Shown here: piece after piece, positions 1-64,000 of the stretch
How the letters are laid out: each line of letters begins with the position of its first letter
Position numbering within the stretch: position 1 is the first letter of the stretch
Sequence record: ON529851.1
Reading direction: 5' to 3' (one strand)
Length of the DNA: 64,000 bases
Notes under the pieces: model-generated
Databases searched by the model: none
Seen by the model: only the letters and a program-made list of their open reading frames with translations
Told to the model about the DNA's origin: nothing
Program-made: the position numbers and the translations under genes

Positions 1-279
1 ATATCGTCATCGTCGGGGATCGAGACCACCCCGGCGGCGAGGTCGGGGCGATAGGTCATGCTGTTGATCTGCGGATCGACCAGGCCGGCGAGGGTCCAGG
101 CGAACGGAATCCAGGCGTCGCCCGCCGCCGACTTGAAGGCCATGCGATGCTCAACGCCGGCATTGACGGTCTTGATCAGGTCCTTACCGTGGACGACATG
201 GCGTCCTTCGCTCAACGGGTGTTTCAGGATGAAGCGCTCCACTTCCTGGAGCAGCATCGGGTCAGCCACGTAAGGTCTC

Positions 280-1041
280 CTAGCCGCCGGCAGTCTTGAT
301 CGCTTCAGCGAGGGCGGCGGCCTCGAAGTTCGATAGGTCCGGGCCGAGGCGGTCCTGAATGGAGCGGAGTCCCTCCAGTGTGTCGGCTTGAAGTTGTTTA
401 CGGGCGGCGACTTCAAGAGCGTGGATGCGATCGCGCTCTTCGCGGTCCGTCTTGTCCTGGAGCGCCTTGGCGCGCGCCCGCTCGGCGCTGTCGATCCGCG
501 CCTGTTTCGCCTCGGCGATGATCTGCACCACCGCTGCGGCGTTCGGCAGGCGCCCGGCCTTCAGGAATCGGGGGACGAAAGACGCGATCTGCTCGCGGCT
601 TTTCCACCCCGGCCAGCCGCTGTCCTCGCTGTCGGCCCATTGACCGTGATCCTGGTCGGGCGCGACGTCCCGGCGCCAGGGCGTCAAGGGCGTCAACTTG
701 CCCATGAGGCCGCCGTAGCGTCCCCAGACCGGGAGGTTGTCGCAGTCGGGGTTCGGCGGCGGCGGCTCCCAGGCGTGGATGAAGCTGTCGCTGTAGGTGT
801 GCGTGCAGCCGTTCGGCACCAGGGCGGTGAAGACCCAGGGCTTGCCGACGCCGATCGGGTAGAAGGCGAACCCCACCAGATCGTCGCCGACCGTGATCTC
901 CCACTTGGAGCGCTGCTGCGGCGTCAGTTCCGTCCTAAAGCTGACCCCCAGGTCGGGATCGACCTGGGTGAACACGACCTCAAGGCCGTCGACCGAATAG
1001 GTCTCGACCTTGCGCCGGCGCGGCTTGGCGTCGGCGGTCAA
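280..1041 (-). CDS. hypothetical phage protein
   Basis: 253-aa ORF in a run of minus-strand genes, overlapping the upstream gene by 4 nt; no recognisable motif. Confidence 0.65.
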   Translation of the reverse strand: MTADAKPRRRKVETYSVDGLEVVFTQVDPDLGVSFRTELTPQQRSKWEITVGDDLVGFAFYPIGVGKPWVFTALVPNGCTHTYSDSFIHAWEPPPPNPDCDNLPVWGRYGGLMGKLTPLTPWRRDVAPDQDHGQWADSEDSGWPGWKSREQIASFVPRFLKAGRLPNAAAVVQIIAEAKQARIDSAERARAKALQDKTDREERDRIHALEVAARKQLQADTLEGLRSIQDRLGPDLSNFEAAALAEAIKTAGG

Positions 1042-1265
1042 TCCAGGTCTTTTTCGTAATCGTAGGTCGAGGTCGAGTTGCCCTTGGGATCGACCGAGAA
1101 GCGCTGCGTGCGGTGTTTGCCCGTCGTGCGGTTGATCGTCTCGATCTCAACGACGGCGTTGTCGCCGTCCATGTTGTGGCCCAGGTTGGTCAGCACCCAA
1201 CCGGAGCCGGACGCCCGATTCTTGATCGACTGGATGGCGGTATGTTGGAAGTCGTTCGCGGGCAT
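1038..1265 (-). CDS. hypothetical protein
   Basis: 75-aa ORF coupled to its neighbours. Confidence 0.6.
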   Translation of the reverse strand: MPANDFQHTAIQSIKNRASGSGWVLTNLGHNMDGDNAVVEIETINRTTGKHRTQRFSVDPKGNSTSTYDYEKDLD

Positions 1266-1267
1266 GG

Positions 1268-1321
1268 TCAGAAACTCAGGCAGATGATCAGGAGACAGGT
1301 CAAAAGGGGCAGGGCGCGCAT
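1268..1321 (-). CDS. 17-aa hydrophobic micropeptide MRALPLLTCLLIICLSF (not in the ORF track)
   Basis: Manually translated; GGAGGACCCC-ATG RBS directly downstream of a promoter; stop lies 2 nt before the next ATG. Confidence 0.5.
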   Translation of the reverse strand: MRALPLLTCLLIICLSF

Positions 1322-1349
1322 GGGGTCCTCCATAAAAGTCGTCGGAAGA

Positions 1350-1378
1350 CCCCTACCGCACTGAGTGCCGTTCGTCAA
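1350..1378 (-). promoter_or_regulatory. sigma70-like promoter
   Basis: TTGACG-17 nt-TAGGGG, then a GACGAC leader and GGAGG. Confidence 0.55.
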
Positions 1379-1387
1379 CACACGACG

Positions 1388-2245
1388 TCAGGCGACGCGC
1401 AGGCGCTCCACGAAGGGGGCTTCGAGGGCCATCAGTTCGTCGCGGCGCGCCCGCAGACGCTTGAACTTGTCGCGATAGCCGTCCTGCTTGTCGTATTCCT
1501 TGGCGAGGCAGGCATGATAGAGGCGGTCGGCGAAATCGAACGACAGCTTGTCCAGGACGACTTGCAGGCTGTCCTCGGGGATGTCGAGCAGGAAGCGCAC
1601 CGCACGCACCACCAGGCGGTGGTTCGGTTCCTGGATCAGGTCCAGATACTCGGACGGGGTGGAGATGCCCGACAGGTTCAGCGCGGCCTCGATGTCAGCG
1701 CGTTCGCCGTTATACTTGGCGTAGTAGCAGAAGATGTGCGGATTGATCAGGCCCTGGTCCTTCAGGAAGGCGTCGATCTTGCGCTCGTGGGTGCCGGTGA
1801 TGGTCACGTCGTCGACGAACAGCAGGACCTTATCCTGGATGAAGTCGCGGTTGATGAACAGCTTGTCAGCTTCCAGCAAGGCCTGACGCTGCTCCTTGGG
1901 CAGGAAGGAGTAGTCGGCGATGTAGGACATGGTCCGGTGCATCGTCGTGAACTCGACCATGCGGTGACCCTCACGGGTCAGCAGGTCGTTAAGCCGGTTC
2001 ATGAAGTGCTCGGCCAGGATCGAGGCGGCGATCGGCACGACGTTGAACGCCGAAGGCACGACCACGCAGCGGTCGGTGATCAGCATCCGCCGATGTTTGG
2101 CGTAGAAGGCGTCCGCCATGGCGTGGCCGAACTGGCGCGCCACGAGATCGGAACCGAACTTCAGGCGCGAGTAGTCCAGCGGGTTGAAGGATGCGGTGTC
2201 GAGGCACGAAAACTCGTGGACGACGAACTGGCCTTTGGCGCTCAA
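1388..2245 (-). CDS. type I phosphoribosyltransferase-fold protein
   Basis: PRPP-binding loop VLLFVDDVTITGTHE. Confidence 0.75.
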   Translation of the reverse strand: MSAKGQFVVHEFSCLDTASFNPLDYSRLKFGSDLVARQFGHAMADAFYAKHRRMLITDRCVVVPSAFNVVPIAASILAEHFMNRLNDLLTREGHRMVEFTTMHRTMSYIADYSFLPKEQRQALLEADKLFINRDFIQDKVLLFVDDVTITGTHERKIDAFLKDQGLINPHIFCYYAKYNGERADIEAALNLSGISTPSEYLDLIQEPNHRLVVRAVRFLLDIPEDSLQVVLDKLSFDFADRLYHACLAKEYDKQDGYRDKFKRLRARRDELMALEAPFVERLRVA

Positions 2246-2904
2246 GCGATCAATCCTTTCAGCAGGGGCGCAAGGCCCTCGGGGTTGGGGGTGTGGGCGA
2301 AGCGGATGCCGTGGGCCTCACAACCGCCGTCGCAGATTTCGTTGTCGCCGACGTGAACGATTTCCGTCGGATAGATGTCGATCGCCGAGGCCTTGGTCTT
2401 GACGATGCGCCAGAACTCAGGGTGCGGCTTGGACACCGCGTGGACGTCCGAGAAGACCTTGAAGGCGAAGGGCACGTCCAGCCGGGCCAGGGCGGCCTCA
2501 TACAGCACGCGGCCCCGGATGAAGTTGGTGTTGGAGCCGATCGACACCTGCACGCCGGCCGCATGGACCGCTTGCAGGGCTTCAACCACGTCGGGACGGA
2601 TCAGGGGCGGATGGGCGCGGAAGGCCTCCTCCAGGCGACGCTGCAAGGCCCAAGGGATGATGTCCCCGGTCGGGTCGATCGCCAGGGCGAACTTCTTGTA
2701 GGTCGCTTCGCTGGTCAACCCCTCGCCGCGTTCCTCGGCGGCGCGATCAGCGCCGTCCTTGTGCTCGCGATAGACCGCCTTGATCTGAGCCAGATCGAGC
2801 GGGAGGTCGCGGAACACCGCGTCGCGGGCGGTCGAATAGGCGGGGTTGGCGCTGATGATCGTGTTCCACACGTCCAGCGAGATGAGGCGGGGGTTGGCCG
2901 TCAT
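2242..2904 (-). CDS. HAD-superfamily hydrolase
   Basis: Motif I LISLDVWNT, motif III SKPHPEFW, motif IV HVGDNEICDGG; start reassigned to ATG 2904. Confidence 0.8.
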   Translation of the reverse strand: MTANPRLISLDVWNTIISANPAYSTARDAVFRDLPLDLAQIKAVYREHKDGADRAAEERGEGLTSEATYKKFALAIDPTGDIIPWALQRRLEEAFRAHPPLIRPDVVEALQAVHAAGVQVSIGSNTNFIRGRVLYEAALARLDVPFAFKVFSDVHAVSKPHPEFWRIVKTKASAIDIYPTEIVHVGDNEICDGGCEAHGIRFAHTPNPEGLAPLLKGLIA

Positions 2905-3188
2905 GGGTGCAGGGTCCTTTCGTAGGCTTGTCCAATGCCGCGCATGGCGGCAGTGTCTTCCAGGGTGGCGACACGCTCGTTCAGGTGGGCGATCATCTCG
3001 TAGACGTCGGCCAGGGTGTGCGCGTGCATCGTGGTGGGTTCGTTGGGGCGCCGGCGGAGGTCTCCCGCCACCCGGCGGGCCTCTTGCGCCATCAGGCGCG
3101 GGTGGGCGTGCGGCGTCGGGCAGGGGCGCGGCGGCAGGTTGTGGCGATCGCGCCAACGCCCCAGCCAGCGCTTCAGCAGCGCCTTCAA
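2901..3188 (-). CDS. hypothetical protein
   Basis: GGAG RBS plus TTG start overlapping the upstream stop; 3' part of track ORF 2901..3431. Confidence 0.5.
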   Translation of the reverse strand: MKALLKRWLGRWRDRHNLPPRPCPTPHAHPRLMAQEARRVAGDLRRRPNEPTTMHAHTLADVYEMIAHLNERVATLEDTAAMRGIGQAYERTLHP

Positions 3189-3499
3189 GACGGGTTCTCC
3201 AGCGCGTAGATCAGATTTTCCAGGGCGCTCTTTCGCGTCTCGGCATAGCCCCGGATGGTCCGCCCCGGCGCGTCGGTCCGCCAGCGCGGGGAGTACCAGC
3301 GCTTGGAGACAATGCGCGATCCCTTCGGCTTGATGTCGAAGCAGACCATGTCCTGGTAGACCCGGCCGATGACTTCGCCGTCGGGCGAGGCGACCGCGTA
3401 AGATTTCAGCACACGCGGTTCGCGGTTCCACTTGCCCCAGACGGCGGTGCGTTCCCGCTCTGGCTGGCGGACCAGGGTCAGGGTCGTGAGATCAATCAA
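3185..3499 (-). CDS. hypothetical protein
   Basis: GGAG RBS plus TTG start; coupled to neighbours. Confidence 0.5.
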   Translation of the reverse strand: MIDLTTLTLVRQPERERTAVWGKWNREPRVLKSYAVASPDGEVIGRVYQDMVCFDIKPKGSRIVSKRWYSPRWRTDAPGRTIRGYAETRKSALENLIYALENPS

Positions 3500-3794
3500 C
3501 GTCGTCTCCTTCGGAGCGGGGCGCCATCGCGCGCCGGCATAGCGCCGCGACCGCGCGGCCGTCATAGGTGGAACGGTAGCCGTAAACGCCGCGCTCGACG
3601 TCGCCGTGGACCAGACCGTGTTCGAGTAGTTCTTCGAAGATGCGCGCCTGACGCTTGTTCTGCGGCGCCAGGAGGATCGGCTTGTTCATCAGGATGGCGC
3701 TGAAGTAGTCCTGGGCGCAGATGTAGGCGGCTTCGTCGGACAGGGCGTTGGCGGTATCGACCAGTCGGTGCAGTCGAACGTCTTCAGGCGCCAT
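3492..3794 (-). CDS. hypothetical protein
   Basis: ATG 3794 (MAPEDVRL) overlapping the upstream gene end. Confidence 0.5.
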   Translation of the reverse strand: MAPEDVRLHRLVDTANALSDEAAYICAQDYFSAILMNKPILLAPQNKRQARIFEELLEHGLVHGDVERGVYGYRSTYDGRAVAALCRRAMAPRSEGDDVD

Positions 3795-4248
3795 CGGCCA
3801 ACCCGTCGAAGGTGCAGTCGCTGCATTCGTTTTCAGGCAGCGTGCCGCCGCAGAGTTCGCACTGATCAACCGTCGGCTCCGGCGCCTGGGCGGCCTTGAT
3901 CTCCAGGGCGCGCTTGCGGCTCTTCTTCAGCAGGGTCTGCACCGCCGCCATGAACTCGGCCTCGGTCGTCGGCATGGGCACCGAGGCGCCCAGGCTGTTG
4001 GCCCAGCGGTCGAAATAGCCGTCGCAGATGTCCATGCGGTTGATGTGCGGCAGGACGCGGAAGAAGCGGCGGTCGTCGGCGCAGTCCTGGATATAGGCGG
4101 TGCGGCGCGACGAGGCGTAGAAATAGCGCATCCGACGCCAGTCCTTGGCGTAGCGGCGCGAGCACAGGTAGATGCCGGCCTTCTGCGCCCAGTGCCGCGT
4201 GGACTTGGGGATCGGGCGGGTCGGGTCTTCTTCAGCGATAATGGTCAT
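3784..4248 (-). CDS. hypothetical protein with C-terminal CxxC..CxxC
   Basis: 154 aa; CELCG..CSDC; GGAGG RBS; ATGA overlap. Confidence 0.65.
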   Translation of the reverse strand: MTIIAEEDPTRPIPKSTRHWAQKAGIYLCSRRYAKDWRRMRYFYASSRRTAYIQDCADDRRFFRVLPHINRMDICDGYFDRWANSLGASVPMPTTEAEFMAAVQTLLKKSRKRALEIKAAQAPEPTVDQCELCGGTLPENECSDCTFDGLADGA

Positions 4249-4604
4249 GCGGCCTCCGGCGGTTCGGGGAGAATGAGGTAGGTCACGCCTTCCGGGTTGA
4301 ACTTGAACAAGTTCCTCATGTCCATGTGTATCTTGAGGGCATCCGCCCTGGCTTTTTCTTCATCGTCGTAGAGGCGGCCGTTCGTCACAAACCCTCCAAA
4401 CTCGGTTTCCCAGTAGAAAATCTGATAACCGACACAGTTATCATCCAGCGCCGGGATTAGATCGTCAGGGTCCTCATCGTCCCACACGGGGACAACGAAG
4501 GCGAAATTGTGGAATGTGGGGATCATGTGCGGGCGCGTACCCCCTTGCGCCCACGGATGATGGAGGTCAGGACGGTGCGGGTCTTCTTCAGCGATCAGGG
4601 TCAT
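4245..4604 (-). CDS. hypothetical protein sharing its N-terminus with the downstream gene
   Basis: 119 aa; starts MTLIAEEDPHRP versus MTIIAEEDPTRP; ATGA overlaps. Confidence 0.6.
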   Translation of the reverse strand: MTLIAEEDPHRPDLHHPWAQGGTRPHMIPTFHNFAFVVPVWDDEDPDDLIPALDDNCVGYQIFYWETEFGGFVTNGRLYDDEEKARADALKIHMDMRNLFKFNPEGVTYLILPEPPEAA

Positions 4605-5116
4605 CGGCCCAACTTCTCCGTCAATCGTTTCAGTTCCGCCTCGTCGATCGCGCGTTGTCGCACTTCGGCGGCTTCCGCGTCGGCGATCGCCTTGGCGGCG
4701 GCCCGCGCGGCGGCCTCGGCGCGATCCGCCATCAGGGTTTTCATGCGGTCGGTATAGGCCAGGACGGTCGGCGAAAAGTCACGGATCGTGACGACCTCGC
4801 AGATGTCGCCGAAGTTGACCGAGACGTATTCGCCGTATTTGTTCTTGGCGTGCGACGTGTCGTGGTCGTCGTAATAGGCCGCCATATGCTCATAGAGCCC
4901 TTCAAGGGTCCCCGCCGACAGGGTCTCGTGATCATCAACGGTGACCATATAGTTGTCCTGGTCGCGCTCGTGGGTGATGTTCGAGGCCTGGACCTGGAAG
5001 CGCCGTCCGGTGTCGCCCTTCGCGGTGATCGATTCGACCCCATAGGACGAATAGAAGTCGGCGATCGCCTGGGTCAGACTGATGCCCGGAACGGGCGGCT
5101 CGATGATGATGGTCAT
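4601..5116 (-). CDS. hypothetical protein
   Basis: 171 aa; RBS; coupled. Confidence 0.65.
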   Translation of the reverse strand: MTIIIEPPVPGISLTQAIADFYSSYGVESITAKGDTGRRFQVQASNITHERDQDNYMVTVDDHETLSAGTLEGLYEHMAAYYDDHDTSHAKNKYGEYVSVNFGDICEVVTIRDFSPTVLAYTDRMKTLMADRAEAAARAAAKAIADAEAAEVRQRAIDEAELKRLTEKLGR

Positions 5117-5394
5117 TTGACCCTCCCTTCGTCGATGTCGGCCTGGGAGACCCAGAACTGCGGGTAAGAGAACATGGCGCTGACGTCGCGTCCGAACAGG
5201 GCGCCCGGCGGCGGGCCGAGTTCGCGTAGGACCCGCTCGCCGTCAAAATCGATCACGTCATAGAGTTTGGCGAACGGCAGCGGGCCTTCACGTCCCGTCT
5301 GGAGCCCGAAGGTCGCAGGCGGCGTGATGATCTTGCCCAGTTCGCAGACGAGGTTGTCGCCAAAGGCGACGCGCAGGATACGGCCCTGGTTCAT
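5113..5394 (-). CDS. hypothetical protein
   Basis: 93 aa; GAGGAGG RBS. Confidence 0.6.
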   Translation of the reverse strand: MNQGRILRVAFGDNLVCELGKIITPPATFGLQTGREGPLPFAKLYDVIDFDGERVLRELGPPPGALFGRDVSAMFSYPQFWVSQADIDEGRVK

Positions 5395-5573
5395 GCGGCG
5401 CCCTCCTCAATGAGTTCGACGGACTGGACGTAGTTGTGCCCCTCGATCTCCTTGATGATGTCTTCGGGCCGCGACCAGTAGGCGTCAGGGTCGGGGTTCA
5501 GCAGCACGCGCACCTTCAGTTCGATGATGGTGTCCGTGGGCTGGGGCTTGTAGCGGAACCGGTTGCCCATCAC
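5391..5573 (-). CDS. hypothetical protein
   Basis: 60 aa; coupled to neighbours. Confidence 0.55.
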   Translation of the reverse strand: MMGNRFRYKPQPTDTIIELKVRVLLNPDPDAYWSRPEDIIKEIEGHNYVQSVELIEEGAA

Positions 5574-6250
5574 GCGGCTCCAGCGACGACGATACGGTCG
5601 AAGCGGGTCACCTCGACCAGGCTCCAGGACGGATCAAGGGCTTGCAGTTCGGCGTGCTCTTGGCGGGCGACGTCGAGGTCGACGTAGTCTGACCGATTGC
5701 CCGACGCGTGCACGACCTCCCAGTAGACCTCCTTCTCGGCGTCCTTGGGATCATGGGCGGTGCCGCCGTAGGCCAGGCGGTCGTAGACCTCCTTGATCTG
5801 GTCCATGTCCTCCAGCTTGGTCTCCATGTAGGCCATGGGGATCATGGCGAACTGGCGCTGATCGATCGGCGTCAGGGCGCTCCACAGATAACCCAGGACC
5901 GGGAAGGCGTCGGCGACATAGTCCATGATGGCGGTGATGCGCTGCTGCCCGTCCAGGAGCAGGCCGTCGTAGGGACTGTCGAGGCCGCCCACGCGGTTGA
6001 CGATGTAGGCGCCCAGAGGCAGGCGCTGCCAGATCGATTCGATGAACCGCACCTTCTGCTCGGTCGTCCAGACCGGAGGGCGCTGGAAATCGGGCAGGAT
6101 GAAGTTGCCCAGCTTGCGCTCGCCGGCGCGCAGCGGGCGATCCCACATGGCGTCGGGGCGGTAGATGCTCACCAGGGTGCCCGAGGTGTTGCTGGCGCGG
6201 AACCACGGGCTTGGCATCTTGCAGCCTTCGGGGATGGCGGTCTTGGGCAT
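5570..6250 (-). CDS. stand-alone DUF262 (ParB-like, GmrS-type) domain protein
   Basis: LPDFQRPPVWT..FIESI..LP.G and LLDGQQRITAI motifs; ATG 6250 with GGAGG RBS. Confidence 0.8.
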   Translation of the reverse strand: MPKTAIPEGCKMPSPWFRASNTSGTLVSIYRPDAMWDRPLRAGERKLGNFILPDFQRPPVWTTEQKVRFIESIWQRLPLGAYIVNRVGGLDSPYDGLLLDGQQRITAIMDYVADAFPVLGYLWSALTPIDQRQFAMIPMAYMETKLEDMDQIKEVYDRLAYGGTAHDPKDAEKEVYWEVVHASGNRSDYVDLDVARQEHAELQALDPSWSLVEVTRFDRIVVAGAA

Positions 6251-6280
6251 GGGGTCCTCCAGGTCGTCGTTGATTGGGTG

Positions 6281-6307
6281 TGTAAAGGAATGATCTGCGG
6301 AGATCAA
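6281..6307 (-). promoter_or_regulatory. promoter with TTCCTTTACA box (copy 1)
   Basis: TTGATC-N11-TTCCTTTACA upstream of the DUF262 gene. Confidence 0.7.
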
Positions 6308-6309
6308 GC

Positions 6310-6873
6310 CTAGTTCAGCACCTTCTCCACAAAAACTGCGAAGGCTTCATGCGCAGACGCGAAGTCGCGCGAGGTGAGGTCGTCGGACAGGTCCAGCCCC
6401 AGGCGATCGCCTTCCCACAGGATGCGCCAGGTGCCCGGCGTGGCGGTGCGCACGCCCTTCTCGTCCTCGGTGAACGCGGCGCGCAGCCGGGCGACCCGGC
6501 CCGACTTGACCCGATCATAGACGCCGGCGGTGTAATCAATGTCGTAGGCGTCGGCGTCGCGCTTGCGAATCGAGAGGGAGTCCAGGCGGGTCATGCGCGG
6601 CGCGGCCGGGCGGCTGATCTCGCCGTAGGGATTGTCGGTCTCGATGACGCGCACGCCGAAGGATTCCCAGCGCAGGGTGTGCGGCGCGTGGCGATCCGAC
6701 GAGGTCAGGGTGATGTGGACCGTCTTGTTCAGTTGCGATCGGTCCGTGTGAGGGTTCGCCATGATGTTGATCAGGGCCTGGTCGTCGACCGTCGCCGCCG
6801 TGGCGCTGTCATAACGCAGCATGTCCATGGGGAACTCGGCGCTGTAGCGCAGTTCAACCGTAAAGGTGTGCAT
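6310..6873 (-). CDS. hypothetical protein
   Basis: ATG 6873 with GAGGAGG RBS, downstream of box promoter. Confidence 0.7.
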   Translation of the reverse strand: MHTFTVELRYSAEFPMDMLRYDSATAATVDDQALINIMANPHTDRSQLNKTVHITLTSSDRHAPHTLRWESFGVRVIETDNPYGEISRPAAPRMTRLDSLSIRKRDADAYDIDYTAGVYDRVKSGRVARLRAAFTEDEKGVRTATPGTWRILWEGDRLGLDLSDDLTSRDFASAHEAFAVFVEKVLN

Positions 6874-6903
6874 GGGGTCCTCCTCTTGCGTCGTCCAGGC
6901 GGC

Positions 6904-6930
6904 TGTAAAGGAACCCAATGCGTCTGTCAA
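6904..6930 (-). promoter_or_regulatory. promoter with TTCCTTTACA box (copy 2)
   Basis: TTGACA-N11-TTCCTTTACA. Confidence 0.75.
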
Positions 6931-6942
6931 CGGACGCGGTCA

Positions 6943-7275
6943 TTATTTCCGGCGGCGGAACTCGCGCACCTGGACAGCCTTGGCCTCGAAATAGACGTCG
7001 GGTCCACCGGATTTCAACGGCTTTTCGACGAAGGTGCGGGTCTTGGTGTCCTGCATCAGGCGCAGGTGCCCGCTGCGGGTCAAGACGTCCAGGTGCCGCT
7101 CGGCGGCGCGGTCGCCTTCAAAGCGGTAGCGATCGTCGTAGTAGGTCTCTTCGCCGCCGCGTCGAGGTCGCGCCACGGGCTTGATGTGGTAGATCGCGGT
7201 GACGGCGAAGGTGTCGCCGACGGCAGGAGCGACCTTCTTCAGATAGGCGCGATTGGCGCGGGTCAGGAGGGTCAT
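6943..7275 (-). CDS. hypothetical protein
   Basis: 110 aa; ATGA overlap. Confidence 0.6.
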   Translation of the reverse strand: MTLLTRANRAYLKKVAPAVGDTFAVTAIYHIKPVARPRRGGEETYYDDRYRFEGDRAAERHLDVLTRSGHLRLMQDTKTRTFVEKPLKSGGPDVYFEAKAVQVREFRRRK

Positions 7276-7646
7276 GCGCTGCGCCCCTTCATCATAGAGG
7301 AGACCCAGCGTTTAAACACCATGAGATCACGATCAAGGCGCGGTTTGCGCCAGGGCGGCAGGGCGAGCGGCACCACCGAGGTGGGGTAACGCACGCCGGT
7401 GTAGAGTTTGTCCACGACTTCCTGCATCAGGCGCTTCATCTCAACATCGGAGATGCGCGAAACTTCTGCCCATGGAATTTCGCCGTAGGGGGTCACCACC
7501 TTGACGTCGCTGTAGTCACCCGTCTTGCTGGAGGGCGTAATGCCGGCGTGTAGGTCTTCCAGGAAAGTGTTGCGCACGCAGGTGTGCGCCAGGCAGATGG
7601 CCTGAAATTGTTCTGGGTTCAGCGTCTCCGGGTCGAGCGGTCTCAT
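7272..7646 (-). CDS. hypothetical protein
   Basis: ATG 7646 (MRPLDPE) with GGAGG RBS. Confidence 0.6.
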   Translation of the reverse strand: MRPLDPETLNPEQFQAICLAHTCVRNTFLEDLHAGITPSSKTGDYSDVKVVTPYGEIPWAEVSRISDVEMKRLMQEVVDKLYTGVRYPTSVVPLALPPWRKPRLDRDLMVFKRWVSSMMKGRSA

Positions 7647-7942
7647 GACACCTCCAGGGCTTTGACTTTTGTGACGACGCCGGGCGCCAGGACCATCAGG
7701 GCCTTGGCGCCGCACGGCAGGATGCCGGCCGGGTCATAGACGAACCGGCCGACGTAGACGCCGGTCTCGGTCCACAGTTCGATCTCGTGGCCGTACTCGG
7801 GGTCGATTGAGGACCGCCCGCGCGAAAGCTTCAGCGGCGGATCGTTCTTCTCGTGCTTGCGATTCGAATCGATCGTCCCCCGATTGACGTGGATCGTTCG
7901 GTCCTGGGGCGAGATCGGCGCGATGGCGCTCATCTTGGACAA
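7643..7942 (-). CDS. hypothetical protein
   Basis: 99 aa; coupled. Confidence 0.6.
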   Translation of the reverse strand: MSKMSAIAPISPQDRTIHVNRGTIDSNRKHEKNDPPLKLSRGRSSIDPEYGHEIELWTETGVYVGRFVYDPAGILPCGAKALMVLAPGVVTKVKALEVS

Positions 7943-7951
7943 GCGGAACTC

Positions 7952-8767
7952 CTAATACTTGATTTTCGAGCCGTCGTTGAGGGTGAAGGTGCGCTCGACC
8001 TTCGTGCCCAGTTGGACGTCATTGCGGGGACGATAGGGATGCTCGTAGGCGGCGCCGCCCGATTCCAGCAAGGGCAGTTCCCGCGCCGCGCGTCGCCCGT
8101 AGACGGCGGCGCACTTATCGCCGCAGAAATCCGCGTCGATGTAGGACTCTCCGTCCCAGGTCTCGAACCACTGGACATACCCCGCGCGTTTGCGATCGGT
8201 GTCGCCGTAGTCGTGGATCGCCACCACCCGGCGATTGGTCAGCCGCTGGCAGTCTTCCAGAGTGCGCGGATGGTTCGGCTCGATCGTGTGCTCGTAGCGA
8301 TGGTGATCCGTGCTCAACCGCAGGGGTTTGGCGCACTGCCGGCAGGTCTGAACCTCCCCGGTCAGGTCCGCCTCCCAGTTGATGGTGACTTTGGCGTAGG
8401 CCGCCTTGTGCATGGCGCGCGCCTTCATGCGCGTCGGCGGCAGGGGCTTACCACCGCCGTCGAGCAGCACCGTCAGGTTCTTGCGCCAGGCATGCGTCAA
8501 CGCCGCGCCGACGCCGACGCCATAGAGCGTGTCGACCTGGGCTTCAGCCGCTTCAAACTTGGCGATCGTCGGGCGCTCATAGAACAGCTTCTTCAAGCCA
8601 TGCCAGGAAGCGTGCTCGTCCCGGTTCCAGTAGTTGCAGCCCAGGCCGTTGAAGACCACCGCCGTGGGCGAGCGCATCATGATTCGCACGTCCGAACCCG
8701 GAAAGATCGAACCCGCCACCTGCGGGTGCGCCTTCTCGATGGGGACGAAGACAATCTCGGGCGTCAT
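7952..8767 (-). CDS. hypothetical protein with putative Zn-binding Cys pairs
   Basis: ATG 8767 (MTPEIVF); CRQC and CGDKC. Confidence 0.65.
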   Translation of the reverse strand: MTPEIVFVPIEKAHPQVAGSIFPGSDVRIMMRSPTAVVFNGLGCNYWNRDEHASWHGLKKLFYERPTIAKFEAAEAQVDTLYGVGVGAALTHAWRKNLTVLLDGGGKPLPPTRMKARAMHKAAYAKVTINWEADLTGEVQTCRQCAKPLRLSTDHHRYEHTIEPNHPRTLEDCQRLTNRRVVAIHDYGDTDRKRAGYVQWFETWDGESYIDADFCGDKCAAVYGRRAARELPLLESGGAAYEHPYRPRNDVQLGTKVERTFTLNDGSKIKY

Positions 8768-9018
8768 GCGCAGCGCACCATGCCGTGCGGGGTCTGGCCC
8801 CATTCCAGCCAGGCGATGACCACCGCCTCCTGCATGAGGGCGGGGTCGCTGACCTCGACCGAACGCACGCCGGCTTCGGTCATGAACAGCTTGGCGGTCG
8901 CCGCCCACGGGACCTGCGTCTGGGTGACAGGATTGAAGGCCCGCCCCTTGAAGGTCTGGATGCCGACCAGCTTGCGGGTCTTGGCGTCGCGGCGCCGGGC
9001 GAGGAAGGCGCGCAGCAT
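8764..9018 (-). CDS. hypothetical protein
   Basis: 84 aa; start overlaps upstream stop. Confidence 0.55.
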   Translation of the reverse strand: MLRAFLARRRDAKTRKLVGIQTFKGRAFNPVTQTQVPWAATAKLFMTEAGVRSVEVSDPALMQEAVVIAWLEWGQTPHGMVRCA

Positions 9019-9374
9019 CAGGCGGGCCACAGCGAGACCGAGCCCGGATCGCGCCAGGACACTTCATAGCCGTGCTGTTGCGCCCAGGCCTCGATCAGCG
9101 GGTGGACCCAGGGATCGAACGGGGCGAACTCGCCCTCGAACTGGCCCTGATAGTGGGCGAAACCGCGACCGTCTTCGGCCGAGACGATAATCTCGCGGAC
9201 GTCATCCTGGGAGGCGAAGGCCGTCGGATGTAGGTCGCGGGTCTCCCATTCGGCCAGGCCGTCGGCCCCGATCACCTCGTTGCCGTCGGCGTTGCGTTTC
9301 AACTTGTAGAACGGGTCCACCACCGTCAGCTTTTTGAGCGATTCGACGGCGTCGTCGCGGGTCTTGAACGGCAT
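9018..9374 (-). CDS. hypothetical protein
   Basis: ATG 9374 with AGGAGG RBS, downstream of box promoter. Confidence 0.7.
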   Translation of the reverse strand: MPFKTRDDAVESLKKLTVVDPFYKLKRNADGNEVIGADGLAEWETRDLHPTAFASQDDVREIIVSAEDGRGFAHYQGQFEGEFAPFDPWVHPLIEAWAQQHGYEVSWRDPGSVSLWPA

Positions 9375-9404
9375 GGGCTTCCTCCTGTTCGTCGTCGACC
9401 TGGA

Positions 9405-9431
9405 TGTAAAGGAACTGTCTGCGGGTGTCAA
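9405..9431 (-). promoter_or_regulatory. promoter with TTCCTTTACA box (copy 3)
   Basis: TTGACA-N11-TTCCTTTACA. Confidence 0.75.
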
Positions 9432-9496
9432 CGGGGTTGTCACTCGTGCGCTTCGCGCCCTCGTGCCCGGCTCCGCCGGCCCCACCTCCGGTCAGG

Positions 9497-10045
9497 CTAG
9501 GCGGCGAAGCGGTCGATCATCCAGTGCAGGTCCTGCGGCTCGAAGGCGTCGAACTCCTCGATCAGGTCGGCGGTCACGGGAAAGGCGATCACTTCAGCCG
9601 AGGCGGGCGGGACGACGCTGCGGCGGCTGTCGGCCACGGCGCCCTTGCCGCGTCCGATACTCTGGCGTGGCTTCGCACCGCGTTTCGGCTTGTAGGTCGC
9701 CTTGCGTCGCAGGGCGTTGCACTGTTTCGACGTCTCGGCGGCGTCGCCCCGTTTCAGCCCAAGCCGATCGAGCCGGCCCAGGATGGCGCTGCGGCTGCGG
9801 TTGCCCATGATCAGACTGATCTCCTGGGCCGTCTTGCCTTCGCGCCAGAGCCGGACCATGTCGTCGACCTCGGCCTGAGGCCAGGCGTGGGTCGGCTTTT
9901 TCGGCTGCGCCGCCCTGCGGGCCTGGACCTTGGCGATCCGGCGCAGTTCCGCCCGTTCCTGAGGATCGACCGGAACCTCCATGTCGTCCCAGTCGCCGGC
10001 GCCGCGCCAGTCGTGGTCCAGGGCGTCTTCCAGGGCCGCCGTCAT
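9497..10045 (-). CDS. gcrA: GcrA-like cell-cycle regulator
   Basis: WPQAEVDDMVRLWREGKTAQEISLIMGNRSRSAILGRLDRLGL matches the GcrA N-terminal HTH pattern (W..E....L..LW..G.S...I...LG..R.A.IG...RLGL). Confidence 0.7.
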   Translation of the reverse strand: MTAALEDALDHDWRGAGDWDDMEVPVDPQERAELRRIAKVQARRAAQPKKPTHAWPQAEVDDMVRLWREGKTAQEISLIMGNRSRSAILGRLDRLGLKRGDAAETSKQCNALRRKATYKPKRGAKPRQSIGRGKGAVADSRRSVVPPASAEVIAFPVTADLIEEFDAFEPQDLHWMIDRFAA

Positions 10046-10311
10046 GACGCCCGCCGGGTCAACATGCGCCGGGGGCGCAGATTTGACCGCCCCGTCCGGG
10101 GAGAGGGGACCAGGCTATAGCCCATCTGCTCGGCGAGCAGGGACGCCAACAGATGGGCCTCGACGCGGGTCATGGTCTGTTCGGTGGTCGAGTGGGGGCC
10201 GGTCAACACATAGGTGACGCCCTTGACGTCAGAGCCTTCCAGCAGGTGCTTGCGCACCTCCAGGCGGATTTTACGCCCGCGTTCGTTGATGAAGTTGACG
10301 TGGCGCTTCAT
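10042..10311 (-). CDS. hypothetical protein
   Basis: 89 aa; coupled. Confidence 0.55.
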   Translation of the reverse strand: MKRHVNFINERGRKIRLEVRKHLLEGSDVKGVTYVLTGPHSTTEQTMTRVEAHLLASLLAEQMGYSLVPSPRTGRSNLRPRRMLTRRAS

Positions 10312-10624
10312 GGTTCCTCACGACAATGAGCGCAAGGTCGCGCTCCATGTTGCAGATTTGGTGGGCGATCACGAAGTTCTCTTCGGAATCCGCGCCGCCG
10401 TCGGCGAACCGCACCACATGTTCATAAGTGGCGCCGTACCGACCGTAGTTCGGTCGCCCCTCCGGGTCCTCGTTCAGGCGCCCGCCGCAATGGCAACAGC
10501 GCCAGTTCTGGGCCTCGCTCAGACGATCCTTCAGGTCCCCGAAGAACTTGGTGTGGATGCGGATGCGGCGGCCGAGGTCGTCATGTTCAGGCTCTTCCGG
10601 CCGCCGCCATTTCCGTTTCTTCAC
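10271..10624 (-). CDS. HNH endonuclease
   Basis: CCHCGG..TYEHVVRFADGG..N..AHQICN; GTG start overlapping the SerRS stop. Confidence 0.75.
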   Translation of the reverse strand: MKKRKWRRPEEPEHDDLGRRIRIHTKFFGDLKDRLSEAQNWRCCHCGGRLNEDPEGRPNYGRYGATYEHVVRFADGGADSEENFVIAHQICNMERDLALIVVRNHEAPRQLHQRTRA

Positions 10625-11931
10625 TCCGCCAGACCGACGCTCGGCAGACGCGACCGCAGATAGGGGACCAGGATGGCCGGCATGTCGACGCCGCCGTCGT
10701 CGGTCTGATGGTTCTCGAACAGCGCCGCCAGGGTGCGCCCGACCGCCAGGCCGGAGCCGTTCAGGCTGTGCAGGTAGCCCAGCTTGCCGTCCGCCTGACG
10801 ATAGCGGCCCTTCATGCGCCGGGTCTGGAAGTCGCCGCACCAGGAGATCGAGGCGATCTCGATATAGCGCTGCTGGCTGGGCATCCAGACTTCCAGGTCG
10901 ATGGTCTTGCGGGCGGCGAAGCCCATGTCGCCGGCGGCCAGCAACACCTTGCGGTAGGGCAGGTCGAGGTATTGCAGGACCGTCTCGGCGCAGGCGACCT
11001 TGCGGGCGAACTCGGCCTCGGCCTGTTCAGGCTCGACCAGCGAGACCAATTCCACCTTGTGGAACTGGTGTTGCCGGATCAGGCCGGTGGTGTCGCGGCC
11101 GGCGGCCCCGGCTTCGGCGCGGAAGCAGGGCGTCAGGGCGGTGAAACGCAGCGGCAGGGCCTCGCGCTCGGTGGTCTGCTCGCGCACCAGATTGGTCAGC
11201 GGCACCTCGCCCGTGGGGATCAGCAGGTTGCCGTCCGTCAACTGGAAGAGGTCGTCCTTGAACTTCGGCCATTGCCCGGTGGCGTACATGACGTTCGGCT
11301 TGACGATGAACGGCACCGACTTCTCGACATAGCCGTGTCGGTGCACATGCAGGTCGAGCATGAACTGGCCCAGGGCGCGCTCGACGCTGGCGAAGGCGCC
11401 CGACAGGACGGCGTAGCGCGATCCGCTCAGCCAGCCGGCGACGGCGCTGTCATAGCTGTCCCCGGCCAGGGTGACATGGTCCTGGGGCTCGACGTAGGCG
11501 CGCCGCTGGCCCCATTCACTGAGAACGATGTTGTTCGCTTCTCCGCCCTCAGGGATGTCCTCGGCAGGCAGGTTCGGCAGTTGGTCCACCAGGCCCTCGC
11601 GGGCCTTGTATAGGGCGTCCTCCTGCTTCGCCAACCGCTCCAGTCGCGGCTTGATCTCGACCATGCGGGCGCGCAGGGTCTCTTCCTCGGTCGGCGGCGC
11701 ATCGTCTTCCCGCGCCGCCACCACGGGCCGATCGCCCCGGCGGAGTTCTCCGATCCGGGTCGAGATGGCGTTGCGTTCGGTCTGGAGCGCCTGGAGTTCG
11801 GTGCGGGTCGTCTGGAGGTCGCGGTGCGTCTCGCGGGCGTCGTCGACGATGGCCTTCACCGCCCCGCCGCGTTTGGCGATCGCCGCGACGACCACGTCCG
11901 GCTCATTGTCGATCAGATGGAAATCAAGCAT
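10621..11931 (-). CDS. serS: seryl-tRNA synthetase
   Basis: N-terminal coiled-coil arm, LIPTGEVPLTN, motif 2 FRAEAGAAGRDT.GLIRQHQFHKVE, motif 3 LNGSGLAVGRT. Confidence 0.92.
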   Translation of the reverse strand: MLDFHLIDNEPDVVVAAIAKRGGAVKAIVDDARETHRDLQTTRTELQALQTERNAISTRIGELRRGDRPVVAAREDDAPPTEEETLRARMVEIKPRLERLAKQEDALYKAREGLVDQLPNLPAEDIPEGGEANNIVLSEWGQRRAYVEPQDHVTLAGDSYDSAVAGWLSGSRYAVLSGAFASVERALGQFMLDLHVHRHGYVEKSVPFIVKPNVMYATGQWPKFKDDLFQLTDGNLLIPTGEVPLTNLVREQTTEREALPLRFTALTPCFRAEAGAAGRDTTGLIRQHQFHKVELVSLVEPEQAEAEFARKVACAETVLQYLDLPYRKVLLAAGDMGFAARKTIDLEVWMPSQQRYIEIASISWCGDFQTRRMKGRYRQADGKLGYLHSLNGSGLAVGRTLAALFENHQTDDGGVDMPAILVPYLRSRLPSVGLAE

Positions 11932-12490
11932 CGTCGTCCTCGTCGTCAGGGGCGTAGGTCGGCTCGATCTTCACGATCTCGCCCTGGGCGTCCAGCAGAT
12001 AGGCCTGCTGTCCGATGGCTGGAGCCGACTTGGCGAAGGCCTGCGCCTCTTCGAGGGTGTTGAACACGGCGCGCGTGAGGCGCCAGCCCCAGAAAATTTC
12101 ATCCAGTGACGGCGGGCTGCGGTCAGAGCACCGCAACCGGTAGGGCGTGTGAAGGTGCGCCTTCATCAAGCCCCATTGGCCGGTCTCTTGGTCCTGCACC
12201 ACACGCCACGGCACGGGAGGCCCCTGCTCGCGCAGCGCCGCCTCCCGCTGATCCGAAGCGGCTTCGTATTCGTCCCAGCGGCGATCGTCGATCTTGCGCC
12301 GTTCCTGATCACGGCGGTGGCCTTCCGACCTGCGCAGGTCTTGCTCGGCAGCGGCTTCGCGACGCTCGGCCTCGACCTGGGAATCATGGGCGGCCCAGGC
12401 GTCGCGCTTGTGGTTGCGCCAGACGATCACGCCGAGCAGCACGAAGATGGCGGTGACGCCGGCGGCGATCACCAGCAGTTGATCCTGCAT
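11924..12490 (-). CDS. membrane-anchored hypothetical protein
   Basis: N-terminal hydrophobic helix followed by a charged helical region. Confidence 0.65.
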   Translation of the reverse strand: MQDQLLVIAAGVTAIFVLLGVIVWRNHKRDAWAAHDSQVEAERREAAAEQDLRRSEGHRRDQERRKIDDRRWDEYEAASDQREAALREQGPPVPWRVVQDQETGQWGLMKAHLHTPYRLRCSDRSPPSLDEIFWGWRLTRAVFNTLEEAQAFAKSAPAIGQQAYLLDAQGEIVKIEPTYAPDDEDDDA

Positions 12491-13035
12491 CAGGTCTTCC
12501 CCTTGATTCGCGCCACGGCGGCGTCATGCCGGGCCTGCATGTCGGCGAGCGCGGCGGGCGTGGTGAGTTTGCGGAAGACCCGCGCGTGGTGGCGTTCATC
12601 GGGCAGGGCCGAGACCAGGAAGCCCTTGATGTCGGCCGGCGTGCCCTCGTGGTCGAGCAGGACCTGGAAGCGCTCGGCCGCCAGGTGCTCGCCCATGTAG
12701 AAGACGGCGGCGCAGGTCTCCAGGCTGACCACGCCCTTATCCATGTCCTCCCAATAGGTGCTCTCGGGAGGCGTCTCGGTGATCGGCCAGACCCCGCGAC
12801 CCTTCAGGACCGTCTCCAGCAGGGCGGCGTGACGCAGTTCGTCGTCGCCGGTCTTCATGAAGATGTTCATGACGCCGATGTTGCCGCCGCTCCAGCGTTT
12901 GGCGGCCTGATAGTTGTCGTCGTAGCCGGCGTGTTCGGTCGCCCACAGCTTCTGAAGCCAGCGGATCATGCGGGCGTCATCGGCCAGCAGCTTGTCCCAC
13001 CATTGACGGGTGAAGGCGTAGTCTTCCGGGGTCAT
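12490..13035 (-). CDS. ferritin-like (di-iron four-helix bundle) protein
   Basis: Paired E..(D)E.RH pattern: ATEHAG / DELRH and MGEHLA / DERHH. Confidence 0.65.
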   Translation of the reverse strand: MTPEDYAFTRQWWDKLLADDARMIRWLQKLWATEHAGYDDNYQAAKRWSGGNIGVMNIFMKTGDDELRHAALLETVLKGRGVWPITETPPESTYWEDMDKGVVSLETCAAVFYMGEHLAAERFQVLLDHEGTPADIKGFLVSALPDERHHARVFRKLTTPAALADMQARHDAAVARIKGKT

Positions 13036-13631
13036 ACGACGACCGTGGGCAGGAGGGCGCGGGCGGGAGCGCCGAGGGGCCGCCCCGTGGCGGTGTAGCC
13101 CCAGGCGGTGTCTTCGGGTTTGAGGCAGGCCGCCAGCCAGCGTTCTGCGTCGGGCGCCGTCGGGAAGCTGAGGCGCGTTTCGACCCGCGCATAATGGACC
13201 TCGAACTTCGGGTCCTCTTGCGGCGGCGCCTCCGTACAGAGGTAGTGGTTATTGCCGTACTGGTCCATCACGTAGTCATGGCCGCGCGATACGAACGGTG
13301 CGCGAATCTCCCGCTTGAGCACGTAGAAGTTCGGGTAGTCCGCCCCCGTCGCCATCCGGATGATGTAGGTCGGGTGAAGGCATTCAGCCTCGAAGGCGGC
13401 GAACGCGGCGACCTTCCGCTCGTCGTAGGCCTCCCACAGGGGCTCGACTTCCTTATGCCGCGCGTACTGGCGCTCGAACTTCAACCGCGCCGCTTCGTCT
13501 CGGGCGGCGTCCTCCGCCTTCTTGGCCTGGGCCTCGCGCCAGCCCCGGTGGAACTTGCCGCTGTGGTAACCGCCGTAGTAGACGCCGAGGCTGACCAGGC
13601 CGCCCAGCAGGAGAGAAAGGTAGATGTTCAC
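13032..13631 (-). CDS. membrane-anchored hypothetical protein
   Basis: GTG 13631 (VNIYLSLLLGG..), N-terminal TM helix; own promoter at 13658-13686. Confidence 0.6.
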   Translation of the reverse strand: MNIYLSLLLGGLVSLGVYYGGYHSGKFHRGWREAQAKKAEDAARDEAARLKFERQYARHKEVEPLWEAYDERKVAAFAAFEAECLHPTYIIRMATGADYPNFYVLKREIRAPFVSRGHDYVMDQYGNNHYLCTEAPPQEDPKFEVHYARVETRLSFPTAPDAERWLAACLKPEDTAWGYTATGRPLGAPARALLPTVVV

Positions 13632-13657
13632 GGAAACCCCGATGTCAGTTTTCGCGA

Positions 13658-13691
13658 CACTAGCTGCCGCGATCACTGGCTGTCAACGCTC
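13658..13691 (-). promoter_or_regulatory. sigma70-like promoter (GAGCG-TTGACA class)
   Basis: GAGCG TTGACA-17 nt-CTAGTG. Confidence 0.55.
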
Positions 13692-14327
13692 GGGGTCAGG
13701 AAAATCTTTCACCAGCAACGCGTCCAGAATGGGCTTGAGGTCCTCGACGTCGCGGGCCTCGGCGAGGCGCATGCGCAACTCCCGCCCGCGCAGGATGGCC
13801 CTCGCCTGGTTGTAGGAGACGCCCAGTTTGGCGCTCAGCGCCTTCACCTCGGGCAGGGCGACGCGGGAGCGGCCGAACGGCGTGACGTCTTCGGCCGGAT
13901 ACTCCGCCGCACCGCCGCCGTCGAACACCACCAGGCGCCGCCCCAGGGTCTCGGCGACAAAGACGCCCTTGCCCCAGTCGTCACGCTCGCGGATGTAGAT
14001 GCGCACCTTGGACCCCGGCGTCAGACCGTCGTCGGTCTCGGTCTTGATCTCGTGCGGGTAGGGATCAGCGTCTTCCAGACGTTCGATCTGGTGCGCCGGC
14101 CAGTTGGCGATCCAGGGTCCAGCCTTATGCGCCACCAGAGGCGCGCACAGGAAGGCCGCTCCCTCGGGCGCGCCGGGATAAAGGGCCACGACCCAACCGC
14201 GCGCGTGCTCATAGCCGTCGCTGAAGACCACACGCGCCGCCTCGCCGACAAGCGGTGCACGGCCCTGCGGGGACCACGCCCGGCGGCGGCTCGGTGCGTT
14301 GCGGGATTTCGAGCGGAACAGGTGCAT
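13683..14327 (-). CDS. hypothetical protein
   Basis: 214-aa ORF; start uncertain. Confidence 0.55.
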   Translation of the reverse strand: MHLFRSKSRNAPSRRRAWSPQGRAPLVGEAARVVFSDGYEHARGWVVALYPGAPEGAAFLCAPLVAHKAGPWIANWPAHQIERLEDADPYPHEIKTETDDGLTPGSKVRIYIRERDDWGKGVFVAETLGRRLVVFDGGGAAEYPAEDVTPFGRSRVALPEVKALSAKLGVSYNQARAILRGRELRMRLAEARDVEDLKPILDALLVKDFPDPER

Positions 14328-14335
14328 AAGGCCCC

Positions 14336-14785
14336 CTAGTGCAGCGTGTGGTGCGGAAAGGCGTCGAGACGAATGATCGCCCCCGCCATCGCCGACGCGA
14401 TCTCTTGCGAGCAGCAGATTTCCACCTCCTCGTTGAAATCGGCGAAAACAATGCTCTCGATGTCGTCGTTGTGGTCTCGCTCCACCGTGATGCAGTAGCC
14501 GTCTTGATCCAGGCCGGGGATGTTATCGGACATGAAGACGACGGTCTCGCTGTCGGGGGCAGGGGCCAGGGGGCGGCGGAACAACAGCCCCACCGCTTCG
14601 GCGAACAGCAAGGCCACCTCGATCGGCGCCTGCAAGATGTCGCCCTCGGTGTGGTCAATGATCGCCACCGCGTCGATCCGGCCCGAGCCCTCACGCGCCA
14701 ACTTGATCTCGAAGCCTTCTTCGAAGCCTTCGGGGTCCTCATTCGACGCGTAAATCGTGGACACAGCGTACTCGGTGAAAATCAT
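14336..14785 (-). CDS. acidic hypothetical protein
   Basis: 149 aa; GGAG RBS. Confidence 0.65.
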   Translation of the reverse strand: MIFTEYAVSTIYASNEDPEGFEEGFEIKLAREGSGRIDAVAIIDHTEGDILQAPIEVALLFAEAVGLLFRRPLAPAPDSETVVFMSDNIPGLDQDGYCITVERDHNDDIESIVFADFNEEVEICCSQEIASAMAGAIIRLDAFPHHTLH

Positions 14786-14817
14786 CCGGTCTCCTTGGCT
14801 TGCGTTCGTTGACAGAA

Positions 14818-15378
14818 CTAGCGCTTATGCTTGCGCGTGTCGGCGCGGTCAAGCGCCTTCTTCCACAGATCGAGCATGCTGCGCTGAATGGAGGCCAGAC
14901 CACGCAATTCCTGGGGCGTGAGCGCGATCCCGTCCAGAAGTCCCGTCTTGCGCATCGCCTTGAAACCGGGGGCGCGCTCGAACTCGGAGGCCGACTTCTC
15001 GATCTGGTCGATGGCGTTCAGACGTTCGGCGGCCGCCGCCAAGCCCTCACGCGCCGCGTCCTGGAAGGCGTAATACAGGCCCTCAGGCAGATCGATCCGA
15101 CAATAGACCTCGCCGGCCTCGTCGCCGCCCGCCTCGTAGAATTGCGGGGTGTACGCCGGGTCCCAGCGCTCCGCCTCCGTGGGGCGACGGATCACCTTGA
15201 GGCCCTGCGTGCCCAGCAGCGCGGCGATCGCATCCTCAATCTCCACAGGCGTCGGGGCCGCCTGCACCTGCTCGGCGTCCACATCCTGATCCAGGTGAGA
15301 CGGGTAGGACAGCATCCACCCCTGATTCTTCAGATGGCGGCGGAGCGTATGGATGTGCGGCGTCAGCGCTTCATCCAT
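14818..15378 (-). CDS. hypothetical protein
   Basis: 186 aa; GGAGG RBS. Confidence 0.6.
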   Translation of the reverse strand: MDEALTPHIHTLRRHLKNQGWMLSYPSHLDQDVDAEQVQAAPTPVEIEDAIAALLGTQGLKVIRRPTEAERWDPAYTPQFYEAGGDEAGEVYCRIDLPEGLYYAFQDAAREGLAAAAERLNAIDQIEKSASEFERAPGFKAMRKTGLLDGIALTPQELRGLASIQRSMLDLWKKALDRADTRKHKR

Positions 15379-15527
15379 CGCGCCGCCTCCCAGGCCACGA
15401 ACATCAGCAGGCCGATGAAGGCGCCCTGCACCAGCGAGCGCGCCAGCCAGCCGATCGTATTGAGGCCCAGCATCAGGACGATGCCGAGCAGGATGCAGAT
15501 GGTCAGGCCGATCAGACGGGTCTTCAA
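15363..15527 (-). CDS. small two-helix membrane protein (54 aa, not in the ORF track)
   Basis: Manual translation MKTRLIGLTICILLGIVLMLGLNTIGWLARSLVQGAFIGLLMFVAWEAARWMKR; TTG overlaps upstream stop. Confidence 0.5.
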   Translation of the reverse strand: MKTRLIGLTICILLGIVLMLGLNTIGWLARSLVQGAFIGLLMFVAWEAARWMKR

Positions 15528-15970
15528 GACTTGGGTTCCTTCAGTTCGGTGAGGGAGGTCACCAGGGCGGCGACGACCTTGCGGCGCCCCGGCGACAGGG
15601 CGGTGAAATCGGCCAGCAGCTTGACGCCGCCCTGGGCCAGCAGGGCCGAGTGCTCGTCCATGAGGGCCGGGTCCGTCGCCGGGAAATTCGACGACGGGTC
15701 CTTGTAGAAGTAGTTGGGCGAGACCTGGAGGGTCTCGGCCAGCAGGTGGATCGTTCCCGCCATCAGCCGGTTTTCGCCGGATTCGTATTTGGCGATCTGC
15801 TGCGGCGTCAGGTTCATCTTCAGGGCCAGAGCCTTCTGGGTCAGGCCGATCTCGGTGCGCCGCGTCAAAAGCCGCGTGGCGATGCGCCGGTCCACCTCAG
15901 CGGTGTTGTAGCGTTCGCCGTTCTTGCGCCCGGTCGAGACCTTCTTGGGCTTCTGGGGAATGTCGGTCAT
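15524..15970 (-). CDS. XRE-family HTH transcriptional regulator
   Basis: RRTEIGLTQKALA..LTPQQIAKYESGENR..I..LAETLQVSPNYFY. Confidence 0.85.
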   Translation of the reverse strand: MTDIPQKPKKVSTGRKNGERYNTAEVDRRIATRLLTRRTEIGLTQKALALKMNLTPQQIAKYESGENRLMAGTIHLLAETLQVSPNYFYKDPSSNFPATDPALMDEHSALLAQGGVKLLADFTALSPGRRKVVAALVTSLTELKEPKS

Positions 15971-15978
15971 AGGTACTC

Positions 15979-18105
15979 TTACGCAATCAGGGGTTCGTAG
16001 CCGCCGTTTTCACGCGTGCGGCGGAAGCAGTTCAGGTGTTCGGGCGGGCGGAGATTCGGGTGCAGCTTCGCCAGGGCCTTCCGGCCGGATTTGGACAGAG
16101 GCGCCTTGACCCTGAAGTCCATCTTCAGCCACGGGTTGTGAACCATCCAGGCGACCGGATCGATCCGGGTGAGCAGGTGATTGCCCTTGTGGTCCGCCTT
16201 GACGTCATGGTGCTGGAGCACGTCGGGCAGGTCCTGGACCGCGACGCCGCAGAGCCAGGCGATGTCCGCCGCCGTGTGAGGGGAGAAGATGGCGGCGTAG
16301 GTCGCCTTGGCCTCGTTGACCGCGCAGAGTTCGCCGCGCCCGTAGCCTTCATAGCTTCCGAGGCTGAAGCCGGCATGGCGGCTCACAAGATCGCCGTAGT
16401 CCACCATCTTGGACGGGATGGTGAGGTCATAGGTCGTCAGGAAGCGCGAATAGGTCTGGCGCAAAGTCCCCTCGCCGACCCTGTGCTCGGCTCCGTGGGC
16501 GGTTGCGTAGGCCGAGAAGCCGTCGCCGGTCGGACGCCCGACCCAGACCTCGCCCAGGGCGGCGACTTCCAGCAGGCGCGCGCGATTGGCCGTGACCCTG
16601 GCCTTGAACCAGGCGAGGACCTCGTCCTTGCGCCGCTCGTACTCGGCTTCCGCCAGGACCTGGACCTGTTTGGCGTAGGTCGCGCGCGCCAGGAACTTGC
16701 GGTCGGCGTCGAGTTGTTCGGCCGGGCCGAAGGCGGTCAGCCGCATGGGCTCGATCGTGGCGACCTTGCGGGCCGCCGCGATGTCATGATTGAAGAAGGG
16801 CTTGAGGGCGCTTTCCTTGTCTTTTTCCGCGACCTTGACCGACTGACCGTCGGCGGGCGTGATCCTGTAGACGTCGCCGGCGTGACCCAGCAGGTTCAAC
16901 GGCGCGTCGCTCAGCGCCGGCGCATAGCGGCGCTCCAGCCAGGCGTTGTGATCGCCGCCCTTCTTGCCCAGCGCCTTCTCATCATGTGCGGCGTCGGGGC
17001 CGATGTCGGCGACCGTCAAGGCCGGCAGGCCCAGGGTCTTGACGTTGGACACCGGCAGGTGGGCCGCCCGCGCCAGCAGGGCCATTTCGTTTTCCGGGCG
17101 GATCATCTCTCCGGTGTAGGAAAGTTGCGGCGCCTTGAAGCCCTGCTTCCAGAACTTCTGCACGATCAGGTCGAGCATCATCGTCAACCAGATGGTCTCA
17201 TGGGCGCCGATCTCGCCGATCTTCTTGGTCTTGACCCCGTCTACGTCGTAGACCGCCAGGTCGGTCTCCTCGCTCGCGGCGAAGATCAGGCGACCCTTCT
17301 CGTCCCAGTCGACGTTGAGCAGTTCGTAGGGATACCAGTTACGCGAGATGCGCGCGTCCATGGCCTTGTCGGGCCGGCGCGCCATCTTCGACGCCAGCGG
17401 ATGGGCGTGCTTGGGTACGTCCGTCAGCACGAACAGGTTGGCGCCGTTGCGGATCGCGAAGGCGAAGAAGGTGTCGTAGATGAAGGGGTCTCGGATCATC
17501 GCCAGGCACACGCCTGACGGGGTCGCGGTCATGGCCCCGAGGAAGGAGTTGATGTTCCAGTATTGGCGGATCGATTCGACGTAGATGGGCTTGACCTGCG
17601 GGTCCTCGCCCTGGCCGTCCAGGAACTGATCGACGTGCAGGTTCTGGAGCGAGCGCAGGGCGTCGCGGCGCAGGATGGCGATGACGTCGGGCTTGGCGAG
17701 CAGGGCCTTGACGTCGTCGCGTTCGGCGGCGCCGTACTGGGACAGGCCCTCGCGCAGCCGCTCGATGAAGGCGTCGCGGGCCTCGACGATCTCGGCGCGG
17801 TCGATGATCGCCAGCAGCTTCTTGGCGGTGGCGACCTGCTCGGCGATCTTCTCGGGGTTCTCCAGCAGGTCCTGCATGTTGGTGGTGGCCGATTTCAGCC
17901 AGTCCATCACATAGACCTTGAACATCAAGGTGGCGGTGATCTCGGTCGGATCGAGTTTCAGCGCCTCGCGCAGCCCATGGTAGGCGTCGCGCACGTTCCA
18001 TTCGCCGATCGTGTACGCCTTGACCTTGCCGTCGGCGTCAACCTTGACGCCGGTCAGGTCGCCCCACAGTTCAATGGCGGCCCAGAGCGGGCTTTCCTCG
18101 TGCAT
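15979..18105 (-). CDS. large hypothetical protein (708 aa)
   Basis: Long ORF, AAGGAGG RBS, directly downstream of a box promoter. Confidence 0.8.
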   Translation of the reverse strand: MHEESPLWAAIELWGDLTGVKVDADGKVKAYTIGEWNVRDAYHGLREALKLDPTEITATLMFKVYVMDWLKSATTNMQDLLENPEKIAEQVATAKKLLAIIDRAEIVEARDAFIERLREGLSQYGAAERDDVKALLAKPDVIAILRRDALRSLQNLHVDQFLDGQGEDPQVKPIYVESIRQYWNINSFLGAMTATPSGVCLAMIRDPFIYDTFFAFAIRNGANLFVLTDVPKHAHPLASKMARRPDKAMDARISRNWYPYELLNVDWDEKGRLIFAASEETDLAVYDVDGVKTKKIGEIGAHETIWLTMMLDLIVQKFWKQGFKAPQLSYTGEMIRPENEMALLARAAHLPVSNVKTLGLPALTVADIGPDAAHDEKALGKKGGDHNAWLERRYAPALSDAPLNLLGHAGDVYRITPADGQSVKVAEKDKESALKPFFNHDIAAARKVATIEPMRLTAFGPAEQLDADRKFLARATYAKQVQVLAEAEYERRKDEVLAWFKARVTANRARLLEVAALGEVWVGRPTGDGFSAYATAHGAEHRVGEGTLRQTYSRFLTTYDLTIPSKMVDYGDLVSRHAGFSLGSYEGYGRGELCAVNEAKATYAAIFSPHTAADIAWLCGVAVQDLPDVLQHHDVKADHKGNHLLTRIDPVAWMVHNPWLKMDFRVKAPLSKSGRKALAKLHPNLRPPEHLNCFRRTRENGGYEPLIA

Positions 18106-18135
18106 ATCAGTCCTCCTTCGTCGTCAACGGGAGGC

Positions 18136-18162
18136 TGTAAAGGAATGTTCCGAGCATGTCAA
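18136..18162 (-). promoter_or_regulatory. promoter with TTCCTTTACA box (copy 4)
   Basis: TTGACA-N11-TTCCTTTACA. Confidence 0.75.
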
Positions 18163-18431
18163 GCCAACGCCGCCCGACCCGCGTCAGTAATGACGGCAAA
18201 GGCGATCTTGGCGCCCTTGTGGGTCTTGTAGGGGCTGATTCGGGGCTCTTCCGTGATCAGGGCTTCACGACGCAGGCGATTCGACACGCCGGGATTGATC
18301 TCCTGCATCGGCAGGGGAGCACGCGCCAGGCCGCGCAGAACGCCCAGGGCGTGGGCGGACAGCGGATGGGTCCGGGTCCCGTTGTTCGGCGGGATCGTCG
18401 TCTGATCCATGTGTTCCTCCGCTGCTGACAT
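18159..18431 (-). CDS. hypothetical protein, possibly winged-helix
   Basis: 90 aa; ATG lies 5 nt after a -10 element, suggesting a leaderless mRNA. Confidence 0.55.
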   Translation of the reverse strand: MSAAEEHMDQTTIPPNNGTRTHPLSAHALGVLRGLARAPLPMQEINPGVSNRLRREALITEEPRISPYKTHKGAKIAFAVITDAGRAALA

Positions 18432-18436
18432 GACGG

Positions 18437-18470
18437 TTCTTACGGCGCCGGGCGCCAGTCGTCAACGCTC
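18437..18470 (-). promoter_or_regulatory. sigma70-like promoter (GAGCG-TTGACG class)
   Basis: GAGCG TTGACG-17 nt-TAAGAA. Confidence 0.6.
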
Positions 18471-18490
18471 AACGTCTGGGCGGCGGCCCA

Positions 18491-18871
18491 TCAGGCGGCG
18501 GGGTGCGGCACGACGCCGAGCGCGCGCAGGGTCGCGATGTTGCCGGCGGCCTGAGCGATCACGCGGTCGCGCGCCGGGCCGTCCATGGCCGAGCCGAAGC
18601 CCTCGCTGACGGCGAAGGTCGTGCAGTCGGGGTTGGAATCCTTGATTAGTCCGTAGAGGACGGCTTCGAACTCGCGGTATCCGTCCGAGTTGTCCAGAGC
18701 CAGCCCCAGGGCCACCAGTTCGCCGCGCAGGTGAACGAACGTCGCGGCGAAGAAGGCGTTCAGCGCCTTGGCGTCTTCATAGGCGCCTTCAGGCGCGTCC
18801 TGGGCGCAAGCCTCCAGGTTGGAAAGCTGCGCGCTCAAGGCGCCGGCGTTGATGCAGGTGCGGATGGTCAT
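18491..18871 (-). CDS. hypothetical protein
   Basis: ATG 18871 with GAGGAGG RBS, downstream of box promoter. Confidence 0.7.
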   Translation of the reverse strand: MTIRTCINAGALSAQLSNLEACAQDAPEGAYEDAKALNAFFAATFVHLRGELVALGLALDNSDGYREFEAVLYGLIKDSNPDCTTFAVSEGFGSAMDGPARDRVIAQAAGNIATLRALGVVPHPAA

Positions 18872-18904
18872 GGTGGGTCCTCCTCGAATGTCGTCAGCCG
18901 GGGT

Positions 18905-18931
18905 TGTAAAGGAATGCTTTGCGTAATGCAA
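18905..18931 (-). promoter_or_regulatory. promoter with TTCCTTTACA box (copy 5)
   Basis: TTGCAT-N11-TTCCTTTACA. Confidence 0.65.
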
Positions 18932-18934
18932 GCC

Positions 18935-19354
18935 CTATTCAACGCCGGACGTTTCGATCTGGGCCGCGCGCTTGGGGGTCAGGCGCCAATCGAGGAAGAA
19001 CACCCTGAAACCGAGTTTCGACCGCATCAGTTGCAGGCCCAGCAGATCGAACTGGATGTACCCCCGGTCCTTGGTCAGCGCCTCCGTCAGGCCGTAGTCT
19101 TCCACCGGACCCGCCTGGTAGGCCCAGGCGAGGTTGAAGAGCCGGCGCACGCCCAGGGAGACGGCGTAAACGCGCTGGCACTGATCCCAGTTGATGTCGA
19201 ACCCGACCCCGAGCAGGTGGGCGCGTCGGGTCCAGCGGGTCGCCGGCCGGGACAGGCCGAGGAAGGGCGCCCAGTCATGGTGGTGGAAGGAGACCTTCAG
19301 CCAGGGACGGCTGATGCGGAAGGTTCCGGGAGCAGGGGCGGCGGGATGGGTCAT
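18935..19354 (-). CDS. hypothetical protein
   Basis: 139 aa; AAGGAGG RBS; aromatic-rich. Confidence 0.65.
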   Translation of the reverse strand: MTHPAAPAPGTFRISRPWLKVSFHHHDWAPFLGLSRPATRWTRRAHLLGVGFDINWDQCQRVYAVSLGVRRLFNLAWAYQAGPVEDYGLTEALTKDRGYIQFDLLGLQLMRSKLGFRVFFLDWRLTPKRAAQIETSGVE

Positions 19355-19382
19355 CAGGTCCTCCTTGGATGTCGTCCAGACC

Positions 19383-19411
19383 GCCTTAAATCATTCCTTT
19401 ACAGAAGTCAA
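19383..19411 (-). promoter_or_regulatory. promoter with an INVERTED TTCCTTTACA box in its spacer (copy 6)
   Basis: TTGACT-TCTGTAAAGGAATGATT-TAAGGC. Confidence 0.65.
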
Positions 19412-19530
19412 CGCCGGCGAAACCAGCGCCGGAACCAGCCCCAGTTGAACGTCACGGTTTTTCGGAAGGCTTCGTTGCGCATGATCCAGGGGCCGAAACG
19501 TCGGGCGTTCCAGGGGTCAGGCAGGTGCAT
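19408..19530 (-). CDS. 40-aa Trp/Arg-rich micro-ORF (not in the ORF track)
   Basis: Manual translation MHLPDPWNARRFGPWIMRNEAFRKTVTFNWGWFRRWFRRR; GAGG 7 nt upstream. Confidence 0.4.
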   Translation of the reverse strand: MHLPDPWNARRFGPWIMRNEAFRKTVTFNWGWFRRWFRRR

Positions 19531-19551
19531 GGCGGGCCTCGTAAACGACTA

Positions 19552-19582
19552 AGGCCGCCCACCTTAACCAAGCGGGCGGCCT
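19552..19582 (-). terminator. GC-rich stem-loop, probable terminator
   Basis: AGGCCGCCC / GGGCGGCCT inverted repeat after the 19596 gene; weak U tail. Confidence 0.45.
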
Positions 19583-19595
19583 CGTCTAGCCTCGA

Positions 19596-20084
19596 TCACG
19601 TAAACTCGAACTGGTCGTGACAGGAACCCTGGCAATCCATCGGGGCCAGGTCCGCCAGAACGTCGTAGACGGCGCGCACCCTGGGATCGCCTTCGGGCTC
19701 CAGCTTGACCCCGTACTTGGCCGCGACGGTGTAGGTGTCGTCGCCGACATCAATCTCCACCGACAGCGCCAGCTTGGTGTAGCGGCCGACGTATTCGCCG
19801 CGCGCCTTCTTGGCCTTGTCCCAGCGGTCCAGATCAGCGATGACCCGGAACGCCTGGGCCTTCGCCAGGGCCATGCCCATCTGCGCCCAGTCCTCGTCGT
19901 CGAACAGGTCCGCCTCGGGCGGCACAAAGACCTTGAACATCGCCTTGTATTGGTCGAAGCGCTTGCGCGCGCCGGGATGGCCGCACATCATGGCGGTCGC
20001 CGCCGCCAGGCCCATCGCCTGCATCAGCATGGGCGCGTCTGTGACGTCGAACTCGATCGTTCGCGTGTTGCGGCTGTTGCTCAT
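19596..20084 (-). CDS. hypothetical protein
   Basis: ATG 20084 with GAGGAGG RBS. Confidence 0.65.
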   Translation of the reverse strand: MSNSRNTRTIEFDVTDAPMLMQAMGLAAATAMMCGHPGARKRFDQYKAMFKVFVPPEADLFDDEDWAQMGMALAKAQAFRVIADLDRWDKAKKARGEYVGRYTKLALSVEIDVGDDTYTVAAKYGVKLEPEGDPRVRAVYDVLADLAPMDCQGSCHDQFEFT

Positions 20085-20134
20085 CGGGTCCTCCTCAAGG
20101 TCGTCGGCCGGCATAGAGCATAGCTGACGCCCTT

Positions 20135-20144
20135 TGTAAAGGAA
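20135..20144 (-). promoter_or_regulatory. TTCCTTTACA box (copy 7) without a -35 at the usual distance
   Basis: Exact 10-mer in the intergenic gap upstream of the 19596 gene. Confidence 0.55.
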
Positions 20145-20147
20145 CGA

Positions 20148-20723
20148 TCAGCGACGAAACGCCGGCAACTGGACATAGCCGGGCGATGCGAACCCGGTCC
20201 CCGCCTGCGCCTCCAGCCATTGGCGCGCGATCAACTGGTGCGTCGGCCAGCAGAGTTCGAATTCGCTGTCGCGGTGCAACACGGTCCAGTCGTACATTTC
20301 GCTGGTGTCTTGCAGCTTGTCGAAATCCTGCTGCGCCAGGGCGGTGTTGTTCTGCACGAAGACGAGCGACTGCGTGCCGCTGGTCGAGGGCAGGTCCCCC
20401 AGGGTGACGCAGGAGCGCGATGTCACTACGGCCAGGTCGACGCCGGTCTCTTCACGGAACTCACGACAGGCCCCCTCCAGAGAAGTCTCGCCGATTTCCT
20501 GGAAGCCGCCGGGGAGGGCGTAGCCGTGCTTGGCGGGCTCAATGCCCCGCTTGGCGACCGCCAGGCCCAGGCCGCCAGAAACGAGGACCGGTTGCAGCAG
20601 CAGCAGGACCGGACGCGGATTTTGCCAGTCGGTGATGTCGCAGGCGTGGCAGTGGGGATGGGGCTGGGCGCGCTCAACCGCGAGGAAGGCGGCGCCGCAG
20701 GAGGAGCAGTGGGGAGGGTTCAT
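20148..20723 (-). CDS. Nudix hydrolase with N-terminal zinc ribbon
   Basis: CSSCG..CHAC..NPRP; Nudix box PGGFQEIGETSLEGACREFREETG. Confidence 0.85.
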   Translation of the reverse strand: MNPPHCSSCGAAFLAVERAQPHPHCHACDITDWQNPRPVLLLLQPVLVSGGLGLAVAKRGIEPAKHGYALPGGFQEIGETSLEGACREFREETGVDLAVVTSRSCVTLGDLPSTSGTQSLVFVQNNTALAQQDFDKLQDTSEMYDWTVLHRDSEFELCWPTHQLIARQWLEAQAGTGFASPGYVQLPAFRR

Positions 20724-20737
20724 GAGGAGCCTTGAGA

Positions 20738-21055
20738 CTAGGGGAGCAGCTTGTAGTCGGTGCCGTAGTTGGTGCCACGGTTGCGCGGCGCGCAGACGGC
20801 GCCGCGCACGGGGACGCCGGCGCGCTTGGCGGTGAAGAAGAAGCCTTCGCGCTGGGGCGTCCAGACGCTCTGTGCAGGACGCGGCGCGCCCTCCAGCGCG
20901 CAATCGAAACTGCGGGGCTCCAGCTTCACGTCCGTGAGCCCCGCCAGGCGCAGCGTCGCCGCCGCACGGTTGCCGGCGACGCCGCTTTCGGGCGGCATGG
21001 TGCAGGAGGCCGCCAACATCAACAGGGTGGCGGCAAGGGTCAGTCGGAACATCAA
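20738..21055 (-). CDS. putative lipoprotein
   Basis: Signal peptide with lipobox LAASC. Confidence 0.6.
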   Translation of the reverse strand: MMFRLTLAATLLMLAASCTMPPESGVAGNRAAATLRLAGLTDVKLEPRSFDCALEGAPRPAQSVWTPQREGFFFTAKRAGVPVRGAVCAPRNRGTNYGTDYKLLP

Positions 21056-21777
21056 TCGTCCTTTTTGTTTTTCAGCGAGGCGATGACCCGATGGGTGATC
21101 TTGCGGCGTTCGCCGGCCGTCTCGCTCAGGGCTTCCAGTTCGGCGATCGTGCGCCGCTCCGGAGTGGAGAGCCAGTCGTTCAGGTCGACCGGGATCGGGC
21201 TCATGTTGACGAAGGTCGGCGAGGCGCGCAGGCCCTGGATCAGGCCGTGAACCAGGGGGCGGTTGTGGCTGACCACCACCACGCCGTGACAGGCGTCGTT
21301 CATGCCCCCGTCGGCTTGCGCCGTGCGGGCCTTGACGCCGATCAGTTCGCCCAGGGCGCGGGCGTAGCCGTCCGACAGGCCCATCTCGGGCTCGTCCAGC
21401 ATCAGCACGCCGGCGTCGCCTTCTCGCCCGGCGTTGTTGAAGCCGCTGCGCACCACCCGCGCCGAGGTGGCGCCAGTGGACTGTTCTTCCTCGTCGCCGT
21501 AGATGAAGGCGCGGCGCATGCGCGCCATCTCGAAGGTCCCGCCGCCGGTCCGCTCGCGGATCGACAGGGTGACGGCGGTGATCTTTTCCTGCTGGAGCGT
21601 CCCCGCCAGGATGCGGAACACCAGGCTCTTGCCCGAGGCGTTCTCGCCGGTGATCACCACCACGCGCGGATCGCCCTCATGGAACTGACCCTTGAACGGG
21701 CAGTCGGGGTGCTCGAAGAAGGGTGACTGCTCGAACAGGTCGCGCGTGACGCGCGGCAGGAGGAAGCGTTCGCTCAC
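21052..21777 (-). CDS. stand-alone ABC-type/AAA ATPase
   Basis: Walker A GENASGKS, Walker B LMLDEPE.GLS, H-loop VVSHN; GTG 21777. Confidence 0.75.
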   Translation of the reverse strand: MSERFLLPRVTRDLFEQSPFFEHPDCPFKGQFHEGDPRVVVITGENASGKSLVFRILAGTLQQEKITAVTLSIRERTGGGTFEMARMRRAFIYGDEEEQSTGATSARVVRSGFNNAGREGDAGVLMLDEPEMGLSDGYARALGELIGVKARTAQADGGMNDACHGVVVVSHNRPLVHGLIQGLRASPTFVNMSPIPVDLNDWLSTPERRTIAELEALSETAGERRKITHRVIASLKNKKDD

Positions 21778-21778
21778 G

Positions 21779-22030
21779 TCAGTCTCCGAACTGCGCCGTG
21801 CCGAGGTCGATGACGCCCTTGTCGGGGAAGTCGTCGCGGGTGGAAGTCGGCAGGAAGACCGGCGCGCCCTCCATGACGAAGAGCACGGAGCCCTTGGACC
21901 CGGCATGGGCGGAGAACACCATGCGGGCGTGCGCCAGCGCCAGGTCGGCGTCGGGCGCGCGCACCCGATAGGCCTTGGGGTTGGCGGCCTCGTAGGATTC
22001 GGTCACGATAACCGTAAACAGCTTCAGCAT
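21779..22030 (-). CDS. hypothetical protein
   Basis: ATG 22030 with AAGGAGG RBS, downstream of box promoter. Confidence 0.65.
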   Translation of the reverse strand: MLKLFTVIVTESYEAANPKAYRVRAPDADLALAHARMVFSAHAGSKGSVLFVMEGAPVFLPTSTRDDFPDKGVIDLGTAQFGD

Positions 22031-22057
22031 GGGGTCCTCCTTGTCGTCAGGGGATGC

Positions 22058-22084
22058 TGTAAAGGAATGATCTGCGGATGTCAA
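22058..22084 (-). promoter_or_regulatory. promoter with TTCCTTTACA box (copy 8)
   Basis: TTGACA-N11-TTCCTTTACA; spacer nearly identical to copy 1. Confidence 0.75.
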
Positions 22085-22449
22085 TCGGCATTCGCGATCT
22101 CGCACAGCCAGTCGCCGTGACAGCGTAGAGGGGCGCAGGCGCACATCAGGTGGCGGCCTTTGAGTTGGCGCCGCACGAGGGCGAGGAAGGATTCGTCCTG
22201 GCTCTTCTCGGCGATGAACTTGTCAATGACCGTGTCCCGATCCCCGTCCCGGCCGATCAGGTAGCCATTGCCGTAAGGCGTGCCGCGCATGATCGAGGTC
22301 GTCCCCGGCGGCCAGTTATGGCGGTCGAAATCGCGCGCGTTCAGGACCTCGGGCGGACGCGGATGCTTCGCCTTCAGGTGGGTGCGTAGATGCGACTTGC
22401 CCAGGAACCACTCGTCGCAGTCCGGGCACTTGTAGGAGGCGCCGCCCAT
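22081..22449 (-). CDS. DUF4326-like protein with N-terminal C2H2 zinc finger
   Basis: CPDC..F..L..H...KH, then RGTPYGN..G.R..V and LKGRHLMCACAPLRCHGDWL..AN. Confidence 0.7.
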   Translation of the reverse strand: MGGASYKCPDCDEWFLGKSHLRTHLKAKHPRPPEVLNARDFDRHNWPPGTTSIMRGTPYGNGYLIGRDGDRDTVIDKFIAEKSQDESFLALVRRQLKGRHLMCACAPLRCHGDWLCEIANAD

Positions 22450-22964
22450 CAGCGCTCGGCCTTCGGGTGCGTGTTGGTCAAGGCCCAGCCCTGCTGGAAG
22501 GTGGTCAGCCCTTCCAGTTCGGCCTCGGTGAGCGCCTTGGCCCGGCCGCCGTTGCCCCAGCCGAACCAGGTCTGGAACGGCGCAGCCGGAAGGGCGTGAG
22601 CCGCCGCCATGCGGGCGACGGCGGCGCATTGCTCTGCGTCCGCGCCCCAGGTGGCGAGGTCGATCACGCCGTCATCGCGCACCCCGAGCAGGATGACGCC
22701 TTGCAGCGCGCGCTGCTCCGGCGCCAGGGCGCCGTGCCAGCCGCGCATGTAGTTCGCCAGGACGCTGGCGTCTTCCGCGTCTTCCGCGCGCGCTCGCCAT
22801 CCGGTGAAGCCCTCTAGCAGCAGCAGCAGGCCGACCGCTTTCAGGGCATGGCGCGCGATCAGCGCGTCCATCCGCTCATGGTGCTGCTCGCGCGCCTCCG
22901 CCGTGAAGAGGTCGCGCGCGTCGGCCGCCTTGAGCCGGCTGTCGGGGTCGTCCTTGATCGCCAT
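22449..22964 (-). CDS. hypothetical protein
   Basis: ATG 22964 overlapping upstream stop. Confidence 0.6.
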   Translation of the reverse strand: MAIKDDPDSRLKAADARDLFTAEAREQHHERMDALIARHALKAVGLLLLLEGFTGWRARAEDAEDASVLANYMRGWHGALAPEQRALQGVILLGVRDDGVIDLATWGADAEQCAAVARMAAAHALPAAPFQTWFGWGNGGRAKALTEAELEGLTTFQQGWALTNTHPKAER

Positions 22965-23398
22965 CAGGTCTTGTCCAGGTTGTAACGCTCGCGATCTCCG
23001 GGCGTCAGAATGCGTTCCAGGTCCTGGAGCGGCTTGACCAGGGACTGGGGGCCGCCCTTGACGGCGTCTTCGAACCGCACCGTCGCTTCCAGGGTGTCCT
23101 TGTCGATGTAGGCGATTCGGCCCTTGCAGTCGGGGATGTTGCGATGATGGAACTGTACGCGGTCGCCCACGCGCAGCGAACGCCACTTGACGGTAAGGAC
23201 CAGATTGGTGCCGATCCGGAGCGGTTCCGGCGGCTTCTCGCTCTTCTCGTTAAACGAGCGGGTATCGAAGAAGGGGCCAAGTACCTGCAACGTCACGCCG
23301 TTGGCGTCGAAGTGATTGTTGCTGCGCACGATCCTCATAGGCACGAGGACGACATCGTCTTCTCGCAGGTTGTGGGCGTCTTCCTTAGACAGGGACAT
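22964..23398 (-). CDS. hypothetical protein
   Basis: 144 aa; coupled. Confidence 0.6.
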   Translation of the reverse strand: MSLSKEDAHNLREDDVVLVPMRIVRSNNHFDANGVTLQVLGPFFDTRSFNEKSEKPPEPLRIGTNLVLTVKWRSLRVGDRVQFHHRNIPDCKGRIAYIDKDTLEATVRFEDAVKGGPQSLVKPLQDLERILTPGDRERYNLDKT

Positions 23399-23774
23399 CG
23401 GCGCTTCTTTCAGCGATCAGGCGGTAGAGCGACTGCGGGCTGGCGCGCTGGAGGCGGCGGCGGACGGCCCGGTCGGGGTGGGTGCAGGGCGGCCAGACGA
23501 CCAGGAGGTCGCGGCGCAGGGCGAGATAGTCGGCGGTGGGCAGGCCGTTGGGGCGGCTGACGTTGCACGCGACGCACGCGCCTCGGGTGTTGTCCTCAGC
23601 GTAGGTGCCGCCGTCCGACTTCTGCGTCAGGTGCTCCAGCGTGATCATGTCGGGCGGCTGATAGCCGCCCTCCATGGCGATCAAGCGCATTGGCCCGACA
23701 CAGTAGTGGCACAGACCGTCCTGGGCGTCGAACATGGCGCGCCGACGCTTTTGCCGGGCGGACGTCCGGCTCAC
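23385..23774 (-). CDS. HNH endonuclease
   Basis: CHYC..TLEHL..SDGG..N..ACVACN. Confidence 0.75.
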   Translation of the reverse strand: MSRTSARQKRRRAMFDAQDGLCHYCVGPMRLIAMEGGYQPPDMITLEHLTQKSDGGTYAEDNTRGACVACNVSRPNGLPTADYLALRRDLLVVWPPCTHPDRAVRRRLQRASPQSLYRLIAERSADVPV

Positions 23775-23777
23775 AGG

Positions 23778-24530
23778 CTAGGCTTCCTGGTTGCTCAGGG
23801 CGACGACCCGATCCAGCCCGATGGCGACCTCGAACACCGTCAGGCTGTTCTTGTGGGTCGTGCCCAGGTAGGGGTCGAACGTCGGGAAGTCGGTGCGGCG
23901 CGAGGTCGACGCGATTTCCTTGAACTCGGTGTGCGTCGGGACGGGGGACCAGAGGCCTTCGATGTCGATGGTCTCGGTGGCGTAGGTCGGCAGTCGGTCC
24001 GACGGGACCTGACGGGTCGGCTGACCGATGATCTGGGCCAGTTCGATCTCCAGGGCGTCCCGCAGCGCCGTGGCGTAGTCGGCGTGGCTGTCGGCGCGGT
24101 AGATGCACTGGAATTCCAGTTGGTAGAAGGCGTTGAACCGCAGTTTGGCGGCCGTGGCGCCGTCGGCGGCCTCGGTGCGGAACGACAGGCCGGCCTGCCA
24201 TACGCATAGCGGCGGCTTGGCGCTGGTCGCCTGGAGCAGGTGCTGGGCGTAGAGATAGGAGCCCGGCGTGGTCTCGGCGCGCAGCGCCCAGGTCTCGGCG
24301 TTCATCTCACGCCGCAACGAAAAGACGTCGTCGGCGTCATAGGCGTCCGAGAAGCCGGCAAGCGGCATGATGACCGGTGCCTCGACCCGTTCCAGGCGCC
24401 AGGACTGGTTGAGGTCCAGAAGAGTGCGCTCGACGCACCCCTTCAGTCGACCGACCGCCTGCTCGCGCTGCTGAATTTCCTTTTCGCTCCAGAATCGCAG
24501 ACCTGCGATCGGATATAGCGCGCGACTCAT
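23778..24530 (-). CDS. minimal class II aaRS catalytic domain, glycyl-tRNA synthetase (alpha2-type)-like, lacking an anticodon-binding domain
   Basis: LRAETTPG, motif 2 QAGLSFRTE..LRFNAFYQLEFQ, YATETIDIE..EIASTSRRTDF, motif 3 VFEVAIGLDR; protein ends a few residues after motif 3. Confidence 0.7.
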   Translation of the reverse strand: MSRALYPIAGLRFWSEKEIQQREQAVGRLKGCVERTLLDLNQSWRLERVEAPVIMPLAGFSDAYDADDVFSLRREMNAETWALRAETTPGSYLYAQHLLQATSAKPPLCVWQAGLSFRTEAADGATAAKLRFNAFYQLEFQCIYRADSHADYATALRDALEIELAQIIGQPTRQVPSDRLPTYATETIDIEGLWSPVPTHTEFKEIASTSRRTDFPTFDPYLGTTHKNSLTVFEVAIGLDRVVALSNQEA

Positions 24531-24560
24531 GGCGGCTCCTATGATTGACGGTGACGGTGA

Positions 24561-24589
24561 CAGTAGCCGTCAGGATAGTTGACTGTCAA
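24561..24589 (-). promoter_or_regulatory. sigma70-like promoter of the GlyRS-like gene
   Basis: TTGACA-17 nt-CTACTG. Confidence 0.55.
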
Positions 24590-24598
24590 GGCGTTCCG

Positions 24599-25144
24599 CT
24601 AGGACCAGCGGGTGATCCGCACGAGTTCTCGCGCCTGGACCGGGTCTCGCCCCGCCTTGATCCAGTCCTTCAGGATGAAGTCGCCGCGCAGCATCGGCCA
24701 CTCCCGCGAGAGCGCCGCCACGGCGCCGTCGTCGAAGGCCGCCTGATCCATGGGGACATAGCTGACCGGCAGATGGAGGGAGCGGGCCAGGTCGATTTCA
24801 CCGCGCACGCCCTCTGATGTCGCCGCGCCCGGCATGTCGATGACGACGATGGCGTCGCAGCGCGCCAGCAGCCGGCGGGAATAGTGCTGCCAGAACTCCC
24901 AGTTGCCGGGGATTTTGTGCTTGCCCAGGATGGCGTGGTTCATGAGCGGCGAGACCGGGAAGGTGTCGCCGGCCGTCAGCATGTCGGCGACGGTCTTGTC
25001 GAAGGCGCTCATGCGTGCGGCGACGATCAGCGGGTCGGGGTCGCTGTAGGGCGCCGCGACATAGACCAGGGAGGCGCTGGGCGACGGCCGGGCGAAGAAA
25101 GGATCGGCGATCTCTTCGGACGTGGGGTGTTGAATGTCGGTCAT
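24599..25144 (-). CDS. DUF1937 / nucleoside deoxyribosyltransferase-like fold protein
   Basis: VYVAAPYS..SPLMNH..W..LLARCDAIVV..SEGVRGEI.LA...PV. Confidence 0.65.
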   Translation of the reverse strand: MTDIQHPTSEEIADPFFARPSPSASLVYVAAPYSDPDPLIVAARMSAFDKTVADMLTAGDTFPVSPLMNHAILGKHKIPGNWEFWQHYSRRLLARCDAIVVIDMPGAATSEGVRGEIDLARSLHLPVSYVPMDQAAFDDGAVAALSREWPMLRGDFILKDWIKAGRDPVQARELVRITRWS

Positions 25145-25695
25145 GCGTCTTCCTCGTTTTCGGGCCACACGATCTCGTCGCGCATGACCTGGTCGAACTC
25201 GTCCCAGGCGGCGGCCGGCGTGGCGTGCAGGGTGGGCGAGCAGTCCCCGCCGGCGTGGACGCGGTAGCCGCCGTCTTCCGCCAGCACGGCCCAGGAACGC
25301 ATGTTCATCGCCGGCATCGGCCGGGAGCGGTCGACCAGGCCCGAGTGCACGACCCCGTCGGGGTTGAGGACCGGATCGTAGTAGTCCCCGGCGATGATCG
25401 CACGGATACGATCTTCAGGTTTCAGCGGCTCGCCCCGATCCAGCCGACGCAGGACCGCCGTATCGTACTGCGGTTGCGAGAGCGGCGGCAGGGGAACTTC
25501 CGAGATGGCGCCGATCCGCTCTACCCGCGCCTTACCGACCGGCCGATCCAGGAGCGTCGTCGCGCAAAAGTCGTCCGCCAGCACCTCGGCGCGATAGGCG
25601 GCGGCGTCGGCGCAGTCGATCTCCACGATGTATTCGGTGGTGACGCGGACCCTGGCCTTGAAAGACCGAGGTCTGTCGAGAATGTCGTCATACAT
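25141..25695 (-). CDS. hypothetical protein
   Basis: 184 aa; coupled downstream. Confidence 0.6.
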   Translation of the reverse strand: MYDDILDRPRSFKARVRVTTEYIVEIDCADAAAYRAEVLADDFCATTLLDRPVGKARVERIGAISEVPLPPLSQPQYDTAVLRRLDRGEPLKPEDRIRAIIAGDYYDPVLNPDGVVHSGLVDRSRPMPAMNMRSWAVLAEDGGYRVHAGGDCSPTLHATPAAAWDEFDQVMRDEIVWPENEEDA

Positions 25696-25728
25696 GAAAA
25701 AGGCCGCCTCCCTTGCAGGAGGCGACCT
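25696..25728 (-). terminator. intrinsic terminator overlapping a promoter and RBS
   Basis: AGGTCGCCTCC-TGCAAG-GGAGGCGGCCT-TTTT directly before ATG 25695. Confidence 0.65.
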
Positions 25729-25760
25729 CTATCAAGTAGCATTGACGTCTGTCAACGCTC
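25727..25760 (-). promoter_or_regulatory. sigma70-like promoter (GAGCG-TTGACA class)
   Basis: GAGCG TTGACA-17/18 nt-(A)TAGAG. Confidence 0.5.
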
Positions 25761-25773
25761 TAACGCACAACCC

Positions 25774-26013
25774 TCAGGCTTGAGACGTTGCGGCCGTTTC
25801 TGCGCCCTGCTGGATGGCGCCGAAGGTGACGCGGTCGCCGTCCTGAACCATGGCGATGCCCTCGACGTCGAGGGCCTGTTCTTGCTGCTCAGCGGTCGGT
25901 TCCGACTGCCCGAACTGCCCCAGCGCCAGCTTCGTGTCGTCCGGGAGGGCCTGGAGGCCCTGCTTGAGGTCGCCCACCGTCTTGAAAGTCGTCATGCCTT
26001 GGTCTTGCGCCAT
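25774..26013 (-). CDS. hypothetical protein
   Basis: 79 aa; AAGGA RBS. Confidence 0.55.
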   Translation of the reverse strand: MAQDQGMTTFKTVGDLKQGLQALPDDTKLALGQFGQSEPTAEQQEQALDVEGIAMVQDGDRVTFGAIQQGAETAATSQA

Positions 26014-26036
26014 GGTGTGGTCCTTACGTCTAGGGG

Positions 26037-27287
26037 TTAGGCCGAGACCTGCTCCTCGGAGAGGCTCAGCAACCTGTTTTGGACCTCGGCGGGCGAAAGA
26101 GGCAACTCGCTTTCGATGCCGCTCACGAAGGTGTGAGCGCAGCCTTCGGGGTAGAAGGTCTCATACATCGTCGTCACTTCCTCGACGCCGATGTGTCCCA
26201 ACACGTAGCGACGGTCGATGCGGCCGGGCCGCATCAGGGCGGCGTCCAGGGTGTCGGCGTGGTTGGAGGTGATGAAGAGGATGCGGCCGTCGCGCGCACC
26301 GATGCCGTCGATGGCGTTCAGGATTCCCGACAGCGTGATTCCGCTCTTGGCCGCCTCTCCGCCGCTGTTCACCTGGATCGCCGCGTCGTCGCCGGCCGAC
26401 TGGCTGGCGGACCGCTCCCCAGCGGCCTTGACGGCGTCGAAGTCCTCGACGACCACGAAGTTCGATCCCGCCTGGTTGATTGCACGCTGTAGCTGGTTGT
26501 CGTTGTCCAAAGTCGCCGGGTTGATGATGAAGACGGGTTTGGAGAAATAGGAGGCCAGGGCGAAGATAAAGGTGGTCTTGCCGGTGCCGGGCGGACCCTC
26601 GAACGAAAATCCTCGCCGATAGGGAATGCCGCGCAAGGCGTACCACATGCGCCGCGCCAGGAACCGCGCGATGTCGGCGATGACGGCGGCCTTGATTCCG
26701 GCGTCCAGATAGACGGTGTCCATCGACCGCTTGGGCCGGCGCTCGATCAGGCTGTAGTCGTGCCCGGCCCACAGGTAGACCGGGATCGTGTTCTTGTCCT
26801 CTTCGACGGACTTGATTGATTCGAGCAGCAGGCGCAGTACGTCGTGATTGCGGCCGGGCGTGGTGATGGTGATCGACTGCTTGCGGCGCTTGGCGGCGGA
26901 GTAGGCGTCGGCCTCGTCGCCCTTGTCTTCGATGTGGCGGTGTACGAACCAGAACCGCATGCCGTTGCGCAGCAGGTGGAACCCGGCGCCCGGCGACAGG
27001 TTGAAGTCTTCCTTGTCGTTCGCCCGATCATACCAGGCCGCCACGCCGAACCGGCGAGAATGCTTGGCGTCGGGGTGCTTGGACAGCCACAGGTCGACGA
27101 AACGGAAGACGGTGTCTTCGGAGTAGACCGTCAGCGTGGTGGTGAACTGGGCCTTGATGAAGCCCAGAAGCTTCAGCGGCACCGACTTGGCCTGCATCAG
27201 GACCCAGCCGGTGATCGCCAGGGTCAATCCGCCGCCCACCAGCGGATTGCTGCTCAAAAACGTCGTGACAGACTCGAACATGGGCAC
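26037..27287 (-). CDS. Bcs1-like AAA+ ATPase
   Basis: N-terminal TM helix, BCS1_N-like middle region, RPKRSMDTVYL..WY..RGIPYRRG..F.GPPGTGKT, VVVEDFD, ITLSGILNAIDG, TSNH..LDAALMRPGRID. Confidence 0.85.
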   Translation of the reverse strand: MPMFESVTTFLSSNPLVGGGLTLAITGWVLMQAKSVPLKLLGFIKAQFTTTLTVYSEDTVFRFVDLWLSKHPDAKHSRRFGVAAWYDRANDKEDFNLSPGAGFHLLRNGMRFWFVHRHIEDKGDEADAYSAAKRRKQSITITTPGRNHDVLRLLLESIKSVEEDKNTIPVYLWAGHDYSLIERRPKRSMDTVYLDAGIKAAVIADIARFLARRMWYALRGIPYRRGFSFEGPPGTGKTTFIFALASYFSKPVFIINPATLDNDNQLQRAINQAGSNFVVVEDFDAVKAAGERSASQSAGDDAAIQVNSGGEAAKSGITLSGILNAIDGIGARDGRILFITSNHADTLDAALMRPGRIDRRYVLGHIGVEEVTTMYETFYPEGCAHTFVSGIESELPLSPAEVQNRLLSLSEEQVSA

Positions 27288-27314
27288 TCGGGGAAGATGG
27301 AGGATCGACCGCGA

Positions 27315-27343
27315 GTGTTAATGTGGCTGACACAGAGTGTCAA
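27315..27343 (-). promoter_or_regulatory. sigma70-like promoter of the Bcs1-like gene
   Basis: TTGACA-17 nt-TAACAC. Confidence 0.6.
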
Positions 27344-27346
27344 GTT

Positions 27347-27826
27347 TTACGGCACTTCTTCCGTCTTGTTGATGCCCCAGCGTTCGATGCGCGAGTTCAG
27401 GCCTGACACGGTCAGCCCCAGGCTTTTCGCCGCCTCCTTCTTGGTCGGCGCGGCGTCCAGGGCCGCCACCGTCGCCGCATAGAGGCGTTCGTCGCGGTCG
27501 CTCCGGGTCAGGGTGTCGGCGATCCCGTAGCGGCGCAGCCGCGAGTTCAGGCCGGACACGGTCAGTTTCAGCGCGCGCGCCGCCTCGACGCGGGTCTTGG
27601 CGCTCGCCATCGCCGCCTCGGTCTTCGCGATCATGGCCTGCTGATCGGGCGTGGGTTCGAAGGTCTGAGGCGGTCCGGCATGCGACAGGTCCGGCGCCCG
27701 TTCGGCGATGATCTGACTGACCCGCATGCGCGAGATGCCGAAATGGCGCGCAGCGTCCGCCGGGATGAACCCCTGGCGGACATAGGCGACGACGGCGTCG
27801 CTGTCGACGGTGGAAGGACGGGCCAT
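27347..27826 (-). CDS. multi-HTH protein with tandem Fis-like HTH repeats
   Basis: EAARALKLTVSGLNSRLRRYGI and EAAKSLGLTVSGLNSRIERWGI, plus an N-terminal HTH (DAARHFGISRMRVSQI). Confidence 0.7.
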   Translation of the reverse strand: MARPSTVDSDAVVAYVRQGFIPADAARHFGISRMRVSQIIAERAPDLSHAGPPQTFEPTPDQQAMIAKTEAAMASAKTRVEAARALKLTVSGLNSRLRRYGIADTLTRSDRDERLYAATVAALDAAPTKKEAAKSLGLTVSGLNSRIERWGINKTEEVP

Positions 27827-27827
27827 A

Positions 27828-28169
27828 TCAGGTCTCCTGGAGCAGTCGGCGGGCGTAGGCGCGCGCGTCTTCGTTAGTCGCCGGCAAGCCGGCGTATTCT
27901 TCGGCCGTGATCGGCGCGATAGTGACGATGGAATCGGCGAGCCCCGCCATGGTCTTCGGGGTCCATTCACGGTAGAGCCCGTCGGGGCTGTTCGCGATGG
28001 GCTGGTAGCGCTCGCTCGGCCGGGCGTCGATCGAGGCGAAGCCGGCCTTGGTCACGCTGGTCACCTGGGCGCGACGGACCAGCATGACCTTGCCGCGATT
28101 GCCGCCCCAGGCCCTGACCGAGGTCAGCTTGACGAAATCACCCTTCTTCAGCATGGGCACGTCCATCAC
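27828..28169 (-). CDS. hypothetical protein
   Basis: 113 aa; coupled. Confidence 0.55.
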   Translation of the reverse strand: MMDVPMLKKGDFVKLTSVRAWGGNRGKVMLVRRAQVTSVTKAGFASIDARPSERYQPIANSPDGLYREWTPKTMAGLADSIVTIAPITAEEYAGLPATNEDARAYARRLLQET

Positions 28170-29587
28170 AGGAGGCTCCCCGGCTCGATCTCGTCGTAGA
28201 CGGCGCGGGTCAGCACGGTTTCAGGTTTGCCGTCCATCTTGGACTGGCTGTGTTTCTTGATCGTCGCCTTGATCCGGTAACGCTTGCCGGCCTGCGGGCG
28301 TTGCTCGCCGGTGGCGAAATGGACGCAGCGGCTGCCGTCGTCGCCCAGGATCGCCACGACGGTCTTGGGGCCGAACTGGCTCGGGATCACCGTGCAGCGC
28401 TCGATCAGGCCGGTGAAGACGTAGCGGCCGCCTTCGTCGCCCTTCAGATGCTTCGGCTCGGGTCGGGCCTGGGCGACCGATGCGTCCTTCACGCGTTGCA
28501 GCGAGCGCCCGACGAACATGGCGACGCCGGCCAGGATGATGTTGTAGCGCTTGTTGCGGGCGTATTCGCACGACAGGGCGATGCGCAGGTTCTCGCCGAA
28601 GTCGCCTGTGGCCTTCTCGACATAGTCGACGAGCGCCATCAGATCGAGCGGTTCCTTCAGCGGGTGGGCCTTGTGCCAGTCGCGTGCTTCCTTGAAGCGG
28701 CGATCGTAGCGTGGGTTCATGTCGATCGCGCCGCGCAGGGCGTGCACGTCGTCGCGCAGGGCGTCGCGGATGTCGCGCCCATAGCCGCCGTAGCGGACCG
28801 CCGCCTGATAGACGTCGCGGACCAGGCCTTCGACCCAGAAATGGGTGGCGTGGGCGCCGCTCCAGGCGTCGCTGTCGTCGCGGTCGCCCACGATGGACGA
28901 GCGCACGGCTTCGCGCGCCAGGATGTCGTTGGCCTCCAGGCCGAGGAAGTCGCGCGAGCATTGACGCCCGATCACCAGACGGCGGCCGTCGGCGGTCTCC
29001 ACCAGGAAGGAAGCGCGGCGATCGCGTTTGTGCCCGCAGTGGTCGCAGTCGCGCCAGCGCGGCAGATAGGGCTCCAGTTCAGCCGGGTCAGCGCCGTTGA
29101 GCGCGTGGCGATAGACCTGGACGTTGTCCTCGGCCATCTCGAAGGCGCCGATCAGGCGCGCGTTCTCGCCGGCGACGGCGGGCGCCTCAATGGTGACCAG
29201 GACCTGGCGGATCATCAGCGGGCGACCCAGGCGATCGCGCCGGAAGCGGTTTTCGACAAAGACCTCTTCGGTCTTGATGATCTCGACGGACTGGTGGAAG
29301 CGCTTCATGCGCTTGTCCAGCTTGGCGACGGCCTTGACCACGTCGGCTTCGGCGCCGTCGTCGCAGGTCAGGACAAACCGCTGGCGGCCGCCCGGTGCGC
29401 CTTCGACCTGGGAGACGCGGTGGTGCCGCTGGGGTTCCGGCGGGTTTTCGCGGCGTTCCGCCTCGATCCACGCCTCGACGTAGTCCGGATCGTCGAACGG
29501 GTCGGCGCCGGCGGACTCGAACGCGGCCGCGACGGTCTCGCCCTCGCGGTGATCCAGTTCGGCTCTCCAGTCTTCGGCGTCGTACAT
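28166..29587 (-). CDS. hypothetical protein with CxxC..C motif and C-terminal OB-fold-like domain
   Basis: CDHCGHKRDR..IGRQC; C-terminal beta-rich region SQFG..Y.IKATIKKH..ETVLTR; ATG 29587 with GAGGAGG RBS. Confidence 0.7.
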   Translation of the reverse strand: MYDAEDWRAELDHREGETVAAAFESAGADPFDDPDYVEAWIEAERRENPPEPQRHHRVSQVEGAPGGRQRFVLTCDDGAEADVVKAVAKLDKRMKRFHQSVEIIKTEEVFVENRFRRDRLGRPLMIRQVLVTIEAPAVAGENARLIGAFEMAEDNVQVYRHALNGADPAELEPYLPRWRDCDHCGHKRDRRASFLVETADGRRLVIGRQCSRDFLGLEANDILAREAVRSSIVGDRDDSDAWSGAHATHFWVEGLVRDVYQAAVRYGGYGRDIRDALRDDVHALRGAIDMNPRYDRRFKEARDWHKAHPLKEPLDLMALVDYVEKATGDFGENLRIALSCEYARNKRYNIILAGVAMFVGRSLQRVKDASVAQARPEPKHLKGDEGGRYVFTGLIERCTVIPSQFGPKTVVAILGDDGSRCVHFATGEQRPQAGKRYRIKATIKKHSQSKMDGKPETVLTRAVYDEIEPGSLL

Positions 29588-29614
29588 AGCGTCCTCCTCG
29601 TGTCTGGGGAGGCT

Positions 29615-29641
29615 TGTAAAGGAACTAAATGCGGAAGTCAA
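29615..29641 (-). promoter_or_regulatory. promoter with TTCCTTTACA box (copy 9)
   Basis: TTGACT-N11-TTCCTTTACA. Confidence 0.75.
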
Positions 29642-29643
29642 CA

Positions 29644-30390
29644 CTAGCGGAGCACGCGATCCGCATAGAGGCATTTGGCGTTGAACAGAGCCGCCGGCGC
29701 ACGAAGGGCCGAACCGCCGCGACTGTCGAAAACGAGCAGACCTGCGGACGGGTCTTCGCCGACGGCGCTGTAAAAACCGTAGCCGCAGGCCACGAAGTCG
29801 ACCCCGTCCACCGCCACCAGGAACAACCGTGCGAACTCGACTTGACGCCCTGTGGCCCGCGTCACCGCCCTCGACACCTGTTCGATCCGGGCTTCATTGG
29901 GCAAGGTTGACAGCGGCCCCCAGGAGAGGCGCTGGCGCTCCGCGCCTTCATTTCTATAGAGCGTGGTGATTCGGGGGTTGGTCATCGAGGCGCCCCAACC
30001 ACCGACATCGGGAGGCAGGGCGAACCAGGACGTCTCCGGCCCGCGCCCGACCTGGCGCAAGGCGATGCGCACCTTTTCGTCGAGGCGGCAGGCGCGAGCG
30101 AGGTCGTGATCCACGAAGCCGCATCCCGCCTGTTGGTCCTGAATCCGATGGATGACCGCAGCTTCTTCGCCGGGAAGCCATCCGCGCACCACGGGAGGAA
30201 TGTCCATCAGCCGCTCGATCATCAGATGGGCGGGTTCCAGCAGATAGGCGCGCACATCGGGATCGGCGCGGCAGGCCTCGGCCAGCGCCGCTTCGGCGTA
30301 GTCGCAGGTTTCAGGGTCGCCGGCGCGGGCGGTGTTCGGCGTCAGGCTGAACAACACGCAGGCGGCGCCCCAGGCGGCGAAGACACGCAT
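29644..30390 (-). CDS. putative secreted/periplasmic protein
   Basis: ATG 30390; N-terminal signal peptide ending ..TARA. Confidence 0.55.
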   Translation of the reverse strand: MRVFAAWGAACVLFSLTPNTARAGDPETCDYAEAALAEACRADPDVRAYLLEPAHLMIERLMDIPPVVRGWLPGEEAAVIHRIQDQQAGCGFVDHDLARACRLDEKVRIALRQVGRGPETSWFALPPDVGGWGASMTNPRITTLYRNEGAERQRLSWGPLSTLPNEARIEQVSRAVTRATGRQVEFARLFLVAVDGVDFVACGYGFYSAVGEDPSAGLLVFDSRGGSALRAPAALFNAKCLYADRVLR

Positions 30391-30401
30391 CTCTGTTCTC
30401 C

Positions 30402-30629
30402 CTAAAGCCGAGTATGCTCGACGTCGCCGTTGGCGTGGAAGGTCCAGGCGTTCAGACCGCACCAGTCCGGATCGTCTTCTTCCCGCTTCTGGTGCTCCAC
30501 GGTGATTTCGGGCGCGCAGTTCACCGGCAGCTTGCGCTTGGCGTAAGCGAAGGCCAGCCCCTTGCGACGAAAGGGGTGGTCGGTGTACCGCCCTTCCTCA
30601 GGGCAGACGGTGACGACGAAACGCTCCAT
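30402..30629 (-). CDS. hypothetical protein
   Basis: 75 aa; coupled. Confidence 0.55.
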   Translation of the reverse strand: MERFVVTVCPEEGRYTDHPFRRKGLAFAYAKRKLPVNCAPEITVEHQKREEDDPDWCGLNAWTFHANGDVEHTRL

Positions 30630-31189
30630 CAGGCCGGCACCAGCCCCCGGAAGGTCAGGGAGATGCGCGCGCCGACAGGCTCATCCTCCATCTTGGGGAT
30701 GGCGTGGAGGTGCGATTGCTGCATGCCGGGACGCATCATCAGCAGCGACCCCGGCTCCAGCAGCATCCGCTCGGGATGGGCGCCCTTTTGATTGCGCTTG
30801 AAGGCGATGTCGCGCCCCGCGCCCAGGGTGATCACGGCGATCGGTCGGTTATGGTCGATCTGCGCGTCGTCGTCGGCGTGCCATCCCAGGCTGTCGGACC
30901 CGTCGTGATAGAGGTTCAGGAAGCAGCCCTCCAGACGCACGCCGGCCTCGGCCTCGATCTGGTCGCGGCAGATGTCGATGAAGGGGTGGGAGGGCCGAGG
31001 CAGGTAGGTCCGCTCGCCGGCGCCGACGCCATAGGTGTAGGGGCGATCGAAGGTGTTGGTCCAGTATTCCGAACGCGGCGCCGTCTCCCGACGCTCCCAT
31101 GCCAGGCCGTCGCGCAGCATGAGGAAGCCCGCTTCCTGCATGTCGGCGGCAATGAAATCATCGAAATACACCACGGGGGCGTCGGACAT
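30629..31189 (-). CDS. AlkB-like 2OG-Fe(II) oxygenase
   Basis: LNLYHDG.DSLGWHADD (HxD), LHAIPK (H), RISLTFR; ATG 31189 with AAGGAGG RBS. Confidence 0.88.
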   Translation of the reverse strand: MSDAPVVYFDDFIAADMQEAGFLMLRDGLAWERRETAPRSEYWTNTFDRPYTYGVGAGERTYLPRPSHPFIDICRDQIEAEAGVRLEGCFLNLYHDGSDSLGWHADDDAQIDHNRPIAVITLGAGRDIAFKRNQKGAHPERMLLEPGSLLMMRPGMQQSHLHAIPKMEDEPVGARISLTFRGLVPA

Positions 31190-31219
31190 GGGGACCTCCT
31201 TATGCAACTGAGACGAGTG

Positions 31220-31253
31220 TCGTAGCGGGAGCGAGTGCTGTTTGTCAACACTC
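31220..31253 (-). promoter_or_regulatory. sigma70-like promoter (GAGTG-TTGACA class)
   Basis: GAGTG TTGACA-17 nt-CTACGA. Confidence 0.55.
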
Positions 31254-31273
31254 GCGCGCCAGAGGGAAACTAC

Positions 31274-32326
31274 TTAGTCGGGCGCGTCACTGTCTTTAAC
31301 GACGTCAGACCGGGGAGGGTTCAACGCCAACAGGACGGTTTTACCGACGCTCAAGGGATCGACGCCGGCCGCCAGGGCGTCGTGCAGCCGCGAGCCCAGG
31401 GCGCGCTCGCCCAGACGTTGCATGGCGAAGTCGACATGGGCGTCGATCTCGCTCTTGGCGTTCTCGCTCATCTCGGTGATCGCTTCGTGGGCCTGCTCGG
31501 CCACATAGGGCATGTTGGCGGTGAAGTCGCGCTCGGCCTGGGCCAGCGTCGCCAGAACGTCGTTGAGATCGCCCTTGCGGACCGACCCGCCCGCCAGCAA
31601 GGCCTCCAGCGCCTTTCGGGCCTGGGACAGCCCTTCGGCGGCCGAAGACGCCTTCTTGGAGATGGCCTCGCGGAAGGTTTCTTCGTCATGTTTGTGTCGC
31701 CCAGGATCGCGCGGCGTCAGGTAGTCGCCGGTCTGGGGATCACGGTAGCGTCGCAGGGTGCAGGGCACGCCGCCCGTGTTGAACGACGACAGCAGGCGCG
31801 CCCACTGGACTTCGCTCATTTCAACGCGAGCGACCGAACGGTTCTCGTGGACGCGATCTCCAGCGTCGCGTTTGACCAGTTGGGCCGTGCTGATTTCCAG
31901 GATGATGGCGTGCCCCTGGGGGTAGTCGACCATGAACAGGTCTGACTCGCCCGACACTCGCGCCACGGTCACCATGCCGAACGACGGATGCTCGACCTCA
32001 TGGCCGTGCAGGTCCCGGTCGCGCACGTCGACCGCGATGATCCGGGCGGGGTCGTCGATTTCGTCCCAACGCGACAGCAGGCTGCCGCTGTTGTTGCGGG
32101 CGACGAACACCACGCGCGGCTCGGCGAGCATGACCGCGTTGAGTTTGTCGTTCCCCGAGATGCCGCCGTAATGCTGGAAGTCGTGCGGCTTGATCCCCAT
32201 CAGGGCGCAGGCCTCCTTCTGGGTCGAGGCCGCGACGTAGCAGTGCGCCTGGTTGTGGTGCGGCGACACCGCCTTCAGGCGCGGATCGGTCTTCATGTAC
32301 CAGTAGACGTGCAGGCGTTCAGTCAT
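31274..32326 (-). CDS. hypothetical protein
   Basis: 350 aa; GGAGG RBS, downstream of box promoter. Confidence 0.75.
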   Translation of the reverse strand: MTERLHVYWYMKTDPRLKAVSPHHNQAHCYVAASTQKEACALMGIKPHDFQHYGGISGNDKLNAVMLAEPRVVFVARNNSGSLLSRWDEIDDPARIIAVDVRDRDLHGHEVEHPSFGMVTVARVSGESDLFMVDYPQGHAIILEISTAQLVKRDAGDRVHENRSVARVEMSEVQWARLLSSFNTGGVPCTLRRYRDPQTGDYLTPRDPGRHKHDEETFREAISKKASSAAEGLSQARKALEALLAGGSVRKGDLNDVLATLAQAERDFTANMPYVAEQAHEAITEMSENAKSEIDAHVDFAMQRLGERALGSRLHDALAAGVDPLSVGKTVLLALNPPRSDVVKDSDAPD

Positions 32327-32357
32327 GGGTCCTCCGGGGAGCGTCGTCAGGATTTTC

Positions 32358-32384
32358 TGTAAAGGAATGATTTGCCGAGGTCAA
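32358..32384 (-). promoter_or_regulatory. promoter with TTCCTTTACA box (copy 10)
   Basis: TTGACC-N11-TTCCTTTACA. Confidence 0.75.
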
Positions 32385-33370
32385 GCGCCCAGTTTGACCC
32401 AGGCGGCGTCGCGACGTTCGTGGGTCTGGACCCAACCGTCGTAACGGGGCTGGTGGTAGGCGATTTCGCCCGCCAGGGTTTCGATTTCATGGCGAATGTT
32501 GCGCAGCTTGGCGGCTTTGAGGCGGTCGTAGGTCACCTCGGGATGCTGGGCGCGGCGGATCGCCTTGGTCGCCTCGAAGACGGCCTCGAAGGTCTCGCGG
32601 GTCACCATATGCCGGGCGGTCTGGGCCTTGGACCAGGCGTTGGGCCGCGTCGTCTCATCCGCGAAGGCCCAAGTCAGCGCATGGGTTTCGGCTTCGGTGT
32701 CGATCAGCGCCTTTTCGGCGACGACCTTGCTCGTCCGCAGCATCTTCAGCATGGCGCCGAGACGTTCGCGCGAGACTTCCCACGGCAGCGACTTCGCCCC
32801 GTAGCAGGAGGCCGTCTGCCAGCCTGAGCCCGGCCGCTGATAGCCGTGGTGGGCGATCTCGCCCGTCTCCGCCAGAATACGGCGCTGGCAGCACTGGCAG
32901 GTCATCGCCTTGGCGTCGCGTTCTTCACGGGCGATCGAGGTTTTCGAGGGGCGCGGCGCCCGCTTGCCGATCAGGGGCTTGAGGGCGTCGAGCGCCTGAG
33001 CCAGGGGCAGCATTTCCTCCAGCAAGGCGACCATGGCGTCGCGCATGGCGCTTTCGCCCTTGAAGGCCTTCGCCTTCTTCAGATAACCCGCCACCAGATG
33101 CGGATAGGGATGGCCCAGGCTCCAGGCCAGGTCCTGCTCCTTCTCGGAGAGGGTCGACATCGCCCCGTTCCAGCGGAACCCGTCGCCGATCACCTTTTTC
33201 CAGGCGGCGTCGATGGCGTTGGAGATGTGGTATTTGACGTCGGCGAATTCCGCCTTGATCAGGACGCCTTCCGCCTGGAAGCCGGCGATCTTGCCCAGAG
33301 CGCCTTCGAGGTTCTGGGCGTAGCGGTCCGAGATATTAGCGAACATCGTGGGGAAATCGGTCGGCGTCAT
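32381..33370 (-). CDS. hypothetical protein with CxxC..H..C motif
   Basis: ATG 33370 with GGAG RBS; CQCC..HHG..C. Confidence 0.7.
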   Translation of the reverse strand: MTPTDFPTMFANISDRYAQNLEGALGKIAGFQAEGVLIKAEFADVKYHISNAIDAAWKKVIGDGFRWNGAMSTLSEKEQDLAWSLGHPYPHLVAGYLKKAKAFKGESAMRDAMVALLEEMLPLAQALDALKPLIGKRAPRPSKTSIAREERDAKAMTCQCCQRRILAETGEIAHHGYQRPGSGWQTASCYGAKSLPWEVSRERLGAMLKMLRTSKVVAEKALIDTEAETHALTWAFADETTRPNAWSKAQTARHMVTRETFEAVFEATKAIRRAQHPEVTYDRLKAAKLRNIRHEIETLAGEIAYHQPRYDGWVQTHERRDAAWVKLGA

Positions 33371-33402
33371 GCGGGGTCTCCGTCCTGAAAGGGTGAGGAG
33401 GC

Positions 33403-33429
33403 TGTAAAGGAACGAATTGAGGATGTCAA
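33403..33429 (-). promoter_or_regulatory. promoter with TTCCTTTACA box (copy 11)
   Basis: TTGACA-N11-TTCCTTTACA. Confidence 0.75.
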
Positions 33430-33456
33430 CACCGCGCATCCTGAGTGCCGTAATTA

Positions 33457-33485
33457 TTGACACTGGACGTGGTTAACGCTATAAG
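33457..33485 (+). promoter_or_regulatory. near-consensus sigma70 promoter of the cadherin-repeat gene
   Basis: TTGACA-17 nt-TATAAG, back-to-back with box copy 11. Confidence 0.7.
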
Positions 33486-33546
33486 GGATGGCTTAAAATG
33501 CCGCGTTTTTTGTCGTGGCTGACAGCCCTCCCACCGGTACATAAAC

Positions 33547-36500
33547 ATGGCTCCTGTCCGCACGAAGCGCATCGCGCTCGTCTCTACGCGCATCCCCAAC
33601 TACCCGCACCGCAAGAAGGACGGCGGCGGCTCTGGCGGCGGAATGTCCGGCCCCCAGGTCCATGACGTCGTCTTCGACGGCCCCGCCTCCATTACCGAGG
33701 GCGCCGCGCCCGGCACCGTGGTTGTCGGCGTGTCCACCCTGCCGCCGGAAGCGGAACTGACCCTGGTCAATGACGCCGGCGGGCGCTTCGCCCTCGACGG
33801 GAACGTCCTGGTCGCCGGCGCGACCCCGACCGACTATGAGGCCGCCACCCAGCACACCGTCGTCGTGCGCGGGACCCTGGGCGCCAGCACCCTCGACAAG
33901 CCGCTCGTCGTCTCGGTGGTCAATCTCGTGGAACTGATCGACTTCGATCTGACCGGCCTGACGGTGCGCGAAGACGCCGCCCAGGGCGTGGTCGTCGGCG
34001 CCCTGTCCTCGAACCCGACCGGCGCGGCCTTCACCCTGACCGGCGACGCCGGCGGACGCTTCGCCCTGTCGGGCGCGAATATCGTGCGTGGCGCGACGGC
34101 GCTCGATTATGAAGCCGCCACCAGCCACGACATCACCGTCAGCGCCGCCCTGGGCGGTGAGATCATCAACAAGACCTACACCATCCAGGTCACCGACGTC
34201 GACGAACTGACCAGCTTCACCCTGTCGGCCAGCACCATTGCGGAAAACTCGCCGGCCGGCACCGCTGTGGGCACGCTGTCGTCGGTTCCCGCCGGGGCCT
34301 CTTTCACCCTGGTGAACACTGCCGGAAACCGCTTCGCGCTGACGGGCGGGACCCAGATTGTCGCGGGCGCGGTCGCCACGGACTACGAGGCCGCCACCAG
34401 CCACCAGGTCACGGTCCGCGCGACCCGCCTGGGCGAAACGATCGAGCAGAACTTCACGATCACCGTCTCCAACGTCAATGAACTGACCAACATCACCCTG
34501 AGCGGGACGACGGTCGTGGAGAACACGGGGCCTGGCGTCACCGTCGGAACCCTGGCCTCGGTCCCCGCCGGCGCGTCTTTCGCGCTGACGAACACCGCCG
34601 GCAACCGCTTCGCCGTCTCGGGCGCCAACCTGGTGACGGGTGCGGTGAGCACCAACTACGAAGCCGCGACCAGCCATAGCGTGACGGTCGAGGCGACGCG
34701 CGGCGCCGACGTCATCACCCGCACCTTCACCATCGACGTGACGGACGTCGTCGAGCCGCTGTCCATCGACCTCGCGCCCGCAGCCATCGCTGAGAACTCG
34801 CCCCAGGGCGCCCTGGTCGGCACGCTGACGTCCGAGCCCGCCGGCGCGACCTACACGCTGACGGACTCGGCGGCCAATCGCTTCGCCCTGTCGGGCGACA
34901 CCATCGTCGTCGGGACGGTCCTGACGGACTTCGAGACGGCCGCGAGCCACGCGATCACGGTGGACGCGGAACTGGGCGGCGTGGAGACGTCGCGCACTTT
35001 CACCATCACCGTGACCGATGTCGCCGAACTCACCAACATCGCCCTGTCCAACAGCACCGTGGCGGAAAACATCGCCAGCGGCGCCGTCGTGGGCGCCCTG
35101 ACCTCGACGCCGGGCGGCGCGACCTGGACTCTCGTGGACGGCGCCGGCGGCCGCTTCTCCATCACCGGCAACAACGTCGTGCGCGGCGCGACCGCGCTGG
35201 ACTATGAGGCGGCGACCTCGCACGCCATCACCGTACGCGGCACGCGCGGCGGGGAGACGCTGGAGAAGACCTTCACCATCACGGTCACCAATGTCGTCGA
35301 AATCAGCGACATCACGCTGTCGGCGAACTCGACCCCGGAAAACTCCGTCGCCCCCGCCGTGGTGGGCGCGCTGTCGTCGACGCCGGCGGGCGCCAGCTTC
35401 GTGATGACGAACAACGCCGCCAACCGCTTCGCCCTGTCGGGGAACAACGTCGTGCGCGGCGCCACGGCGCTCGATTACGAGAACGCCACCTCGCACGACA
35501 TCACCATCCGGGGGACCCGCCAAGGCGAGACCTTCGACAAGACGTTCACCATCAACGTCACCAACGTCAACGAGATCACCGACATCAGCCTGTCAGCGAA
35601 CACCATCTCGGAAGCGGCCCCCGCCAACACTGTCGTGGGCGCCCTGTCTTCGACGCCGCCTGGCGCGTCCTTCTCCCTGACGGACACCGCCGGCAACCGC
35701 TTCGCGCTTTCGGGCGGCAACATCGTGCGCGGCGCGACGGCGCTCGATTACGAGGCCGCCGCCAGCCACCAGGTGACGGTCCAGGCCTCGCTCGGCGCGG
35801 ACACCTTCTCGCAGAATTTCACCATCAACGTCACCGACGTCGCCGAGATCACCGCCGTCAACCTGTCAGCGACCTCGCTGGCGGAGAACTCGGCGGCGGG
35901 CACCGTCGTGGGCGCCCTGTCCTCGACCCCGACCGGAGCGACCTTCACGATGACCGGCAACGCCGGCAACCGCTTCGCCCTGTCCGGAAACAACGTCGTC
36001 GCCGGTGCGGTCGCCACCGACTATGAGACCGCCACCAGCCACCAAATCACGATCCGAGGCGCGCGGGGCGGGGAGACCCTGGATCAGACCTTCACGATCA
36101 ACATCACTGACGTGGCGGAACTGACCGGGTTCAGTCTCAACCCGTCGACGATCGCCGAAGCCCATACGACCCCGATCACGACGACCGTCGGCACGCTGAC
36201 GTCCACGCCGCCGGGCGCGACCTACACGACCCCGGCGGAGATCGGGGCCTACTCGGTCGTGGGGTCGTCGTTGAACCGGTCGGGCGATTACAACACCTTC
36301 CCGTCCATCCCCGATTTCCCGCCCTATGTGGGCGGGAAGGCGCCCCTGGCGATCACGGCGAAACTCGGCGGCGTGACCCTGACCCAGGACGTCCTGCTGA
36401 CGATCACGCCGCACCCGAACCACACGCTGACGTTGACCCCGGCCTCCCAAGATGTGGTCGGCGGTACGTCGGCGTCGGTGACGATGAACGCCAACAACGG

Positions 36501-36690
36501 GCCGTGGTCCGTGCAGTGGTATCCCTGGGGCGCGCCGCCGTTCACGGTTGACTCGCCGAATGCGCAGACGACGACGATCAGCCTGAATGCGGGGGCCACC
36601 GGCACCCACACGGGCTATCTGATCTGCGGGATGACGAATGGATCAAACCAGTTCGGCTTCGGGTGGGTCAAGGTCACGCTGACCCGCTAA
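33547..36690 (+). CDS. cadherin-like repeat protein (9 full repeats of about 91 aa plus 1 degenerate)
   Basis: Repeat consensus ..ENS..G.VVG.LSS.P.GA.F.L...AG.RFALSG..V.GA...DYEAATSH.ITV......K.FTI.VTDV.E; short basic N-terminus and Gly linker. Confidence 0.85.
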   Translation: MAPVRTKRIALVSTRIPNYPHRKKDGGGSGGGMSGPQVHDVVFDGPASITEGAAPGTVVVGVSTLPPEAELTLVNDAGGRFALDGNVLVAGATPTDYEAATQHTVVVRGTLGASTLDKPLVVSVVNLVELIDFDLTGLTVREDAAQGVVVGALSSNPTGAAFTLTGDAGGRFALSGANIVRGATALDYEAATSHDITVSAALGGEIINKTYTIQVTDVDELTSFTLSASTIAENSPAGTAVGTLSSVPAGASFTLVNTAGNRFALTGGTQIVAGAVATDYEAATSHQVTVRATRLGETIEQNFTITVSNVNELTNITLSGTTVVENTGPGVTVGTLASVPAGASFALTNTAGNRFAVSGANLVTGAVSTNYEAATSHSVTVEATRGADVITRTFTIDVTDVVEPLSIDLAPAAIAENSPQGALVGTLTSEPAGATYTLTDSAANRFALSGDTIVVGTVLTDFETAASHAITVDAELGGVETSRTFTITVTDVAELTNIALSNSTVAENIASGAVVGALTSTPGGATWTLVDGAGGRFSITGNNVVRGATALDYEAATSHAITVRGTRGGETLEKTFTITVTNVVEISDITLSANSTPENSVAPAVVGALSSTPAGASFVMTNNAANRFALSGNNVVRGATALDYENATSHDITIRGTRQGETFDKTFTINVTNVNEITDISLSANTISEAAPANTVVGALSSTPPGASFSLTDTAGNRFALSGGNIVRGATALDYEAAASHQVTVQASLGADTFSQNFTINVTDVAEITAVNLSATSLAENSAAGTVVGALSSTPTGATFTMTGNAGNRFALSGNNVVAGAVATDYETATSHQITIRGARGGETLDQTFTINITDVAELTGFSLNPSTIAEAHTTPITTTVGTLTSTPPGATYTTPAEIGAYSVVGSSLNRSGDYNTFPSIPDFPPYVGGKAPLAITAKLGGVTLTQDVLLTITPHPNHTLTLTPASQDVVGGTSASVTMNANNGPWSVQWYPWGAPPFTVDSPNAQTTTISLNAGATGTHTGYLICGMTNGSNQFGFGWVKVTLTR

Positions 36691-36695
36691 ACCTG

Positions 36696-36724
36696 AAAGG
36701 CCCGGAGCGATCCGGGCCTTTTTT
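36696..36724. terminator. bidirectional intrinsic terminator
   Basis: AAAGGCCCGGA-GCGA-TCCGGGCCTTTTTT between convergent genes. Confidence 0.85.
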
Positions 36725-36925
36725 CTATCCGGCGTCGAACTCGGCCGCCTCGATCTTGTCGCGGATCGGGCGGATGGTCGGGGCGTGTTGCTTATACCAG
36801 GCGTCGATTTCGGCCTGGGTCAGAAGGTCGCCGTCGGTCACGGCCAGCCGGCGGCGCTTGTCCATGGCGTCGATCATCAGCGCCAGCTTACGCTCTTCGA
36901 ACGTGAAGTCCGGCGGGATGATCAT
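36725..36925 (-). CDS. hypothetical protein
   Basis: 66 aa; coupled. Confidence 0.55.
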   Translation of the reverse strand: MIIPPDFTFEERKLALMIDAMDKRRRLAVTDGDLLTQAEIDAWYKQHAPTIRPIRDKIEAAEFDAG

Positions 36926-37215
36926 CCGAAATGATGGGCGGGCATGGGCGGGGCTTCGCGTCCCTCAGGATAGCGCTCGTAAAAGACCTCTTCGGTCTTG
37001 ACGCCCGTCGAGCGATCATAGGCGTAGACGCGATTGACCAGGACGCGGTCCGAGGCGTCCAGGCCGTATTTCTTGCGCACGAAATCCGACGCTTCCAGCC
37101 AGTTGCGGGCGAAGGTCGCGGTGTGGCGCGGGCCGACCGGATGGTGATCCACCGGCTCCAGGACCTGATAGTCCACCTGGAACAGGGTGTCGTCGTCGTG
37201 GGGATGGGTGCGCAT
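36922..37215 (-). CDS. hypothetical protein
   Basis: 97 aa; GGAGG RBS; own promoter. Confidence 0.65.
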   Translation of the reverse strand: MRTHPHDDDTLFQVDYQVLEPVDHHPVGPRHTATFARNWLEASDFVRKKYGLDASDRVLVNRVYAYDRSTGVKTEEVFYERYPEGREAPPMPAHHFG

Positions 37216-37246
37216 GCGTCCTCCAGGCGATGGTCGTCAGCGTTCC

Positions 37247-37329
37247 CCTCTAGGCGGGTCCATGCTGTCTGTCAACGCTCGCGTGATTCTCTTTTGCCGC
37301 TTGCAACAGCACTCCCCTCCCTTTAGTGT
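37247..37329. promoter_or_regulatory. divergent promoter pair at the strand switch
   Basis: Minus: GAGCG TTGACA-17-TAGAGG (37247-37280); plus: TTGCAA-17-TAGTGT (37301-37329). Confidence 0.6.
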
Positions 37330-37357
37330 CAGTATCTCTGACACGCGGAGTAAATGA

Positions 37358-37540
37358 GTGAGTGAGAAGTCGAGGCTGACCGTGAGCGGCCGCTGGGCGC
37401 GACCCGAGCCCGTCATCCAGAATCTGCCCGGCTCGTTCGCCGACGCCTTGAGTTGGGCCTTCGAGCGCAACGACTTCTCCGAAGTCGGGCGCCGCTTGGC
37501 GACGGGCGACCTTGAGCCCCGGACTCCGCCCCATGACTGA
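37358..37540 (+). CDS. hypothetical protein
   Basis: 60 aa; GGAG RBS, downstream of promoter. Confidence 0.5.
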   Translation: MSEKSRLTVSGRWARPEPVIQNLPGSFADALSWAFERNDFSEVGRRLATGDLEPRTPPHD

Positions 37541-38030
37541 CGGAGAAACGCCACTGCAACACCGTCAACCGCGTCGCGGCGACAAGGTGGTGCCGGCCGC
37601 CCACGGCGGGGTCACTGTCGAAGGCGTCGTCGTCTCCTATACGAGCGGTCGCCTGACCTTGCAAAGCCCAAGGGATGGTCGACTGACCCTGCCCATGCTG
37701 CGCTTCACCTGGAAGCCCAAGGCGCGACACTGGGTCTGCTGGCCCTCCGACCTCTCGCGCCACATGCGCGCGGTGGTTCAGGCCGAAGACGCCCATGCGA
37801 GAGCGCGCTACGGCCTGGAGCCGCGCGTCGGCGACTTCTGCTTGATCTCGGGCCGCACCGGATGGATCAGCCGCTGCTACGCCAAGCCGGTCCAGGCCGA
37901 CGCGGGGGTCGGGGCCATCTTCCACACCCTCGCGGGCTACGAGGTCACGACCGCCGCTGGACCGGTGCGCATCGAGTGCGGACAGATCGCCTTCGACGCT
38001 GAAAAACGGCTCTGGATCGCCGACGCCTGA
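37533..38030 (+). CDS. hypothetical protein
   Basis: ATG 37533 overlapping the upstream gene end. Confidence 0.55.
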   Translation: MTDGETPLQHRQPRRGDKVVPAAHGGVTVEGVVVSYTSGRLTLQSPRDGRLTLPMLRFTWKPKARHWVCWPSDLSRHMRAVVQAEDAHARARYGLEPRVGDFCLISGRTGWISRCYAKPVQADAGVGAIFHTLAGYEVTTAAGPVRIECGQIAFDAEKRLWIADA

Positions 38031-38054
38031 AAAAACCACAGTCGCCTGGCTTTC

Positions 38055-38088
38055 GAGTGTTGACAGACAGCAAACACCCCTGCTACCA
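38055..38088 (+). promoter_or_regulatory. promoter of the ter-like operon
   Basis: GAGTG TTGACA-17 nt-CTACCA, then GACGAC leader and GGAGG. Confidence 0.6.
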
Positions 38089-38127
38089 CCGCCATCGACG
38101 ACACAGACCCCTACGGAGGACCCCTGA

Positions 38128-38406
38128 ATGACCAAGACCGCCGCCACCGTTACGCCGCTCGCCCTCGTGCCGACTGAGACCCCCGCCACGCTGACCCCCG
38201 CCGAACGCGCCCGCGCTTCCGCCGCTGTCGCCAAGGCTGACGCGCTCGCCGCGCTGGAAAGCCTCCAGACCAAGATCGAGGCCTGCATCAACGAGGCCCG
38301 CGACCTGTCCACGGTGGATACGATCTCGGAGGCCATGCGCACCGAGATCAACAAGTTCGCCGGCAACAGCGCCGGGTCGCTCGACGCCATTTCGCGCGCC
38401 CGCTGA
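38128..38406 (+). CDS. small helical hypothetical protein (first gene of the operon)
   Basis: 92 aa; GGAGG RBS. Confidence 0.65.
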   Translation: MTKTAATVTPLALVPTETPATLTPAERARASAAVAKADALAALESLQTKIEACINEARDLSTVDTISEAMRTEINKFAGNSAGSLDAISRAR

Positions 38407-38443
38407 TCCTCTTACACGTCCAGGCTTGAAGGAGCCCCTCTCG

Positions 38444-39571
38444 ATGACTGCATCCAAAGGCTTCGACAAGCCTGTCGCCCAACCTGTGCCCCAGGCCGTC
38501 AGAGACGCCGCCGCTGCGTCGGGCTGGCAAACCGCCGACGCCGCTGCGCCTCGCGCCATGGGCCTCCATGTGGCGCAGGGCCAACCCCCCGCGACGCGTC
38601 CCGCCGGCGTCCCCTCGGGCCGCGCCCTGACCCCGTTCACCCTGCAAGAGGTGGTGGACTACGGCAAGCCTCAGGCGACCGGCGCCGCCACGGTGGCGTC
38701 GAAGATCACCGGCTCGGCGCGGGCCGGCGACATCGACGAGGTCGGCAAGGCCCTGACGGCGCTGCTGACCGGCGCCCAGCAGTATGACCCGTCCAAGCTG
38801 GGCAAGGGCGGCTTCATGGGCTTCTTCAAGCGCAAGAAGCGCGAACTGGAATCCCACTACAAGTCGGTCGACGCCCAGGTGAACACCCTGGCGGCCGACG
38901 TCCAGAAACATATCGGGCATTTCCAGGGCCGAATTGGCGATCTGGAAGCCCTGAAGAAAGAGAACGCCACGCGCCACGCCGAACTCGGCGCGGCGATGGA
39001 GCGCGCCAACGAGCGTATCGCCTGGATGAAGGCCAATCCGCCCGAGGTCGACGCCTCGGACCCGATGTCGGCGGCCAATCTCCAGACCTGGAACAATGTC
39101 ATCGCCTACGCCGAAAAGCGTGTGGACGACCTGCGCCGCGCCCAAGTCCTCTGCGAGATGCAGGCGCCCCAGATCGACATGATGCAGCAGAACGCCGGTA
39201 TGCTGGTGATGAAGTTCGGCGAGGTCCAGACCACGACCCTGCCGCAACTCCAGATGGGCTTCTCGCTCTACATCGCCAACATGGAGGCCCAGAAGGGCGC
39301 CGAGTTCTCCAAGGCGATCGACAACATGAACAACGACCTGATCACCCGGAACTCGGCCCAGTTGGGCACGACGACGGTGGCGGTGCGCCAGCAGATGGCG
39401 CGCTCGTCGGTCGACCTGACGACCCTTCAGACGGTCAAGGACAATCTGTTCAACACCATGGACGAGTGCAAGCGCATCCAGTCCGAACTCTCCACCCGCC
39501 TGCAAAACGAGCGCCCCGCTCTGGAGCAGGCCAGTCAGGACCTCGCCGCGCGACTCGCGTCCGGCGCCTGA
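38444..39571 (+). CDS. telA: TelA-like toxic anion resistance protein
   Basis: All-helical; GGFMGFF..ESHYKSVD.QV..L, KRVDDL..APQI.MMQQN..L..K..TTTLP pattern; context next to ter genes. Confidence 0.7.
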   Translation: MTASKGFDKPVAQPVPQAVRDAAAASGWQTADAAAPRAMGLHVAQGQPPATRPAGVPSGRALTPFTLQEVVDYGKPQATGAATVASKITGSARAGDIDEVGKALTALLTGAQQYDPSKLGKGGFMGFFKRKKRELESHYKSVDAQVNTLAADVQKHIGHFQGRIGDLEALKKENATRHAELGAAMERANERIAWMKANPPEVDASDPMSAANLQTWNNVIAYAEKRVDDLRRAQVLCEMQAPQIDMMQQNAGMLVMKFGEVQTTTLPQLQMGFSLYIANMEAQKGAEFSKAIDNMNNDLITRNSAQLGTTTVAVRQQMARSSVDLTTLQTVKDNLFNTMDECKRIQSELSTRLQNERPALEQASQDLAARLASGA

Positions 39572-39614
39572 GCCTTCGCCTCCCTTTCCCTCTACAGAAC
39601 AAGGATAATCCCGC

Positions 39615-40379
39615 ATGGCCGTCATCGACCTGGAAAAGAAAGTCGAGAACGTCACGATCTCGCTGGCGAAAGCCGGCATCACCAAGGTGCCGCCGCTGCG
39701 TGTCGCCGCCGTCTATGACGACTCCTATTCGATGAAGCCGCTCTACGCGAACGGCGCCGTCCAGAAGGCCGCAGACCAGGTCCTGGCGGTCGGCATGAAG
39801 TTCGACGACGATGGTCAGGTGGACAGCTTCAAATTCCACAACGAAGCCTATTATGTCGGCACCCAGGACGAAAACCAGTTCGGCACCTTCGTCAAGGAAG
39901 CCATCCTGTCGCGCAACGACCTGTGGGGCGGCACCAGCTACGGCGCTGGTCTGAAGGCCGTCATGGACTTCTTCTTCGGCGCGGGCGTCCGCTCGACCGC
40001 CTTCGTCCCCGGCGCCAAGAAGAAGGGCCTGTTCGGCTTTGGCGGCCAGACCAGGGGCACCTATGAGACCAAGACCTTCAAGAGCGAAGGCACGGACCCG
40101 GTCATGGTCATGTTCTTCACCGACGGCGAACAGACCGACGGCATGGCCGCCGCCCAGATCATCGCAGCGGCCGAGAAGGCCAACCAGCCGATCTACTTCA
40201 ACCTGATCGGCGTGGGCAACGCGACCAACTTCGCCTACCTGAAGAAGCTGGCCGACGACTACGACAACTGCGGGTTTGTCCACCTGAAGGGCTTCGACCT
40301 GACCGACAGCCAAATCTACGACGCCCTGCTGGGCACCGAAGAGGTCGTCGCCTTCCTGCGCAAGCACGGCGCCTCCTAA
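39615..40379 (+). CDS. vWA-domain protein (TerF-associated vWA type)
   Basis: MIDAS-like DDSYSM, KFDDDG, GGTSYG, MFFTDG, FNLIGVG..F.YLKKL.D..DNCGF. Confidence 0.8.
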   Translation: MAVIDLEKKVENVTISLAKAGITKVPPLRVAAVYDDSYSMKPLYANGAVQKAADQVLAVGMKFDDDGQVDSFKFHNEAYYVGTQDENQFGTFVKEAILSRNDLWGGTSYGAGLKAVMDFFFGAGVRSTAFVPGAKKKGLFGFGGQTRGTYETKTFKSEGTDPVMVMFFTDGEQTDGMAAAQIIAAAEKANQPIYFNLIGVGNATNFAYLKKLADDYDNCGFVHLKGFDLTDSQIYDALLGTEEVVAFLRKHGAS

Positions 40380-40395
40380 CCGCTCTCGATTTCCT

Positions 40396-40421
40396 GGCCC
40401 GGCGGCGGAGATCGCCGGGCC
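40396..40421 (+). other. intercistronic stem-loop
   Basis: GGCCCGGCG / CGCCGGGCC, no U tract. Confidence 0.45.
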
Positions 40422-40451
40422 GCATCATCCACGACACAAGGACCACATCAT

Positions 40452-41447
40452 ATGGACATCGGGCTCGGCTACGTAGCCTTGGCGGTCATCGCCCTGGGGC
40501 TGCTCGCCTTTGATCTTTACAACCACCGCAAGCCCGAAGAGGTGTCGATCAAGAGCGCTGCTCTCTGGTCGGGCTTCTACGTCCTGGCGGCCCTGGGCTT
40601 CGCCCTCTACATCAACTTCCAGTATTCGACCGAGTGGGCGCAACTGTTCCTGACCGGCTACGCGCTGGAGAAGGTCCTGGCGGTGGACAACCTGTTCGCC
40701 TTCATGATCATCTTCTCCTACTTCGGCATCGCGTCGAAGTTCCAGCACAACATCCTCTACTGGGGCATCCTGGGCGCCATCATCTTCCGGGGCGTGTTCG
40801 TGGTGCTGGGTACGTCCTTCACGGCCCTGTTCGGCCCCTGGGCGCTGCTGATCTTCGCAGCCATCATCGGCTACACCGCCATCAAGATGCTTCAGGGCGG
40901 CGGCGAGGACGGCGACGAGGCGGTCGACTACGCCGACAAGTGGTATATCAAGGGCGTCAAGCGCTTCCTGCCGGTCACCGAGAAGACCGACGGCGGCAAG
41001 TTCTTCCTGAAGCTGCCGACCAACGCCGGCAAGACGGCCCTGTTCGCCACCCCGATGTTCCTCTGCCTGATCGCCATCGAAGTCACCGACGTCGTCTTCG
41101 CCTTCGACAGCGTCCCGGCCGTGATCGCGGTCACCAAGGAGCCGTTCCTGGTCTATTCGGCCATGATCTTCGCCATCCTCGGCCTGCGTTCGCTCTACTT
41201 CGTGCTGGAAGCGCTGCGTCGCGTCCTGTCGCGTCTGGAGACGGCGGTCATCTTCATCCTGCTCTTCATCGCCGGCAAGCTGACGGTGCAGGCGGGCTCC
41301 ACCTTGGTGCATGACTTCACAGGCGCCATGCAGCCGATCCACATCGATCCGCTGCTCAGCCTCGCCATCGTCATGACCCTGCTGGTCGGCGGCGTGATCT
41401 GGTCGCTGGTCAGCCCCGTCAAGGAAGACGAAGCCGAAGCGGCCTAA
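40452..41447 (+). CDS. terC: TerC/Alx-family membrane protein
   Basis: GYALEKVLAVDNLFAF..F.YF..Q..L..GILGAIIFR, IEVTDVVFAFDSVPAVIAVT..YSAMIFAILGLRSLYF. Confidence 0.92.
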   Translation: MDIGLGYVALAVIALGLLAFDLYNHRKPEEVSIKSAALWSGFYVLAALGFALYINFQYSTEWAQLFLTGYALEKVLAVDNLFAFMIIFSYFGIASKFQHNILYWGILGAIIFRGVFVVLGTSFTALFGPWALLIFAAIIGYTAIKMLQGGGEDGDEAVDYADKWYIKGVKRFLPVTEKTDGGKFFLKLPTNAGKTALFATPMFLCLIAIEVTDVVFAFDSVPAVIAVTKEPFLVYSAMIFAILGLRSLYFVLEALRRVLSRLETAVIFILLFIAGKLTVQAGSTLVHDFTGAMQPIHIDPLLSLAIVMTLLVGGVIWSLVSPVKEDEAEAA

Positions 41448-41462
41448 GTCGACCTCCCCTAT

Positions 41463-41494
41463 AGGGTCGGCGGCGCGGGCGAACCGCCGACCCT
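41463..41494 (+). other. intercistronic stem-loop
   Basis: AGGGTCGGCGG / CCGCCGACCCT. Confidence 0.45.
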
Positions 41495-41522
41495 TATCCT
41501 CGCCCACCATAAAGGAAATCTC

Positions 41523-42170
41523 ATGAGCGTTATCGACCTCTCCAAAGGCGGCAACATCAACCTGGCGAAAGACGCCCCCGGCGTCACCCGCTTCGTCATT
41601 GGCCTGGGCTGGAACGCCAACCCGCAGAGCCCGCCGGACCTGGACGCCTCGGTCCTGCCCTGCACCAAGGTCGGCGGCAACCCGGTCCTGCCGGACGACA
41701 AGTCGTTCGTCTTCTACGGCAACCTGAAATCCTCGGACGGGGCCATCATCCACTCGGGTGACAACCTGACCGGCGACGGCGACGGCGACGATGAGCGCAT
41801 CGCCATCGATACCGCCAAGCTGAACCCGGCGATCGACGACATCCTGATCGTGGTGACGATCCACCAGGGCAAGGAACGCGGCCAGAACTTCGGCTTGGTC
41901 CGCAACGCCTACGCCCGCATCTACGACGCCGACAAGCTGGCGGCGGCCGAAGCGGCCAATCCGAACCTGTCGGACAAGGAACTGCACGACCTCGCCCTGG
42001 CGCAGTACGACCTTGAAGAAGACGCCGGCGGCTACACCGCCCTGGTCTTCGGCGAACTCTACTCGAAGGACGGCGACTGGCGCTTCAAGGCGCGCGGCGA
42101 AGGTCGTAACGAATCGCTGGGCGAACTGATCAGCAGCTACCTGCCGGCCGGCGTGTCGGTCTCGGGCTAA
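41523..42170 (+). CDS. terD: TerD-family protein
   Basis: LSKGGNINL..GLGW..DLDAS..FVFYGNLKS.DG.I.HSGDNLTGDGDGDDE..NFG.V.NAY..GELY..G.WRFKA.GEG. Confidence 0.93.
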   Translation: MSVIDLSKGGNINLAKDAPGVTRFVIGLGWNANPQSPPDLDASVLPCTKVGGNPVLPDDKSFVFYGNLKSSDGAIIHSGDNLTGDGDGDDERIAIDTAKLNPAIDDILIVVTIHQGKERGQNFGLVRNAYARIYDADKLAAAEAANPNLSDKELHDLALAQYDLEEDAGGYTALVFGELYSKDGDWRFKARGEGRNESLGELISSYLPAGVSVSG

Positions 42171-42184
42171 GCCTGACGACGAGG

Positions 42185-42211
42185 CCGGGGGACGTTCGCG
42201 TCCCCCGGTTT
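42185..42211 (+). terminator. stem-loop with UUCG loop, possible weak terminator
   Basis: CCGGGGGACG-TTCG-CGTCCCCCGG-TTT. Confidence 0.5.
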
Positions 42212-42222
42212 CGACTACCCTT

Positions 42223-43602
42223 ATGAGACGACCGGACCTTGCGTCCGAAGACCTGGAGGATGTTCCCGTGCCCAAGCCCGCCCCGCCCCCGACTGATATG
42301 GAAGCGCTGGTGCGTCGGCCCAAGAAGGCACAATCGAACGTCCCCTCCCCGATCGACATGGAGGCGCTGGTGCGCCGCCCTCAGAAACCTAATCCTCCTC
42401 CGGCCGCGCAACCGCCCGGCGACGTCGACATGGAAGCGCTGGTGCGTCGCCCGAAGAAGGCTCCCGCAGCGGTCGAGCCGGCCGAAGACCCCAGAATTCA
42501 AGTTTACATTCAAAACCGCGTCAACGGCTGGACGCCTGTCATGGCCGCCGGCGCCGCTGGATATAGCGGAAATCAGGTCCATGCCCTGGAGAGCGATCCT
42601 GACATCCAGGCGAGGATCGCCCAGCGCCTGGCGACGCTGCCGGGGTCGGTCCCCCAGAGCACGGGCAGCGGCTTCTACGGCAAGCCTGCCCCCGCGACCG
42701 ACATGGAGGCCCTGGTGCGCCGGGCCAAGCCGAAGCCGACCTCGGGGTCCTTGACCGACTACACCCTTTACGCCATGGCGCGGAAGAACGGGGCGGACGA
42801 CGGTTTCAAGGGGACGTTTGAAGACTATGTCGCCCAGCACGGCTCCGTGTCGAAGCCGGGGGCGGACATGAACGCCTTGGTGGCGCGCAAGAACACGCCG
42901 GCGCCCGCCCCCAACATGGAGGCCCTGGTCCGCCGCCCGCCGCCGCCCGCCGCGCCGGTGAACGCCAACGCCCGACGCAACCAGCAGGTCAATGCGCTGA
43001 TCGAGCGCGCGCGCCAGGTGGAGCCGAGCGTCGTTGAGGGCATGCGCTTCAACACCCGGCTTCACCGCTTCCTGGACCTGCGACCGACCGCCTGGACGAC
43101 CTGGGGCGAAGACGAAGCCCGCGTCGTGGTGCAGTCCGCCTCGGGTCAGGCGGAGGCGTCTCGACAGCTTTCCCTCGCCAACGCCGTCAAGTGGGCCGCC
43201 GAATGCGAGCAGGCCTACGCCAAGCCGCCGGGGTTCATGGACCGCTTCTCCCAGCAGACACGGCCTGAGTTCTATCGGGTCCGGCTGGAGCAGGCCCGCG
43301 ACATGCTGATCAAGGTCCAGGACGACCTCCAGCAGGTGCAGGACCTGGTGCGCGAGAACCTGGACCGGCTGCGGATCGACGTGGTCGTGCTTCAGGTCGC
43401 CACCGAACAGGTCACCGACGCCTCGGACTCCATCATCGCCACGCGGCGTCTCCAGACCCTGGTCCAGGTGCAGGCGACCGCCGCCATGATCCTCCAGGGC
43501 TGCGAGAGTCTGGCCCAGACCGCCGCCGCCCAGGCGGCCACGGTATCGTCGTTGCTGACGGTGACGATCCCCAACTGGATCATCGCGCAGCAGAATCGTT
43601 GA
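42223..43602 (+). CDS. protein with six DMEALVRR repeats and a diverged TelA-like C-terminal domain
   Basis: Pro-rich N-terminal half with 6 repeats; C-terminus aligns without gaps to part of the upstream TelA. Confidence 0.75.
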   Translation: MRRPDLASEDLEDVPVPKPAPPPTDMEALVRRPKKAQSNVPSPIDMEALVRRPQKPNPPPAAQPPGDVDMEALVRRPKKAPAAVEPAEDPRIQVYIQNRVNGWTPVMAAGAAGYSGNQVHALESDPDIQARIAQRLATLPGSVPQSTGSGFYGKPAPATDMEALVRRAKPKPTSGSLTDYTLYAMARKNGADDGFKGTFEDYVAQHGSVSKPGADMNALVARKNTPAPAPNMEALVRRPPPPAAPVNANARRNQQVNALIERARQVEPSVVEGMRFNTRLHRFLDLRPTAWTTWGEDEARVVVQSASGQAEASRQLSLANAVKWAAECEQAYAKPPGFMDRFSQQTRPEFYRVRLEQARDMLIKVQDDLQQVQDLVRENLDRLRIDVVVLQVATEQVTDASDSIIATRRLQTLVQVQATAAMILQGCESLAQTAAAQAATVSSLLTVTIPNWIIAQQNR

Positions 43603-43621
43603 TCCCTCTGGCGCTTAATAG

Positions 43622-43650
43622 TTGACGACTGCTGTCAGAACTGGTTAGTA
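43622..43650 (+). promoter_or_regulatory. promoter upstream of rtcB
   Basis: TTGACG-17 nt-TTAGTA. Confidence 0.5.
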
Positions 43651-43680
43651 GTGCCAAGATAACTGGCAGAGGAGTCCGCC

Positions 43681-44919
43681 ATGCAAGAGATTAAGGGTTG
43701 GCATGGCGGCAAGATCAAGGCCTTCACCCAGCACCCCGACGGCCGCGAGGTCGCGTTCGAACATGCGGCCCAGGTGCAGGCGTTCAACGCCGCCGCGCTG
43801 CCGTTCATCCATGAGCATGTCGCCATCATGCCGGACGTGCATGCCGGGTATGGCTCCACCGTCGGTTCGGTGATCCCGACCAAGGGCGCCATCATCCCGG
43901 CGGCGGTCGGCGTCGACATCGGCTGCGGCATGATGGCGGTGCGCACCACCCTGACCGGCGACGACCTGCCCGACAGCCTGGAAAAGCTGCGCTCGCTGAT
44001 CGAGCACGCCGTTCCGCACGGCGGACCGGGCAAGCACGGTTCCTGGCTGGAGCCGGGGCGCCACGGCATCCCCAACGCGATCATGAACGCCTGGGTCAAG
44101 ACGGGCATGGAAGCGCGCTTCAAGGCCCTGTGCGACAAGCACCCGATCATCGAGAAGTCCTTCCACGTCGTCCAACTGGGCTCGCTCGGCGGCGGCAACC
44201 ACTTCATCGAAGTGTGCCTGGACAAGGACAACCGCGTCTGGGTCATGCTCCACTCGGGCTCTCGCGGCGTCGGCAACGTGATCGGCCGCTACTTCACCGA
44301 GAAGGCGAAGGAGGCGCTGAACAAGCGCGGCGGTTACATCCCGCAGGACAAGGACCTGGCCTGGTTCGAAGAGGGTGAACAACTCTTCGACGACTATGTC
44401 GAGGCGGTCGGCTGGGGGCAGGACTTCGCGCGCCTGAACCGCGAGATGATGATGGTCAACGTCCTGCGCGTCATGCGCACGGTGTTGCCGCCCTTCAAGA
44501 CGGACAAGGAGGCGGTCAACTGCCACCACAACTACGTCACGAAGGAGCATCACTTCGGGGCGGACGTCTTCGTGACCCGCAAGGGCGCGGTGTCGGCCAA
44601 GGACGGCGAACTGGGCATCATTCCCGGCTCCATGGGCGCGCGGTCCTACATCGTGCGCGGCAAGGGCAACCCGGATTCGTTCTGCTCGTGTTCGCACGGG
44701 GCGGGACGGACCATGAGCCGCACCAAGGCCAAGGCCGAGTTCACGGTCGAGGACATGGTCAAGGCCACCGAAGGCGTCGAGTGCCGCAAGGACGCCGGCG
44801 TGATTGATGAAATTCCGATGGCTTACAAGGACATCGACACCGTCATCGACATCCAGGTCGCCTCCGGGCAGATCGAGGTCGTGGCGATCCTGAAACAAGT
44901 CTTGTGCGTGAAGGGCTAA
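43681..44919 (+). CDS. rtcB: RtcB RNA ligase
   Basis: MPDVHAG.G..VG..GVDIGCGM, LGSLGGGNHFIE, HSGSRG.G, NCHHNY, RKGA, IIPGSMG, SCSHGAGR, DEIP.AYK. Confidence 0.96.
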   Translation: MQEIKGWHGGKIKAFTQHPDGREVAFEHAAQVQAFNAAALPFIHEHVAIMPDVHAGYGSTVGSVIPTKGAIIPAAVGVDIGCGMMAVRTTLTGDDLPDSLEKLRSLIEHAVPHGGPGKHGSWLEPGRHGIPNAIMNAWVKTGMEARFKALCDKHPIIEKSFHVVQLGSLGGGNHFIEVCLDKDNRVWVMLHSGSRGVGNVIGRYFTEKAKEALNKRGGYIPQDKDLAWFEEGEQLFDDYVEAVGWGQDFARLNREMMMVNVLRVMRTVLPPFKTDKEAVNCHHNYVTKEHHFGADVFVTRKGAVSAKDGELGIIPGSMGARSYIVRGKGNPDSFCSCSHGAGRTMSRTKAKAEFTVEDMVKATEGVECRKDAGVIDEIPMAYKDIDTVIDIQVASGQIEVVAILKQVLCVKG

Positions 44920-44920
44920 A

Positions 44921-45133
44921 ATGAACCATCGTCTCGCTGACCGTCTGTTCGCCTCCGCCGGCATCGGCGGCTGTCTCGGCGCCGTCGTCTTCTTCGTCGC
45001 CTGCTTCGCCGGCTGGCTGACCCATGTCGTCCACTGCATCAAGTCCGAGGAATGGCTGCTCCTGATCGGCGGCGCCATCATGGCGCCGGTCGGGGTCATC
45101 CACGGCTGGGGGTTGTGGTTCGGCTGGTTCTGA
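44921..45133 (+). CDS. small membrane protein
   Basis: 70 aa; two hydrophobic segments. Confidence 0.6.
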   Translation: MNHRLADRLFASAGIGGCLGAVVFFVACFAGWLTHVVHCIKSEEWLLLIGGAIMAPVGVIHGWGLWFGWF

Positions 45134-45372
45134 TGTGCCCGGATAACGAGCACGACTACGCCTATACCGGCGTGCGGTTCAAGGACGACCCCTTCAACCG
45201 CCCCGGCGGCAGCGCCCACGACCGCTACTACGCCCACGTCTTTCACTGCCGCAAGTGCCTGGACATCAAGTCCGAGCAGATCGGTCGTGACGGCACGGAC
45301 TGGGACGGGGCGAAATACGACGCCACCCCGGCGACCGGGGATGAAGTTCAGGCTCCAAAGGGACGGTACTAA
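45133..45372 (+). CDS. hypothetical protein
   Basis: ATG overlapping upstream TGA. Confidence 0.5.
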   Translation: MCPDNEHDYAYTGVRFKDDPFNRPGGSAHDRYYAHVFHCRKCLDIKSEQIGRDGTDWDGAKYDATPATGDEVQAPKGRY

Positions 45373-45377
45373 CTGAC

Positions 45378-45683
45378 ATGACCTCCATCATCGACGCGAT
45401 CTACCCCGAGACCCTGCCGTGGGAACTCGATCACACCGTCACCGACGAGCACAACAACTCGGCGGTGGTCGACGAGCACCGCGTCGTGATCTGCTTCATG
45501 AGCGACGACGGCCTGACGGACGACGAGCGCGACGACATCATCGACGCGCGCGGCCGCATGATCGCGGCGGCGCCCGAGATGACGATGGCCTTGCTGGCGA
45601 TCGTCGCTTCCGGCGTCGCCCTGCCGGTCGCCGTGACCGAGGCGGTCGAGAAGGCGTTGGACAAGGTTCGCGGCGATGACTGA
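45378..45683 (+). CDS. hypothetical protein
   Basis: 101 aa; coupled. Confidence 0.6.
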   Translation: MTSIIDAIYPETLPWELDHTVTDEHNNSAVVDEHRVVICFMSDDGLTDDERDDIIDARGRMIAAAPEMTMALLAIVASGVALPVAVTEAVEKALDKVRGDD

Positions 45684-46071
45684 TTGCCATCCCGCCGAGA
45701 TGACCCACGAGCGCCTCGCGGCGCGGCAGGTCAAGGCCTACGACTGGGCGGTCGCCACCTACGGCGCGGACCGCGTCACCCAGCGCCGCTATCAGGCCTT
45801 CCGCCTGCTGGAGGAGGTCATGGAGTTGTGCCAGGCCCAGGGCCTGGGGTTGGAGGACTTCGAGCGCACCGCCAAATACGTGGCGGCGCGCAAGGTCGGC
45901 GACACCCGTGAGGAGATGGGCGACGTCCAGATTTGCCTCGACATCATGGCCGAGAACCTCGGGCTGTCCCTGGACGCCTGTCACACCACCGCGCTGAACC
46001 GCATCCAGGGCCTGGACCCGGTCAAGTGCAAGCTGAAGGACGACGGCAAGATCGCCGTCGGTTTGATCTGA
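45676..46071 (+). CDS. MazG-like nucleotide pyrophosphohydrolase
   Basis: RLLEEVMEL..A..REEMGDV..L..A..LG. Confidence 0.7.
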   Translation: MTDCHPAEMTHERLAARQVKAYDWAVATYGADRVTQRRYQAFRLLEEVMELCQAQGLGLEDFERTAKYVAARKVGDTREEMGDVQICLDIMAENLGLSLDACHTTALNRIQGLDPVKCKLKDDGKIAVGLI

Positions 46072-46277
46072 TGAACGTCGTTGACGCCCGTGAACCCGAA
46101 GACTTCTCGGCCCTGATCGGGCTGACGATCCAGGAAGCCGAAGCCCTGACCGGTGGGCTGGTGCGCGCCACCATGCGCGACGGCCGCCCGCAGATCGGCA
46201 CCTGCGACTATCGCCTGGACCGCATCAACGTCTCGGTGGTTGACGGACGGATCACCGCTGCGGGGGGTCGCGGCTGA
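46071..46277 (+). CDS. peptidase inhibitor I78 / potato inhibitor I-like protein
   Basis: LIGL....A....R..DG....T.DYR.DRINV.V.DG.IT...G; ATG overlapping upstream TGA. Confidence 0.65.
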   Translation: MNVVDAREPEDFSALIGLTIQEAEALTGGLVRATMRDGRPQIGTCDYRLDRINVSVVDGRITAAGGRG

Positions 46278-46429
46278 TGGCGTGGTTGTGGGTGATCACC
46301 ATCGCCCTGGTGGTCTGTGCGATCGTGGCGTTGTTCATGGTCGTGGGGTCCGCCATGCGCGATCCCCGCGATCCTGGCGCGGGCGGCGGCTTTGACCTGT
46401 TTGACGGGGACGCCGGGGGCGGCGACTGA
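46277..46429 (+). CDS. 50-aa single-TM protein (not in the ORF track)
   Basis: Manual translation MAWLWVITIALVVCAIVALFMVVGSAMRDPRDPGAGGGFDLFDGDAGGGD; TGATG coupling at both ends. Confidence 0.55.
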   Translation: MAWLWVITIALVVCAIVALFMVVGSAMRDPRDPGAGGGFDLFDGDAGGGD

Positions 46430-47109
46430 TGACGGACTGGATCGCCAACCTGCCGAGCGCCCTGCATCCGCGCCACAAGACCGCCTACGCCGAACCGGCG
46501 ACCCCGGCGACCCGCGCCTGGCTGTCGAACCTGCGGACCCGTGTTGAAGACGCCGAGAAGGCGGTTTTCGGGTTGGCGGACCGGTATGGCTTCAAGGGCT
46601 TCCTTGCGCCGGATCGCGGCGGCTGGCCGACGACCTTCGTCTTCGACGAGGCTCCGGAACATCCCGCCTTCAAGCGGCTGCGGCGCAAAGGGCGCCCGAT
46701 GGCGACGATCGCCAAGTCGGTAGAGGGTCAGGTGTTCGAGACCCTGCTGAAGGCGGGTCCGGCGCACCCTTACGTCGATGAGGAACTGCGACAGGCGCTG
46801 ATCCTGCCGACGTCGGTGCATTATAACTCGGACCGGGTGAGCGGGATGGCGTCGATCGCCGGGCTGCTGGACTGCTCGATCAACTGGACGCCGAAACGGC
46901 AGTTCATCTTTTTCGTCAACCCGTTCCACACCTATGCGCGTCTGCGCGAGCAAAACCCAGACGCGGACATCACCTTCACCGGCGAAGACCGTCCCTATCC
47001 GACACCGACCGAGTGGCGCCCGGCGCCCGGTTGGGACCTGCTGACGTCGGCCAAGGTCGACGTGATCTTCGCCCAGGCGCGGGTTGAACAAGAAGAGGAG
47101 GCCGCCTGA
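46429..47109 (+). CDS. hypothetical protein
   Basis: 226 aa; coupled. Confidence 0.65.
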   Translation: MTDWIANLPSALHPRHKTAYAEPATPATRAWLSNLRTRVEDAEKAVFGLADRYGFKGFLAPDRGGWPTTFVFDEAPEHPAFKRLRRKGRPMATIAKSVEGQVFETLLKAGPAHPYVDEELRQALILPTSVHYNSDRVSGMASIAGLLDCSINWTPKRQFIFFVNPFHTYARLREQNPDADITFTGEDRPYPTPTEWRPAPGWDLLTSAKVDVIFAQARVEQEEEAA

Positions 47110-47110
47110 C

Positions 47111-47668
47111 ATGGCGAAAGACATCTGGTTCGCTTCGGACCACCACTTCGGGCACGAAAAGTGCTGCACCACCTTCCTGCGCGAGGACGGCACGCCGCTG
47201 CGTCCGTTCTCGGGCGCCGAGGAGATGAACGCGGCGCTGATCGAGCGCCACAACGAGGTCGTCAAGCCGCAGGACAAGGTCTACTTCCTGGGCGACGTCG
47301 CCATCACCCAGAAGAACCTGCCCCTGGTGGGGCAGATGCACGGCTCCAAGCGCTTGATCCGGGGCAACCATGACATCTTCCCGACCAAGAAGTACCTGGA
47401 GTTCTTCAAGGAGGTCTACGGCGTCCGCGTCCTGACCGAGTTCGGGGGCATCGTCCTGACGCACGTCCCGATCCATGCCAGCCAGTTGCGCCGCTTCAAG
47501 GTCAACATCCACGGCCACCTGCACGACAAGGTGCTGGAGGAGCCCGGCTACATCAACGTCTCGGTCGAACAGATCGACTACCGCCCGATCCACATCGACG
47601 AAATCCTGGCCCAGGCCAGCCGCTTCAACCCCGGATACGACTTCACTCAAGACGTCCACCCCGGATAA
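47111..47668 (+). CDS. calcineurin-like metallophosphoesterase
   Basis: SDHHFGH, LGDV, GNHD, LTHVP, HGHLH. Confidence 0.88.
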   Translation: MAKDIWFASDHHFGHEKCCTTFLREDGTPLRPFSGAEEMNAALIERHNEVVKPQDKVYFLGDVAITQKNLPLVGQMHGSKRLIRGNHDIFPTKKYLEFFKEVYGVRVLTEFGGIVLTHVPIHASQLRRFKVNIHGHLHDKVLEEPGYINVSVEQIDYRPIHIDEILAQASRFNPGYDFTQDVHPG

Positions 47669-47675
47669 GGACCTC

Positions 47676-48029
47676 ATGCTCACCGCCCTTTACATCCTCG
47701 TCGGCTACTTCTTCGCCGCCGGGTTCATCATCGCGCCGTTCGTGTTCCGCGAACAACTGGCCTCCACCCGCTGGGCCGCCTACAGCATCATCAACGCCAA
47801 CTTCTTCTGGACGATGCTGCCGGTGGCGGTGGCGGTCTGGGCGCTGTGGCTGCCGCTGCTGGCGTTCGCCATCTTCGCCGGCACCTGGGTCGGCATCTTC
47901 AGCCAGATCAAGACGCGCATCCGTATCCGGACGAACGCGGAAGTCGCGGCGGACCGGTCGGTTCTGGACGTCGACTTCATGGCCCCGACGCCGGGCGACC
48001 CGAACATCGGGCGGGACGGCCGCGCATGA
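47676..48029 (+). CDS. membrane protein
   Basis: ATG 47676; 2-3 hydrophobic segments. Confidence 0.55.
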   Translation: MLTALYILVGYFFAAGFIIAPFVFREQLASTRWAAYSIINANFFWTMLPVAVAVWALWLPLLAFAIFAGTWVGIFSQIKTRIRIRTNAEVAADRSVLDVDFMAPTPGDPNIGRDGRA

Positions 48030-48226
48030 CGGACGAGGCCCCTGAGGTCGATCTGACCGAGATCGTCGGCATGACGCCGGCCCTGGCCGCGCTGAAGACC
48101 CGGATGACCATTCGCGAACTCTACCGCAACGGCGCCAAGCAGGTGATCGCCCACGATCACGACGCCAACCGGATCAACGTCACCACCGACGCCGGTTACA
48201 TCACCCACGTTTCTGGAATCGGCTAA
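48026..48226 (+). CDS. hypothetical protein
   Basis: ATGA overlap; 66 aa. Confidence 0.5.
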   Translation: MTDEAPEVDLTEIVGMTPALAALKTRMTIRELYRNGAKQVIAHDHDANRINVTTDAGYITHVSGIG

Positions 48227-49065
48227 TGGCGGACCCTATCCCCTTCTGCGGCGACAACGCCCGCCTGAACCCGGCCAAAGGCGACGAAGGTCGGGTGCGC
48301 GTCATGCACGCCCACAAGACCGACGACGGCCGGGTGATCTCCTGCTGGAAGCTGACGCCGGAGGAGATCGTCAAGGTCGCCGAAACCGGAGAGGTCTGGC
48401 TGTCGCTGTCCTGCGGCGATAACATCCCGCCGTCCTTTGTCTCGGGCACGCCTCTGATGCAGGCCTTCGATCAGGACACCGGCCATGCGATCAGCAGCTA
48501 CCGCTCTGATGGCGAGCACGAGGTGCAGGACGCGCGGCGGTTCGCGCTTTTGCACCACGGCGACCAGAAGTACGGCAAGCGCCCCTACGCCTACCACCTG
48601 GACGGGGTGGCGGCCGTCCTTCGTCGGTGGGGCGCTGACTCCACCTACCTCAAGGCGGGCTACGGTCACGACCTTGAAGAGGATACGATGCAGGACCTGC
48701 CCCTGGTCGAGCGCCGCGCCACGGTGCGCGTGCGGTTAGGCGAGGAGGCCGAGGCCTACGTCTGGGCCTGCACCGGCACCCAGGCGACCCGCGAAGCCTG
48801 TCTGGAGGAGCAGATCGCCAAGATCACCGCTCGTCCCGGCGCCGCGCCGGTCAAGTGCGCGGACCGCCTGTTCAACATGGCGTCCTGCCTGGAAGAGGTC
48901 CAGGAGACGCCCACCGACCATCTGCTGAAGCTGTCGCGCACCTACGACGGCGAAGCGGATCGCTTCATCTCGGCGATGGAACCCCTGGTTCCCGCCCAGA
49001 TCATTGAGGAACTGCGTGACGTCGCTGGTCGACTGCGCGCCTTCCTCGCCACTCAGGCTAACTAA
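48226..49065 (+). CDS. two-domain protein: small N-terminal domain plus RelA/SpoT-type (Mesh1-like) HD hydrolase
   Basis: A..HH.DQ.Y..PY..HL..VA, HDLEEDT, VKCADRL.N. Confidence 0.75.
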   Translation: MADPIPFCGDNARLNPAKGDEGRVRVMHAHKTDDGRVISCWKLTPEEIVKVAETGEVWLSLSCGDNIPPSFVSGTPLMQAFDQDTGHAISSYRSDGEHEVQDARRFALLHHGDQKYGKRPYAYHLDGVAAVLRRWGADSTYLKAGYGHDLEEDTMQDLPLVERRATVRVRLGEEAEAYVWACTGTQATREACLEEQIAKITARPGAAPVKCADRLFNMASCLEEVQETPTDHLLKLSRTYDGEADRFISAMEPLVPAQIIEELRDVAGRLRAFLATQAN

Positions 49066-49073
49066 GGACAGCC

Positions 49074-49580
49074 ATGACCAAATACACCCGCCAACCGACC
49101 GTCGTCGAGGCTTTCCAATATGACCGCCAGCCCAAGAAGGACTGGCCGCAATGGCTCCAGGATTACCAGGTCGCCACCCCCATGGGCTTCCAGGGCGTGG
49201 GCGCCGGCGCCGGCGTTCTGCTGGTGCCGAACAAGAACGGCCCGACCATCAACGTCACGCCCGGTGAATGGGTCGTGTTCGAGAACGGCGTCCTGCTGGT
49301 CTTCCGCAACGACCTGTTCGAGGCGGCCTTCCAGGAAGAAGGCTACGACGAATGGCTGGCCGAGAAGGTCGCCAAGTCCACGGCGCAGTTGGACGCCGGT
49401 GAGACCATCACCGGAGAAGAAGCCAACGCCCGCGCCGCCGCCCAACTGGCCGAGATGAGCGAGAAGGCCCCGGCGGCTGAAGCGCCCGTCGTCGCCGCCG
49501 ATCCCGCCGCCGACGCCAAGGGCGGCAAGAAGAAACCGGCCGGCGACAAGCCGACCGAAGACGCTCCGACCGCCGAGTAA
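49074..49580 (+). CDS. conserved phage protein with acidic disordered tail
   Basis: KYTRQP.VVEAFQ..GEWVV..F...F pattern typical of a common phage family. Confidence 0.65.
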   Translation: MTKYTRQPTVVEAFQYDRQPKKDWPQWLQDYQVATPMGFQGVGAGAGVLLVPNKNGPTINVTPGEWVVFENGVLLVFRNDLFEAAFQEEGYDEWLAEKVAKSTAQLDAGETITGEEANARAAAQLAEMSEKAPAAEAPVVAADPAADAKGGKKKPAGDKPTEDAPTAE

Positions 49581-49589
49581 GGTCGGAAC

Positions 49590-50024
49590 GTGACGGGACT
49601 GACGCTCCTGCGGGGATACCTGCACCGCAAGGCCTGGCCGCAGGGCGTCAGTTTCGAGGCGTTCGGCGCCCCCGCGCCGAGGCCTCCGTGGCGGGTGAGA
49701 TGGGCGCGCCGCCTCTACAAGGCGTCGCTCGTCTCACCCTCTGCGTACCTCCATGATCTGGCATGGCCGCCCTATGACTGTGACGACTGCATCGGCATGC
49801 GCGACCATGGTTGCTACTGCGCCGCCGTCGGCGCGGTGGCGCCCGGCGCCATGATCGATCCGTCCCGACACGGCTGGAGGCTGCTGCACGGCCTGATTTT
49901 CATCTGGACCTCGCCCTTCTGGGATGAGGTCGAACGCTCCTGGGAAGACACTGATGTCTGCATATCTCCAAGCCCCGGCCCACATTGCGGCGGAAGCCGC
50001 CGGCCTGACGCCCGCCGATTTTGA
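49590..50024 (+). CDS. hypothetical protein (Cys cluster)
   Basis: 144 aa; CDDC..CYC; overlaps next gene by about 70 nt. Confidence 0.4.
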   Translation: MTGLTLLRGYLHRKAWPQGVSFEAFGAPAPRPPWRVRWARRLYKASLVSPSAYLHDLAWPPYDCDDCIGMRDHGCYCAAVGAVAPGAMIDPSRHGWRLLHGLIFIWTSPFWDEVERSWEDTDVCISPSPGPHCGGSRRPDARRF

Positions 50025-50265
50025 GGGTGTCGACGGGGTCCTGCTCGGCGCCTGGCTCATGGATCGAGACTCGGTGTCGCTGGGGCGCACGGTTCAGATC
50101 GGCTGGGGCTATATCTACGGAGATCGTAAGGGCCGGTTCGAGGACGGGTCCTACATCCACACCTCCTACTTCACTGCGGAGCCTGTCGACGGGGTCTATA
50201 AGACCCTGAACTCGACCTATCGCCTACGCCTGCGCCCGGAGACCGCTGATGACGCTGACGCCTGA
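49954..50265 (+). CDS. conserved phage hypothetical protein
   Basis: G.IYGD.KGRF.DG..IHTS..KTLNSTY.L pattern. Confidence 0.6.
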   Translation: MSAYLQAPAHIAAEAAGLTPADFEGVDGVLLGAWLMDRDSVSLGRTVQIGWGYIYGDRKGRFEDGSYIHTSYFTAEPVDGVYKTLNSTYRLRLRPETADDADA

Positions 50266-50515
50266 AGACCTGGAGGCGCAACACCGCGCTATCCTGGAGT
50301 CGATGACCCAAGACCAGATGCTGGTCATGGCGCGTGAGATGGTGGCGTCGCGCGCACGCCTGGAATCGGCCCGCGTGGGCCAGTTCGTGACCCGAAAGGA
50401 CAGTCTCGACGCGGTGTTCGCCGCCGAGGCCGCCGCCCGTGACCTGGGGGCTGAACCGAAAATCGACTTCTTCCTCCCGCTCGACAACGACTTCCCCGAG
50501 GCGCGTCTGCCGTGA
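50249..50515 (+). CDS. hypothetical protein
   Basis: 88 aa; coupled. Confidence 0.55.
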   Translation: MTLTPEDLEAQHRAILESMTQDQMLVMAREMVASRARLESARVGQFVTRKDSLDAVFAAEAAARDLGAEPKIDFFLPLDNDFPEARLP

Positions 50516-51237
50516 CGATCAAATACAGCGCCAAGCTGCGCGAGGCGCTGAACGCGGCGATCGACGAGTTTACGGGCTCCGCGCCCCGAGCAACCGTCCC
50601 CGTCACGGATGCCACGCTCGCGATGCGCATGGCTTTACTAGGAGGCCCCATGACCAGCGCCGCCGTCCGACACGCCCTTCAGGCGGAGAAGGGTCACCAC
50701 GTTATGATGGCGCAGCTATCGGGCGACCACCGGCATGTGCCGCTCGCGCTGCTGGAACAGGTCGGGCGCAGCCTGGTGGTCACGCTGATCGAGCGCGCCG
50801 CTCGGCCTTCGACGTCGTCGCCGTCCGCCGCGTCCGTCCAACTATTGTCCGACGCCGCCCTTCTGACGGCCCGGTTGGATCGCGTGTCGGACGCCGCCTA
50901 TGACTTCGGCGCGCACGAATGTTCGAGCCGTGAGGGGGAGGCCACTGTGGATCGCCTGACCCGGCGCTTCGACGAGGAATCCCGAGGGCGGCCGCTCTCC
51001 AGCGCCTCCGTGGTCAAGCGGCTTTTCGAGCGCTTTGACGAGAACGTCTACAGCCTGCAATCGCTCGTCCTGGCGACCGCGAAGACCCAGAAGACCTGGG
51101 ATTTAAACGCCTGTCATGATTTCTATGGTCGGTATGAGCCTATCGTCGAGGCGGCGATGGACGCCGCGCTGATCCTGGAGGCCCATGCCGAGGACCGCAT
51201 CTTCGGGCCGCAGGAAGGGGACGCTGATGTCGCGTGA
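50512..51237 (+). CDS. hypothetical protein
   Basis: 241 aa; GTGA overlap. Confidence 0.6.
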   Translation: MTIKYSAKLREALNAAIDEFTGSAPRATVPVTDATLAMRMALLGGPMTSAAVRHALQAEKGHHVMMAQLSGDHRHVPLALLEQVGRSLVVTLIERAARPSTSSPSAASVQLLSDAALLTARLDRVSDAAYDFGAHECSSREGEATVDRLTRRFDEESRGRPLSSASVVKRLFERFDENVYSLQSLVLATAKTQKTWDLNACHDFYGRYEPIVEAAMDAALILEAHAEDRIFGPQEGDADVA

Positions 51238-51583
51238 AACCGAGACCCTGACGGCGGAAGACCTGGCCGACATCGCCGCCTTCGAGGCCCTGCCGCTGGA
51301 CGCCCAGCTTCTGTTCGGCATCTGGTTCGGGATGGGCCGCAAGGACGACTTCACCCTGCGGCACGGGCTCAAGGAATGGCGACCCACGCCGCGCACCCAG
51401 GCCGCGCTGGACGACCTGCTCGCCGCCGGGTTCATCGCGGTGGAGCAGGAGCCCAGCGGCGCCAAGGTCTATCGGATGCTGAAGGACTCCTACGCCGCGC
51501 TCCTGTGGGCCATGGCCTACATCGAGAAGGACGAGGAACAGCGCGCCGCCGCCAAATGGCGACTGATGGAGCCCGTCGCATGA
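51227..51583 (+). CDS. hypothetical protein
   Basis: ATG 51227. Confidence 0.55.
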   Translation: MSRETETLTAEDLADIAAFEALPLDAQLLFGIWFGMGRKDDFTLRHGLKEWRPTPRTQAALDDLLAAGFIAVEQEPSGAKVYRMLKDSYAALLWAMAYIEKDEEQRAAAKWRLMEPVA

Positions 51584-51814
51584 TCACTCGTGGGCTTCGC
51601 CCCCTCGTGACTGGCTGCGCCAGCCTACCTCCGGTCGGCCCATGAGCGACCTGTGGGGTTGGCTGCTGCTCGGCTCGGCCGTCTGGGCTCTGGCGATGAC
51701 GCTGTGGGCGCGGGGGCGTGCTCTACGCACCACGCCGAGACGGCGCGACGCCGGCCTTTCCCTGACGGTCCGCAACGGCTGCTTGAACACGGGGCGTCGC
51801 CCCGAGGAGACGAC

Positions 51815-52075
51815 ATGACTGACACGCCCCACAGAGACGACACGACCCACATGGACGACACGCCCGACATCCTGCCCGGCTACCAGGAGATGCTCCAGGC
51901 CATGGCGAAGCCGGGCGGCACGCTGCGGTGCACGGCGGGCCGCGTTCCTCAAGGCGTGCTGGAGATGGAGGGATATGGGCTGATGGAGGTGATCGATTTT
52001 TCGCCTGAAGCCGGCGACCCGACCTATGCGCTCACCAAGCGGGGGAAGGCCTATGTCCAACACCGCCTCGGCTGA
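51815..52075 (+). CDS. hypothetical protein
   Basis: ATG 51815 with GAGGAG RBS. Confidence 0.5.
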   Translation: MTDTPHRDDTTHMDDTPDILPGYQEMLQAMAKPGGTLRCTAGRVPQGVLEMEGYGLMEVIDFSPEAGDPTYALTKRGKAYVQHRLG

Positions 52076-52436
52076 ACCGGCCCAAACGATCGAGACGCTC
52101 AAGACGCTGCTGCACGCCCAGCGCGCCATCAGCAACGAGGTCATGGCCTTCCTTCTGGAGCCGGTCGGGCGCGACCGCCTGATCCTGTGCGACAAGGTCC
52201 ACCGGGCCGACGCGGAACTGCGCGTGGCGCTGCACGGCGGCGGATACGTCCGCAATCCCTGGCCCGAGGGCGGCTTCACGGCCGAGATGACACGCGACCG
52301 GCGCGCCCTGATCGACAAGATGCGCAAACGCGCGGACGCGCTGCGCAGCCTGTTCCTGCGTGACGACGCCGAACTGATGGACCAGGCGGCGCGCGAGATG
52401 GAATACGACCTGCTGGCCTGGGCGGCGCCGCGATGA
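52053..52436 (+). CDS. hypothetical protein
   Basis: ATG 52053 with GGAAGG RBS. Confidence 0.55.
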   Translation: MSNTASAEPAQTIETLKTLLHAQRAISNEVMAFLLEPVGRDRLILCDKVHRADAELRVALHGGGYVRNPWPEGGFTAEMTRDRRALIDKMRKRADALRSLFLRDDAELMDQAAREMEYDLLAWAAPR

Positions 52437-52567
52437 ACGGTCCACCCGAGCCGCCGCCGATGCAGGTCGTGGAGCGCGGTCTGATCGCGTCCTGGGCGAT
52501 CTGGCCTCTGATGATCCTGTTCGGCCTGGGCTTGGTCCTGATCCTGGTCGGCCTCGTCCTGGGTTAA
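52433..52567 (+). CDS. 44-aa single-TM protein (not in the ORF track)
   Basis: ATGA overlap; C-terminal hydrophobic helix. Confidence 0.45.
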   Translation: MNGPPEPPPMQVVERGLIASWAIWPLMILFGLGLVLILVGLVLG

Positions 52568-52755
52568 GGCGGCGACACGCGGTCCAGGCCGGCGTCGAGG
52601 TGGGCGAGCGCGCGCTGCACCCGGTTGGACAGGGCGCGCACCGGCGCGCGTTCTCCGGACGGGGTCTGCTGCCGCAGCGCGCCCAGATCATGCAGCAGGG
52701 CGTCAAGGCGGTCTGCGATGGCGTCGGCTTCGCCGATAAGGTCTTCGAGGGTCAT
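52564..52755 (-). CDS. lone counter-oriented helical-hairpin protein
   Basis: 63 aa heptad pattern; own promoter TTGACG-17-TAGGTC at 52830-52858. Confidence 0.5.
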   Translation of the reverse strand: MTLEDLIGEADAIADRLDALLHDLGALRQQTPSGERAPVRALSNRVQRALAHLDAGLDRVSPP

Positions 52756-52829
52756 GGACAGGGTTCCTGGGTTGGAGCCTGTCCAGGCGCCGGGATGAAG
52801 ACCCCTATCCAGGGGCCGAACGTGCCTCA

Positions 52830-52904
52830 GACCTAGCGTTGACCGCGCGCGGCGTCAAGCGCTGGCGTGAGATCGTTGACAGAACGAACTGATTCGTCTA
52901 CGCC
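52830..52904. promoter_or_regulatory. divergent promoter pair
   Basis: Minus TTGACG-17-TAGGTC; plus TTGACA-17-TACGCC (52876-52904). Confidence 0.5.
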
Positions 52905-52933
52905 GGTTCCTGACGAAGACGCAAGGAGGCCGC

Positions 52934-53236
52934 ATGTACGCCATCATCATGTCCGACGCCCGGACGATCGGCAAGAAGCCGGCGTTGAAGCTGGGCTGGG
53001 TGACCAAGTCCCTGCCGGACGGCGGCGTGCGCGCCAACGTCGCGCCGCTGACCTCGCTGCGCAATCCGAAGTGGTCCAAGACCACCCGCTACGTCCGGGG
53101 CAATCAGATCGCCCAGATGTTCGGCCCGAACGTCAAGCCGACGACCGCTGAGATCAAGGCGATCCGGGACCGGTTGAAGCCCTACCAGCCCCGTGCGGAG
53201 GGCTTCGCCGACATGGGACATTACGGCGGCGTTTGA
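52934..53236 (+). CDS. basic hypothetical protein
   Basis: 100 aa; AAGGAGG RBS. Confidence 0.65.
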   Translation: MYAIIMSDARTIGKKPALKLGWVTKSLPDGGVRANVAPLTSLRNPKWSKTTRYVRGNQIAQMFGPNVKPTTAEIKAIRDRLKPYQPRAEGFADMGHYGGV

Positions 53237-53305
53237 CTTGACGCCGTGAATCCTGACGGTTAATGACGCAGATAACGGCAATCACGCCGTCTTCATCATG
53301 CGCCG

Positions 53306-53339
53306 TTAACCATGTCTGTTAACCGGTGGTTAACCTTAA
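53306..53339. promoter_or_regulatory. CtrA-type box TTAA-N7-TTAA within a cluster of TTAA half-sites
   Basis: TTAA-CCGGTGG-TTAA at 53319-53333, extra TTAA at 53306 and 53336, in a 130-nt intergenic gap. Confidence 0.65.
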
Positions 53340-53366
53340 TGGTCCGGCGCCCACCAAGGATTCACT

Positions 53367-54755
53367 ATGCCTTTCGTTTTGATCGGAGGCGCCGTCTTTG
53401 GCGTCATTCTGGTGCTCGCCCTGCTGGTCGCGCTTATGCTGCGCCGCGTCGTTCCCACCAACATGGTCCACATCGTTCAGCGCGGTAAGACGACCATCTC
53501 CTACGGCAAGGGCAAGGAAGCCGGCAACGTCTACTACGAGTGGCCCCAGTCGGTGCCGGCGCTCGGCGTGACCGTGACCCGCTTCCCCGAGAGCGTCTTC
53601 GACGTCAGCCTGGCGAACTACGAAGCCTACGACATCGGCCGCCTGCCGTTCGTGGTCGACATCGTCGCCTTCTACCGCGTCGAGAACTCCGAGACCGCCG
53701 CCCAGCGCGTCGCCTCGTTCGATGAACTTCAGCAGCAACTTAAGTCGGTCCTCCAGGGCGCGGTGCGCACCATCCTGTCGACCAACAAGCTGGAAGAGAT
53801 CATGCAGGACCGGGCCAAGCTGGGCACCGAGTTCACCGCCGAGGTCAACCATCAGCTTCAGGAATGGGGCGTGACCACCGTCAAGTCCATCGAGTTCATG
53901 GACATCCGCGACAGCAGCGGCTCGAAGGTCATCGCCAACATGATGGCGAAGGAACAGTCGCGCATCGAGAAGGAAAGCCGCATCACCGTCGCGGAAAACC
54001 TGCGCGAAGCTGAACTGAAGGAAATCGACGCCGACCGCGTCGTCGAGGTCCAGAAGCAGGACGCCCAACAACAACTCGGCATCCGCACCGCCGAGAAGGA
54101 ACGCGCCGTTGGCATCGCCGATGAGCAGACGCGTCAGGAAGTCCTGCTGGAAAGCAAGCTGACCGCCGAGCGCCAGATGGACGTCCAGAAGATCAACGAC
54201 GTGAAGACGGCCGAGATCGCCAAGGACGTCGCGATCGTCAAGGCCGAGCAGGACCGCGAAGTCCTGGTGGTCAAGTCGGAAGCCGAGAAGCGCCAGACCG
54301 TCATCGCGGCCGAGGCGCAGAAGGAGCGCACCGAAGTCGTCGCCCAGGGCGATCTCGCGGCGGCCCAGAACCAGGCCCAGGGCCTGCAAGCCATCGGCGA
54401 GGCCAAGGCCAAGGCGGAAGAAGCCATCCTGATGGCGCCGGTCACCGCCCAGATCACCCTCGCCAAGGAGATCGGCGAGAACCAGCCCTACCAGCAGTAT
54501 CTGATCACGGTCGAGCAGATCAAGGCGGGCCAGGCGGTCGGCACCGAGATGGCCCAGGCCCTGAAGAGCGCCGACCTCAAGGTCATCGCCAACGCGGGCG
54601 ACGTCCAGTCGGGCGTGGCGTCGCTGGGCGGCATCCTGTCCCCGGCGGGCGGCACCGCCATCGCCGGCGCCCTGTCGGCGCTGTCGCAACTGCCCGAGGG
54701 TAAGGCCCTGGTGGAGCGTCTCACCGGCGTCGACAAGGCGGCGAGCGCCGGTTGA
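53367..54755 (+). CDS. SPFH/band-7 flotillin-like membrane protein
   Basis: N-terminal TM, SPFH core (VDIVAFYRV..AAQR..L.SVLQGAVR..LEEIMQDR..EF..L..WG..I.DI.D), long AE-rich coiled coil. Confidence 0.88.
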   Translation: MPFVLIGGAVFGVILVLALLVALMLRRVVPTNMVHIVQRGKTTISYGKGKEAGNVYYEWPQSVPALGVTVTRFPESVFDVSLANYEAYDIGRLPFVVDIVAFYRVENSETAAQRVASFDELQQQLKSVLQGAVRTILSTNKLEEIMQDRAKLGTEFTAEVNHQLQEWGVTTVKSIEFMDIRDSSGSKVIANMMAKEQSRIEKESRITVAENLREAELKEIDADRVVEVQKQDAQQQLGIRTAEKERAVGIADEQTRQEVLLESKLTAERQMDVQKINDVKTAEIAKDVAIVKAEQDREVLVVKSEAEKRQTVIAAEAQKERTEVVAQGDLAAAQNQAQGLQAIGEAKAKAEEAILMAPVTAQITLAKEIGENQPYQQYLITVEQIKAGQAVGTEMAQALKSADLKVIANAGDVQSGVASLGGILSPAGGTAIAGALSALSQLPEGKALVERLTGVDKAASAG

Positions 54756-54777
54756 CGTCCGACGCCTGAGCGTGATG

Positions 54778-54808
54778 AAAACGGCCGGTCAAACGACCGG
54801 CCGTTTTT
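54778..54808. terminator. intrinsic terminator, potentially bidirectional
   Basis: AAAACGGCCGGTC-AAAC-GACCGGCCGTTTTT. Confidence 0.85.
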
Positions 54809-54814
54809 GTCGGT

Positions 54815-54849
54815 GAGGGTTGACAGACAGCATTCCTGACAGGTAGTGA
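54815..54849 (+). promoter_or_regulatory. promoter upstream of the NAD-salvage operon
   Basis: GAGGG TTGACA-17/18 nt-(G)TAGTG. Confidence 0.55.
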
Positions 54850-54857
54850 CAATCGCG

Positions 54858-55271
54858 ATGACATTCGTTGCTGACCCCCTGGAACCGGCGATCTCCACCA
54901 CACACGCTGGTGGAACGCTGCGCGAGACCCTGCCGACGGTCTTTCGGTTGACCTGGCTGGACCATGCGTATCACGACGCGCCCGAAGGTGCGGAGATCGC
55001 CTCCTATCACAGGGCGCGCGACTTCAAACACCTGGGCGGCGCGATCGCCTGGGCGCGGCGACGGATTTTCCATGGGGAGGCGTTCGGCGACGTCATCGAA
55101 CTGGTTCGTGTGGACCGACGCCGCATCAACGGCGTCTACGCCGAGGAGCCTTACGAGGCGCGCGACATCACCCTGGCGGGGTTCCTGCCCTGGGAACAGA
55201 CAAGAAACTGGAGCGGAAGCCACACCGAGGTGGTCCTTTCGCATCCCCACAAGAGGTGTATCTGGGAATGA
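54858..55271 (+). CDS. hypothetical protein
   Basis: ATG 54858; ATGA overlap with the next gene. Confidence 0.55.
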   Translation: MTFVADPLEPAISTTHAGGTLRETLPTVFRLTWLDHAYHDAPEGAEIASYHRARDFKHLGGAIAWARRRIFHGEAFGDVIELVRVDRRRINGVYAEEPYEARDITLAGFLPWEQTRNWSGSHTEVVLSHPHKRCIWE

Positions 55272-56380
55272 CCATTCGAGGCCTGAAGAAGAAACCCGAC
55301 GTGATGGTCTTCATCGGTCGTTTCCAGCCGCTCCATAACGGGCACCTGGACGTGATCGCGCAGGCCCTCGCGGCCGCCGAACGGCTGATCATCCTGGTGG
55401 GCTCGGCCAACCTGGCGCGCGACACCCGCAACCCCTTCACCTACGAAGAACGCGCCGCCCTGATTCGCACCGCGATCGAGCAGAAGTTCGGCGCCGAGAC
55501 GGCCGCCCGCGTGGTGGTCTGCCCCGTGCCTGACAGCCCCTACGATCTCCAGGAATGGATCGAGACCGTCCAGATGACGGTCAAGTTGAACACCGTGCCG
55601 TTCGTGCGCCCGACGATCAACCTGACTGGACACGACCGCGACGAGACCTCCTTCTATCTGAAGCTGTTCCCGCAGTGGCCCTACGCCGGGGCTGAAGGCG
55701 CCACCGACCTCAACGCCTCGGCCCTGCGCGCCGACTACTTCAACGGCGGCGTCGACCTCTTCAACAACGCCTGGCGCGACAGCGGCCCGGTCTGGCCGAC
55801 GGTGGCGCCCCCGGCGACCCTCGCCTTCCTCCAGGCCTTCCGCGATCGCCCCGTATACGCGCGCCTGATGCGCGAACTCAAGGCCGAACGCGCCTACAAG
55901 GCCAAGTACGGCCCCGGCCCTCACGTCACCCTCGACGCGGTGGTGATCCAGTCGGGCCACGTCCTGGTCGGGCGGCGCAAGGGCGAATACGGTCACGGCA
56001 TGCTGGCCCTGCCGGGCGGCTTCCTGGAGGTCAAGCGCAACGAAACCCTGCTGGAAGGCGCCGAGCGCGAGTGCTTCGAGGAGACCGGGCTGTTCAACCA
56101 CTTCGGCCCCGACAACCTGATCACTGATGAACGCCGGCGCATGCTGCACACCCACCTGCGCGGGACAGACGTCTTCGGGGACCCGAACCGCTCGCGGCGC
56201 GGCCGCCTGATCACCCACGCCCACCTGTTCAAGCTGCCGGACGACTACACCCTGCCGCCGGTCGAGCCCTGGGACGATCTGGAAGACGTGCACTGGATGC
56301 CGATCTCGGACGTCCGCGCCGACGAGTTCTTCGAGGATCACGCCTTCATCATCGAAAAGATGATCCGGCAGTTCCTGTAA
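55268..56380 (+). CDS. nadM: bifunctional NMN adenylyltransferase / Nudix hydrolase (NadM-Nudix)
   Basis: FIGRFQPLHNGH, GSAN..RNPFT..ER, GHDRD.TSFYL.LFP, Nudix box LPGGF..E..AEREC.EETG, FFEDH..II. Confidence 0.92.
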   Translation: MTIRGLKKKPDVMVFIGRFQPLHNGHLDVIAQALAAAERLIILVGSANLARDTRNPFTYEERAALIRTAIEQKFGAETAARVVVCPVPDSPYDLQEWIETVQMTVKLNTVPFVRPTINLTGHDRDETSFYLKLFPQWPYAGAEGATDLNASALRADYFNGGVDLFNNAWRDSGPVWPTVAPPATLAFLQAFRDRPVYARLMRELKAERAYKAKYGPGPHVTLDAVVIQSGHVLVGRRKGEYGHGMLALPGGFLEVKRNETLLEGAERECFEETGLFNHFGPDNLITDERRRMLHTHLRGTDVFGDPNRSRRGRLITHAHLFKLPDDYTLPPVEPWDDLEDVHWMPISDVRADEFFEDHAFIIEKMIRQFL

Positions 56381-56413
56381 ACCCAACCACACTCACACGA
56401 GGGGGAAATCTCC

Positions 56414-57841
56414 ATGGTCATTCGCGACACTGACGATCTGCCGAACCATCTGGCGCCGCTGCCTTACAACCTGATCGCCGACACCGACAGCTACAAGCTG
56501 GGGCACTGGACGCTGTATCGGAAGGGCACGACCACCGTCTACAGCTACATCGAGCCGCGCGGCGGGCGCTACCCGGTGGTGATGTTCGCCGGGCTCCAGA
56601 AGCTGCTCTACGAGAAGCTGGGTCAGCCCATCACCCGCGACCAGATCGAGGAGATGGCGAAGTTCGTGCCCGCGCACGGCTTCGAGTTCAACCGCGACGG
56701 CTGGGAGATCATCCTGAACGAGTACGGCGGCCGTCTGCCGCTGCTGATCAAGGCCGTGCCCGAGGGTCTGGTCCTGCCGGTGAAGAACGCCCTGTTCACC
56801 ATCGAGAACCTGGACCCGCGTCTGCCCTGGCTGACCTCCTACCTGGAGACGATGATCCTGCGCGACCTGTGGACCTCGTGCACCATCGCCACGCGCATCT
56901 TCCTGATGACGCAACGCATCAAGGCGCACTGGGAGCAGAACTCGGACAACCCGATGAGCCCCTTCGCCCTGCTCGACTTCTCGTCGCGCGGCACCATGGG
57001 CTACGACCACTCGGTCATGGGCGGCATCGCCTACCTGTTCCACTACATGGGCTCGGACAACGTGCCGGCCGTGCGTGAAGCCAACTACTACTACTTCGAG
57101 GAGATGTCGGCCCACTCGGTGCTGGCCGCCGAGCACTCGATCTCCTGCTCCTTCGGGCGCGACAACGACGACGACTACATCCGCAACTCGCTGGAAGTCG
57201 CCAAGCCGAACTCGCCGCTGTCGCTGGTCGGCGACACCTGGAACATCTTCAAGTTCGCCGAGAAGGTCGTCGCCAACCACAAGGACCTGATCATCAACAA
57301 GGGGATCAAGTTCATCGCCCGCCCGGATTCCGGCGAGATCGTCGACGTCCTGCCGCCGGTGTTCACCACCCTGGCGCAGGGCTTCGGCACGGACCGCAAC
57401 TCCAAGGGTAAGGACGTCATCCGCTACGGCGCCGCCGTTCTGCAAGGCGACGGCATGAACGAGCACACCCACATGGTGCCGTTCCAGGTCGCCGACGCCC
57501 TGGGCCTGGCCCCGGACAGCGTGGTCACGGCGGCCGGCGGCGGCCTGATGACGGCTGACCTCGACCGCGACACCATGAAGTGGGCGATGAAGGCTTCCGA
57601 GATGGTGATCGACGGCGAGCGCGTCGACATCTTCAAGGACCCGATCACCGATCCGGGCAAACAGTCCAAGCGCGGCCGCTTCGCCCTGGTGCGCGATGAA
57701 GACGGCGCGTTCGCCACCATCAACCGCATCAACGACGCCGAGGACCGCGCCGACCTGCTGGAGCCGCGCTTCCACAAGGGCGACGTGATCAACGCCACCA
57801 CCCTGGCCCAGGTGCGCGAGCGCGTCTCGGCCCAACTGTAA
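56414..57841 (+). CDS. nadV: nicotinamide phosphoribosyltransferase (NAMPT)
   Basis: DTDSYKLGH, YSYIEPRGG, SYLET..LR, DF.SRG, AAEHS, S.V.DTW, RPDSG, QGDG, KWAMKAS, KDPITDPGK.SKRGR. Confidence 0.93.
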   Translation: MVIRDTDDLPNHLAPLPYNLIADTDSYKLGHWTLYRKGTTTVYSYIEPRGGRYPVVMFAGLQKLLYEKLGQPITRDQIEEMAKFVPAHGFEFNRDGWEIILNEYGGRLPLLIKAVPEGLVLPVKNALFTIENLDPRLPWLTSYLETMILRDLWTSCTIATRIFLMTQRIKAHWEQNSDNPMSPFALLDFSSRGTMGYDHSVMGGIAYLFHYMGSDNVPAVREANYYYFEEMSAHSVLAAEHSISCSFGRDNDDDYIRNSLEVAKPNSPLSLVGDTWNIFKFAEKVVANHKDLIINKGIKFIARPDSGEIVDVLPPVFTTLAQGFGTDRNSKGKDVIRYGAAVLQGDGMNEHTHMVPFQVADALGLAPDSVVTAAGGGLMTADLDRDTMKWAMKASEMVIDGERVDIFKDPITDPGKQSKRGRFALVRDEDGAFATINRINDAEDRADLLEPRFHKGDVINATTLAQVRERVSAQL

Positions 57842-57852
57842 GGACCCTCCCC

Positions 57853-58218
57853 TTGACCAATATGATTCTCGAAGGCTCGGCCTCCACCCACCAGACCCCG
57901 CTGGCGCCCAACCGCGCCGTCTGGATCGTGGACGCCGAAGCCAAGACCGCGACCGCCGAACTCCTCGGCGGGCGGGCGGTGATCACCCGCCGCGCCAAGG
58001 ACAACACCCTGCGCGGCGTCTTCACCCTGCCGTTGGAGATGGGCGGCCTGGAGCAGTCCTTCTCCCTGGCGGACTGCGCCTCCGTCTACCTGGCGCAACA
58101 GCGCGCCGAGACGCTGATCCGTGAGACGATGAACAAGACCCACCCGGTCATGTACGCCGACCTCGCCAAGGCCGAGATCGAAAAGGCCAACGCCGAAGCC
58201 GGTCCGGACCCGTTCTGA
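57853..58218 (+). CDS. hypothetical protein
   Basis: 121 aa; AAGGA RBS with TTG start. Confidence 0.55.
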   Translation: MTNMILEGSASTHQTPLAPNRAVWIVDAEAKTATAELLGGRAVITRRAKDNTLRGVFTLPLEMGGLEQSFSLADCASVYLAQQRAETLIRETMNKTHPVMYADLAKAEIEKANAEAGPDPF

Positions 58219-58223
58219 TCTGA

Positions 58224-58250
58224 AGGCGGGCGGTTTTGCGCCGCCCGCCT
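58224..58250 (+). other. stem-loop
   Basis: AGGCGGGCGG / CCGCCCGCCT. Confidence 0.45.
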
Positions 58251-58266
58251 CTCCTATGAGGCGCCC

Positions 58267-58587
58267 ATGCGCACCCTGTTCGTTTGCGGCCTCGCCGCCC
58301 TGGCCCTGGCGGGCTGCCGTGAAACGTCGGCGGCCGAACGCCGCGCGACGTCTGAAGCCCGATCGGCGGGTGCTGCGCTGAGAGACGCGCAGGCGCAGCG
58401 GCTGGAGGCCGAGCGCGCCTACTACAAGACCATGACGCTGGTGCGGGTCTGCGCTGGCGGCGCCTCCACCGCCTATGTGCACCAGGCGGTCGATGGGCGT
58501 CTGTGGCTGTCGCCCTATATGAACGCGTCTTCTCCGGACAACTTCTACCCGATCGCGGCGGCGGTCCGCATCGGCGAGGTCTGCTGA
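58267..58587 (+). CDS. putative lipoprotein
   Basis: Lipobox LAGC. Confidence 0.7.
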   Translation: MRTLFVCGLAALALAGCRETSAAERRATSEARSAGAALRDAQAQRLEAERAYYKTMTLVRVCAGGASTAYVHQAVDGRLWLSPYMNASSPDNFYPIAAAVRIGEVC

Positions 58588-58877
58588 TGGCGTTGCCCGG
58601 CACGCCTGAACAACGGCTCGCCCGTGCGCGGCTGCTCAACTACATGACCGACGACAGTCTCGACGGCTACCCCATCGACAACAACATGCGCTTCCAGGCC
58701 CAGATGTTCAGTCTCGACTACGGCTGGGTCAATCTGTGGGGACTGGGCGGCGAATACCGCGCCGACGACGCCGCCAGACTGGTCCCGGTGTGCGAGGAGT
58801 TCGCCCAGGCGCGGGGCGTGCGGACACGCATCATTGAACTTGTCCCTTCCCTTTACAGGATTTTCGAGCCCGAATGA
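58587..58877 (+). CDS. hypothetical protein
   Basis: TGATG coupling. Confidence 0.55.
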   Translation: MALPGTPEQRLARARLLNYMTDDSLDGYPIDNNMRFQAQMFSLDYGWVNLWGLGGEYRADDAARLVPVCEEFAQARGVRTRIIELVPSLYRIFEPE

Positions 58878-59164
58878 CTCGTTTCACCGCCCAGATCGAC
58901 GCCGAGTTCGACGTCGAGATTGATGAGAGCAAGGTCACGCCCGAGGTGCTGGAGGAGTTCAGCGCCTACATCACCTATGTCGGCAGCGTCGAGGACCTGG
59001 TCGAGTACCTGGCGAACCTCTATGCGCGCGGCGTCATCGACGGCTCCGACCGGATGATCGAAGGCCTGGGGCGCCCGGAAGAGTTCGGCCTGAAGTTCGT
59101 CGGCTCGCACGGGGCCACGGACTTCGGCATGAACAACGTCAACGTCTTCATCGCCCGCGCCTGA
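58874..59164 (+). CDS. acidic hypothetical protein
   Basis: 96 aa; ATGA overlap. Confidence 0.6.
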   Translation: MTRFTAQIDAEFDVEIDESKVTPEVLEEFSAYITYVGSVEDLVEYLANLYARGVIDGSDRMIEGLGRPEEFGLKFVGSHGATDFGMNNVNVFIARA

Positions 59165-59165
59165 T

Positions 59166-59360
59166 ATGGCCTCGATCCGAGAACGCTACGCCCGCATCAC
59201 CAAACGCGGCAAGGCCGACATCGCCGCCTGGAAGGCGTCGCTGGAGAAGGCGGTCGCCCTGGGCGTGGCCGGCGCGGCGGAAGAACTGCGCCTGTTGAAT
59301 CACTACGAAGCCCGCGCCCGACGCGACTATCGCGCGGCGCCCAAGCGCAAGGCCGCCTGA
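59166..59360 (+). CDS. basic hypothetical protein
   Basis: 64 aa; coupled. Confidence 0.55.
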   Translation: MASIRERYARITKRGKADIAAWKASLEKAVALGVAGAAEELRLLNHYEARARRDYRAAPKRKAA

Positions 59361-59833
59361 TGTTCCAGCCCATCTACACCGACGAATCCCAGATCGCACA
59401 CTACCCCGAGGACGTGCAGACGCTCATTCGCGGGCTCCAGACCAAGCTGGACGAGCGCTGGCGCTTCGTCATGGAGCAGTATTCGCACAGCGAGACGCTC
59501 GACAGCGGGGCGGTGGTCCACCTGTCCAAAGACGGCGCCTATATGCAGGAGCAGGTCGGCTACTTCTTCAGTCTGTCCTACGCCGCCTGGCTCTGCCTGC
59601 CGCGCCTGGCCCTTCAGGAGATGCCGCTGGACTGGCAGGCGCGCTTCGTCGCCCTGATGGAAGAGGGCTATGCGCGTGGTCTGACGGGACCCGACAACGT
59701 CTCGGTGGTGCGCAAGAAGGGCGGCAAGTTCGTCAACAACGATCACTGGAACAACTACCGACGCGGCACCGTGCGCCACGCCAAGGCGCGCGACGCCGAA
59801 CTCGGTATTGAGGATTGGACCGACGATGTCTGA
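59360..59833 (+). CDS. conserved phage hypothetical protein
   Basis: YF.LSYAAWL.LPR..LQ.MP..WQ.RFV.L.EE. Confidence 0.65.
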
Positions 59834-60254
59834 CCGCGACGCCGAAACAGCCGCCATCGCCATGCTGTGGCATCAAGGCTACGGCTATTACACCGATCCG
59901 ATGGAGGGCGGGCAGGACGCCTACGACCTCTCGATGCAGATGCTTGACCTGGCGGAGGCGGCGGTCAACGCCCTGCGCCGTACCGGAAGACTGGCTTTGA
60001 ACCAAGACAATCCCTCCAACCAGGCCCTGTCGGACGAACGCAGCGACAACGCGCCCCCGGCCATCCGCGCCCTGTTCCGGGAATACGAGCAGGGTTGGGT
60101 TTTCAGCGCCCTGTCGGCGGCGGGGATCAACGGCAATCCCGCCCTCTACACCGAGCAGCAGTTGACGCAGGGCGTGGCGCTCGCCACGGCGCTTCTGGAG
60201 GCCCAACGCCGACGCGACACCGAGGCGCTTTTTCAGCCCCGTCCTGGCGGTTGA
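59826..60254 (+). CDS. hypothetical protein
   Basis: ATG 59826 with GAGG RBS. Confidence 0.55.
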
Positions 60255-60286
60255 GCGTTGACGGCCAAGATTGCCGGTAGTAAGTG
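60253..60286 (+). promoter_or_regulatory. promoter (GAGCG-TTGACG class), probable leaderless transcript
   Basis: GAGCG TTGACG-17 nt-TAAGTG; ATG 6 nt later. Confidence 0.55.
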
Positions 60287-60292
60287 TCAGGC

Positions 60293-60817
60293 ATGACGGC
60301 AATCACCTCACACGCGATCCTCTCCGAGGAAAATCCGCCCCTCTACCGCTACTGGCTGGAGCGGGTCTGGGACGACGCCCTTCCGGTCATGGTCTGGGTG
60401 ATGCTGAACCCGTCGACGGCCGACCACACCGTCAACGACCCCACCATCCTGGCCTGCATGGACTTCGCGCGCCGGAACGGCTGTGGGTCGATCGCGGTGG
60501 TCAACCTCTACGGGTTCCGCTCGCCGCACCCCAAGGTGATGAAGGCCGCGAAGGACCCGATCGGCGACCTGACCTACGACCATCTGCAAAAGGCGATGCG
60601 GATGGTGAAGGATCGGCCGGGTTCGCTGGCGATCTGCGGCTGGGGCAACGGCGACTTCAACTACATGGCGCTGGGGCTGCGCCGGCACGCCCAGGACGCC
60701 GGCGTGACGCTGCATTGCTTCGGCGTCACCAAGGATGGTTCGCCCAAGCACCCGCTGGCGCGAGGCCTGCACCGCATCCCCCGCGACACCCCGCCCCAGC
60801 CCTACACGATCGTCTGA
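60293..60817 (+). CDS. DUF1643 family protein
   Basis: YRYWL.R.W..VMLNPSTAD...DPT..C..FA..G.G.I.VVNLYG..S..P, GWG, G.PKHPL. Confidence 0.82.
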   Translation: MTAITSHAILSEENPPLYRYWLERVWDDALPVMVWVMLNPSTADHTVNDPTILACMDFARRNGCGSIAVVNLYGFRSPHPKVMKAAKDPIGDLTYDHLQKAMRMVKDRPGSLAICGWGNGDFNYMALGLRRHAQDAGVTLHCFGVTKDGSPKHPLARGLHRIPRDTPPQPYTIV

Positions 60818-61617
60818 TGGCCCGGAAACCGCGCAAGGCCGCGCCGCCGCTCCAGAACCTGTGCCTGGACATTCCGCTTACGAGGGCTCCAGCCCCCTAC
60901 CTCATCGGCGTCGATCCGGCGGCCAAGGACCCCCAGTCCTGGGGCATGGCGATCAGTCCGGCGACCGCGCCTCCGACCCCGCCGCTGGCCGTCGCCGCGA
61001 CGCAGCAGGCGATCGACTGGAAGTCGGTGACCGCCGGGCTCGACTGGGCGAAAACGGCGGACACCATGGCGAAATACAAGGATGCGATCGCGTCCATTAC
61101 TCAGGCTCAAATGAACTCGCTCTTTCAGACGAACATACTCGGCGCCCCCTACGGCGGACGCCACGAGGGTCGGTTTGAGCCGACGCGGGCGGAAGACCTG
61201 GGCTGCGTCGCCGCCATGGTTCAGGCCGTGCGGGACCACTACCGGGGCGAGGGCTTGAGCCTGGACTACTGCGTGAAAGATTGGCGCGACGAGGACCCCC
61301 GCTACCTCAATGCGTGGCTTTTCGGACCGCGAGGCGAGTTCACCGGCTTCGCCCGTGTCGATGCGCTCAAGGACGAGATGACGCAGCATGCGCGCCAGGG
61401 CCGTCGCGGCGACGTGGTCGTGGCGAAACCGCGAGGCCTCCCGATCCCCGTGTCTTTCCGGATCACGCTGCTGATGGGCATTCAGGACGCCATGTGGCGC
61501 AAGAGCGTCCATGGGGTCGGCGAACCTCAGGCCTACTACCAGTTCGCCACCTACGAAGACTACGCCGCCTGGGAATCCCTGGCGACCTACGACAGGACCA
61601 GTCTCGATGACCTCTAA
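60817..61617 (+). CDS. hypothetical protein
   Basis: ATG 60817 by TGATG coupling. Confidence 0.55.
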   Translation: MARKPRKAAPPLQNLCLDIPLTRAPAPYLIGVDPAAKDPQSWGMAISPATAPPTPPLAVAATQQAIDWKSVTAGLDWAKTADTMAKYKDAIASITQAQMNSLFQTNILGAPYGGRHEGRFEPTRAEDLGCVAAMVQAVRDHYRGEGLSLDYCVKDWRDEDPRYLNAWLFGPRGEFTGFARVDALKDEMTQHARQGRRGDVVVAKPRGLPIPVSFRITLLMGIQDAMWRKSVHGVGEPQAYYQFATYEDYAAWESLATYDRTSLDDL

Positions 61618-62143
61618 ACCCGACCGCGCCCTGGTGCTGGAGTTCTCTTCTGCCCTGCACGCCCTCAAGCCGGATGAAGAGGCGTTCACGCTCTGGCTCA
61701 ACACCATGGCGGGCGGCGACTACGCCTTCGGCTACGGCCTGCTGCGGACCTATGAAGACGAATATGATCCGTTCGGCGTGCTGGTGGCCCTCAACGGGCA
61801 AGACTGGCGATGGGACGCGCAGGACGAATCCTGGGCCTACGCCGACTCCGCCACCACTCTCAACCCGCTGACCCTGGCGAAATGGCTAGGGATGGAACGG
61901 GACTGGGAGTGGCTGAATATCTTCCTGGACTCTCTCACGCGCCTGAGCGACCAGAACGCCTCTTTCGCGCCGATCGTCGCCGTACTGCGCGAAGCCTTGG
62001 ACACGGCGCGGATCAGTCGCGACCGCTTCAACGACGGCGTGCATCTGGCGCATACCAGCAGGATGCCCGGTCCCAACTCAGGCATGATTGACGAACGTCG
62101 CACGTACCGGGACTACGTCCGCAACCCCTTCTACGCCCGATGA
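61607..62143 (+). CDS. hypothetical protein
   Basis: ATG 61607. Confidence 0.55.
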   Translation: MTSKPDRALVLEFSSALHALKPDEEAFTLWLNTMAGGDYAFGYGLLRTYEDEYDPFGVLVALNGQDWRWDAQDESWAYADSATTLNPLTLAKWLGMERDWEWLNIFLDSLTRLSDQNASFAPIVAVLREALDTARISRDRFNDGVHLAHTSRMPGPNSGMIDERRTYRDYVRNPFYAR

Positions 62144-62556
62144 GCGAGATCGCCAACATCATCGTCTGCGGCGGCCGCGTCGGGCGCAACCTCACCCAGC
62201 AACGGGTCTGGCGGGTCATGGACGCCTTGGCGCCCAACTGGCCGCGCCCGTTCCGCATCGTTCAGGGCGCGGCGCGCTTCGCTGACGAGTGGAGCGGCCA
62301 GTGGGCGCTGGCGCGCGGTCACCCGATGCAGCCGGTGCCGATCGACCCACGCTTCGACGGCGACGACCTGGACGCGCCCTACCAGCGCAACCAGCGCATG
62401 GCGGATCACTTCCCGCCCTATGCCTGCGTCGGGTTTCCCGGCGGCAACGGCACCCTCAACATGATGACCATCTGCCACGAACTCGGCGTGCCCGTCGCCG
62501 ATGTCGACCTCAATCACGACGGGACGTTTGAAATCCATTGGTGGCCTCAGAAATGA
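62140..62556 (+). CDS. SLOG-superfamily (YspA/DUF2493-like) protein
   Basis: IIVCGGR..IVQGAA..AD....WA..P..RNQRM..GFPGGNGT.NM. Confidence 0.75.
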   Translation: MSEIANIIVCGGRVGRNLTQQRVWRVMDALAPNWPRPFRIVQGAARFADEWSGQWALARGHPMQPVPIDPRFDGDDLDAPYQRNQRMADHFPPYACVGFPGGNGTLNMMTICHELGVPVADVDLNHDGTFEIHWWPQK

Positions 62557-63818
62557 CCGACTTCGCCTTCGTCTACGCCAAACCGCGCCAGCATCTTCTG
62601 ACCGAGGACGGCGCGCTGGAACGCCACCGCCCGATCTACAAGGTCGACGCCCTGGGCAAGATGCGCGTCTGGTTCATGGAGCGCCAGGATGAGAAGCACC
62701 GCGTCGTCTCCGGCTTCGACGGCGGCTCGCTGGTGGCGAACGCCTGGACCGTGTGCAAGTCCAAAGGCAAGGGCAAGGCCCAGACCACGCCGCTGCAACA
62801 GTGCGCCAAGGAGGTCGAGGCCCTCTACAAGAAGGCGCTGGAGCGCGACTATTACGAGACCCATGCAGAGGCCAAGGGTCCGCCGCGCAACTACCTGCCC
62901 ATGCTGGCCGAAAGCTGGAAGGACACCACCTGGGACAAGTGGGTCGCCCGACTGAAGAAGGCGGGCTCCACACCGCTGCCAGGCACGACCGGGGTCTACT
63001 TCCAGCCCAAGCTGGACGGCTACTGCTGCATTTCCTACGACAGCAAGATGCAGTCGCGCGAAGGCCTGCCGATCCTGACGGCGCCGCATGTCGTCGCCGC
63101 GCTGGAATCCTTCTACGCGATGTTCCCCGGACGGCCGCTTCACGGCGAACTCTACAACCACGACCTCAAGGAAGAGTTCGAGGCCCTGGGTTCGCTTCTG
63201 AAAAAGCAAAAGGACATCACCCAGGACCACATCGACGAGGTCGTCGCCAAGGTCCAGTTCCACGTCTATGATTATCCGGGCGCCGGCGAACACCTGCCGT
63301 TCGGCGAGCGGATCGCCGCGCTGAAACGCGATCTGATCGCGGCCGGCGTCGATCTCGACAGCGGCGTCATCCAGATCGTGGAGACGACCGAGGTCCAGGA
63401 CGAGGCGCACCTGGAGACGCTGTGCGGCCTTGCCCTGGAAGCTGGATACGAAGGCGGCATCGGCCGCCTGCACCTGATCTACGAGAAGGCCAAGCGCTCC
63501 TGGAGCGTCATCAAGATCAAGATTTTCGATGACGCCGAGTTCGAGGTGGTGATGGTGCTGGAGGGCGAAGGCAACTACGCCGGTTACGCCAAGGCGGTGG
63601 TCTGTTGGCTGCCCGGCGCGGACCAGGAGGAGGGGCCGACCAAGGACAACACCTTCAAGGCCGGGATCAAGGGTCAGAAAAACCAGCGTCTCAAGGACCT
63701 GCTGACCGAGGAGAACCGGATCGTGACGATCCGCTACTTCGGCTACACCTACGGCGGCACGGGCAAACCGCGCTTCGCCGTCGCCACCAAATGGCACGGC
63801 CTGGAACGGGTGCTGTGA
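62553..63818 (+). CDS. ATP-dependent DNA ligase
   Basis: Motif I QPKLDG, LHGELY, FHVYD, GYEGG, KIK.F.DAEFEV OB domain. Confidence 0.9.
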   Translation: MTDFAFVYAKPRQHLLTEDGALERHRPIYKVDALGKMRVWFMERQDEKHRVVSGFDGGSLVANAWTVCKSKGKGKAQTTPLQQCAKEVEALYKKALERDYYETHAEAKGPPRNYLPMLAESWKDTTWDKWVARLKKAGSTPLPGTTGVYFQPKLDGYCCISYDSKMQSREGLPILTAPHVVAALESFYAMFPGRPLHGELYNHDLKEEFEALGSLLKKQKDITQDHIDEVVAKVQFHVYDYPGAGEHLPFGERIAALKRDLIAAGVDLDSGVIQIVETTEVQDEAHLETLCGLALEAGYEGGIGRLHLIYEKAKRSWSVIKIKIFDDAEFEVVMVLEGEGNYAGYAKAVVCWLPGADQEEGPTKDNTFKAGIKGQKNQRLKDLLTEENRIVTIRYFGYTYGGTGKPRFAVATKWHGLERVL

Positions 63819-64000
63819 TGGAAGGATTCCAGCGCGGCCTTGAACTGATCGGCACCGGCGCCGCCGGACTGTTGGTGCTGGCGTGTCTCATCTTCGGCGC
63901 CTGCTGGTGCGGAATGAAGGTCGGCGGCGTCCTGGAGCCGCTCGCCACCAGCGCGCGCGCGCGCCAGAACGCCTGGACCGCCACGAAGGCCCTGGCCCAG
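63818..64000 (+). CDS. partial membrane protein running off the window end
   Basis: ATG coupled to the ligase stop; hydrophobic N-terminus. Confidence 0.4.
   Translation, partial: MEGFQRGLELIGTGAAGLLVLACLIFGACWCGMKVGGVLEPLATSARARQNAWTATKALAQ

What the first reader, a model, noticed from the sequence alone, without database searches (positions are those of the whole stretch)
6281..33429. Phage regulon marked by an 11-copy TTCCTTTACA box built into promoters
Seen: the exact 10-mer TTCCTTTACA occurs in intergenic gaps at 6281, 6904, 9405, 18136, 18905, 19394 (inverted), 20135, 22058, 29615, 32358 and 33403. In nine copies it lies exactly 11 nt after a TTG-initiated -35 hexamer (TTGACA in five), so its TACA begins the -10 position of a 17-nt-spacer promoter. 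An AT-rich exact 10-mer repeated at fixed spacing in GC-rich DNA is not expected by chance. I saw no copy in the plus-strand arm. The genes it drives are almost all orphans (DUF262, the 708-aa protein, the OB-fold/Zn protein and others). Inference: a co-regulated set of early host-takeover or anti-defence genes, read either by host sigma70 with an extended element or by a phage regulator. Candidate regulators in the window are the XRE, tandem Fis-HTH and GcrA-like proteins.
Basis: partly seen in the sequence, partly recalled or inferred. Interest (0 to 1): 0.78.

Follow-up and report, generated by a model that had tools for sequence, protein, structure and literature searches.

The report
Conserved promoter box in jumbo phage
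The repeated 10-base box is the core of about 34 near-identical promoters that head the operons of one 113-kb arm of accessory genes in a Brevundimonas jumbo phage; the promoter class is real, shared with related phages and undescribed, but of a familiar kind.

Summary
The window is Brevundimonas phage vB_BpoS-Marchewka (record 186001-250000). TTCCTTTACA occurs 11 times (0.01 expected), always in intergenic gaps that make up 4% of the arm. Nine copies lie exactly 11 nt after a TTG hexamer.

Genome-wide there are 33 direct sites and one inverted site. All lie in the leftward arm, record 106.9-219.4 kb. The motif spans 29 nt: the -35, a semi-conserved spacer and the box. An ATG follows 27-33 nt later.

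The box is unchanged in 8 of 8 orthologous promoters of phage Kabachok, while the spacer drifts. It recurs as TTYCTTTACA at orthologous sites in the distant phage Gurke and in Caulobacter phage CcrColossus. It is absent from phiCbK, which infects the same host as CcrColossus. It is therefore a phage-lineage trait, not a host requirement.

Generic TTGACA-N17-TA promoters without the box sit in the same arm. Best reading: host RpoD-type promoters with an invariant class-specific extension at -18 to -13, each coupled to a leader hairpin that can hide the ribosome-binding site in read-through transcripts. Timing and any box-reading factor are untested. The XRE and GcrA-like candidates do not fit the distribution of the box.

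The parts
6248..6307 (-). Box promoter of MARCHEWKA_03790 (GmrSD_N/DUF262 protein). -35 TTGATC at 6302-6307, box at 6281-6290, ATG at 6248-6250.
6871..6930 (-). Box promoter of 03800. -35 TTGACA at 6925-6930, box at 6904-6913, ATG at 6871-6873.
   Evidence: an orthologous box promoter exists in Gurke
9372..9431 (-). Box promoter of 03860, just downstream of the GcrA-like gene. -35 TTGACA at 9426-9431, box at 9405-9414.
18103..18162 (-). Box promoter of the operon 03990 (708 aa) plus 03980 (XRE, TgrL homolog). -35 TTGACA at 18157-18162 overlaps the stop codon of the upstream gene. Box at 18136-18145.
   Evidence: orthologous promoter in Gurke at 93375
18869..18931 (-). Box promoter of 04010. 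-35 TTGCAT at 18926-18931, box at 18905-18914.
19352..19411 (-). Promoter of 04020 with the box inverted inside the spacer. On the minus strand it reads -35 TTGACT (19406-19411), 17 nt holding the reverse complement of the box (19394-19403), then TAAGGC (19383-19388), GACGAC, SD, ATG.
   Evidence: conserved in Kabachok and at the orthologous place in Gurke
20082..20161 (-). Box upstream of 04040 without a recognisable -35 (CGTTTC) and with a longer leader (50 nt). Box at 20135-20144.
22028..22084 (-). Box promoter of 04080. -35 TTGACA at 22079-22084 overlaps the upstream stop codon. Box at 22058-22067.
29585..29641 (-). Box promoter of 04200 (473 aa, phiCbK gp186 homolog). -35 TTGACT at 29636-29641, box at 29615-29624.
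32324..32384 (-). Box promoter of 04240 (phiCbK gp236 homolog). -35 TTGACC at 32379-32384 overlaps the upstream stop codon. Box at 32358-32367.
33368..33429 (-). First box promoter of the leftward arm, serving 04250 (phiCbK gp233 homolog). -35 TTGACA at 33424-33429, box at 33403-33412.
33457..33485 (+). Neighbour, not a member. This is the box-less TTGACA-N17-TATAAG promoter that heads the rightward arm, back to back with the 33403 promoter.
1266..31273 (-). Context, not members. Six gaps of the same arm hold generic TTGAC(A/G)-N17/18-TA promoters without the box: 1266-1387, 18411-18490, 24531-24598, 25696-25773, 27282-27346 and 31190-31273.

Best explanation
The boxes are the cores of a promoter family read by the host's main (RpoD, sigma-70-type) RNA polymerase. 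Region 4 of sigma binds the TTGACA-like -35. Seventeen bases on, the TACA of the box supplies the T-A-n-A core of the -10. Transcription should then start about 7 nt further on, in or next to the conserved GACGAC, giving a leader of about 20 nt with a strong GGAGGA ribosome-binding site.

The six invariant bases in front of TACA (TTCCTT, positions -18 to -13) are not needed for a polymerase of this type in this phage. I read them as a class-specific determinant that sets these 34 promoters apart from the generic promoters in the same arm. It is most likely read by a factor that the Colossus/Marchewka/Gurke lineage of phages brings along, either an activator riding on the polymerase or a shut-off repressor. 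Less likely, it is an unusually strict contact of the polymerase itself.

The C-rich bases between the -10 and the start point are complementary to the ribosome-binding site. Transcripts that read through from upstream can therefore fold a hairpin that hides the site, while transcripts that start at the box promoter lack the 5' arm. Each downstream gene would then be translated mainly when its own box promoter fires.

Shown here: the sequence architecture, genomic distribution, conservation and complementarity. Inferred: the start points, the polymerase, the extra factor, the timing and the translational gating.
For: Architecture:
- The logo of 24 exact sites shows the -35, a spacer C-K-C-A-r-A-t-C-R and the box.
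- Hexamer spacing is 17 nt, and the distance from box end to ATG is 27-33 nt in 9 of 10 direct window copies.
- The Caulobacter RpoD consensus printed in PMC8144410 (TTGaCgS and GCtANAWC) fits the -35 and the T-A-n-A.

Class specificity:
- There are 33 direct sites and 1 inverted site, all in record 106.9-219.4 kb. Of 5 shuffles, 4 gave no site at the same score and one gave 2.
- Six generic box-less promoters sit in the same arm, and others elsewhere in the genome.
- In phiCbK, TTGACA-N17-TA promoters have no spacer conservation and there is no box.

Selection:
- The box is unchanged at 8 of 8 Kabachok orthologs, while the 11-nt spacer changed at about 12 of 77 positions (my count from the alignments).
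- The flanks of paralogous copies are unrelated.
- The same box, TTYCTTTACA, sits at orthologous positions in Gurke and in CcrColossus.
- The -35 varies among sites, but the box hardly does.

Lineage, not host: CcrColossus and phiCbK both infect C. crescentus. Only CcrColossus has the box.

Orientation-free recognition: an inverted box inside the spacer of an otherwise generic promoter is conserved in Marchewka, Kabachok and Gurke.

Hairpin:
- The SD pairs with the first 12 nt after the box in 42 of 53 sites.
- Site-matched duplexes average -7.95 kcal/mol against -6.75 for mismatched site pairs, permutation p = 2e-4.
- T4 genes e, soc, 49 and I-TevI are the precedent (PMC3014915).

Timing hint: the XRE behind the 18136 promoter is a homolog of phiCbK TgrL, an early gene (PMC10688885).
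Against: - There are no transcript data for this phage or for any box-bearing relative. Start points and timing are inferred from geometry alone.
- An E. coli-type scan does not call these sites, because the last -10 position is never T.
- No box-reading protein was identified. Every annotated DNA-binding candidate has a homolog in box-less phiCbK.
- Strong phage early promoters read by unmodified host polymerase can also be conserved far beyond the hexamers, so a factor is not required.
- The head-of-arm promoter at 33403 is a box promoter. If a phage factor were essential, that factor would have to be made from elsewhere first.
- Many Marchewka leader hairpins are weak (-2 to -10 kcal/mol; mean z only -0.3 against mononucleotide shuffles).
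Confidence: 0.55

Rival explanations
1. These are plain strong promoters for unmodified host RpoD polymerase (an immediate-early class). The whole box is an optimised -10 plus extended -10 for Caulobacterales polymerase, and no phage factor reads it.
For: - The -35 and the 17-nt spacing are canonical, and the T-A-n-A fits the host consensus.
- The first promoter of the arm is of this type.
- A TgrL homolog lies in the arm, and TgrL is early in phiCbK.
- T4 early promoters are described as exceptionally strong (PMC3014915).
Against: - phiCbK, on the same host as CcrColossus, does without the box.
- Generic promoters coexist in the same arm.
- The box is far less variable than the -35, which is unusual for polymerase contacts.
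- A conserved inverted copy cannot serve as a -10.
Confidence: 0.3
2. The similarity reflects spread of a mobile or recombining promoter-leader cassette (duplication, gene conversion, shuffling of orphan genes between cassettes), not a shared regulatory input.
For: - The cassette is compact, about 55-60 nt from stop codon to ATG, with a near-constant box-to-ATG distance.
- It flanks small orphan genes.
- The Marchewka-clade spacer is more alike than the Colossus spacer.
- Intergenic repeats that carry promoters are known in other viruses (PMC8707807, listed).
Against: - Similarity stops at the motif edges.
- Promoters sit at orthologous positions in clades whose DNA no longer aligns.
- Within orthologs the spacer drifts while the box does not. 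That is purifying selection on the box, not recent copying.
Confidence: 0.08
3. The box acts at the RNA level in polycistronic read-through transcripts, as a processing site or as part of an intercistronic structure. The promoter-like look would then be secondary.
For: - No terminators beyond chance lie in the arm, so the boxes are transcribed from upstream.
- The pyrimidine-rich box and the C-rich tract can pair with the SD.
Against: - The fixed 11-nt distance to a TTGACA hexamer is a DNA-level promoter feature, seen in 9 of 11 window copies and in most of the 33 direct sites genome-wide.
- The head-of-arm copy has no upstream transcript on its strand.
- No Rfam family matches.
- The inverted copy would be the wrong strand for an RNA signal.
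Confidence: 0.05
4. The copies are a chance repeat or an annotation artefact.
For: none
Against: - 11 copies were observed against 0.01 expected.
- All lie in the 4% of the arm that is intergenic.
- The box is conserved across three phage lineages.
Confidence: 0.01

Closest known systems
Caulobacter RpoD (sigma-73) promoters, consensus TTGaCgS / GCtANAWC as printed in PMC8144410
   Same: The -35 hexamer, the spacing, and the T-A-n-A core with C favoured at the last -10 position.
   Different: The two bases before T-A are TT, not GC. Six further upstream bases are invariant, and the 5' half of the spacer is semi-conserved. None of this is seen in phiCbK promoters.
Phage T4 early promoters (many copies, very strong, read by host polymerase; PMC3014915)
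   Same: Dozens of near-identical host-type promoters scattered through long co-oriented regions of small, mostly unknown genes.
   Different: The sequence and the place of the extra conservation differ. Early timing and strength are not shown here. Box and generic promoters are intermixed here.
T4 middle promoters with MotA/AsiA (sigma appropriation); comparison from established knowledge
   Same: A phage-specific box of 9-10 bp in a fixed register, combined with one host sigma-70 element. The record annotates a 'motA' gene at 252421-253029.
   Different: Here the -35 is intact and the box overlaps the -10 instead of replacing the -35. The 'motA' protein has no Pfam match and no match to any solved structure sequence, and it has a homolog in box-less phiCbK.
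T4 genes e, soc, 49 and I-TevI: the ribosome-binding site is hidden in read-through transcripts and free in transcripts from the proximal promoter (PMC3014915)
   Same: The DNA under and just after the proximal promoter encodes the 5' strand of a hairpin that pairs with the SD.
   Different: In T4 this concerns a few late-promoter genes. Here it would apply to tens of promoters of one class. It is predicted only, and many stems are short.
phiCbK class motif GTCGTGAATCTTGACA, found here
   Same: In the same phage subfamily, a TTGACA -35 is joined to an invariant class-specific element in about 19 copies.
   Different: That element lies upstream of the -35, holds a GANTC site, and marks the structural and replication modules. 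The box lies downstream of the -35 and marks the accessory arm.

Membership tests
RpoD / sigma-70-type promoter | -35 hexamer close to TTGACA | tested here: met
   Among the 33 direct sites, TTGACA occurs in 21 and a TTGAC-type hexamer in most others. Nine of 11 window copies have it.
RpoD / sigma-70-type promoter | 16-18 nt between the hexamers | tested here: met
   17 nt in nine window copies. The same register holds in Gurke and Colossus.
RpoD / sigma-70-type promoter | -10 element | tested here: inconclusive
   T-A-n-A fits the Caulobacter consensus GCtANAWC. An E. coli-type -10 is not met: T at the last position occurs in 0 of 24 sites, and the consensus scan calls none of the sites.
RpoD / sigma-70-type promoter | Transcription start 5-9 nt after the -10 | not testable with these tools
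   No transcript data were found for Marchewka, Gurke or Colossus; the genome paper has no promoter analysis.
Phage early promoter class | Active in the first minutes of infection, with unmodified host polymerase | not testable with these tools
   Only indirect evidence exists: a TgrL homolog lies in the arm, and tgrL is early in phiCbK. The per-gene phiCbK table was cut off in the held copy.
T4 MotA/AsiA middle promoters | Box replaces the -35 element | tested here: not met
   The -35 is present and the box lies at -18 to -9.
T4 MotA/AsiA middle promoters | MotA-family activator encoded | tested here: not met
   The protein annotated 'motA' has 0 Pfam families and no relevant solved-structure sequence match (best E 1.9, an unrelated plant protein).
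GcrA / CcrM methylation-dependent promoters | GANTC site in the promoter | tested here: not met
   GANTC occurs in 2 of 33 sites.
GcrA / CcrM methylation-dependent promoters | Box co-occurs with a phage GcrA homolog | tested here: not met
   phiCbK has a GcrA homolog but no box. Colossus is reported to lack a GcrA homolog (PMC3556154) but has the box.
CtrA-controlled phage promoters (TTAA-N7-TTAA, PMC9437464) | Full CtrA site at the promoter | tested here: not met
   The window holds one such site, at 53319, far from any box.
Promoter-gated translation of the T4 e / soc / I-TevI type | Hairpin pairs the SD with a 5' strand that lies under or just after the proximal promoter | tested here: met
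   The pairing partner lies within 12 nt after the box in 42 of 53 sites. The matched-versus-mismatched test gives p = 2e-4.
Promoter-gated translation of the T4 e / soc / I-TevI type | Read-through transcripts poorly translated, proximal transcripts well translated | not testable with these tools
   This needs expression data.
Known RNA families | Rfam match at gathering score | tested here: not met
   0 matches in window 1-34000.

The most novel reading that the evidence does not exclude
A so far unidentified protein of the Colossus/Marchewka/Gurke lineage reads the 10-bp box next to a normally bound host sigma-70. This would be a way of re-targeting host polymerase that keeps the -35 contact and adds specificity at -18 to -13. 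It would work in either orientation (the conserved inverted copy) and switch about 34 operons at once. The leader hairpins would make translation of each operon's first gene depend on that switch. That would be a regulon-scale coupling of promoter choice and translation, and a mode of polymerase re-targeting unlike MotA/AsiA or phage sigma factors.
Probability: 0.3. Interest if true: 0.72.

Novelty: new member of a known kind. Interest (0 to 1): 0.5.

Why it matters
phiCbK-like jumbo phages are not reported to encode an RNA polymerase of their own (PMC3556154), so they must steer the host enzyme. How they do this is unknown. This promoter class gives a precise, testable handle:
- about 34 sites in Marchewka, with more in Gurke and in CcrColossus;
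- a box that selection holds fixed across genus-level divergence and two host genera;
- a natural control set of box-less promoters in the same arm;
- a natural orientation variant.

CcrColossus grows on the model organism C. crescentus, so the question can be addressed with existing tools. The promoters also define the operon structure of more than 100 kb of unannotated genes. If they prove strong, they would be compact promoter-leader units for Caulobacterales.

Tried and rejected
- **Host use of the box.** No Brevundimonas record appeared among the rows shown, so it says nothing either way.
- **IMG/VR scans.** The strict pattern gave 0 hits.
- **phiCbK per-gene timing.** The phage sheets of S3 Table are beyond the stored cut. 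Only tgrL and the module-level statements in the main text are usable.
- **'motA' lead.** Rejected.
- **GcrA lead.** Rejected on GANTC content and on phyletic pattern.
- **XRE/TgrL lead.** Not excluded, but unsupported, because homologs exist in box-less phiCbK.
- **CtrA.** No sites at the boxes.
- **E. coli-type promoter scan.** It misses all boxes by construction, and terminators are not enriched.
- **Literature.** No paper in the library holds the box in a phage context. The genome paper has no promoter analysis. The T4 genome review could not be fetched by the id I tried.
- **Not attempted.** A full phyletic profile to nominate a box-specific factor would have needed about ten more 50-kb fetches and more family searches than the caps allow.

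Full report
**Identity of the window.** The window is 100% identical to Brevundimonas phage vB_BpoS-Marchewka, ON529851.1. This is a 348,421-bp jumbo siphovirus of the Dolichocephalovirinae, with host B. pondensis LVF1. Window position 1 is record position 186001. Positions 1-33,450 are the upstream end of a long leftward (minus-strand) arm. A rightward arm starts at 33,547. The paper that described the phage has no promoter analysis.

- TTCCTTTACA occurs 11 times at the stated coordinates, ten on the minus strand and one (19394) on the plus strand. Dinucleotide-preserving shuffles give 0.01.
- All copies lie in annotated gaps upstream of minus-strand genes. The gaps total 1369 nt, 4.1% of the arm.
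- Nine copies lie exactly 11 nt after a TTG-initiated hexamer, which is TTGACA in five. TACA therefore sits where a 17-nt-spacer promoter has the first four bases of its -10.
- The exceptions are 19394 (inverted) and 20135 (no -35).
- The distance from the box to the ATG is 27-33 nt in nine of the ten direct copies.
- At 18157, 22079 and 32379, and at the inverted copy, the -35 hexamer overlaps the TGA stop codon of the upstream gene. The cassette fills the gap from stop codon to start codon.

**The element is larger and more numerous than reported.**
- I fetched the whole genome. It holds 26 exact copies, 24 of them on the minus strand between record 106,901 and 219,403.
- An iterated weight matrix adds nine one-mismatch variants. 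This gives 33 direct sites plus the inverted one, all in that 113-kb arm. Of five shuffled genomes, four gave no site at that score and one gave 2.
- The logo spans 29 nt: G-n-TTGACA-nn-C-K-C-A-r-A-t-C-R-TTCCTTTACA. A C-rich tract follows, then GACGAC, GGAGGA and ATG.
- Sequence outside the motif is unrelated between copies, so these are not recent duplications.

**Selection acts on the box.**
- In phage Kabachok (88% identical overall), all eight orthologous promoters keep the box unchanged. The 11-nt spacer changed at about 12 of 77 positions, by my count from the alignments.
- Phage Gurke aligns with Marchewka only in scattered coding stretches. It still carries TTGAC-N12-TT(C/T)CTTTACA at orthologous positions, for example before the orthologs of the 708-aa gene and of 03800. 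That is at least 19 sites in 80 kb.
- A loose scan of IMG/VR turned up Caulobacter phage CcrColossus (L164). Its accessory arm has at least ten sites of the form GCTTGAC(G/A)-N11-TTTCTTTACA, then GACGATCA, SD and ATG. One of them precedes its DUF262 gene, as in Marchewka.
- In Colossus the 5' half of the spacer is not conserved. The shared core is therefore the -35, the box and the GACGA tract.
- Within Marchewka the -35 varies (TTGACA, TTGACT, TTGACG, TTGATC, TTGCAT and others), while the box has only four spellings.

**The box is not a host requirement.**
- phiCbK infects C. crescentus, as CcrColossus does, and has no box at all. Its 71 TTGACA sites show T-A enrichment 17 nt downstream and no spacer conservation.
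- Inside Marchewka, six other gaps of the same arm hold generic TTGAC(A/G)-N17/18-TA promoters.
- The rightward arm begins with TTGACA-N17-TATAAG.
- The Caulobacter RpoD consensus printed in PMC8144410 explains the -35 and the T-A-n-A of the box. It does not explain the invariant TTCCTT in front of it.
- An E. coli-type scan calls none of the sites, because the last -10 position is never T.

**The inverted copy.**
- At window 19394 the box is reversed. It lies inside the 17-nt spacer of an otherwise generic minus-strand promoter: TTGACT, spacer, TAAGGC, GACGAC, SD, ATG.
- The same arrangement is kept in Kabachok and at the orthologous place in Gurke.
- A reversed box cannot act as a -10. This is the best hint that something other than sigma reads the box. 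A plus-strand promoter is not excluded.

**Leader hairpin.**
- The C-rich bases right after the box are complementary to the ribosome-binding site.
- In 42 of 53 sites from the three phages, the predicted partner of the SD lies within the first 12 nt after the box, with GACGA in the loop.
- Pairing is site-specific. Matched segments average -7.95 kcal/mol against -6.75 for segments taken from different sites, permutation p = 2e-4. The difference is significant in each phage separately.
- By standard geometry the start point falls at the 3' end of the 5' arm. Transcripts from the box promoter would lack that arm, and read-through transcripts would have it.
- This is the arrangement known for T4 genes e, soc, 49 and I-TevI (PMC3014915).
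- Many Marchewka stems are short, so I treat this as a supported tendency with an inferred function.

**Timing and regulators.**
- No terminators beyond chance occur in the arm. The boxes are therefore internal promoters of a long co-directional region.
- The XRE gene 03980 lies in the operon of the 18136 promoter. It is a homolog of phiCbK gp216, which is TgrL, an early and highly expressed gene in phiCbK. This is the only, and indirect, evidence for early timing. The per-gene phiCbK table was not available.
- XRE candidate: homologs exist in box-less phiCbK.
- GcrA-like candidate: confirmed as having a GcrA-type domain. But phiCbK has one, and Colossus is reported to lack one. GANTC occurs in only 2 of 33 sites.
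- The annotated 'motA' gene just outside the window is unsupported and also has a phiCbK homolog.
- No reader of the box can be named.

**Verdict.**
- That these are real promoters of the RpoD type: about 0.85-0.9.
- That they form a distinct class: about 0.7.
- That a lineage-specific factor reads the box: about 0.45. The alternative, polymerase alone, is about 0.35.
- That the class is early or delayed-early: about 0.5.
- That hairpin gating of translation operates: about 0.4.

The finding is a new member of a known kind, phage class-specific promoters. It is well anchored by comparative evidence and has two unusual features worth testing.

Noticed in passing
Marchewka record 51-95 kb (outside the window; L003); one copy at window 53330, with a TTAA-N7-TTAA site at 53319: A second, more abundant motif class. 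About 54 copies of a 12-mer holding TTAACCTTAA, and about 20 copies of CTCTTGTTAACTTC, lie in the region of widely spaced small genes. Related strings occur in the phiCbK terminal repeat, where CtrA sites were tested by others (PMC9437464). The window copy lies upstream of the flotillin gene.
   Followed up: partly
phiCbK JX100813.1, 19-115 kb and 200 kb (L009-L013): About 19 copies of GTCGTGAATCTTGACA, a GANTC methylation site abutting a -35 hexamer, lie upstream of structural, lysis and replication genes. This is a candidate middle/late, possibly GcrA/CcrM-linked, promoter class. One orthologous copy exists in Marchewka at record 29791.
   Followed up: partly
window about 1268-1321, minus strand (gap 1266-1387): An unannotated 17-codon hydrophobic mini-ORF with its own GACGAC, GGAGGA and ATG lies behind a generic TTGACG-N17-TAGGGG promoter.
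   Followed up: no
window 25696-25773, minus strand: A generic promoter is followed by a G+C-rich hairpin and a T run just before the ATG of 04150. The SD lies inside the stem, which looks like an attenuator.
   Followed up: no
Marchewka record 53395, plus strand (outside the window): A stray exact copy of the box sits in the loop of a 10-bp hairpin followed by a T run. It is opposite in orientation to the local genes.
   Followed up: no
Marchewka record 252421-253029 (2.4 kb beyond the window end): The deposited annotation 'middle transcription regulatory protein motA' has no support from Pfam or from sequences of solved structures. The protein is a homolog of phiCbK gp148.
   Followed up: yes
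window 19531-19595, minus strand: A 9-bp G+C hairpin without a clear T run lies between 04040 and the dubious 40-codon CDS 04030. It is a possible weak terminator or processing site, just upstream of the inverted-box promoter.
   Followed up: no
Marchewka record 6839 and 7893, minus strand (tRNA region, outside the window): Two TTGACA promoters have box-like but degenerate -10 regions (TTCCTGTAGA, TTCTGTTACA) next to tRNA genes. They may be relatives of the box class.
   Followed up: no

What the first reader, a model, noticed from the sequence alone, without database searches (positions are those of the whole stretch)
23778..24589. Minimal GlyRS-like enzyme with only the catalytic core and its own promoter
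Seen: a 250-aa ORF with class II aaRS motif 2 (SFRTE..LRFNAFYQLEFQ), motif 3 (EVAIGLDR) and residues resembling alpha2-type GlyRS (LRAET, ETIDIE, EIAS..RTDF). It ends just after motif 3. Established: alpha2-type GlyRS has a C-terminal anticodon-binding domain, most alphaproteobacteria use the unrelated alpha2beta2 GlyRS, and stand-alone aaRS cores (EpmA/PoxA, amino acid:carrier-protein ligases) aminoacylate proteins or make dinucleoside polyphosphates. Inference: not a host-derived housekeeping copy. It may charge damaged or anticodon-cleaved tRNA, glycylate a protein, or make ApnN signals.
Basis: partly seen in the sequence, partly recalled or inferred. Interest (0 to 1): 0.72.

Follow-up and report, generated by a model that had tools for sequence, protein, structure and literature searches.

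The report
Stand-alone glycine-type synthetase core in phages
This giant Brevundimonas phage carries an intact 250-residue enzyme that is only the catalytic core of a glycine-tRNA synthetase. It belongs to a large, apparently undescribed family found mostly in huge phages, usually beside tRNA and RNA-repair genes, and what it attaches glycine to is still unknown.

Summary
The ORF is real: window 23778-24530 (-), 250 aa, gene MARCHEWKA_04130 of the 348-kb phage vB_BpoS-Marchewka. It is a complete class II synthetase core that ends 9 residues after motif 3.

Sequence profiles and the predicted fold both place it nearest the alpha2-type GlyRS. The three glutamates and the Ala/Ser that form the GlyRS glycine pocket, and the ATP-binding arginines, are invariant or nearly so (at least 75 of 78) in diverse relatives.

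It is not a fragment. Hundreds of relatives are all about 240 aa, and the phage genome encodes no anticodon-binding domain. dN/dS against a sister phage is 0.18.

It is not host-derived, because Caulobacter, of the host's order, uses the unrelated GlyQ/GlyS enzyme.

The family lives mostly in phages of 200-640 kb, with a few chromosomal copies in alphaproteobacteria. In 25 of 79 viral loci a same-strand tRNA gene lies within 1 kb. Recurrent neighbours are CysRS, a ThrRS-like gene, PTH2, RNA ligase and kinase-phosphatase genes. One clade places the gene between an amber-suppressor tRNA and a TAG-gated PTH2 gene.

Best reading: a glycine-activating enzyme that charges tRNA without reading the anticodon. 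The acceptor is inferred, not shown. The "own promoter" is unsupported.

The scan also flagged this family in two other windows.

The parts
23778..24530 (-). CDS of 250 aa (MARCHEWKA_04130): stand-alone class II synthetase core of GlyRS type
   Evidence: ORF list; annotated as hypothetical protein; Pfam, NCBIfam and PDB similarity; AF2 model with pLDDT 87.6; fold searches
24363..24377 (-). Motif 1 region, residues P52-P56 (P56 conserved in 72 of 78)
   Evidence: Family alignments; the long helix 16-40 and strand that precede it in the model are typical of the class II dimer interface
24267..24281 (-). R84-A-E86-T-T: the GlyRS 'RPET' element; E86 aligns with human GlyRS Glu-245, a ligand of the glycine amino group
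   Evidence: HMM alignment coordinates; invariant in 78 of 78; pocket residues taken from PMC4938167
24108..24185 (-). Motif 2, residues S116-Q141: R118/E120 (ATP), F135, Q137, E139 (= human Glu-296), and a family-specific DGATA loop
   Evidence: two loop subtypes in the family
23808..23831 (-). Motif 3, residues E234-R241: E234 (= human Glu-522), A236 (= Ser/Ala-524), G238, R241 (ATP gamma-phosphate arginine)
   Evidence: structural alignment range model 1-249 = 2pme 81-537; PMC4938167
24531..24598 (-). 68-bp upstream gap with AGGAG (24536-24540) and a TTGACA hexamer (24584-24589); promoter not established

Best explanation
The gene encodes a catalytically competent, probably dimeric, minimal class II synthetase of the alpha2-GlyRS type. 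It binds ATP and glycine and forms glycyl-adenylate. This step is inferred from an intact GlyRS active site that is conserved throughout the family.

It most likely then transfers glycine to the 3' end of tRNA, recognising only the acceptor end because it has no anticodon-binding domain. That would make it an anticodon-blind GlyRS. This second step rests on gene context and analogy only.

In Marchewka the likely substrates are the phage's own tRNA-Gly(UCC) and tRNA-Gly(GCC), or the host's tRNA-Gly. The enzyme would be one part of the phage's translation toolkit, which also includes 23 tRNAs, a full-length SerRS, YqeY and PTH2.
For: 1. Fold and nearest relatives are alpha2 GlyRS.
2. The motif 2 and 3 arginines are near-invariant (77 and 75 of 78). 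The three glutamates that bind the glycine amino group in alpha2 GlyRS (human E245/E296/E522 = E86/E139/E234) are invariant in 78 of 78 relatives at 33-57% identity, and the position of Ser/Ala-524 is A236 in 76 and Ser in 2.
3. Purifying selection: dN/dS is 0.18 against phage Papperlapapp.
4. The architecture is stable at about 240 aa: 647 word-indexed hits and 768 cluster representatives.
5. tRNA linkage: 38 of 79 viral loci have tRNA genes within 10 kb and 25 within 1 kb, where the nearest tRNA is always on the same strand. tRNA-Gly(CCC) ends 19 nt upstream of the gene in L042 and L048. The background for positions 3-10 kb away in the same loci is 15%.
6. Neighbours in different clades are CysRS, a ThrRS-like gene, PTH2, Rnl1-type RNA ligase and a kinase-phosphatase.
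7. Marchewka encodes two tRNA-Gly with the bacterial identity set G1-C72, C2-G71, G3-C70 and U73.
8. Precedents exist for stand-alone class II cores that charge tRNA without reading the anticodon. The 275-aa M. alvus PylRS is among the fold hits. Natural GlyRS 'urzymes' are described in PMC11602164.
Against: No biochemical data exist. The enzyme lacks the insertion domains as well as the anticodon-binding domain of alpha2 GlyRS, which I recall from the literature help hold tRNA. I also recall that the alpha subunit of bacterial GlyRS alone activates glycine but cannot charge tRNA.

In Marchewka and the Caulobacter phages the gene is not next to tRNA genes. No conserved partner gene was found. 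The protein is acidic, with a family median pI of 5.5. The tRNA adjacency is only about twofold over the local background, and many loci are phylogenetically related. The structure-prediction test with tRNA could not be run.
Confidence: 0.45

Rival explanations
1. It activates glycine but passes it to something other than tRNA, such as a protein side chain or N-terminus, a carrier-protein phosphopantetheine, or a small molecule or nucleotide. EpmA, amino acid:carrier-protein ligases and AsnA work this way.
For: Most characterised stand-alone class II cores have non-tRNA acceptors. Bll0957 (3mey, Z=19.2), HisZ (18.1), AsnA (14.7) and GenX (14.2) all share the fold. Chromosomal copies in Devosia, Phenylobacterium and Caulobacter are monocistronic among ordinary metabolic genes. 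Many viral neighbours are NAD-salvage or NUDIX genes rather than translation genes.
Against: No carrier protein or other partner is conserved next to it. The family has no invariant cysteine, so it lacks the zinc site I recall from the methanogen-SerRS-type aa:CP ligases. The strongly conserved motif 2 loop, and the placement inside tRNA arrays and beside other synthetases and PTH2, fit tRNA better.
Confidence: 0.25
2. It is the dedicated charging enzyme of unusual phage tRNAs, such as amber suppressors. It would form a natural anticodon-independent pair that switches on TAG-interrupted genes.
For: In eight related loci the order is tRNA(CUA), then the mini-GlyRS, then PTH2 with an in-frame TAG at codon 8. 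In the distant locus L045 the same three elements lie within 2.5 kb. Borges et al. (bioRxiv 10.1101/2021.08.26.457843) note that synthetases for phage suppressor tRNAs are rarely found. The motif 2 loop of the suppressor clade differs from its sister loci.
Against: Marchewka has no suppressor tRNA among its 23 tRNAs. Its PTH2 has no internal stop. Eight of the nine suppressors carry G73 rather than the U73 of the tRNA-Gly in these loci, and their stems vary. The association rests on one clade plus one independent locus. The amino-acid pocket is identical in loci with and without a suppressor.
Confidence: 0.07
3. It makes dinucleoside polyphosphates (Ap4A or ApnN) as a signal or RNA cap donor, which I recall as a known side activity of alpha2 GlyRS.
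For: The ATP-binding residues are intact. NUDIX hydrolases lie within about 3.5 kb in both Marchewka and Devosia.
Against: As I recall, Ap4A synthesis by GlyRS does not need glycine. Yet all three glycine-binding glutamates are invariant (78 of 78) and the Ser/Ala-524 position is kept, which points to selection for glycine binding. NUDIX genes are common in jumbo phages, so the proximity is weak evidence.
Confidence: 0.07
4. It is non-catalytic: a regulatory subunit, a tRNA or toxin decoy, or a polymerase accessory protein like the GlyRS-like POLG2.
For: HisZ and POLG2 show that this fold can lose catalysis (Z=18.1 and 17.8).
Against: Every catalytic residue is invariant or nearly so across the family, unlike what I recall for HisZ and POLG2.
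Confidence: 0.04
5. It is a truncated or split remnant of a full-length GlyRS. The HNH endonuclease gene immediately downstream might have interrupted it.
For: An HNH endonuclease gene follows within about 45 nt.
Against: The length is constant at about 240 aa in hundreds of relatives with different neighbours. No HGTP_anticodon domain exists anywhere in the genome. The ORFs downstream of the HNH gene have no synthetase-related Pfam hit. Selection is purifying.
Confidence: 0.01

Closest known systems
Alpha2-type (dimeric) glycyl-tRNA synthetase, e.g. M. tuberculosis 8t5n, N. equitans 5z5e, human 2pme
   Same: Class II core with motifs 1-3. It is the nearest sequence and fold relative. It shares the three-glutamate glycine pocket and the GlyRS signatures RxET, SFRxE, FxQxE, (K/R)LxxY, TxDIE and RTDF.
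   Different: No anticodon-binding domain and no insertion domains. It is about half the length. It scores 37.5 bits against the 312-bit NCBIfam cut-off. It occurs mostly in phages.
Delta-N pyrrolysyl-tRNA synthetase (M. alvus PylRS, 6jp2)
   Same: A stand-alone class II core of about 275 aa. I recall that it charges its tRNA without touching the anticodon. It is among the top fold hits.
   Different: The amino-acid pocket and sequence family differ (profile E of about 0.1-0.2). Its tRNA partner is known; here it is not.
Amino acid:carrier-protein ligases (Bll0957, 3mey)
   Same: Stand-alone class II cores of about 300 aa from alphaproteobacteria. Some activate glycine (table in PMC9437257). 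Fold Z=19.2.
   Different: They derive from methanogen-type SerRS, which I recall has a zinc site. They were not detected by the family profile at E<=1. Here there is no invariant cysteine and no adjacent carrier protein.
EpmA/PoxA/GenX (3a5y), HisZ, AsnA
   Same: Class II cores without an anticodon-binding domain that serve non-translational roles.
   Different: They are more distant in fold (Z 14.2-18.1), belong to other subclasses and have different pockets. As I recall, HisZ has lost its catalytic residues; this family has kept them.
GlyRS urzymes (GlyCA, PMC11602164)
   Same: Very small glycine-specific class II fragments reported to be functional.
   Different: Those derive from the unrelated alpha subunit of bacterial alpha2beta2 GlyRS and come from a single database ORF. 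This is a large natural family of the alpha2 type.

Membership tests
Class II aminoacyl-tRNA synthetase catalytic-core superfamily | Antiparallel beta-sheet core carrying motifs 1, 2 and 3 with the two ATP-binding arginines | tested here: met
   AF2 model with pLDDT 87.6. Hundreds of class II hits. R118 is kept in 77 and R241 in 75 of 78 relatives; P56 in 72 of 78.
Alpha2-type GlyRS (NCBIfam PRK04173 / TIGR00389) | Glycine pocket of three glutamates plus Ser/Ala (human E245, E296, E522, S524) | tested here: met
   E86, E139 and E234 are invariant; A236 is Ala in 76 and Ser in 2. The correspondence comes from HMM and structural alignment ranges and PMC4938167.
Alpha2-type GlyRS (NCBIfam PRK04173 / TIGR00389) | Score above the curated equivalog cut-off | tested here: not met
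   37.5 bits against 312, and 21.5 against 243.
Alpha2-type GlyRS (NCBIfam PRK04173 / TIGR00389) | C-terminal HGTP_anticodon domain | tested here: not met
   The protein ends 9 residues after motif 3. PF03129 is absent from all six frames of the phage genome.
Alpha2-type GlyRS (NCBIfam PRK04173 / TIGR00389) | Glycylation of tRNA-Gly | not testable with these tools
   Needs an aminoacylation assay.
Alpha2beta2 GlyRS alpha subunit (GlyQ, TIGR00388) | Match to the glyQ model | tested here: not met
   No match in the phage genome. The model is found in Caulobacter and E. coli controls.
Amino acid:carrier-protein ligase (Bll0957 type) | SerRS-derived core with a zinc site, and an adjacent carrier-protein gene | tested here: not met
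   Not hit by the family profile at E<=1. No invariant cysteine. No conserved neighbour.
EpmA/PoxA (LysRS paralogue) | Class IIb core related to LysRS | tested here: not met
   GenX has Z=14.2 against 22.3 for GlyRS. There is no sequence hit.

The most novel reading that the evidence does not exclude
This family could be a natural anticodon-blind glycyl-tRNA synthetase of huge phages. In some lineages it would be the missing charging enzyme for phage amber-suppressor tRNAs, so that tRNA(CUA) plus the mini-GlyRS form a self-contained pair that inserts glycine at TAG and thereby gates genes such as the TAG-interrupted PTH2. In phages without a suppressor, such as Marchewka, it would keep tRNA-Gly charged independently of the host GlyQS. 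One possible use is together with PTH2 against host toxins that I recall acetylating Gly-tRNA-Gly.
Probability: 0.12. Interest if true: 0.85.

Novelty: new variant of a known kind. Interest (0 to 1): 0.62.

Why it matters
If active on tRNA, this would be among the smallest natural class II synthetases, at about 240 aa. It would be a widespread phage example of charging without anticodon recognition. That bears on three topics:
- how jumbo phages keep translation running or rewire it;
- the open question of who charges phage suppressor tRNAs;
- minimal-synthetase ('urzyme') ideas and new orthogonal synthetase/tRNA pairs.

If the acceptor is not tRNA, it would define a new glycine-transfer chemistry in phage-host conflict. 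Either way, a family of hundreds of clusters, named inconsistently in databases, gets a testable assignment.

Tried and rejected
- **Complex prediction.** A job with the L048 orthologue dimer plus its adjacent tRNA-Gly(CCC) was counted but not folded. This is no evidence either way.
- **Whole genome.** It was not available as a file, so I tiled the GenBank record instead.
- **PHROGs.** No family matched.
- **Rfam and ARAGORN on the window.** No RNA genes were found.
- **Conserved neighbours.** BLAST clustering found no universal partner in 79 viral or 21 cellular loci.
- **TAG recoding.** A crude test in suppressor-bearing loci was uninformative, because standard-code ORF coverage is already about 0.9.
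- **Homologous adjacent tRNAs.** I considered that the adjacent tRNA-Arg(UCU/CCU) and tRNA(CUA) genes are one tRNA with a drifting anticodon. I rejected this: most of the Arg tRNAs have A at the position aligned with U in the suppressors, which I take to be the A20 identity element of tRNA-Arg as I recall it.
- **RNA ligase in Marchewka.** None was found, but the control did not ring either, so this is uninformative.
- **YqeY as a trans-acting tRNA-binding partner.** Stand-alone YqeY is present in Marchewka and in 17 of 25 huge-phage genomes that carry the gene. I had no base rate for phages without the gene, so this stays a lead only.
- **Literature.** Searches found no description of the family.

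Full report
**What the window is**

The window is identical to bases 186001-250000 of Brevundimonas phage vB_BpoS-Marchewka (ON529851.1). This is a 348,421-bp phage of the Dolichocephalovirinae that infects B. pondensis. The finding is gene MARCHEWKA_04130, annotated as a hypothetical protein. Sister phages annotate the orthologue as 'aminoacyl-tRNA synthetase'.

The ORF at 23778-24530 (-) encodes 250 aa. It has an AGGAG ribosome-binding site 5 nt before the ATG. The N-terminus (MS.ALY...LRFW) is conserved across the family, so the start codon is right.

Single-sequence searches give weak but consistent class II hits:
- Pfam tRNA-synt_2b at E=0.004, below the cut-off.
- NCBIfam GlyRS PRK04173 at E=1.2e-9, scoring 37.5 bits against a 312-bit cut-off.
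- PDB GlyRS 8t5n at E=0.003.

A profile of 31 family members raises the PDB GlyRS hit to E=1.8e-14; the best SerRS hit is 4e-7.

An AlphaFold2 model (pLDDT 87.6, pTM 0.87) is a complete class II core. Foldseek ranks mycobacterial GlyRS first at 3e-13. VIA-align run without a Foldseek pre-filter gives these Z-scores:

| Structure | Z |
|---|---|
| N. equitans GlyRS (237 residues aligned) | 22.3 |
| Human GlyRS | 20.4 |
| ProRS | 19.5 |
| aa:CP ligase Bll0957 | 19.2 |
| HisZ | 18.1 |
| POLG2 | 17.8 |
| PylRS | 17.2 |
| AsnA | 14.7 |
| GenX/EpmA | 14.2 |

The 'own promoter' is the weak part. The 68-bp upstream gap has a TTGACA hexamer. No sigma-70 consensus promoter was found, and the extended motif is not recurrent in the window. 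A similar hexamer lies upstream of the Caulobacter-phage orthologues.

**Not a fragment, and not from the host**

- tblastn finds orthologues of about 240 aa in 20 of 50,697 phage records. All are phages of 304-636 kb: Brevundimonas, Caulobacter CcrBL9/CcrSC/Bertelyvirus, Sinorhizobium Phosso, Xanthomonas XbC2 and two uncultured huge phages.
- The word-indexed protein search finds 647 relatives. All but one fragment of the 120 listed are 230-261 aa.
- The exhaustive profile search finds 768 cluster representatives at E<=1e-3, of which 108 are at E<=1e-30. The best 150 are all at most 352 aa. Of seven longer ones scanned, none shows an anticodon-binding domain; those of 306-352 aa match the profile in two stretches, consistent with an unannotated N-terminal insertion.
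- No HGTP_anticodon domain is encoded in any frame of the Marchewka genome.
- The only other class II core in the genome is a full-length SerRS at window 10621-11931.
- The downstream gene is an HNH endonuclease, and the ORFs beyond it have no synthetase-related domain.
- dN/dS against phage Papperlapapp is 0.18.
- The GlyQ model of the alpha2beta2 enzyme is found over its cut-off in Caulobacter vibrioides, a control genome of the host's order, and is absent from the phage. So this alpha2-like core is not a host copy.

**The active site**

In 78 family members at 33-57% identity, these residues are invariant or nearly so: R84, E86, T87, T88, Y92, S116, R118, E120, R131, F135, Q137, E139, Q141, Y183, T187, D189, E205, S208, S210, R212, D214, E234, A236, G238, D240 and R241.

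Valencia-Sanchez et al. (PMC4938167) state that alpha2 GlyRS binds the glycine amino group with three glutamates (human Glu-245, Glu-296 and Glu-522). They add that a Ser or Ala at position 524 helps exclude alanine. The HMM alignment ranges (profile 81-141 = 2pme 240-298, with a two-residue loop insertion) and the structural alignment range (model 1-249 = 2pme 81-537) give this correspondence:
- E86 = Glu-245
- E139 = Glu-296
- E234 = Glu-522
- A236 = position 524

I infer that the enzyme binds ATP and glycine and makes glycyl-adenylate. This is the best-supported step, and I put it at about 0.8.

**Where the family lives, and next to what**

A scan of IMG/VR returned 79 loci, mostly on contigs of 100-600 kb. 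ESM Atlas clusters nearest the protein are 86-100% viral.

A scan of 185,579 species genomes found 21 loci. Nearly all are in alphaproteobacteria: Devosia, Phenylobacterium, Caulobacter, Reyranella and Pseudaminobacter. In Devosia nitrariae the gene sits as a lone gene among ordinary chromosomal genes. No neighbour is conserved across either the viral or the cellular set, so there is no obligate adjacent partner.

Even so, the viral neighbourhoods are rich in translation and RNA-repair functions:
- tRNA genes occur within 10 kb in 38 of 79 loci and within 1 kb in 25 of 79. The nearest tRNA is on the same strand in all 25 of those. Positions 3-10 kb away in the same loci are within 1 kb of a tRNA 15% of the time.
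- tRNA-Gly(CCC) ends 19 nt upstream of the gene in L042 and L048.
- Full-length CysRS is a neighbour in 15 loci, Rnl1-type RNA ligase in 13 (including the Caulobacter phages), and a kinase-plus-metallophosphatase protein in 9.
- A ThrRS-like gene sits next to the gene in a 607-kb phage.
- PTH2 and NAD-salvage genes also recur.

Marchewka itself encodes 23 tRNAs, including Gly(UCC) and Gly(GCC) with G1-C72, C2-G71, G3-C70 and U73. It also encodes SerRS, a stand-alone YqeY and PTH2. None of these is adjacent to the gene.

**The suppressor lead**

I found that arrangement in eight related loci: L057, L059, L067-L070, L073 and L075.

In these loci a lone tRNA(CUA) lies 62-1887 nt upstream on the same strand, preceded by CysRS. 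It is followed 1.5-3 kb later by a PTH2 gene whose only usable start is separated from the domain by an in-frame TAG at codon 8.

The distant locus L045 has the same three elements within 2.5 kb, with the TAG at codon 3. This agrees with scan note s1-156040.

Several points limit this lead:
- Eight of the nine suppressors carry G73 and their stems vary, so they lack the U73 seen in the tRNA-Gly of these loci.
- Marchewka has no suppressor.
- The amino-acid pocket does not differ between loci with and without a suppressor.
- The motif 2 loop does differ (EI[IV]QP against EQ[DE]Q[PV] in sister loci), but that is a single clade.

I therefore treat this as a lead for the family, not as an explanation for this gene.

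**Mechanism and rivals**

| Reading | Confidence |
|---|---|
| Glycine activation followed by anticodon-independent transfer to tRNA | 0.45 |
| Glycine activation with a non-tRNA acceptor | 0.25 |
| Dedicated suppressor-tRNA synthetase, for this phage | 0.07 |
| ApnN synthase | 0.07 |
| Non-catalytic protein | 0.04 |
| Fragment of a full-length GlyRS | 0.01 |

- **tRNA transfer (best).** The transfer step rests on context and on precedents: M. alvus PylRS and GlyRS urzymes (PMC11602164).
- **Non-tRNA acceptor.** This fits the behaviour of most known stand-alone cores and the lone chromosomal copies. It has no partner gene and no zinc-site cysteines.
- **ApnN synthase.** The strictly conserved glycine pocket argues against this.

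**Prior knowledge**

I found no paper describing this family. The jumbo-phage survey of Iyer et al. has no passage on it among those matching synthetase terms. Borges et al. remark that synthetases for phage suppressor tRNAs are rarely found. Databases name family members inconsistently as glycyl-, seryl- or phenylalanyl-tRNA synthetase, or as hypothetical.

**Verdict**

This is a real, intact gene under purifying selection. It is a new variant of a known kind: a class II synthetase paralogue without an anticodon-binding domain. It belongs to a large, mostly phage-borne family that appears uncharacterised. Its function beyond glycine activation is inferred only.

Noticed in passing
L067:9863-12619 (also L057, L059, L068, L069, L070, L073, L075; L045:10001-12514): A conserved module in huge phages. 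CysRS and a lone amber-suppressor tRNA(CUA) precede the mini-GlyRS. A PTH2 gene follows, with a conserved in-frame TAG at codon 8 (codon 3 in L045) and no alternative start after it.
   Followed up: partly
L097:19321-20064 (+): A second stand-alone class II core of 247 aa in the same 498-kb phage. It is SerRS-like (TAETPL, FSPCFRREAG) but lacks the N-terminal coiled-coil arm. BFVD and ESM Atlas list further phage-only class II cores of 185-220 aa, for example in Escherichia phage phAPEC8. Minimal synthetase cores may therefore be a general feature of large phages.
   Followed up: no
L034:8084-10759: In a 607-kb phage, a 488-aa ThrRS-like gene without the editing domain lies immediately upstream. 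A 145-aa ORF separates it from the mini-GlyRS.
   Followed up: no
L115/L133 (Devosia nitrariae BSNS01000007.1), L116, L121, L125, L127: Chromosomal, monocistronic copies of the family (39-51% identity) in cultured alphaproteobacteria. Their surroundings are ordinary genes with no visible phage genes, so they look like domesticated copies.
   Followed up: partly
window 24599-25168 (-) and 22081-22449 (-): The upstream neighbour is a DUF1937/DUF4406-type protein, a family I recall as resembling nucleoside 2-deoxyribosyltransferases. Two genes beyond the downstream HNH gene lies a C2H2 zinc finger fused to DUF4326. Neither function is known.
   Followed up: no
window 10621-11931 (-): A full-length seryl-tRNA synthetase gene lies 12 kb from the mini-GlyRS. 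The phage also has three tRNA-Ser genes elsewhere in the genome.
   Followed up: no
ON529851.1 250752-251141 (+), about 750 nt beyond the window end (L005): A stand-alone YqeY (GatB-C-like domain, which I recall as tRNA-binding). YqeY is also present in 17 of 25 huge-phage genomes that carry the mini-GlyRS, and lies 2.5 kb from it in L002-L004. It is a possible trans-acting tRNA-binding helper, but no base rate was available.
   Followed up: partly
P0140, P0147, P0160, P0169, P0184: Family members of 306-352 aa that match the profile in two stretches, consistent with an unannotated insertion of roughly 70-90 aa. I recall this as roughly the position of insertion 1 in alpha2 GlyRS.
   Followed up: no

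Follow-up and report, generated by a model that had tools for sequence, protein, structure and literature searches.

The gene that follows TerD in Brevundimonas phage vB_BpoS-Marchewka, here called gene X, encodes a shortened, unannotated relative of TelA that sits behind a floppy, Pro-rich arm bearing six short peptide motifs. Our analysis of the 64-kb stretch of DNA from this phage (the window) and of related loci indicates that X is a fifth, previously unnoticed component of a Ter-like cassette consisting of TelA, a vWA-TerF-like protein, TerC or DUF475, TerD and X. Ter/TelA systems occur widely among bacteria, plasmids and large phages. Since gene X always follows TerD, its product probably serves the phage Ter stress module as a multivalent docking subunit.

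Gene X and its place in the Ter-like cassette

On the plus strand of the window, gene X is preceded by genes for a canonical TelA (38444..39571, with a maximal ORF from TTG 38426; Pfam TelA E 1.3e-48), a vWA-TerF-like protein (39615..40379; PF10138 E 6.9e-28), a TerC-type membrane protein (40452..41447; Pfam TerC E 1.4e-42) and, directly upstream, TerD (41523..42170; Pfam TerD E 6.6e-56). TerD was found immediately upstream of X in all 14 contexts examined, and the full order TelA-vWA-TerC/DUF475-TerD-X was observed in the window and in loci L002-L006, L010, L132, L133, L135 and L136. In one of the 14 contexts, L007, X lies beside TerD on an 11-kb contig where HAD, PRTase and TerD are the only such neighbors and no TelA is present. 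Carriers of the cassette include Caulobacter and Brevundimonas jumbo phages as well as other tailed phages, and every record examined lists gene X as a hypothetical protein. An abbreviated Ter operon of TerD, TerC, TerF-vWA and TelA was reported in Caulobacter jumbo phages by Iyer et al. (2021; PMC7824862), with sub-membrane structures, alteration of the host membrane, and superinfection exclusion or tolerance of stress as its proposed functions. That operon corresponds to the present cassette and belongs to the same group of phages (Dolichocephalovirinae), but its description lists four components and does not mention the gene downstream of TerD.

Gene X (MARCHEWKA_04360) is likely translated from a GTG at 42268 (42268..43602, plus strand), yielding the 444-aa protein given in GenBank. 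The ORF of the preliminary description, 42223..43602 on the same strand, does exist as the maximal ORF (ATG 42223, 459 aa), but its start should probably be moved to GTG 42268 because a GGAGG sequence occurs 9 nt upstream of that codon (42254-42258) and because gene X orthologues open with M-x-KPAPPP-x-DMEALVRR. Residue numbers given here are those of the 459-aa maximal ORF.

Between the stop codon of TerD and gene X lies a GC-rich stem-loop followed by TTT (42180..42213, plus strand) that resembles a terminator or attenuator. Its predicted folding energy is -30.9 kcal/mol (z -4.2), and none of 200 shuffled sequences was as stable. The stem at this site is also retained in Kikimora, L134 and L136, where its sequence differs. 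A scan of promoter and terminator consensus sequences gave nothing above chance.

The C-terminal domain and its relation to TelA

The C-terminal part of X (aa 249-459; 42967..43599, plus strand) was predicted by AlphaFold2 (AF2) to be an all-helical domain, with a pLDDT of 90 when modeled in isolation and of 96-98 within the full-length protein. The preliminary description had proposed that a hidden TelA paralogue lies here, on the basis of a 43-residue ungapped match with nine identities to the window's TelA and an echo of the TelA loop KGGFMGFF in PPGFMDRF (43225-43248). Both resemblances are present in the sequence and both were reproduced by profile-profile alignment, although the paralogy itself emerged only when deep profiles were used. 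BLASTP gave no match between X and the TelA of the window. The Pfam TelA profile (PF05816) had no match to gene X at E<=1 and none to 21 family members even at E<=10, as against 166 bits for the window's canonical TelA, and a shallow hhalign comparison of 21 with 5 sequences was non-significant (Prob 0.76%). In contrast, hhalign of 111 family domains with 37 TelAs gave Prob 93.6%, E 2.1e-7 and a score of 54.6 over 178 columns; Prob was 91.9% with -M 50, and E ranged from 2e-7 to 7e-7 across settings. Control alignments (one reversed-TelA, one reversed-family and 22 block-shuffled) scored 17-24 with Prob <=2.5%. The pairing was co-linear, joining X aa ~279-458 to TelA residues 64-281, and it brought together the two most conserved non-helical motifs of the domain, with PPGFMDRF opposite KGGFMGFF and TVTIP (within TVTIPNW, 43558-43578) opposite TTTLP.

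Structural comparison pointed in the same direction with less force. Among the top 16 Foldseek matches in AFDB Swiss-Prot, 14 were TelA, KlaA or YaaN proteins, with weak statistics (E 0.03-0.08; TM by query 0.5-0.69; TM by hit 0.24-0.39; rmsd 8-14 A). In AFDB clusters, the best matches were unnamed or labeled 'phasin family', and TelA entries appeared at ranks 18 and 23. From the PDB, both the sequence profile and Foldseek returned nothing but designed bundles, ClyA and the like, with no solved TelA among them. The profile and structure searches that had been suggested for this domain thus yielded a significant deep alignment alongside a TelA-dominated fold ranking with weak E-values. The argument for TelA homology hangs on the deep hhalign result, as the Pfam and shallow comparisons fail and the Foldseek E-values are weak.

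The failed searches and the phasin-like and designed-bundle matches are what would be expected if the domain were a generic long helical bundle, e.g., of the phasin type, and its match to TelA were coiled-coil or compositional noise. We regard this explanation as very improbable, given the gap between the deep alignment and its reversed or shuffled controls, the co-linear columns with their paired non-helical motifs, and the prominence of TelA in the Swiss-Prot ranking. Moreover, X shares its cassette with TelA, an N-terminal motif is common to both families, and the top AFDB-cluster matches, at 21-22% identity, are probably X family members themselves. As judged from these sequence profiles, the C-terminal ~210 aa of X is homologous to the core of TelA, residues ~64-281.

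Relative to TelA/KlaA/YaaN proteins (PF05816), the X domain shares the co-linear core, an all-helical build with very long helices, a conserved G-F-x-x-[FL] loop and a T-[IL]-P motif. Across the family, X and TelA also begin alike, with a basic-x-L-x-F peptide at the N-terminus and a Pro/Ala-rich linker after it. X differs in scoring below every Pfam threshold and in lacking two parts of TelA: X ends where the alignment reaches residue 281 of the 381 in TelA, so that the last ~100 residues are missing, and a segment of ~40 residues (TelA ~180-225) has no counterpart. The architecture of a full-length TelA, helical over ~330 aa including the C-terminal third, is therefore not that of X. X further has an N-terminal arm of 70-280 aa with two to six motif copies, compared with one copy in TelA; in Marchewka, the motif is of a different, helix-prone kind, and a terminase-type helix-turn-helix (HTH) insert is found in the arm as well.

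Profile searches (E<1e-3) placed X in a family that, when grouped at 50% identity, comprises at least 103 clusters, in all of which the domain is C-terminal. The family is absent from Pfam, NCBIfam and PHROGs, and it constitutes a previously undescribed protein family. The architecture, which had gone unrecognized in the preliminary description, is consequently no singular oddity, and the usual repeat of the family is not DMEALVRR.

The Pro-rich arm, its motifs and its inserts

The N-terminal ~230 aa of X form a Pro-rich, largely disordered arm (pLDDT 50-70 by AF2), the linkers of which are 33% Pro when motifs and inserts are excluded. A motif scan located six copies of what we term the type-1 motif, all encoded on the plus strand. 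Copies 1 to 4 read DMEALVRR and differ from one another by synonymous codon changes only (aa 25-32, 42295..42318; aa 45-52, 42355..42378; aa 69-76, 42427..42450; aa 160-167, 42700..42723). Copy 5 is a degenerate DMNALVAR (aa 215-222, 42865..42888), and copy 6, NMEALVRR, adjoins the folded domain (aa 231-238, 42913..42936) and has a pLDDT of ~77 in the full-length model. The six motifs on a Pro-rich tether noted earlier are thus present in the ORF, and shuffled arms contained next to no chance copies. No other real ORF in a six-frame translation of the whole window carried the motif. Beyond the window, the array was recovered only in the same orthologues, both by tblastn of 50,697 phage genomes and by a word-based search that covered 5.8 billion protein clusters.

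Across 111 N-terminal arms of the family, 48 type-1 motifs were observed compared with 0.0 expected from composition-preserving shuffles. Identity to orthologues was 62-88% in the motifs versus 24-66% in the linkers; the eight motif residues are conserved on a par with the folded domain, in contrast to the drifting linkers. Copy number varied from three to six among relatives, a comparison that had been suggested at the outset. A Pro/Ala-rich region with short CCG-type tandem repeats, such as that of gene X, might be thought to multiply motifs by neutral replication slippage in a low-complexity spacer, with no specific binder involved. This origin is extremely unlikely: Tandem Repeats Finder detected no array of motif length in gene X, the copies are irregularly spaced (60, 72, 273, 165 and 48 nt), and synonymous variation among the first four copies, together with the conservation of motifs over linkers, argues against it. 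The motifs lie in a disordered setting, are conserved above their flanks and recur more often than chance would provide; in these respects they behave like short linear motifs under selection, strung along a Pro-rich, disordered tether.

In most members of the X family, the repeat is instead a type-2 motif, basic-x-L-x-F, which also opens phage TelA proteins. Strict type-2 motifs numbered 100 in the family arms compared with 2.3 in shuffles, and they were found at the very N-terminus of 22 of 35 phage TelAs. Phage TelAs that carry the motif have exactly one copy, whereas X has two to five. DMEALVRR is a variant particular to a clade of Brevundimonas phages, i.e., to a single host genus, and a lone type-1-like motif is present in relatives that infect other hosts. 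In Marchewka, Domovoi, Kikimora and L136, an X without type-2 motifs accompanies a degenerate TelA N-terminus, whichever membrane protein is encoded. In the type-1-only clade, a GGDPRAP segment just N-terminal of helix 1 of the X domain has also been replaced. The membrane protein is a canonical TerC in Marchewka, Domovoi and Kikimora and DUF475 in all other relatives. A coupling of motif type to this swap was considered and rejected, because L134 and L136 pair a type-1-only X with DUF475.

Two helical inserts interrupt the arm. The first (aa ~88-140; 42484..42642, plus strand) resembles the N-terminal HTH of small terminase subunits, a likeness that had been suspected from the sequence and that is weak but convergent in three independent searches. 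It matched PHROG 11494 (E 3e-4); its best three PDB sequence matches were the DNA-binding domains of terminase small subunits 4zc3, 2cmp and 3zqp (weak, E 0.11-0.76); and 67 of 100 ESM Atlas feature matches fell in Terminase_2 sets (score 0.82). No Pfam match was found at E<=1. AF2 predicted four helices (pLDDT 64-78), and the ~50-aa segment aligns with the Terminase_2 HTH, but the similarity is weak, and unlike a small terminase the insert has no oligomerization core and lies inside the disordered arm of a TelA-like protein. It is confined to five close phages (Marchewka, Bambus, Domovoi, Papperlapapp and Kabachok) and is absent from family members P0003-P0010. The second, smaller insert (aa ~175-208; 42745..42846, plus strand) consists of two helices in the AF2 model (177-188 and 199-206; pLDDT 79-84) and is partly common to P0003 and P0005. 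No Pfam domains were found in the long N-terminal arms of relatives.

Candidate partners and proposed role

We lean toward a reading in which X is a truncated TelA paralogue serving as the fifth Ter component, with an arm that acts as a multivalent docking strip and with TerD as its likeliest partner. The preliminary description had envisaged a scaffold that would recruit TerD, vWA or a host protein to a putative TelA heteropolymer. In such an arrangement, the TelA-like domain would place X with TelA in a sub-membrane assembly, and each motif in the arm would hold one copy of the partner. TerD is our best guess for that partner, chosen purely from gene adjacency, i.e., because its gene is always directly upstream with a conserved terminator-like hairpin in between. 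Such a layout would accord with production of TerD in excess over a six-site scaffold; the hairpin could equally mean that X is transcribed apart from the Ter genes. In the Brevundimonas-phage clade, D-M-E-A-L-V-R-R would have replaced basic-x-L-x-F as the docking peptide. TerD shows clade-specific changes in only 1 of 43 conserved columns at this switch, fewer than might be anticipated had a new TerD-motif interface arisen. As a receptor footprint, such clade-specific substitutions were set aside, since they are few and phylogeny confounds the counts (TerD 1/43, vWA 7/67 and TelA 3/86 conserved columns), and co-variation scans of TerD, vWA, TelA and TerC revealed no clear receptor for the motif.

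The type-2 motif may point to a partner closer to home. Its occurrence once at the extreme N-terminus of phage TelA and two to five times in X would fit hooks for self-assembly that dock on a neighbor's TelA-like domain, making X a multivalent cross-linker or nucleator of a sub-membrane TelA/X lattice. The loss of type-2 motifs from X where the TelA N-terminal motif has decayed, independently of the membrane protein type, and the concurrent replacement of GGDPRAP before helix 1 are consistent with such hooks. Nevertheless, we consider them a rather doubtful alternative: the full-length AF2 model leaves motifs 1-5 at low confidence and undocked on the protein's own domain, X stands beside TerD without TelA within the L007 contig, and the co-variation of motif and TelA represents a single evolutionary event.

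A host target was also weighed. In alphaproteobacterial FtsZ, a long disordered linker leads to a terminal [LI]-[ED]-I-P-A-F-L-R-R-Q-A-N, which shares with the motif the pattern acidic-hydrophobic-x-A-hydrophobic-hydrophobic-R-R. The array could therefore be conceived as a high-avidity decoy or tether for a host protein, e.g., a mimic of the FtsZ C-terminal peptide that engages FtsA or other FtsZ anchors. FtsZ and X would share the principle of displaying a short peptide, amphipathic and with a basic end, from a long linker that is disordered and Pro-rich, and of using it multivalently to engage membrane-proximal partners; they are not homologous, and multivalency resides within one chain in X and arises from polymerization in FtsZ. 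Restriction of the type-1 array to one phage clade and one host genus is what host-specific adaptation would predict, but a single type-1-like motif already occurs in relatives on other hosts. The FtsZ peptide was checked in 120 alphaproteobacterial loci, none of which held a Brevundimonas or Caulobacter FtsZ. With a position-specific scoring matrix built from 47 distinct type-1 instances, EIPAFLRR scored -10.6 and DIPAFLRR -2.1, compared with 27 for the motif itself. The resemblance is not distinctive, because 986 to 12,501 of 518,172 background 8-mers from alphaproteobacterial ORFs (0.2%-2.4%) scored as well or better. Mimicry of the FtsZ C-terminal peptide was thus not supported, and we judge a host-directed array to be unlikely.

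The docking-strip reading has a more far-reaching form, which we put forward tentatively and with considerable reserve. Here X would be the organizing hub of the phage's sub-membrane Ter assembly and would operate a two-class peptide code, in which basic-x-L-x-F would be common to the N-termini of TelA and X, and D-M-x-A-L-V-x-R would have undergone amplification in the phages of Brevundimonas. Each TelA-like scaffold would then carry as many subunits of TerD, or of another protein, as the motif count of its arm dictates, and a link between the assembly and DNA might even be made by the terminase-type HTH.

By defining an unannotated family of at least 103 clusters, the present analysis makes it possible to name a recurrent 'hypothetical protein' beside TerD in phage genomes. 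A conserved fifth component further supplies concrete hypotheses on how the parts of Ter/TelA systems connect, in the form of a putative truncated TelA paralogue and a disordered arm with selected motifs, one class of which is also found on the N-terminus of TelA. If X does act as a hub with a peptide code, it would provide the first defined protein-protein wiring diagram for the long-enigmatic Ter/TelA systems.

Gene X and its position in the Ter cassette

The ORF that the preliminary description placed at 42223-43602 (+), encoding 459 aa, is present as described and corresponds to MARCHEWKA_04360 of ON529851.1 (tblastn, 100% identity), the record of the 348-kb Brevundimonas phage vB_BpoS-Marchewka (Dolichocephalovirinae). 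The gene, here termed X, is annotated as a hypothetical protein in this and all other records examined. GenBank starts X at a GTG at 42268, giving 444 aa. We accepted this start because a GGAGG lies 9 nt upstream and because it agrees with the N-termini of orthologues, which open with M-x-KPAPPP-x-DMEALVRR; no comparable GGAGG-type site was found upstream of the ATG at 42223. All residue positions given here are counted along the 459-aa ORF.

X belongs to a block of genes that all run in the same direction (+), consisting of TelA (38444-39571; Pfam E 1e-48), a vWA-TerF-like gene (39615-40379; E 7e-28), TerC (40452-41447; E 1e-42), TerD (41523-42170; E 7e-56), X and, downstream of it, RtcB (43681-44919; E 6e-124). 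TerD was the immediate upstream gene of the X-family gene in every context read, namely the window, four annotated phages (Domovoi, Kikimora, CcrColossus and CcrSC) and ten metagenomic contigs (L006-L011, L132-L137), including one T4-like contig; in L007, the sole neighbors of X were HAD, PRTase and TerD. Between the TerD stop codon and X, a very stable GC-rich stem-loop followed by TTT was found at 42180-42213 (dG -30.9 kcal/mol, z -4.2); it probably serves as a terminator or attenuator. Kikimora, L134 and L136 have a corresponding hairpin, in which pairing of the stem is retained although its sequence differs.

Some other genes were also noted. The RtcB located downstream of X in L134 (2208-4355) is 715 aa long, whereas its counterparts in the window and in other relatives have 404-412 aa, suggesting that it carries an intein or a fused domain. 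In L136, an additional 229-aa gene without a Pfam match (5094-5783) lies between the DUF475 gene and TerD. Finally, a 1047-aa ORF of the window (33547-36690, +) is made up of a ~95-aa unit that recurs in tandem about ten times, each time with a core resembling NRFALSG.N.V.GA.ATDYEAATSH.ITV; this is the pattern one would expect of a surface or fibre protein of the Ig- or cadherin-like type.

Relationship of the C-terminal domain to TelA

The X domain has no model in Pfam, NCBIfam or PHROGs. X gave no BLASTP match to the TelA of the window, and the Pfam TelA model did not match X or 21 relatives, even at E<=10. A shallow hhalign comparison (21 X versus 5 TelA sequences) returned a probability of 0.76%, recovering exactly the local segment aligned in the preliminary description. 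The X family was then gathered by exhaustive HMM search (E<1e-3, clustered at 50% identity), giving 103 clusters with the TelA-like domain C-terminal in all. When 111 X domains were compared with 37 phage-type TelAs, hhalign aligned X domain residues 31-210 with TelA residues 64-281 over 178 co-linear columns (probability 93.6%, E 2.1e-7, score 54.6), and reproduced both residue pairings noted earlier (PPGFMDRF/KGGFMGFF and TVTIP/TTTLP). Control comparisons, of which 22 were block-shuffled and two used a reversed sequence set (TelA in one, the X family in the other), scored 17-24, with probabilities of at most 2.5%.

The predicted structure would back kinship with TelA independently of sequence, albeit less strongly. 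Using the AF2 model of the X domain alone (pLDDT 90.3) as query against AlphaFold models of Swiss-Prot, 14 of the 16 top places were taken by TelA-family proteins (staphylococcal TelA-like, KlaA, YaaN), although these fold matches were weak (E 0.03-0.08, TM by query 0.5-0.69). Among AFDB fold clusters, the best three matches were unnamed or "phasin" entries (TM up to 0.85, 18-22% identity) that are probably cellular X-family members; TelA entries appeared only at ranks 18 and 23. There is no TelA structure in the PDB. Relative to TelA, X lacks the last ~100 residues and a ~40-residue internal segment. Taken as a whole, the results support the TelA-like C-domain proposed earlier. We conclude that X is a remote TelA homolog beyond the Pfam family boundary; by that family's threshold, it is not a Pfam TelA.

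Motif arrays on the N-terminal arm

All six motifs reported in the preliminary description were found in the arm sequence of X (+): four copies of DMEALVRR (type-1; aa 25, 45, 69 and 160), DMNALVAR (aa 215) and NMEALVRR (aa 231). A six-frame translation of the entire window showed type-1 motifs in no other real ORF. Copies 1-4 share the same protein sequence with synonymous third-position differences, spacing between copies is uneven, and no motif-length array was detected by Tandem Repeats Finder, a combination that fits selection on the peptide and disfavors recent slippage. The linkers, motifs and inserts excluded, are 33% Pro and 16% Ala. Identity to orthologs was 62-88% for motif residues, 63-99% for the C-domain and 24-66% for linkers; in the full-length AF2 model, pLDDT was 50-70 for the arm, where some motifs form short helices, and 96-98 for the C-domain. 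Given their conservation over the linkers and the low pLDDT of the arm, the motifs have the behavior of short linear motifs carried by a disordered tether.

Two inserts interrupt the arm. The first (aa 88-140), present in the five closest phages only, is predicted by AF2 to form four helices (pLDDT 64-78). Weak searches against PHROG 11494 (E 3e-4), the PDB (three best sequence matches 4zc3, 2cmp and 3zqp, E 0.11-0.76) and ESM features (67 of 100 matches in Terminase_2 sets) all pointed to the DNA-binding HTH found at the N-terminus of small terminase subunits. This resemblance, noted earlier as weak, is probably real. The second (aa 175-208), with two helices, is partly common to relatives P0003 and P0005.

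Arms in the X family range from about 0 to 285 aa. The majority contain no DMEALVRR, and instead carry repeats of a type-2 motif, proline-basic-x-L-x-[FLI] (e.g., PKPLNIP, PRGLNF, PKALDF). Strict type-2 motifs were observed 100 times in 8,682 arm residues, versus 2.3 in shuffles. A single copy (M-x-E-P-[KR]-G-L-x-[FL]-G) occupies the extreme N-terminus of phage TelA (N-termini of P0121-P0152), ahead of a linker rich in Pro and Ala, being strict in 22 of 35 TelAs and looser in several more; we know of no description of this N-terminal TelA motif. Its occurrence in both X arms and TelA N-termini is further evidence of common descent, and suggests a shared receptor for the two proteins. In four of four readable genomes whose X has type-1 motifs only, the TelA motif is degenerate (MTASKGFDKP in the window, TelA 38444-38480; MSSSKGFNKP; MSSSPMFAKT).

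Type-1 motifs are confined to one clade of nine 90%-identity clusters (Brevundimonas phages and metagenomic relatives), within which copy number varies from three to six. P0008 and P0018 possess both motif types, and several type-2 proteins have one type-1-like element (P-E-D-L-L-x-R-L-R-P) adjoining the domain; the type-1 array thus looks like an amplification of an earlier single site.

Other features of the arms were also recorded. Sequence in frame upstream of P0029 (L010:6671-7003; 211 aa, no arm) opens MTEPKPLAIPD, a type-2 motif, indicating that its gene call probably starts too late; some armless members may be mis-called. The long arms of P0011, P0018, P0024, P0025 and P0027, which gave no Pfam match, have in common a small element of ~40 aa that seems to be folded (e.g., GVRVV.IE......LEGGRF.R..R.E) and precedes the motifs; in members with shorter arms, a conserved H.I.G.IG.V element is present.

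Candidate partners and role of X

Neither the X domain nor the motif array was found fused to any known domain. A receptor footprint was sought as columns conserved in type-2 genomes and switched in type-1 genomes. Switched columns numbered 1 of 43 for TerD, 3 of 86 for TelA, 7 of 67 for vWA and 94 of 140 for the membrane protein. The last signal reflects non-orthologous replacement in the same cassette slot (window 40452-41447; compare loci L004:3708-4739, L132:4149-5186 and L136:3964-5034): the three cultured Brevundimonas phages (Marchewka, Domovoi and Kikimora) encode a canonical TerC (PF03741, E ~1e-42), and the slot is occupied by a DUF475-type protein (PF04332, E 1e-87 to 1e-96) in CcrColossus, CcrSC and every metagenomic relative. 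The motif switch is not coupled to this swap, since L134 and L136 pair a type-1-only X with DUF475. Mimicry of the C-terminal end of alphaproteobacterial FtsZ ([LI]-[ED]-IPAFLRRQAN) by DMEALVRR was also tested and found no support, the resemblance not being distinctive: on a position matrix derived from the 47 distinct forms of the type-1 motif, the FtsZ peptide scored -10.6 or -2.1, compared with 27 for the motif itself, and 0.2%-2.4% of background 8-mers scored at least as high as the peptide.

Our best guess for the partner of the X motifs is TerD, purely from its invariant gene adjacency. We hypothesize that the motifs recruit this putative partner, giving X a scaffold- or adaptor-like role. 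Read-through attenuated by the hairpin upstream of X could allow TerD to outnumber a six-site X scaffold. Sub-membrane structures and superinfection exclusion have been proposed as the function of the cassette (Iyer et al.; PMC7824862), in an account from which the fifth gene, X, is absent. In our view, X forms a new, truncated branch within the TelA superfamily, its arm presenting short linear motifs in multivalent form.
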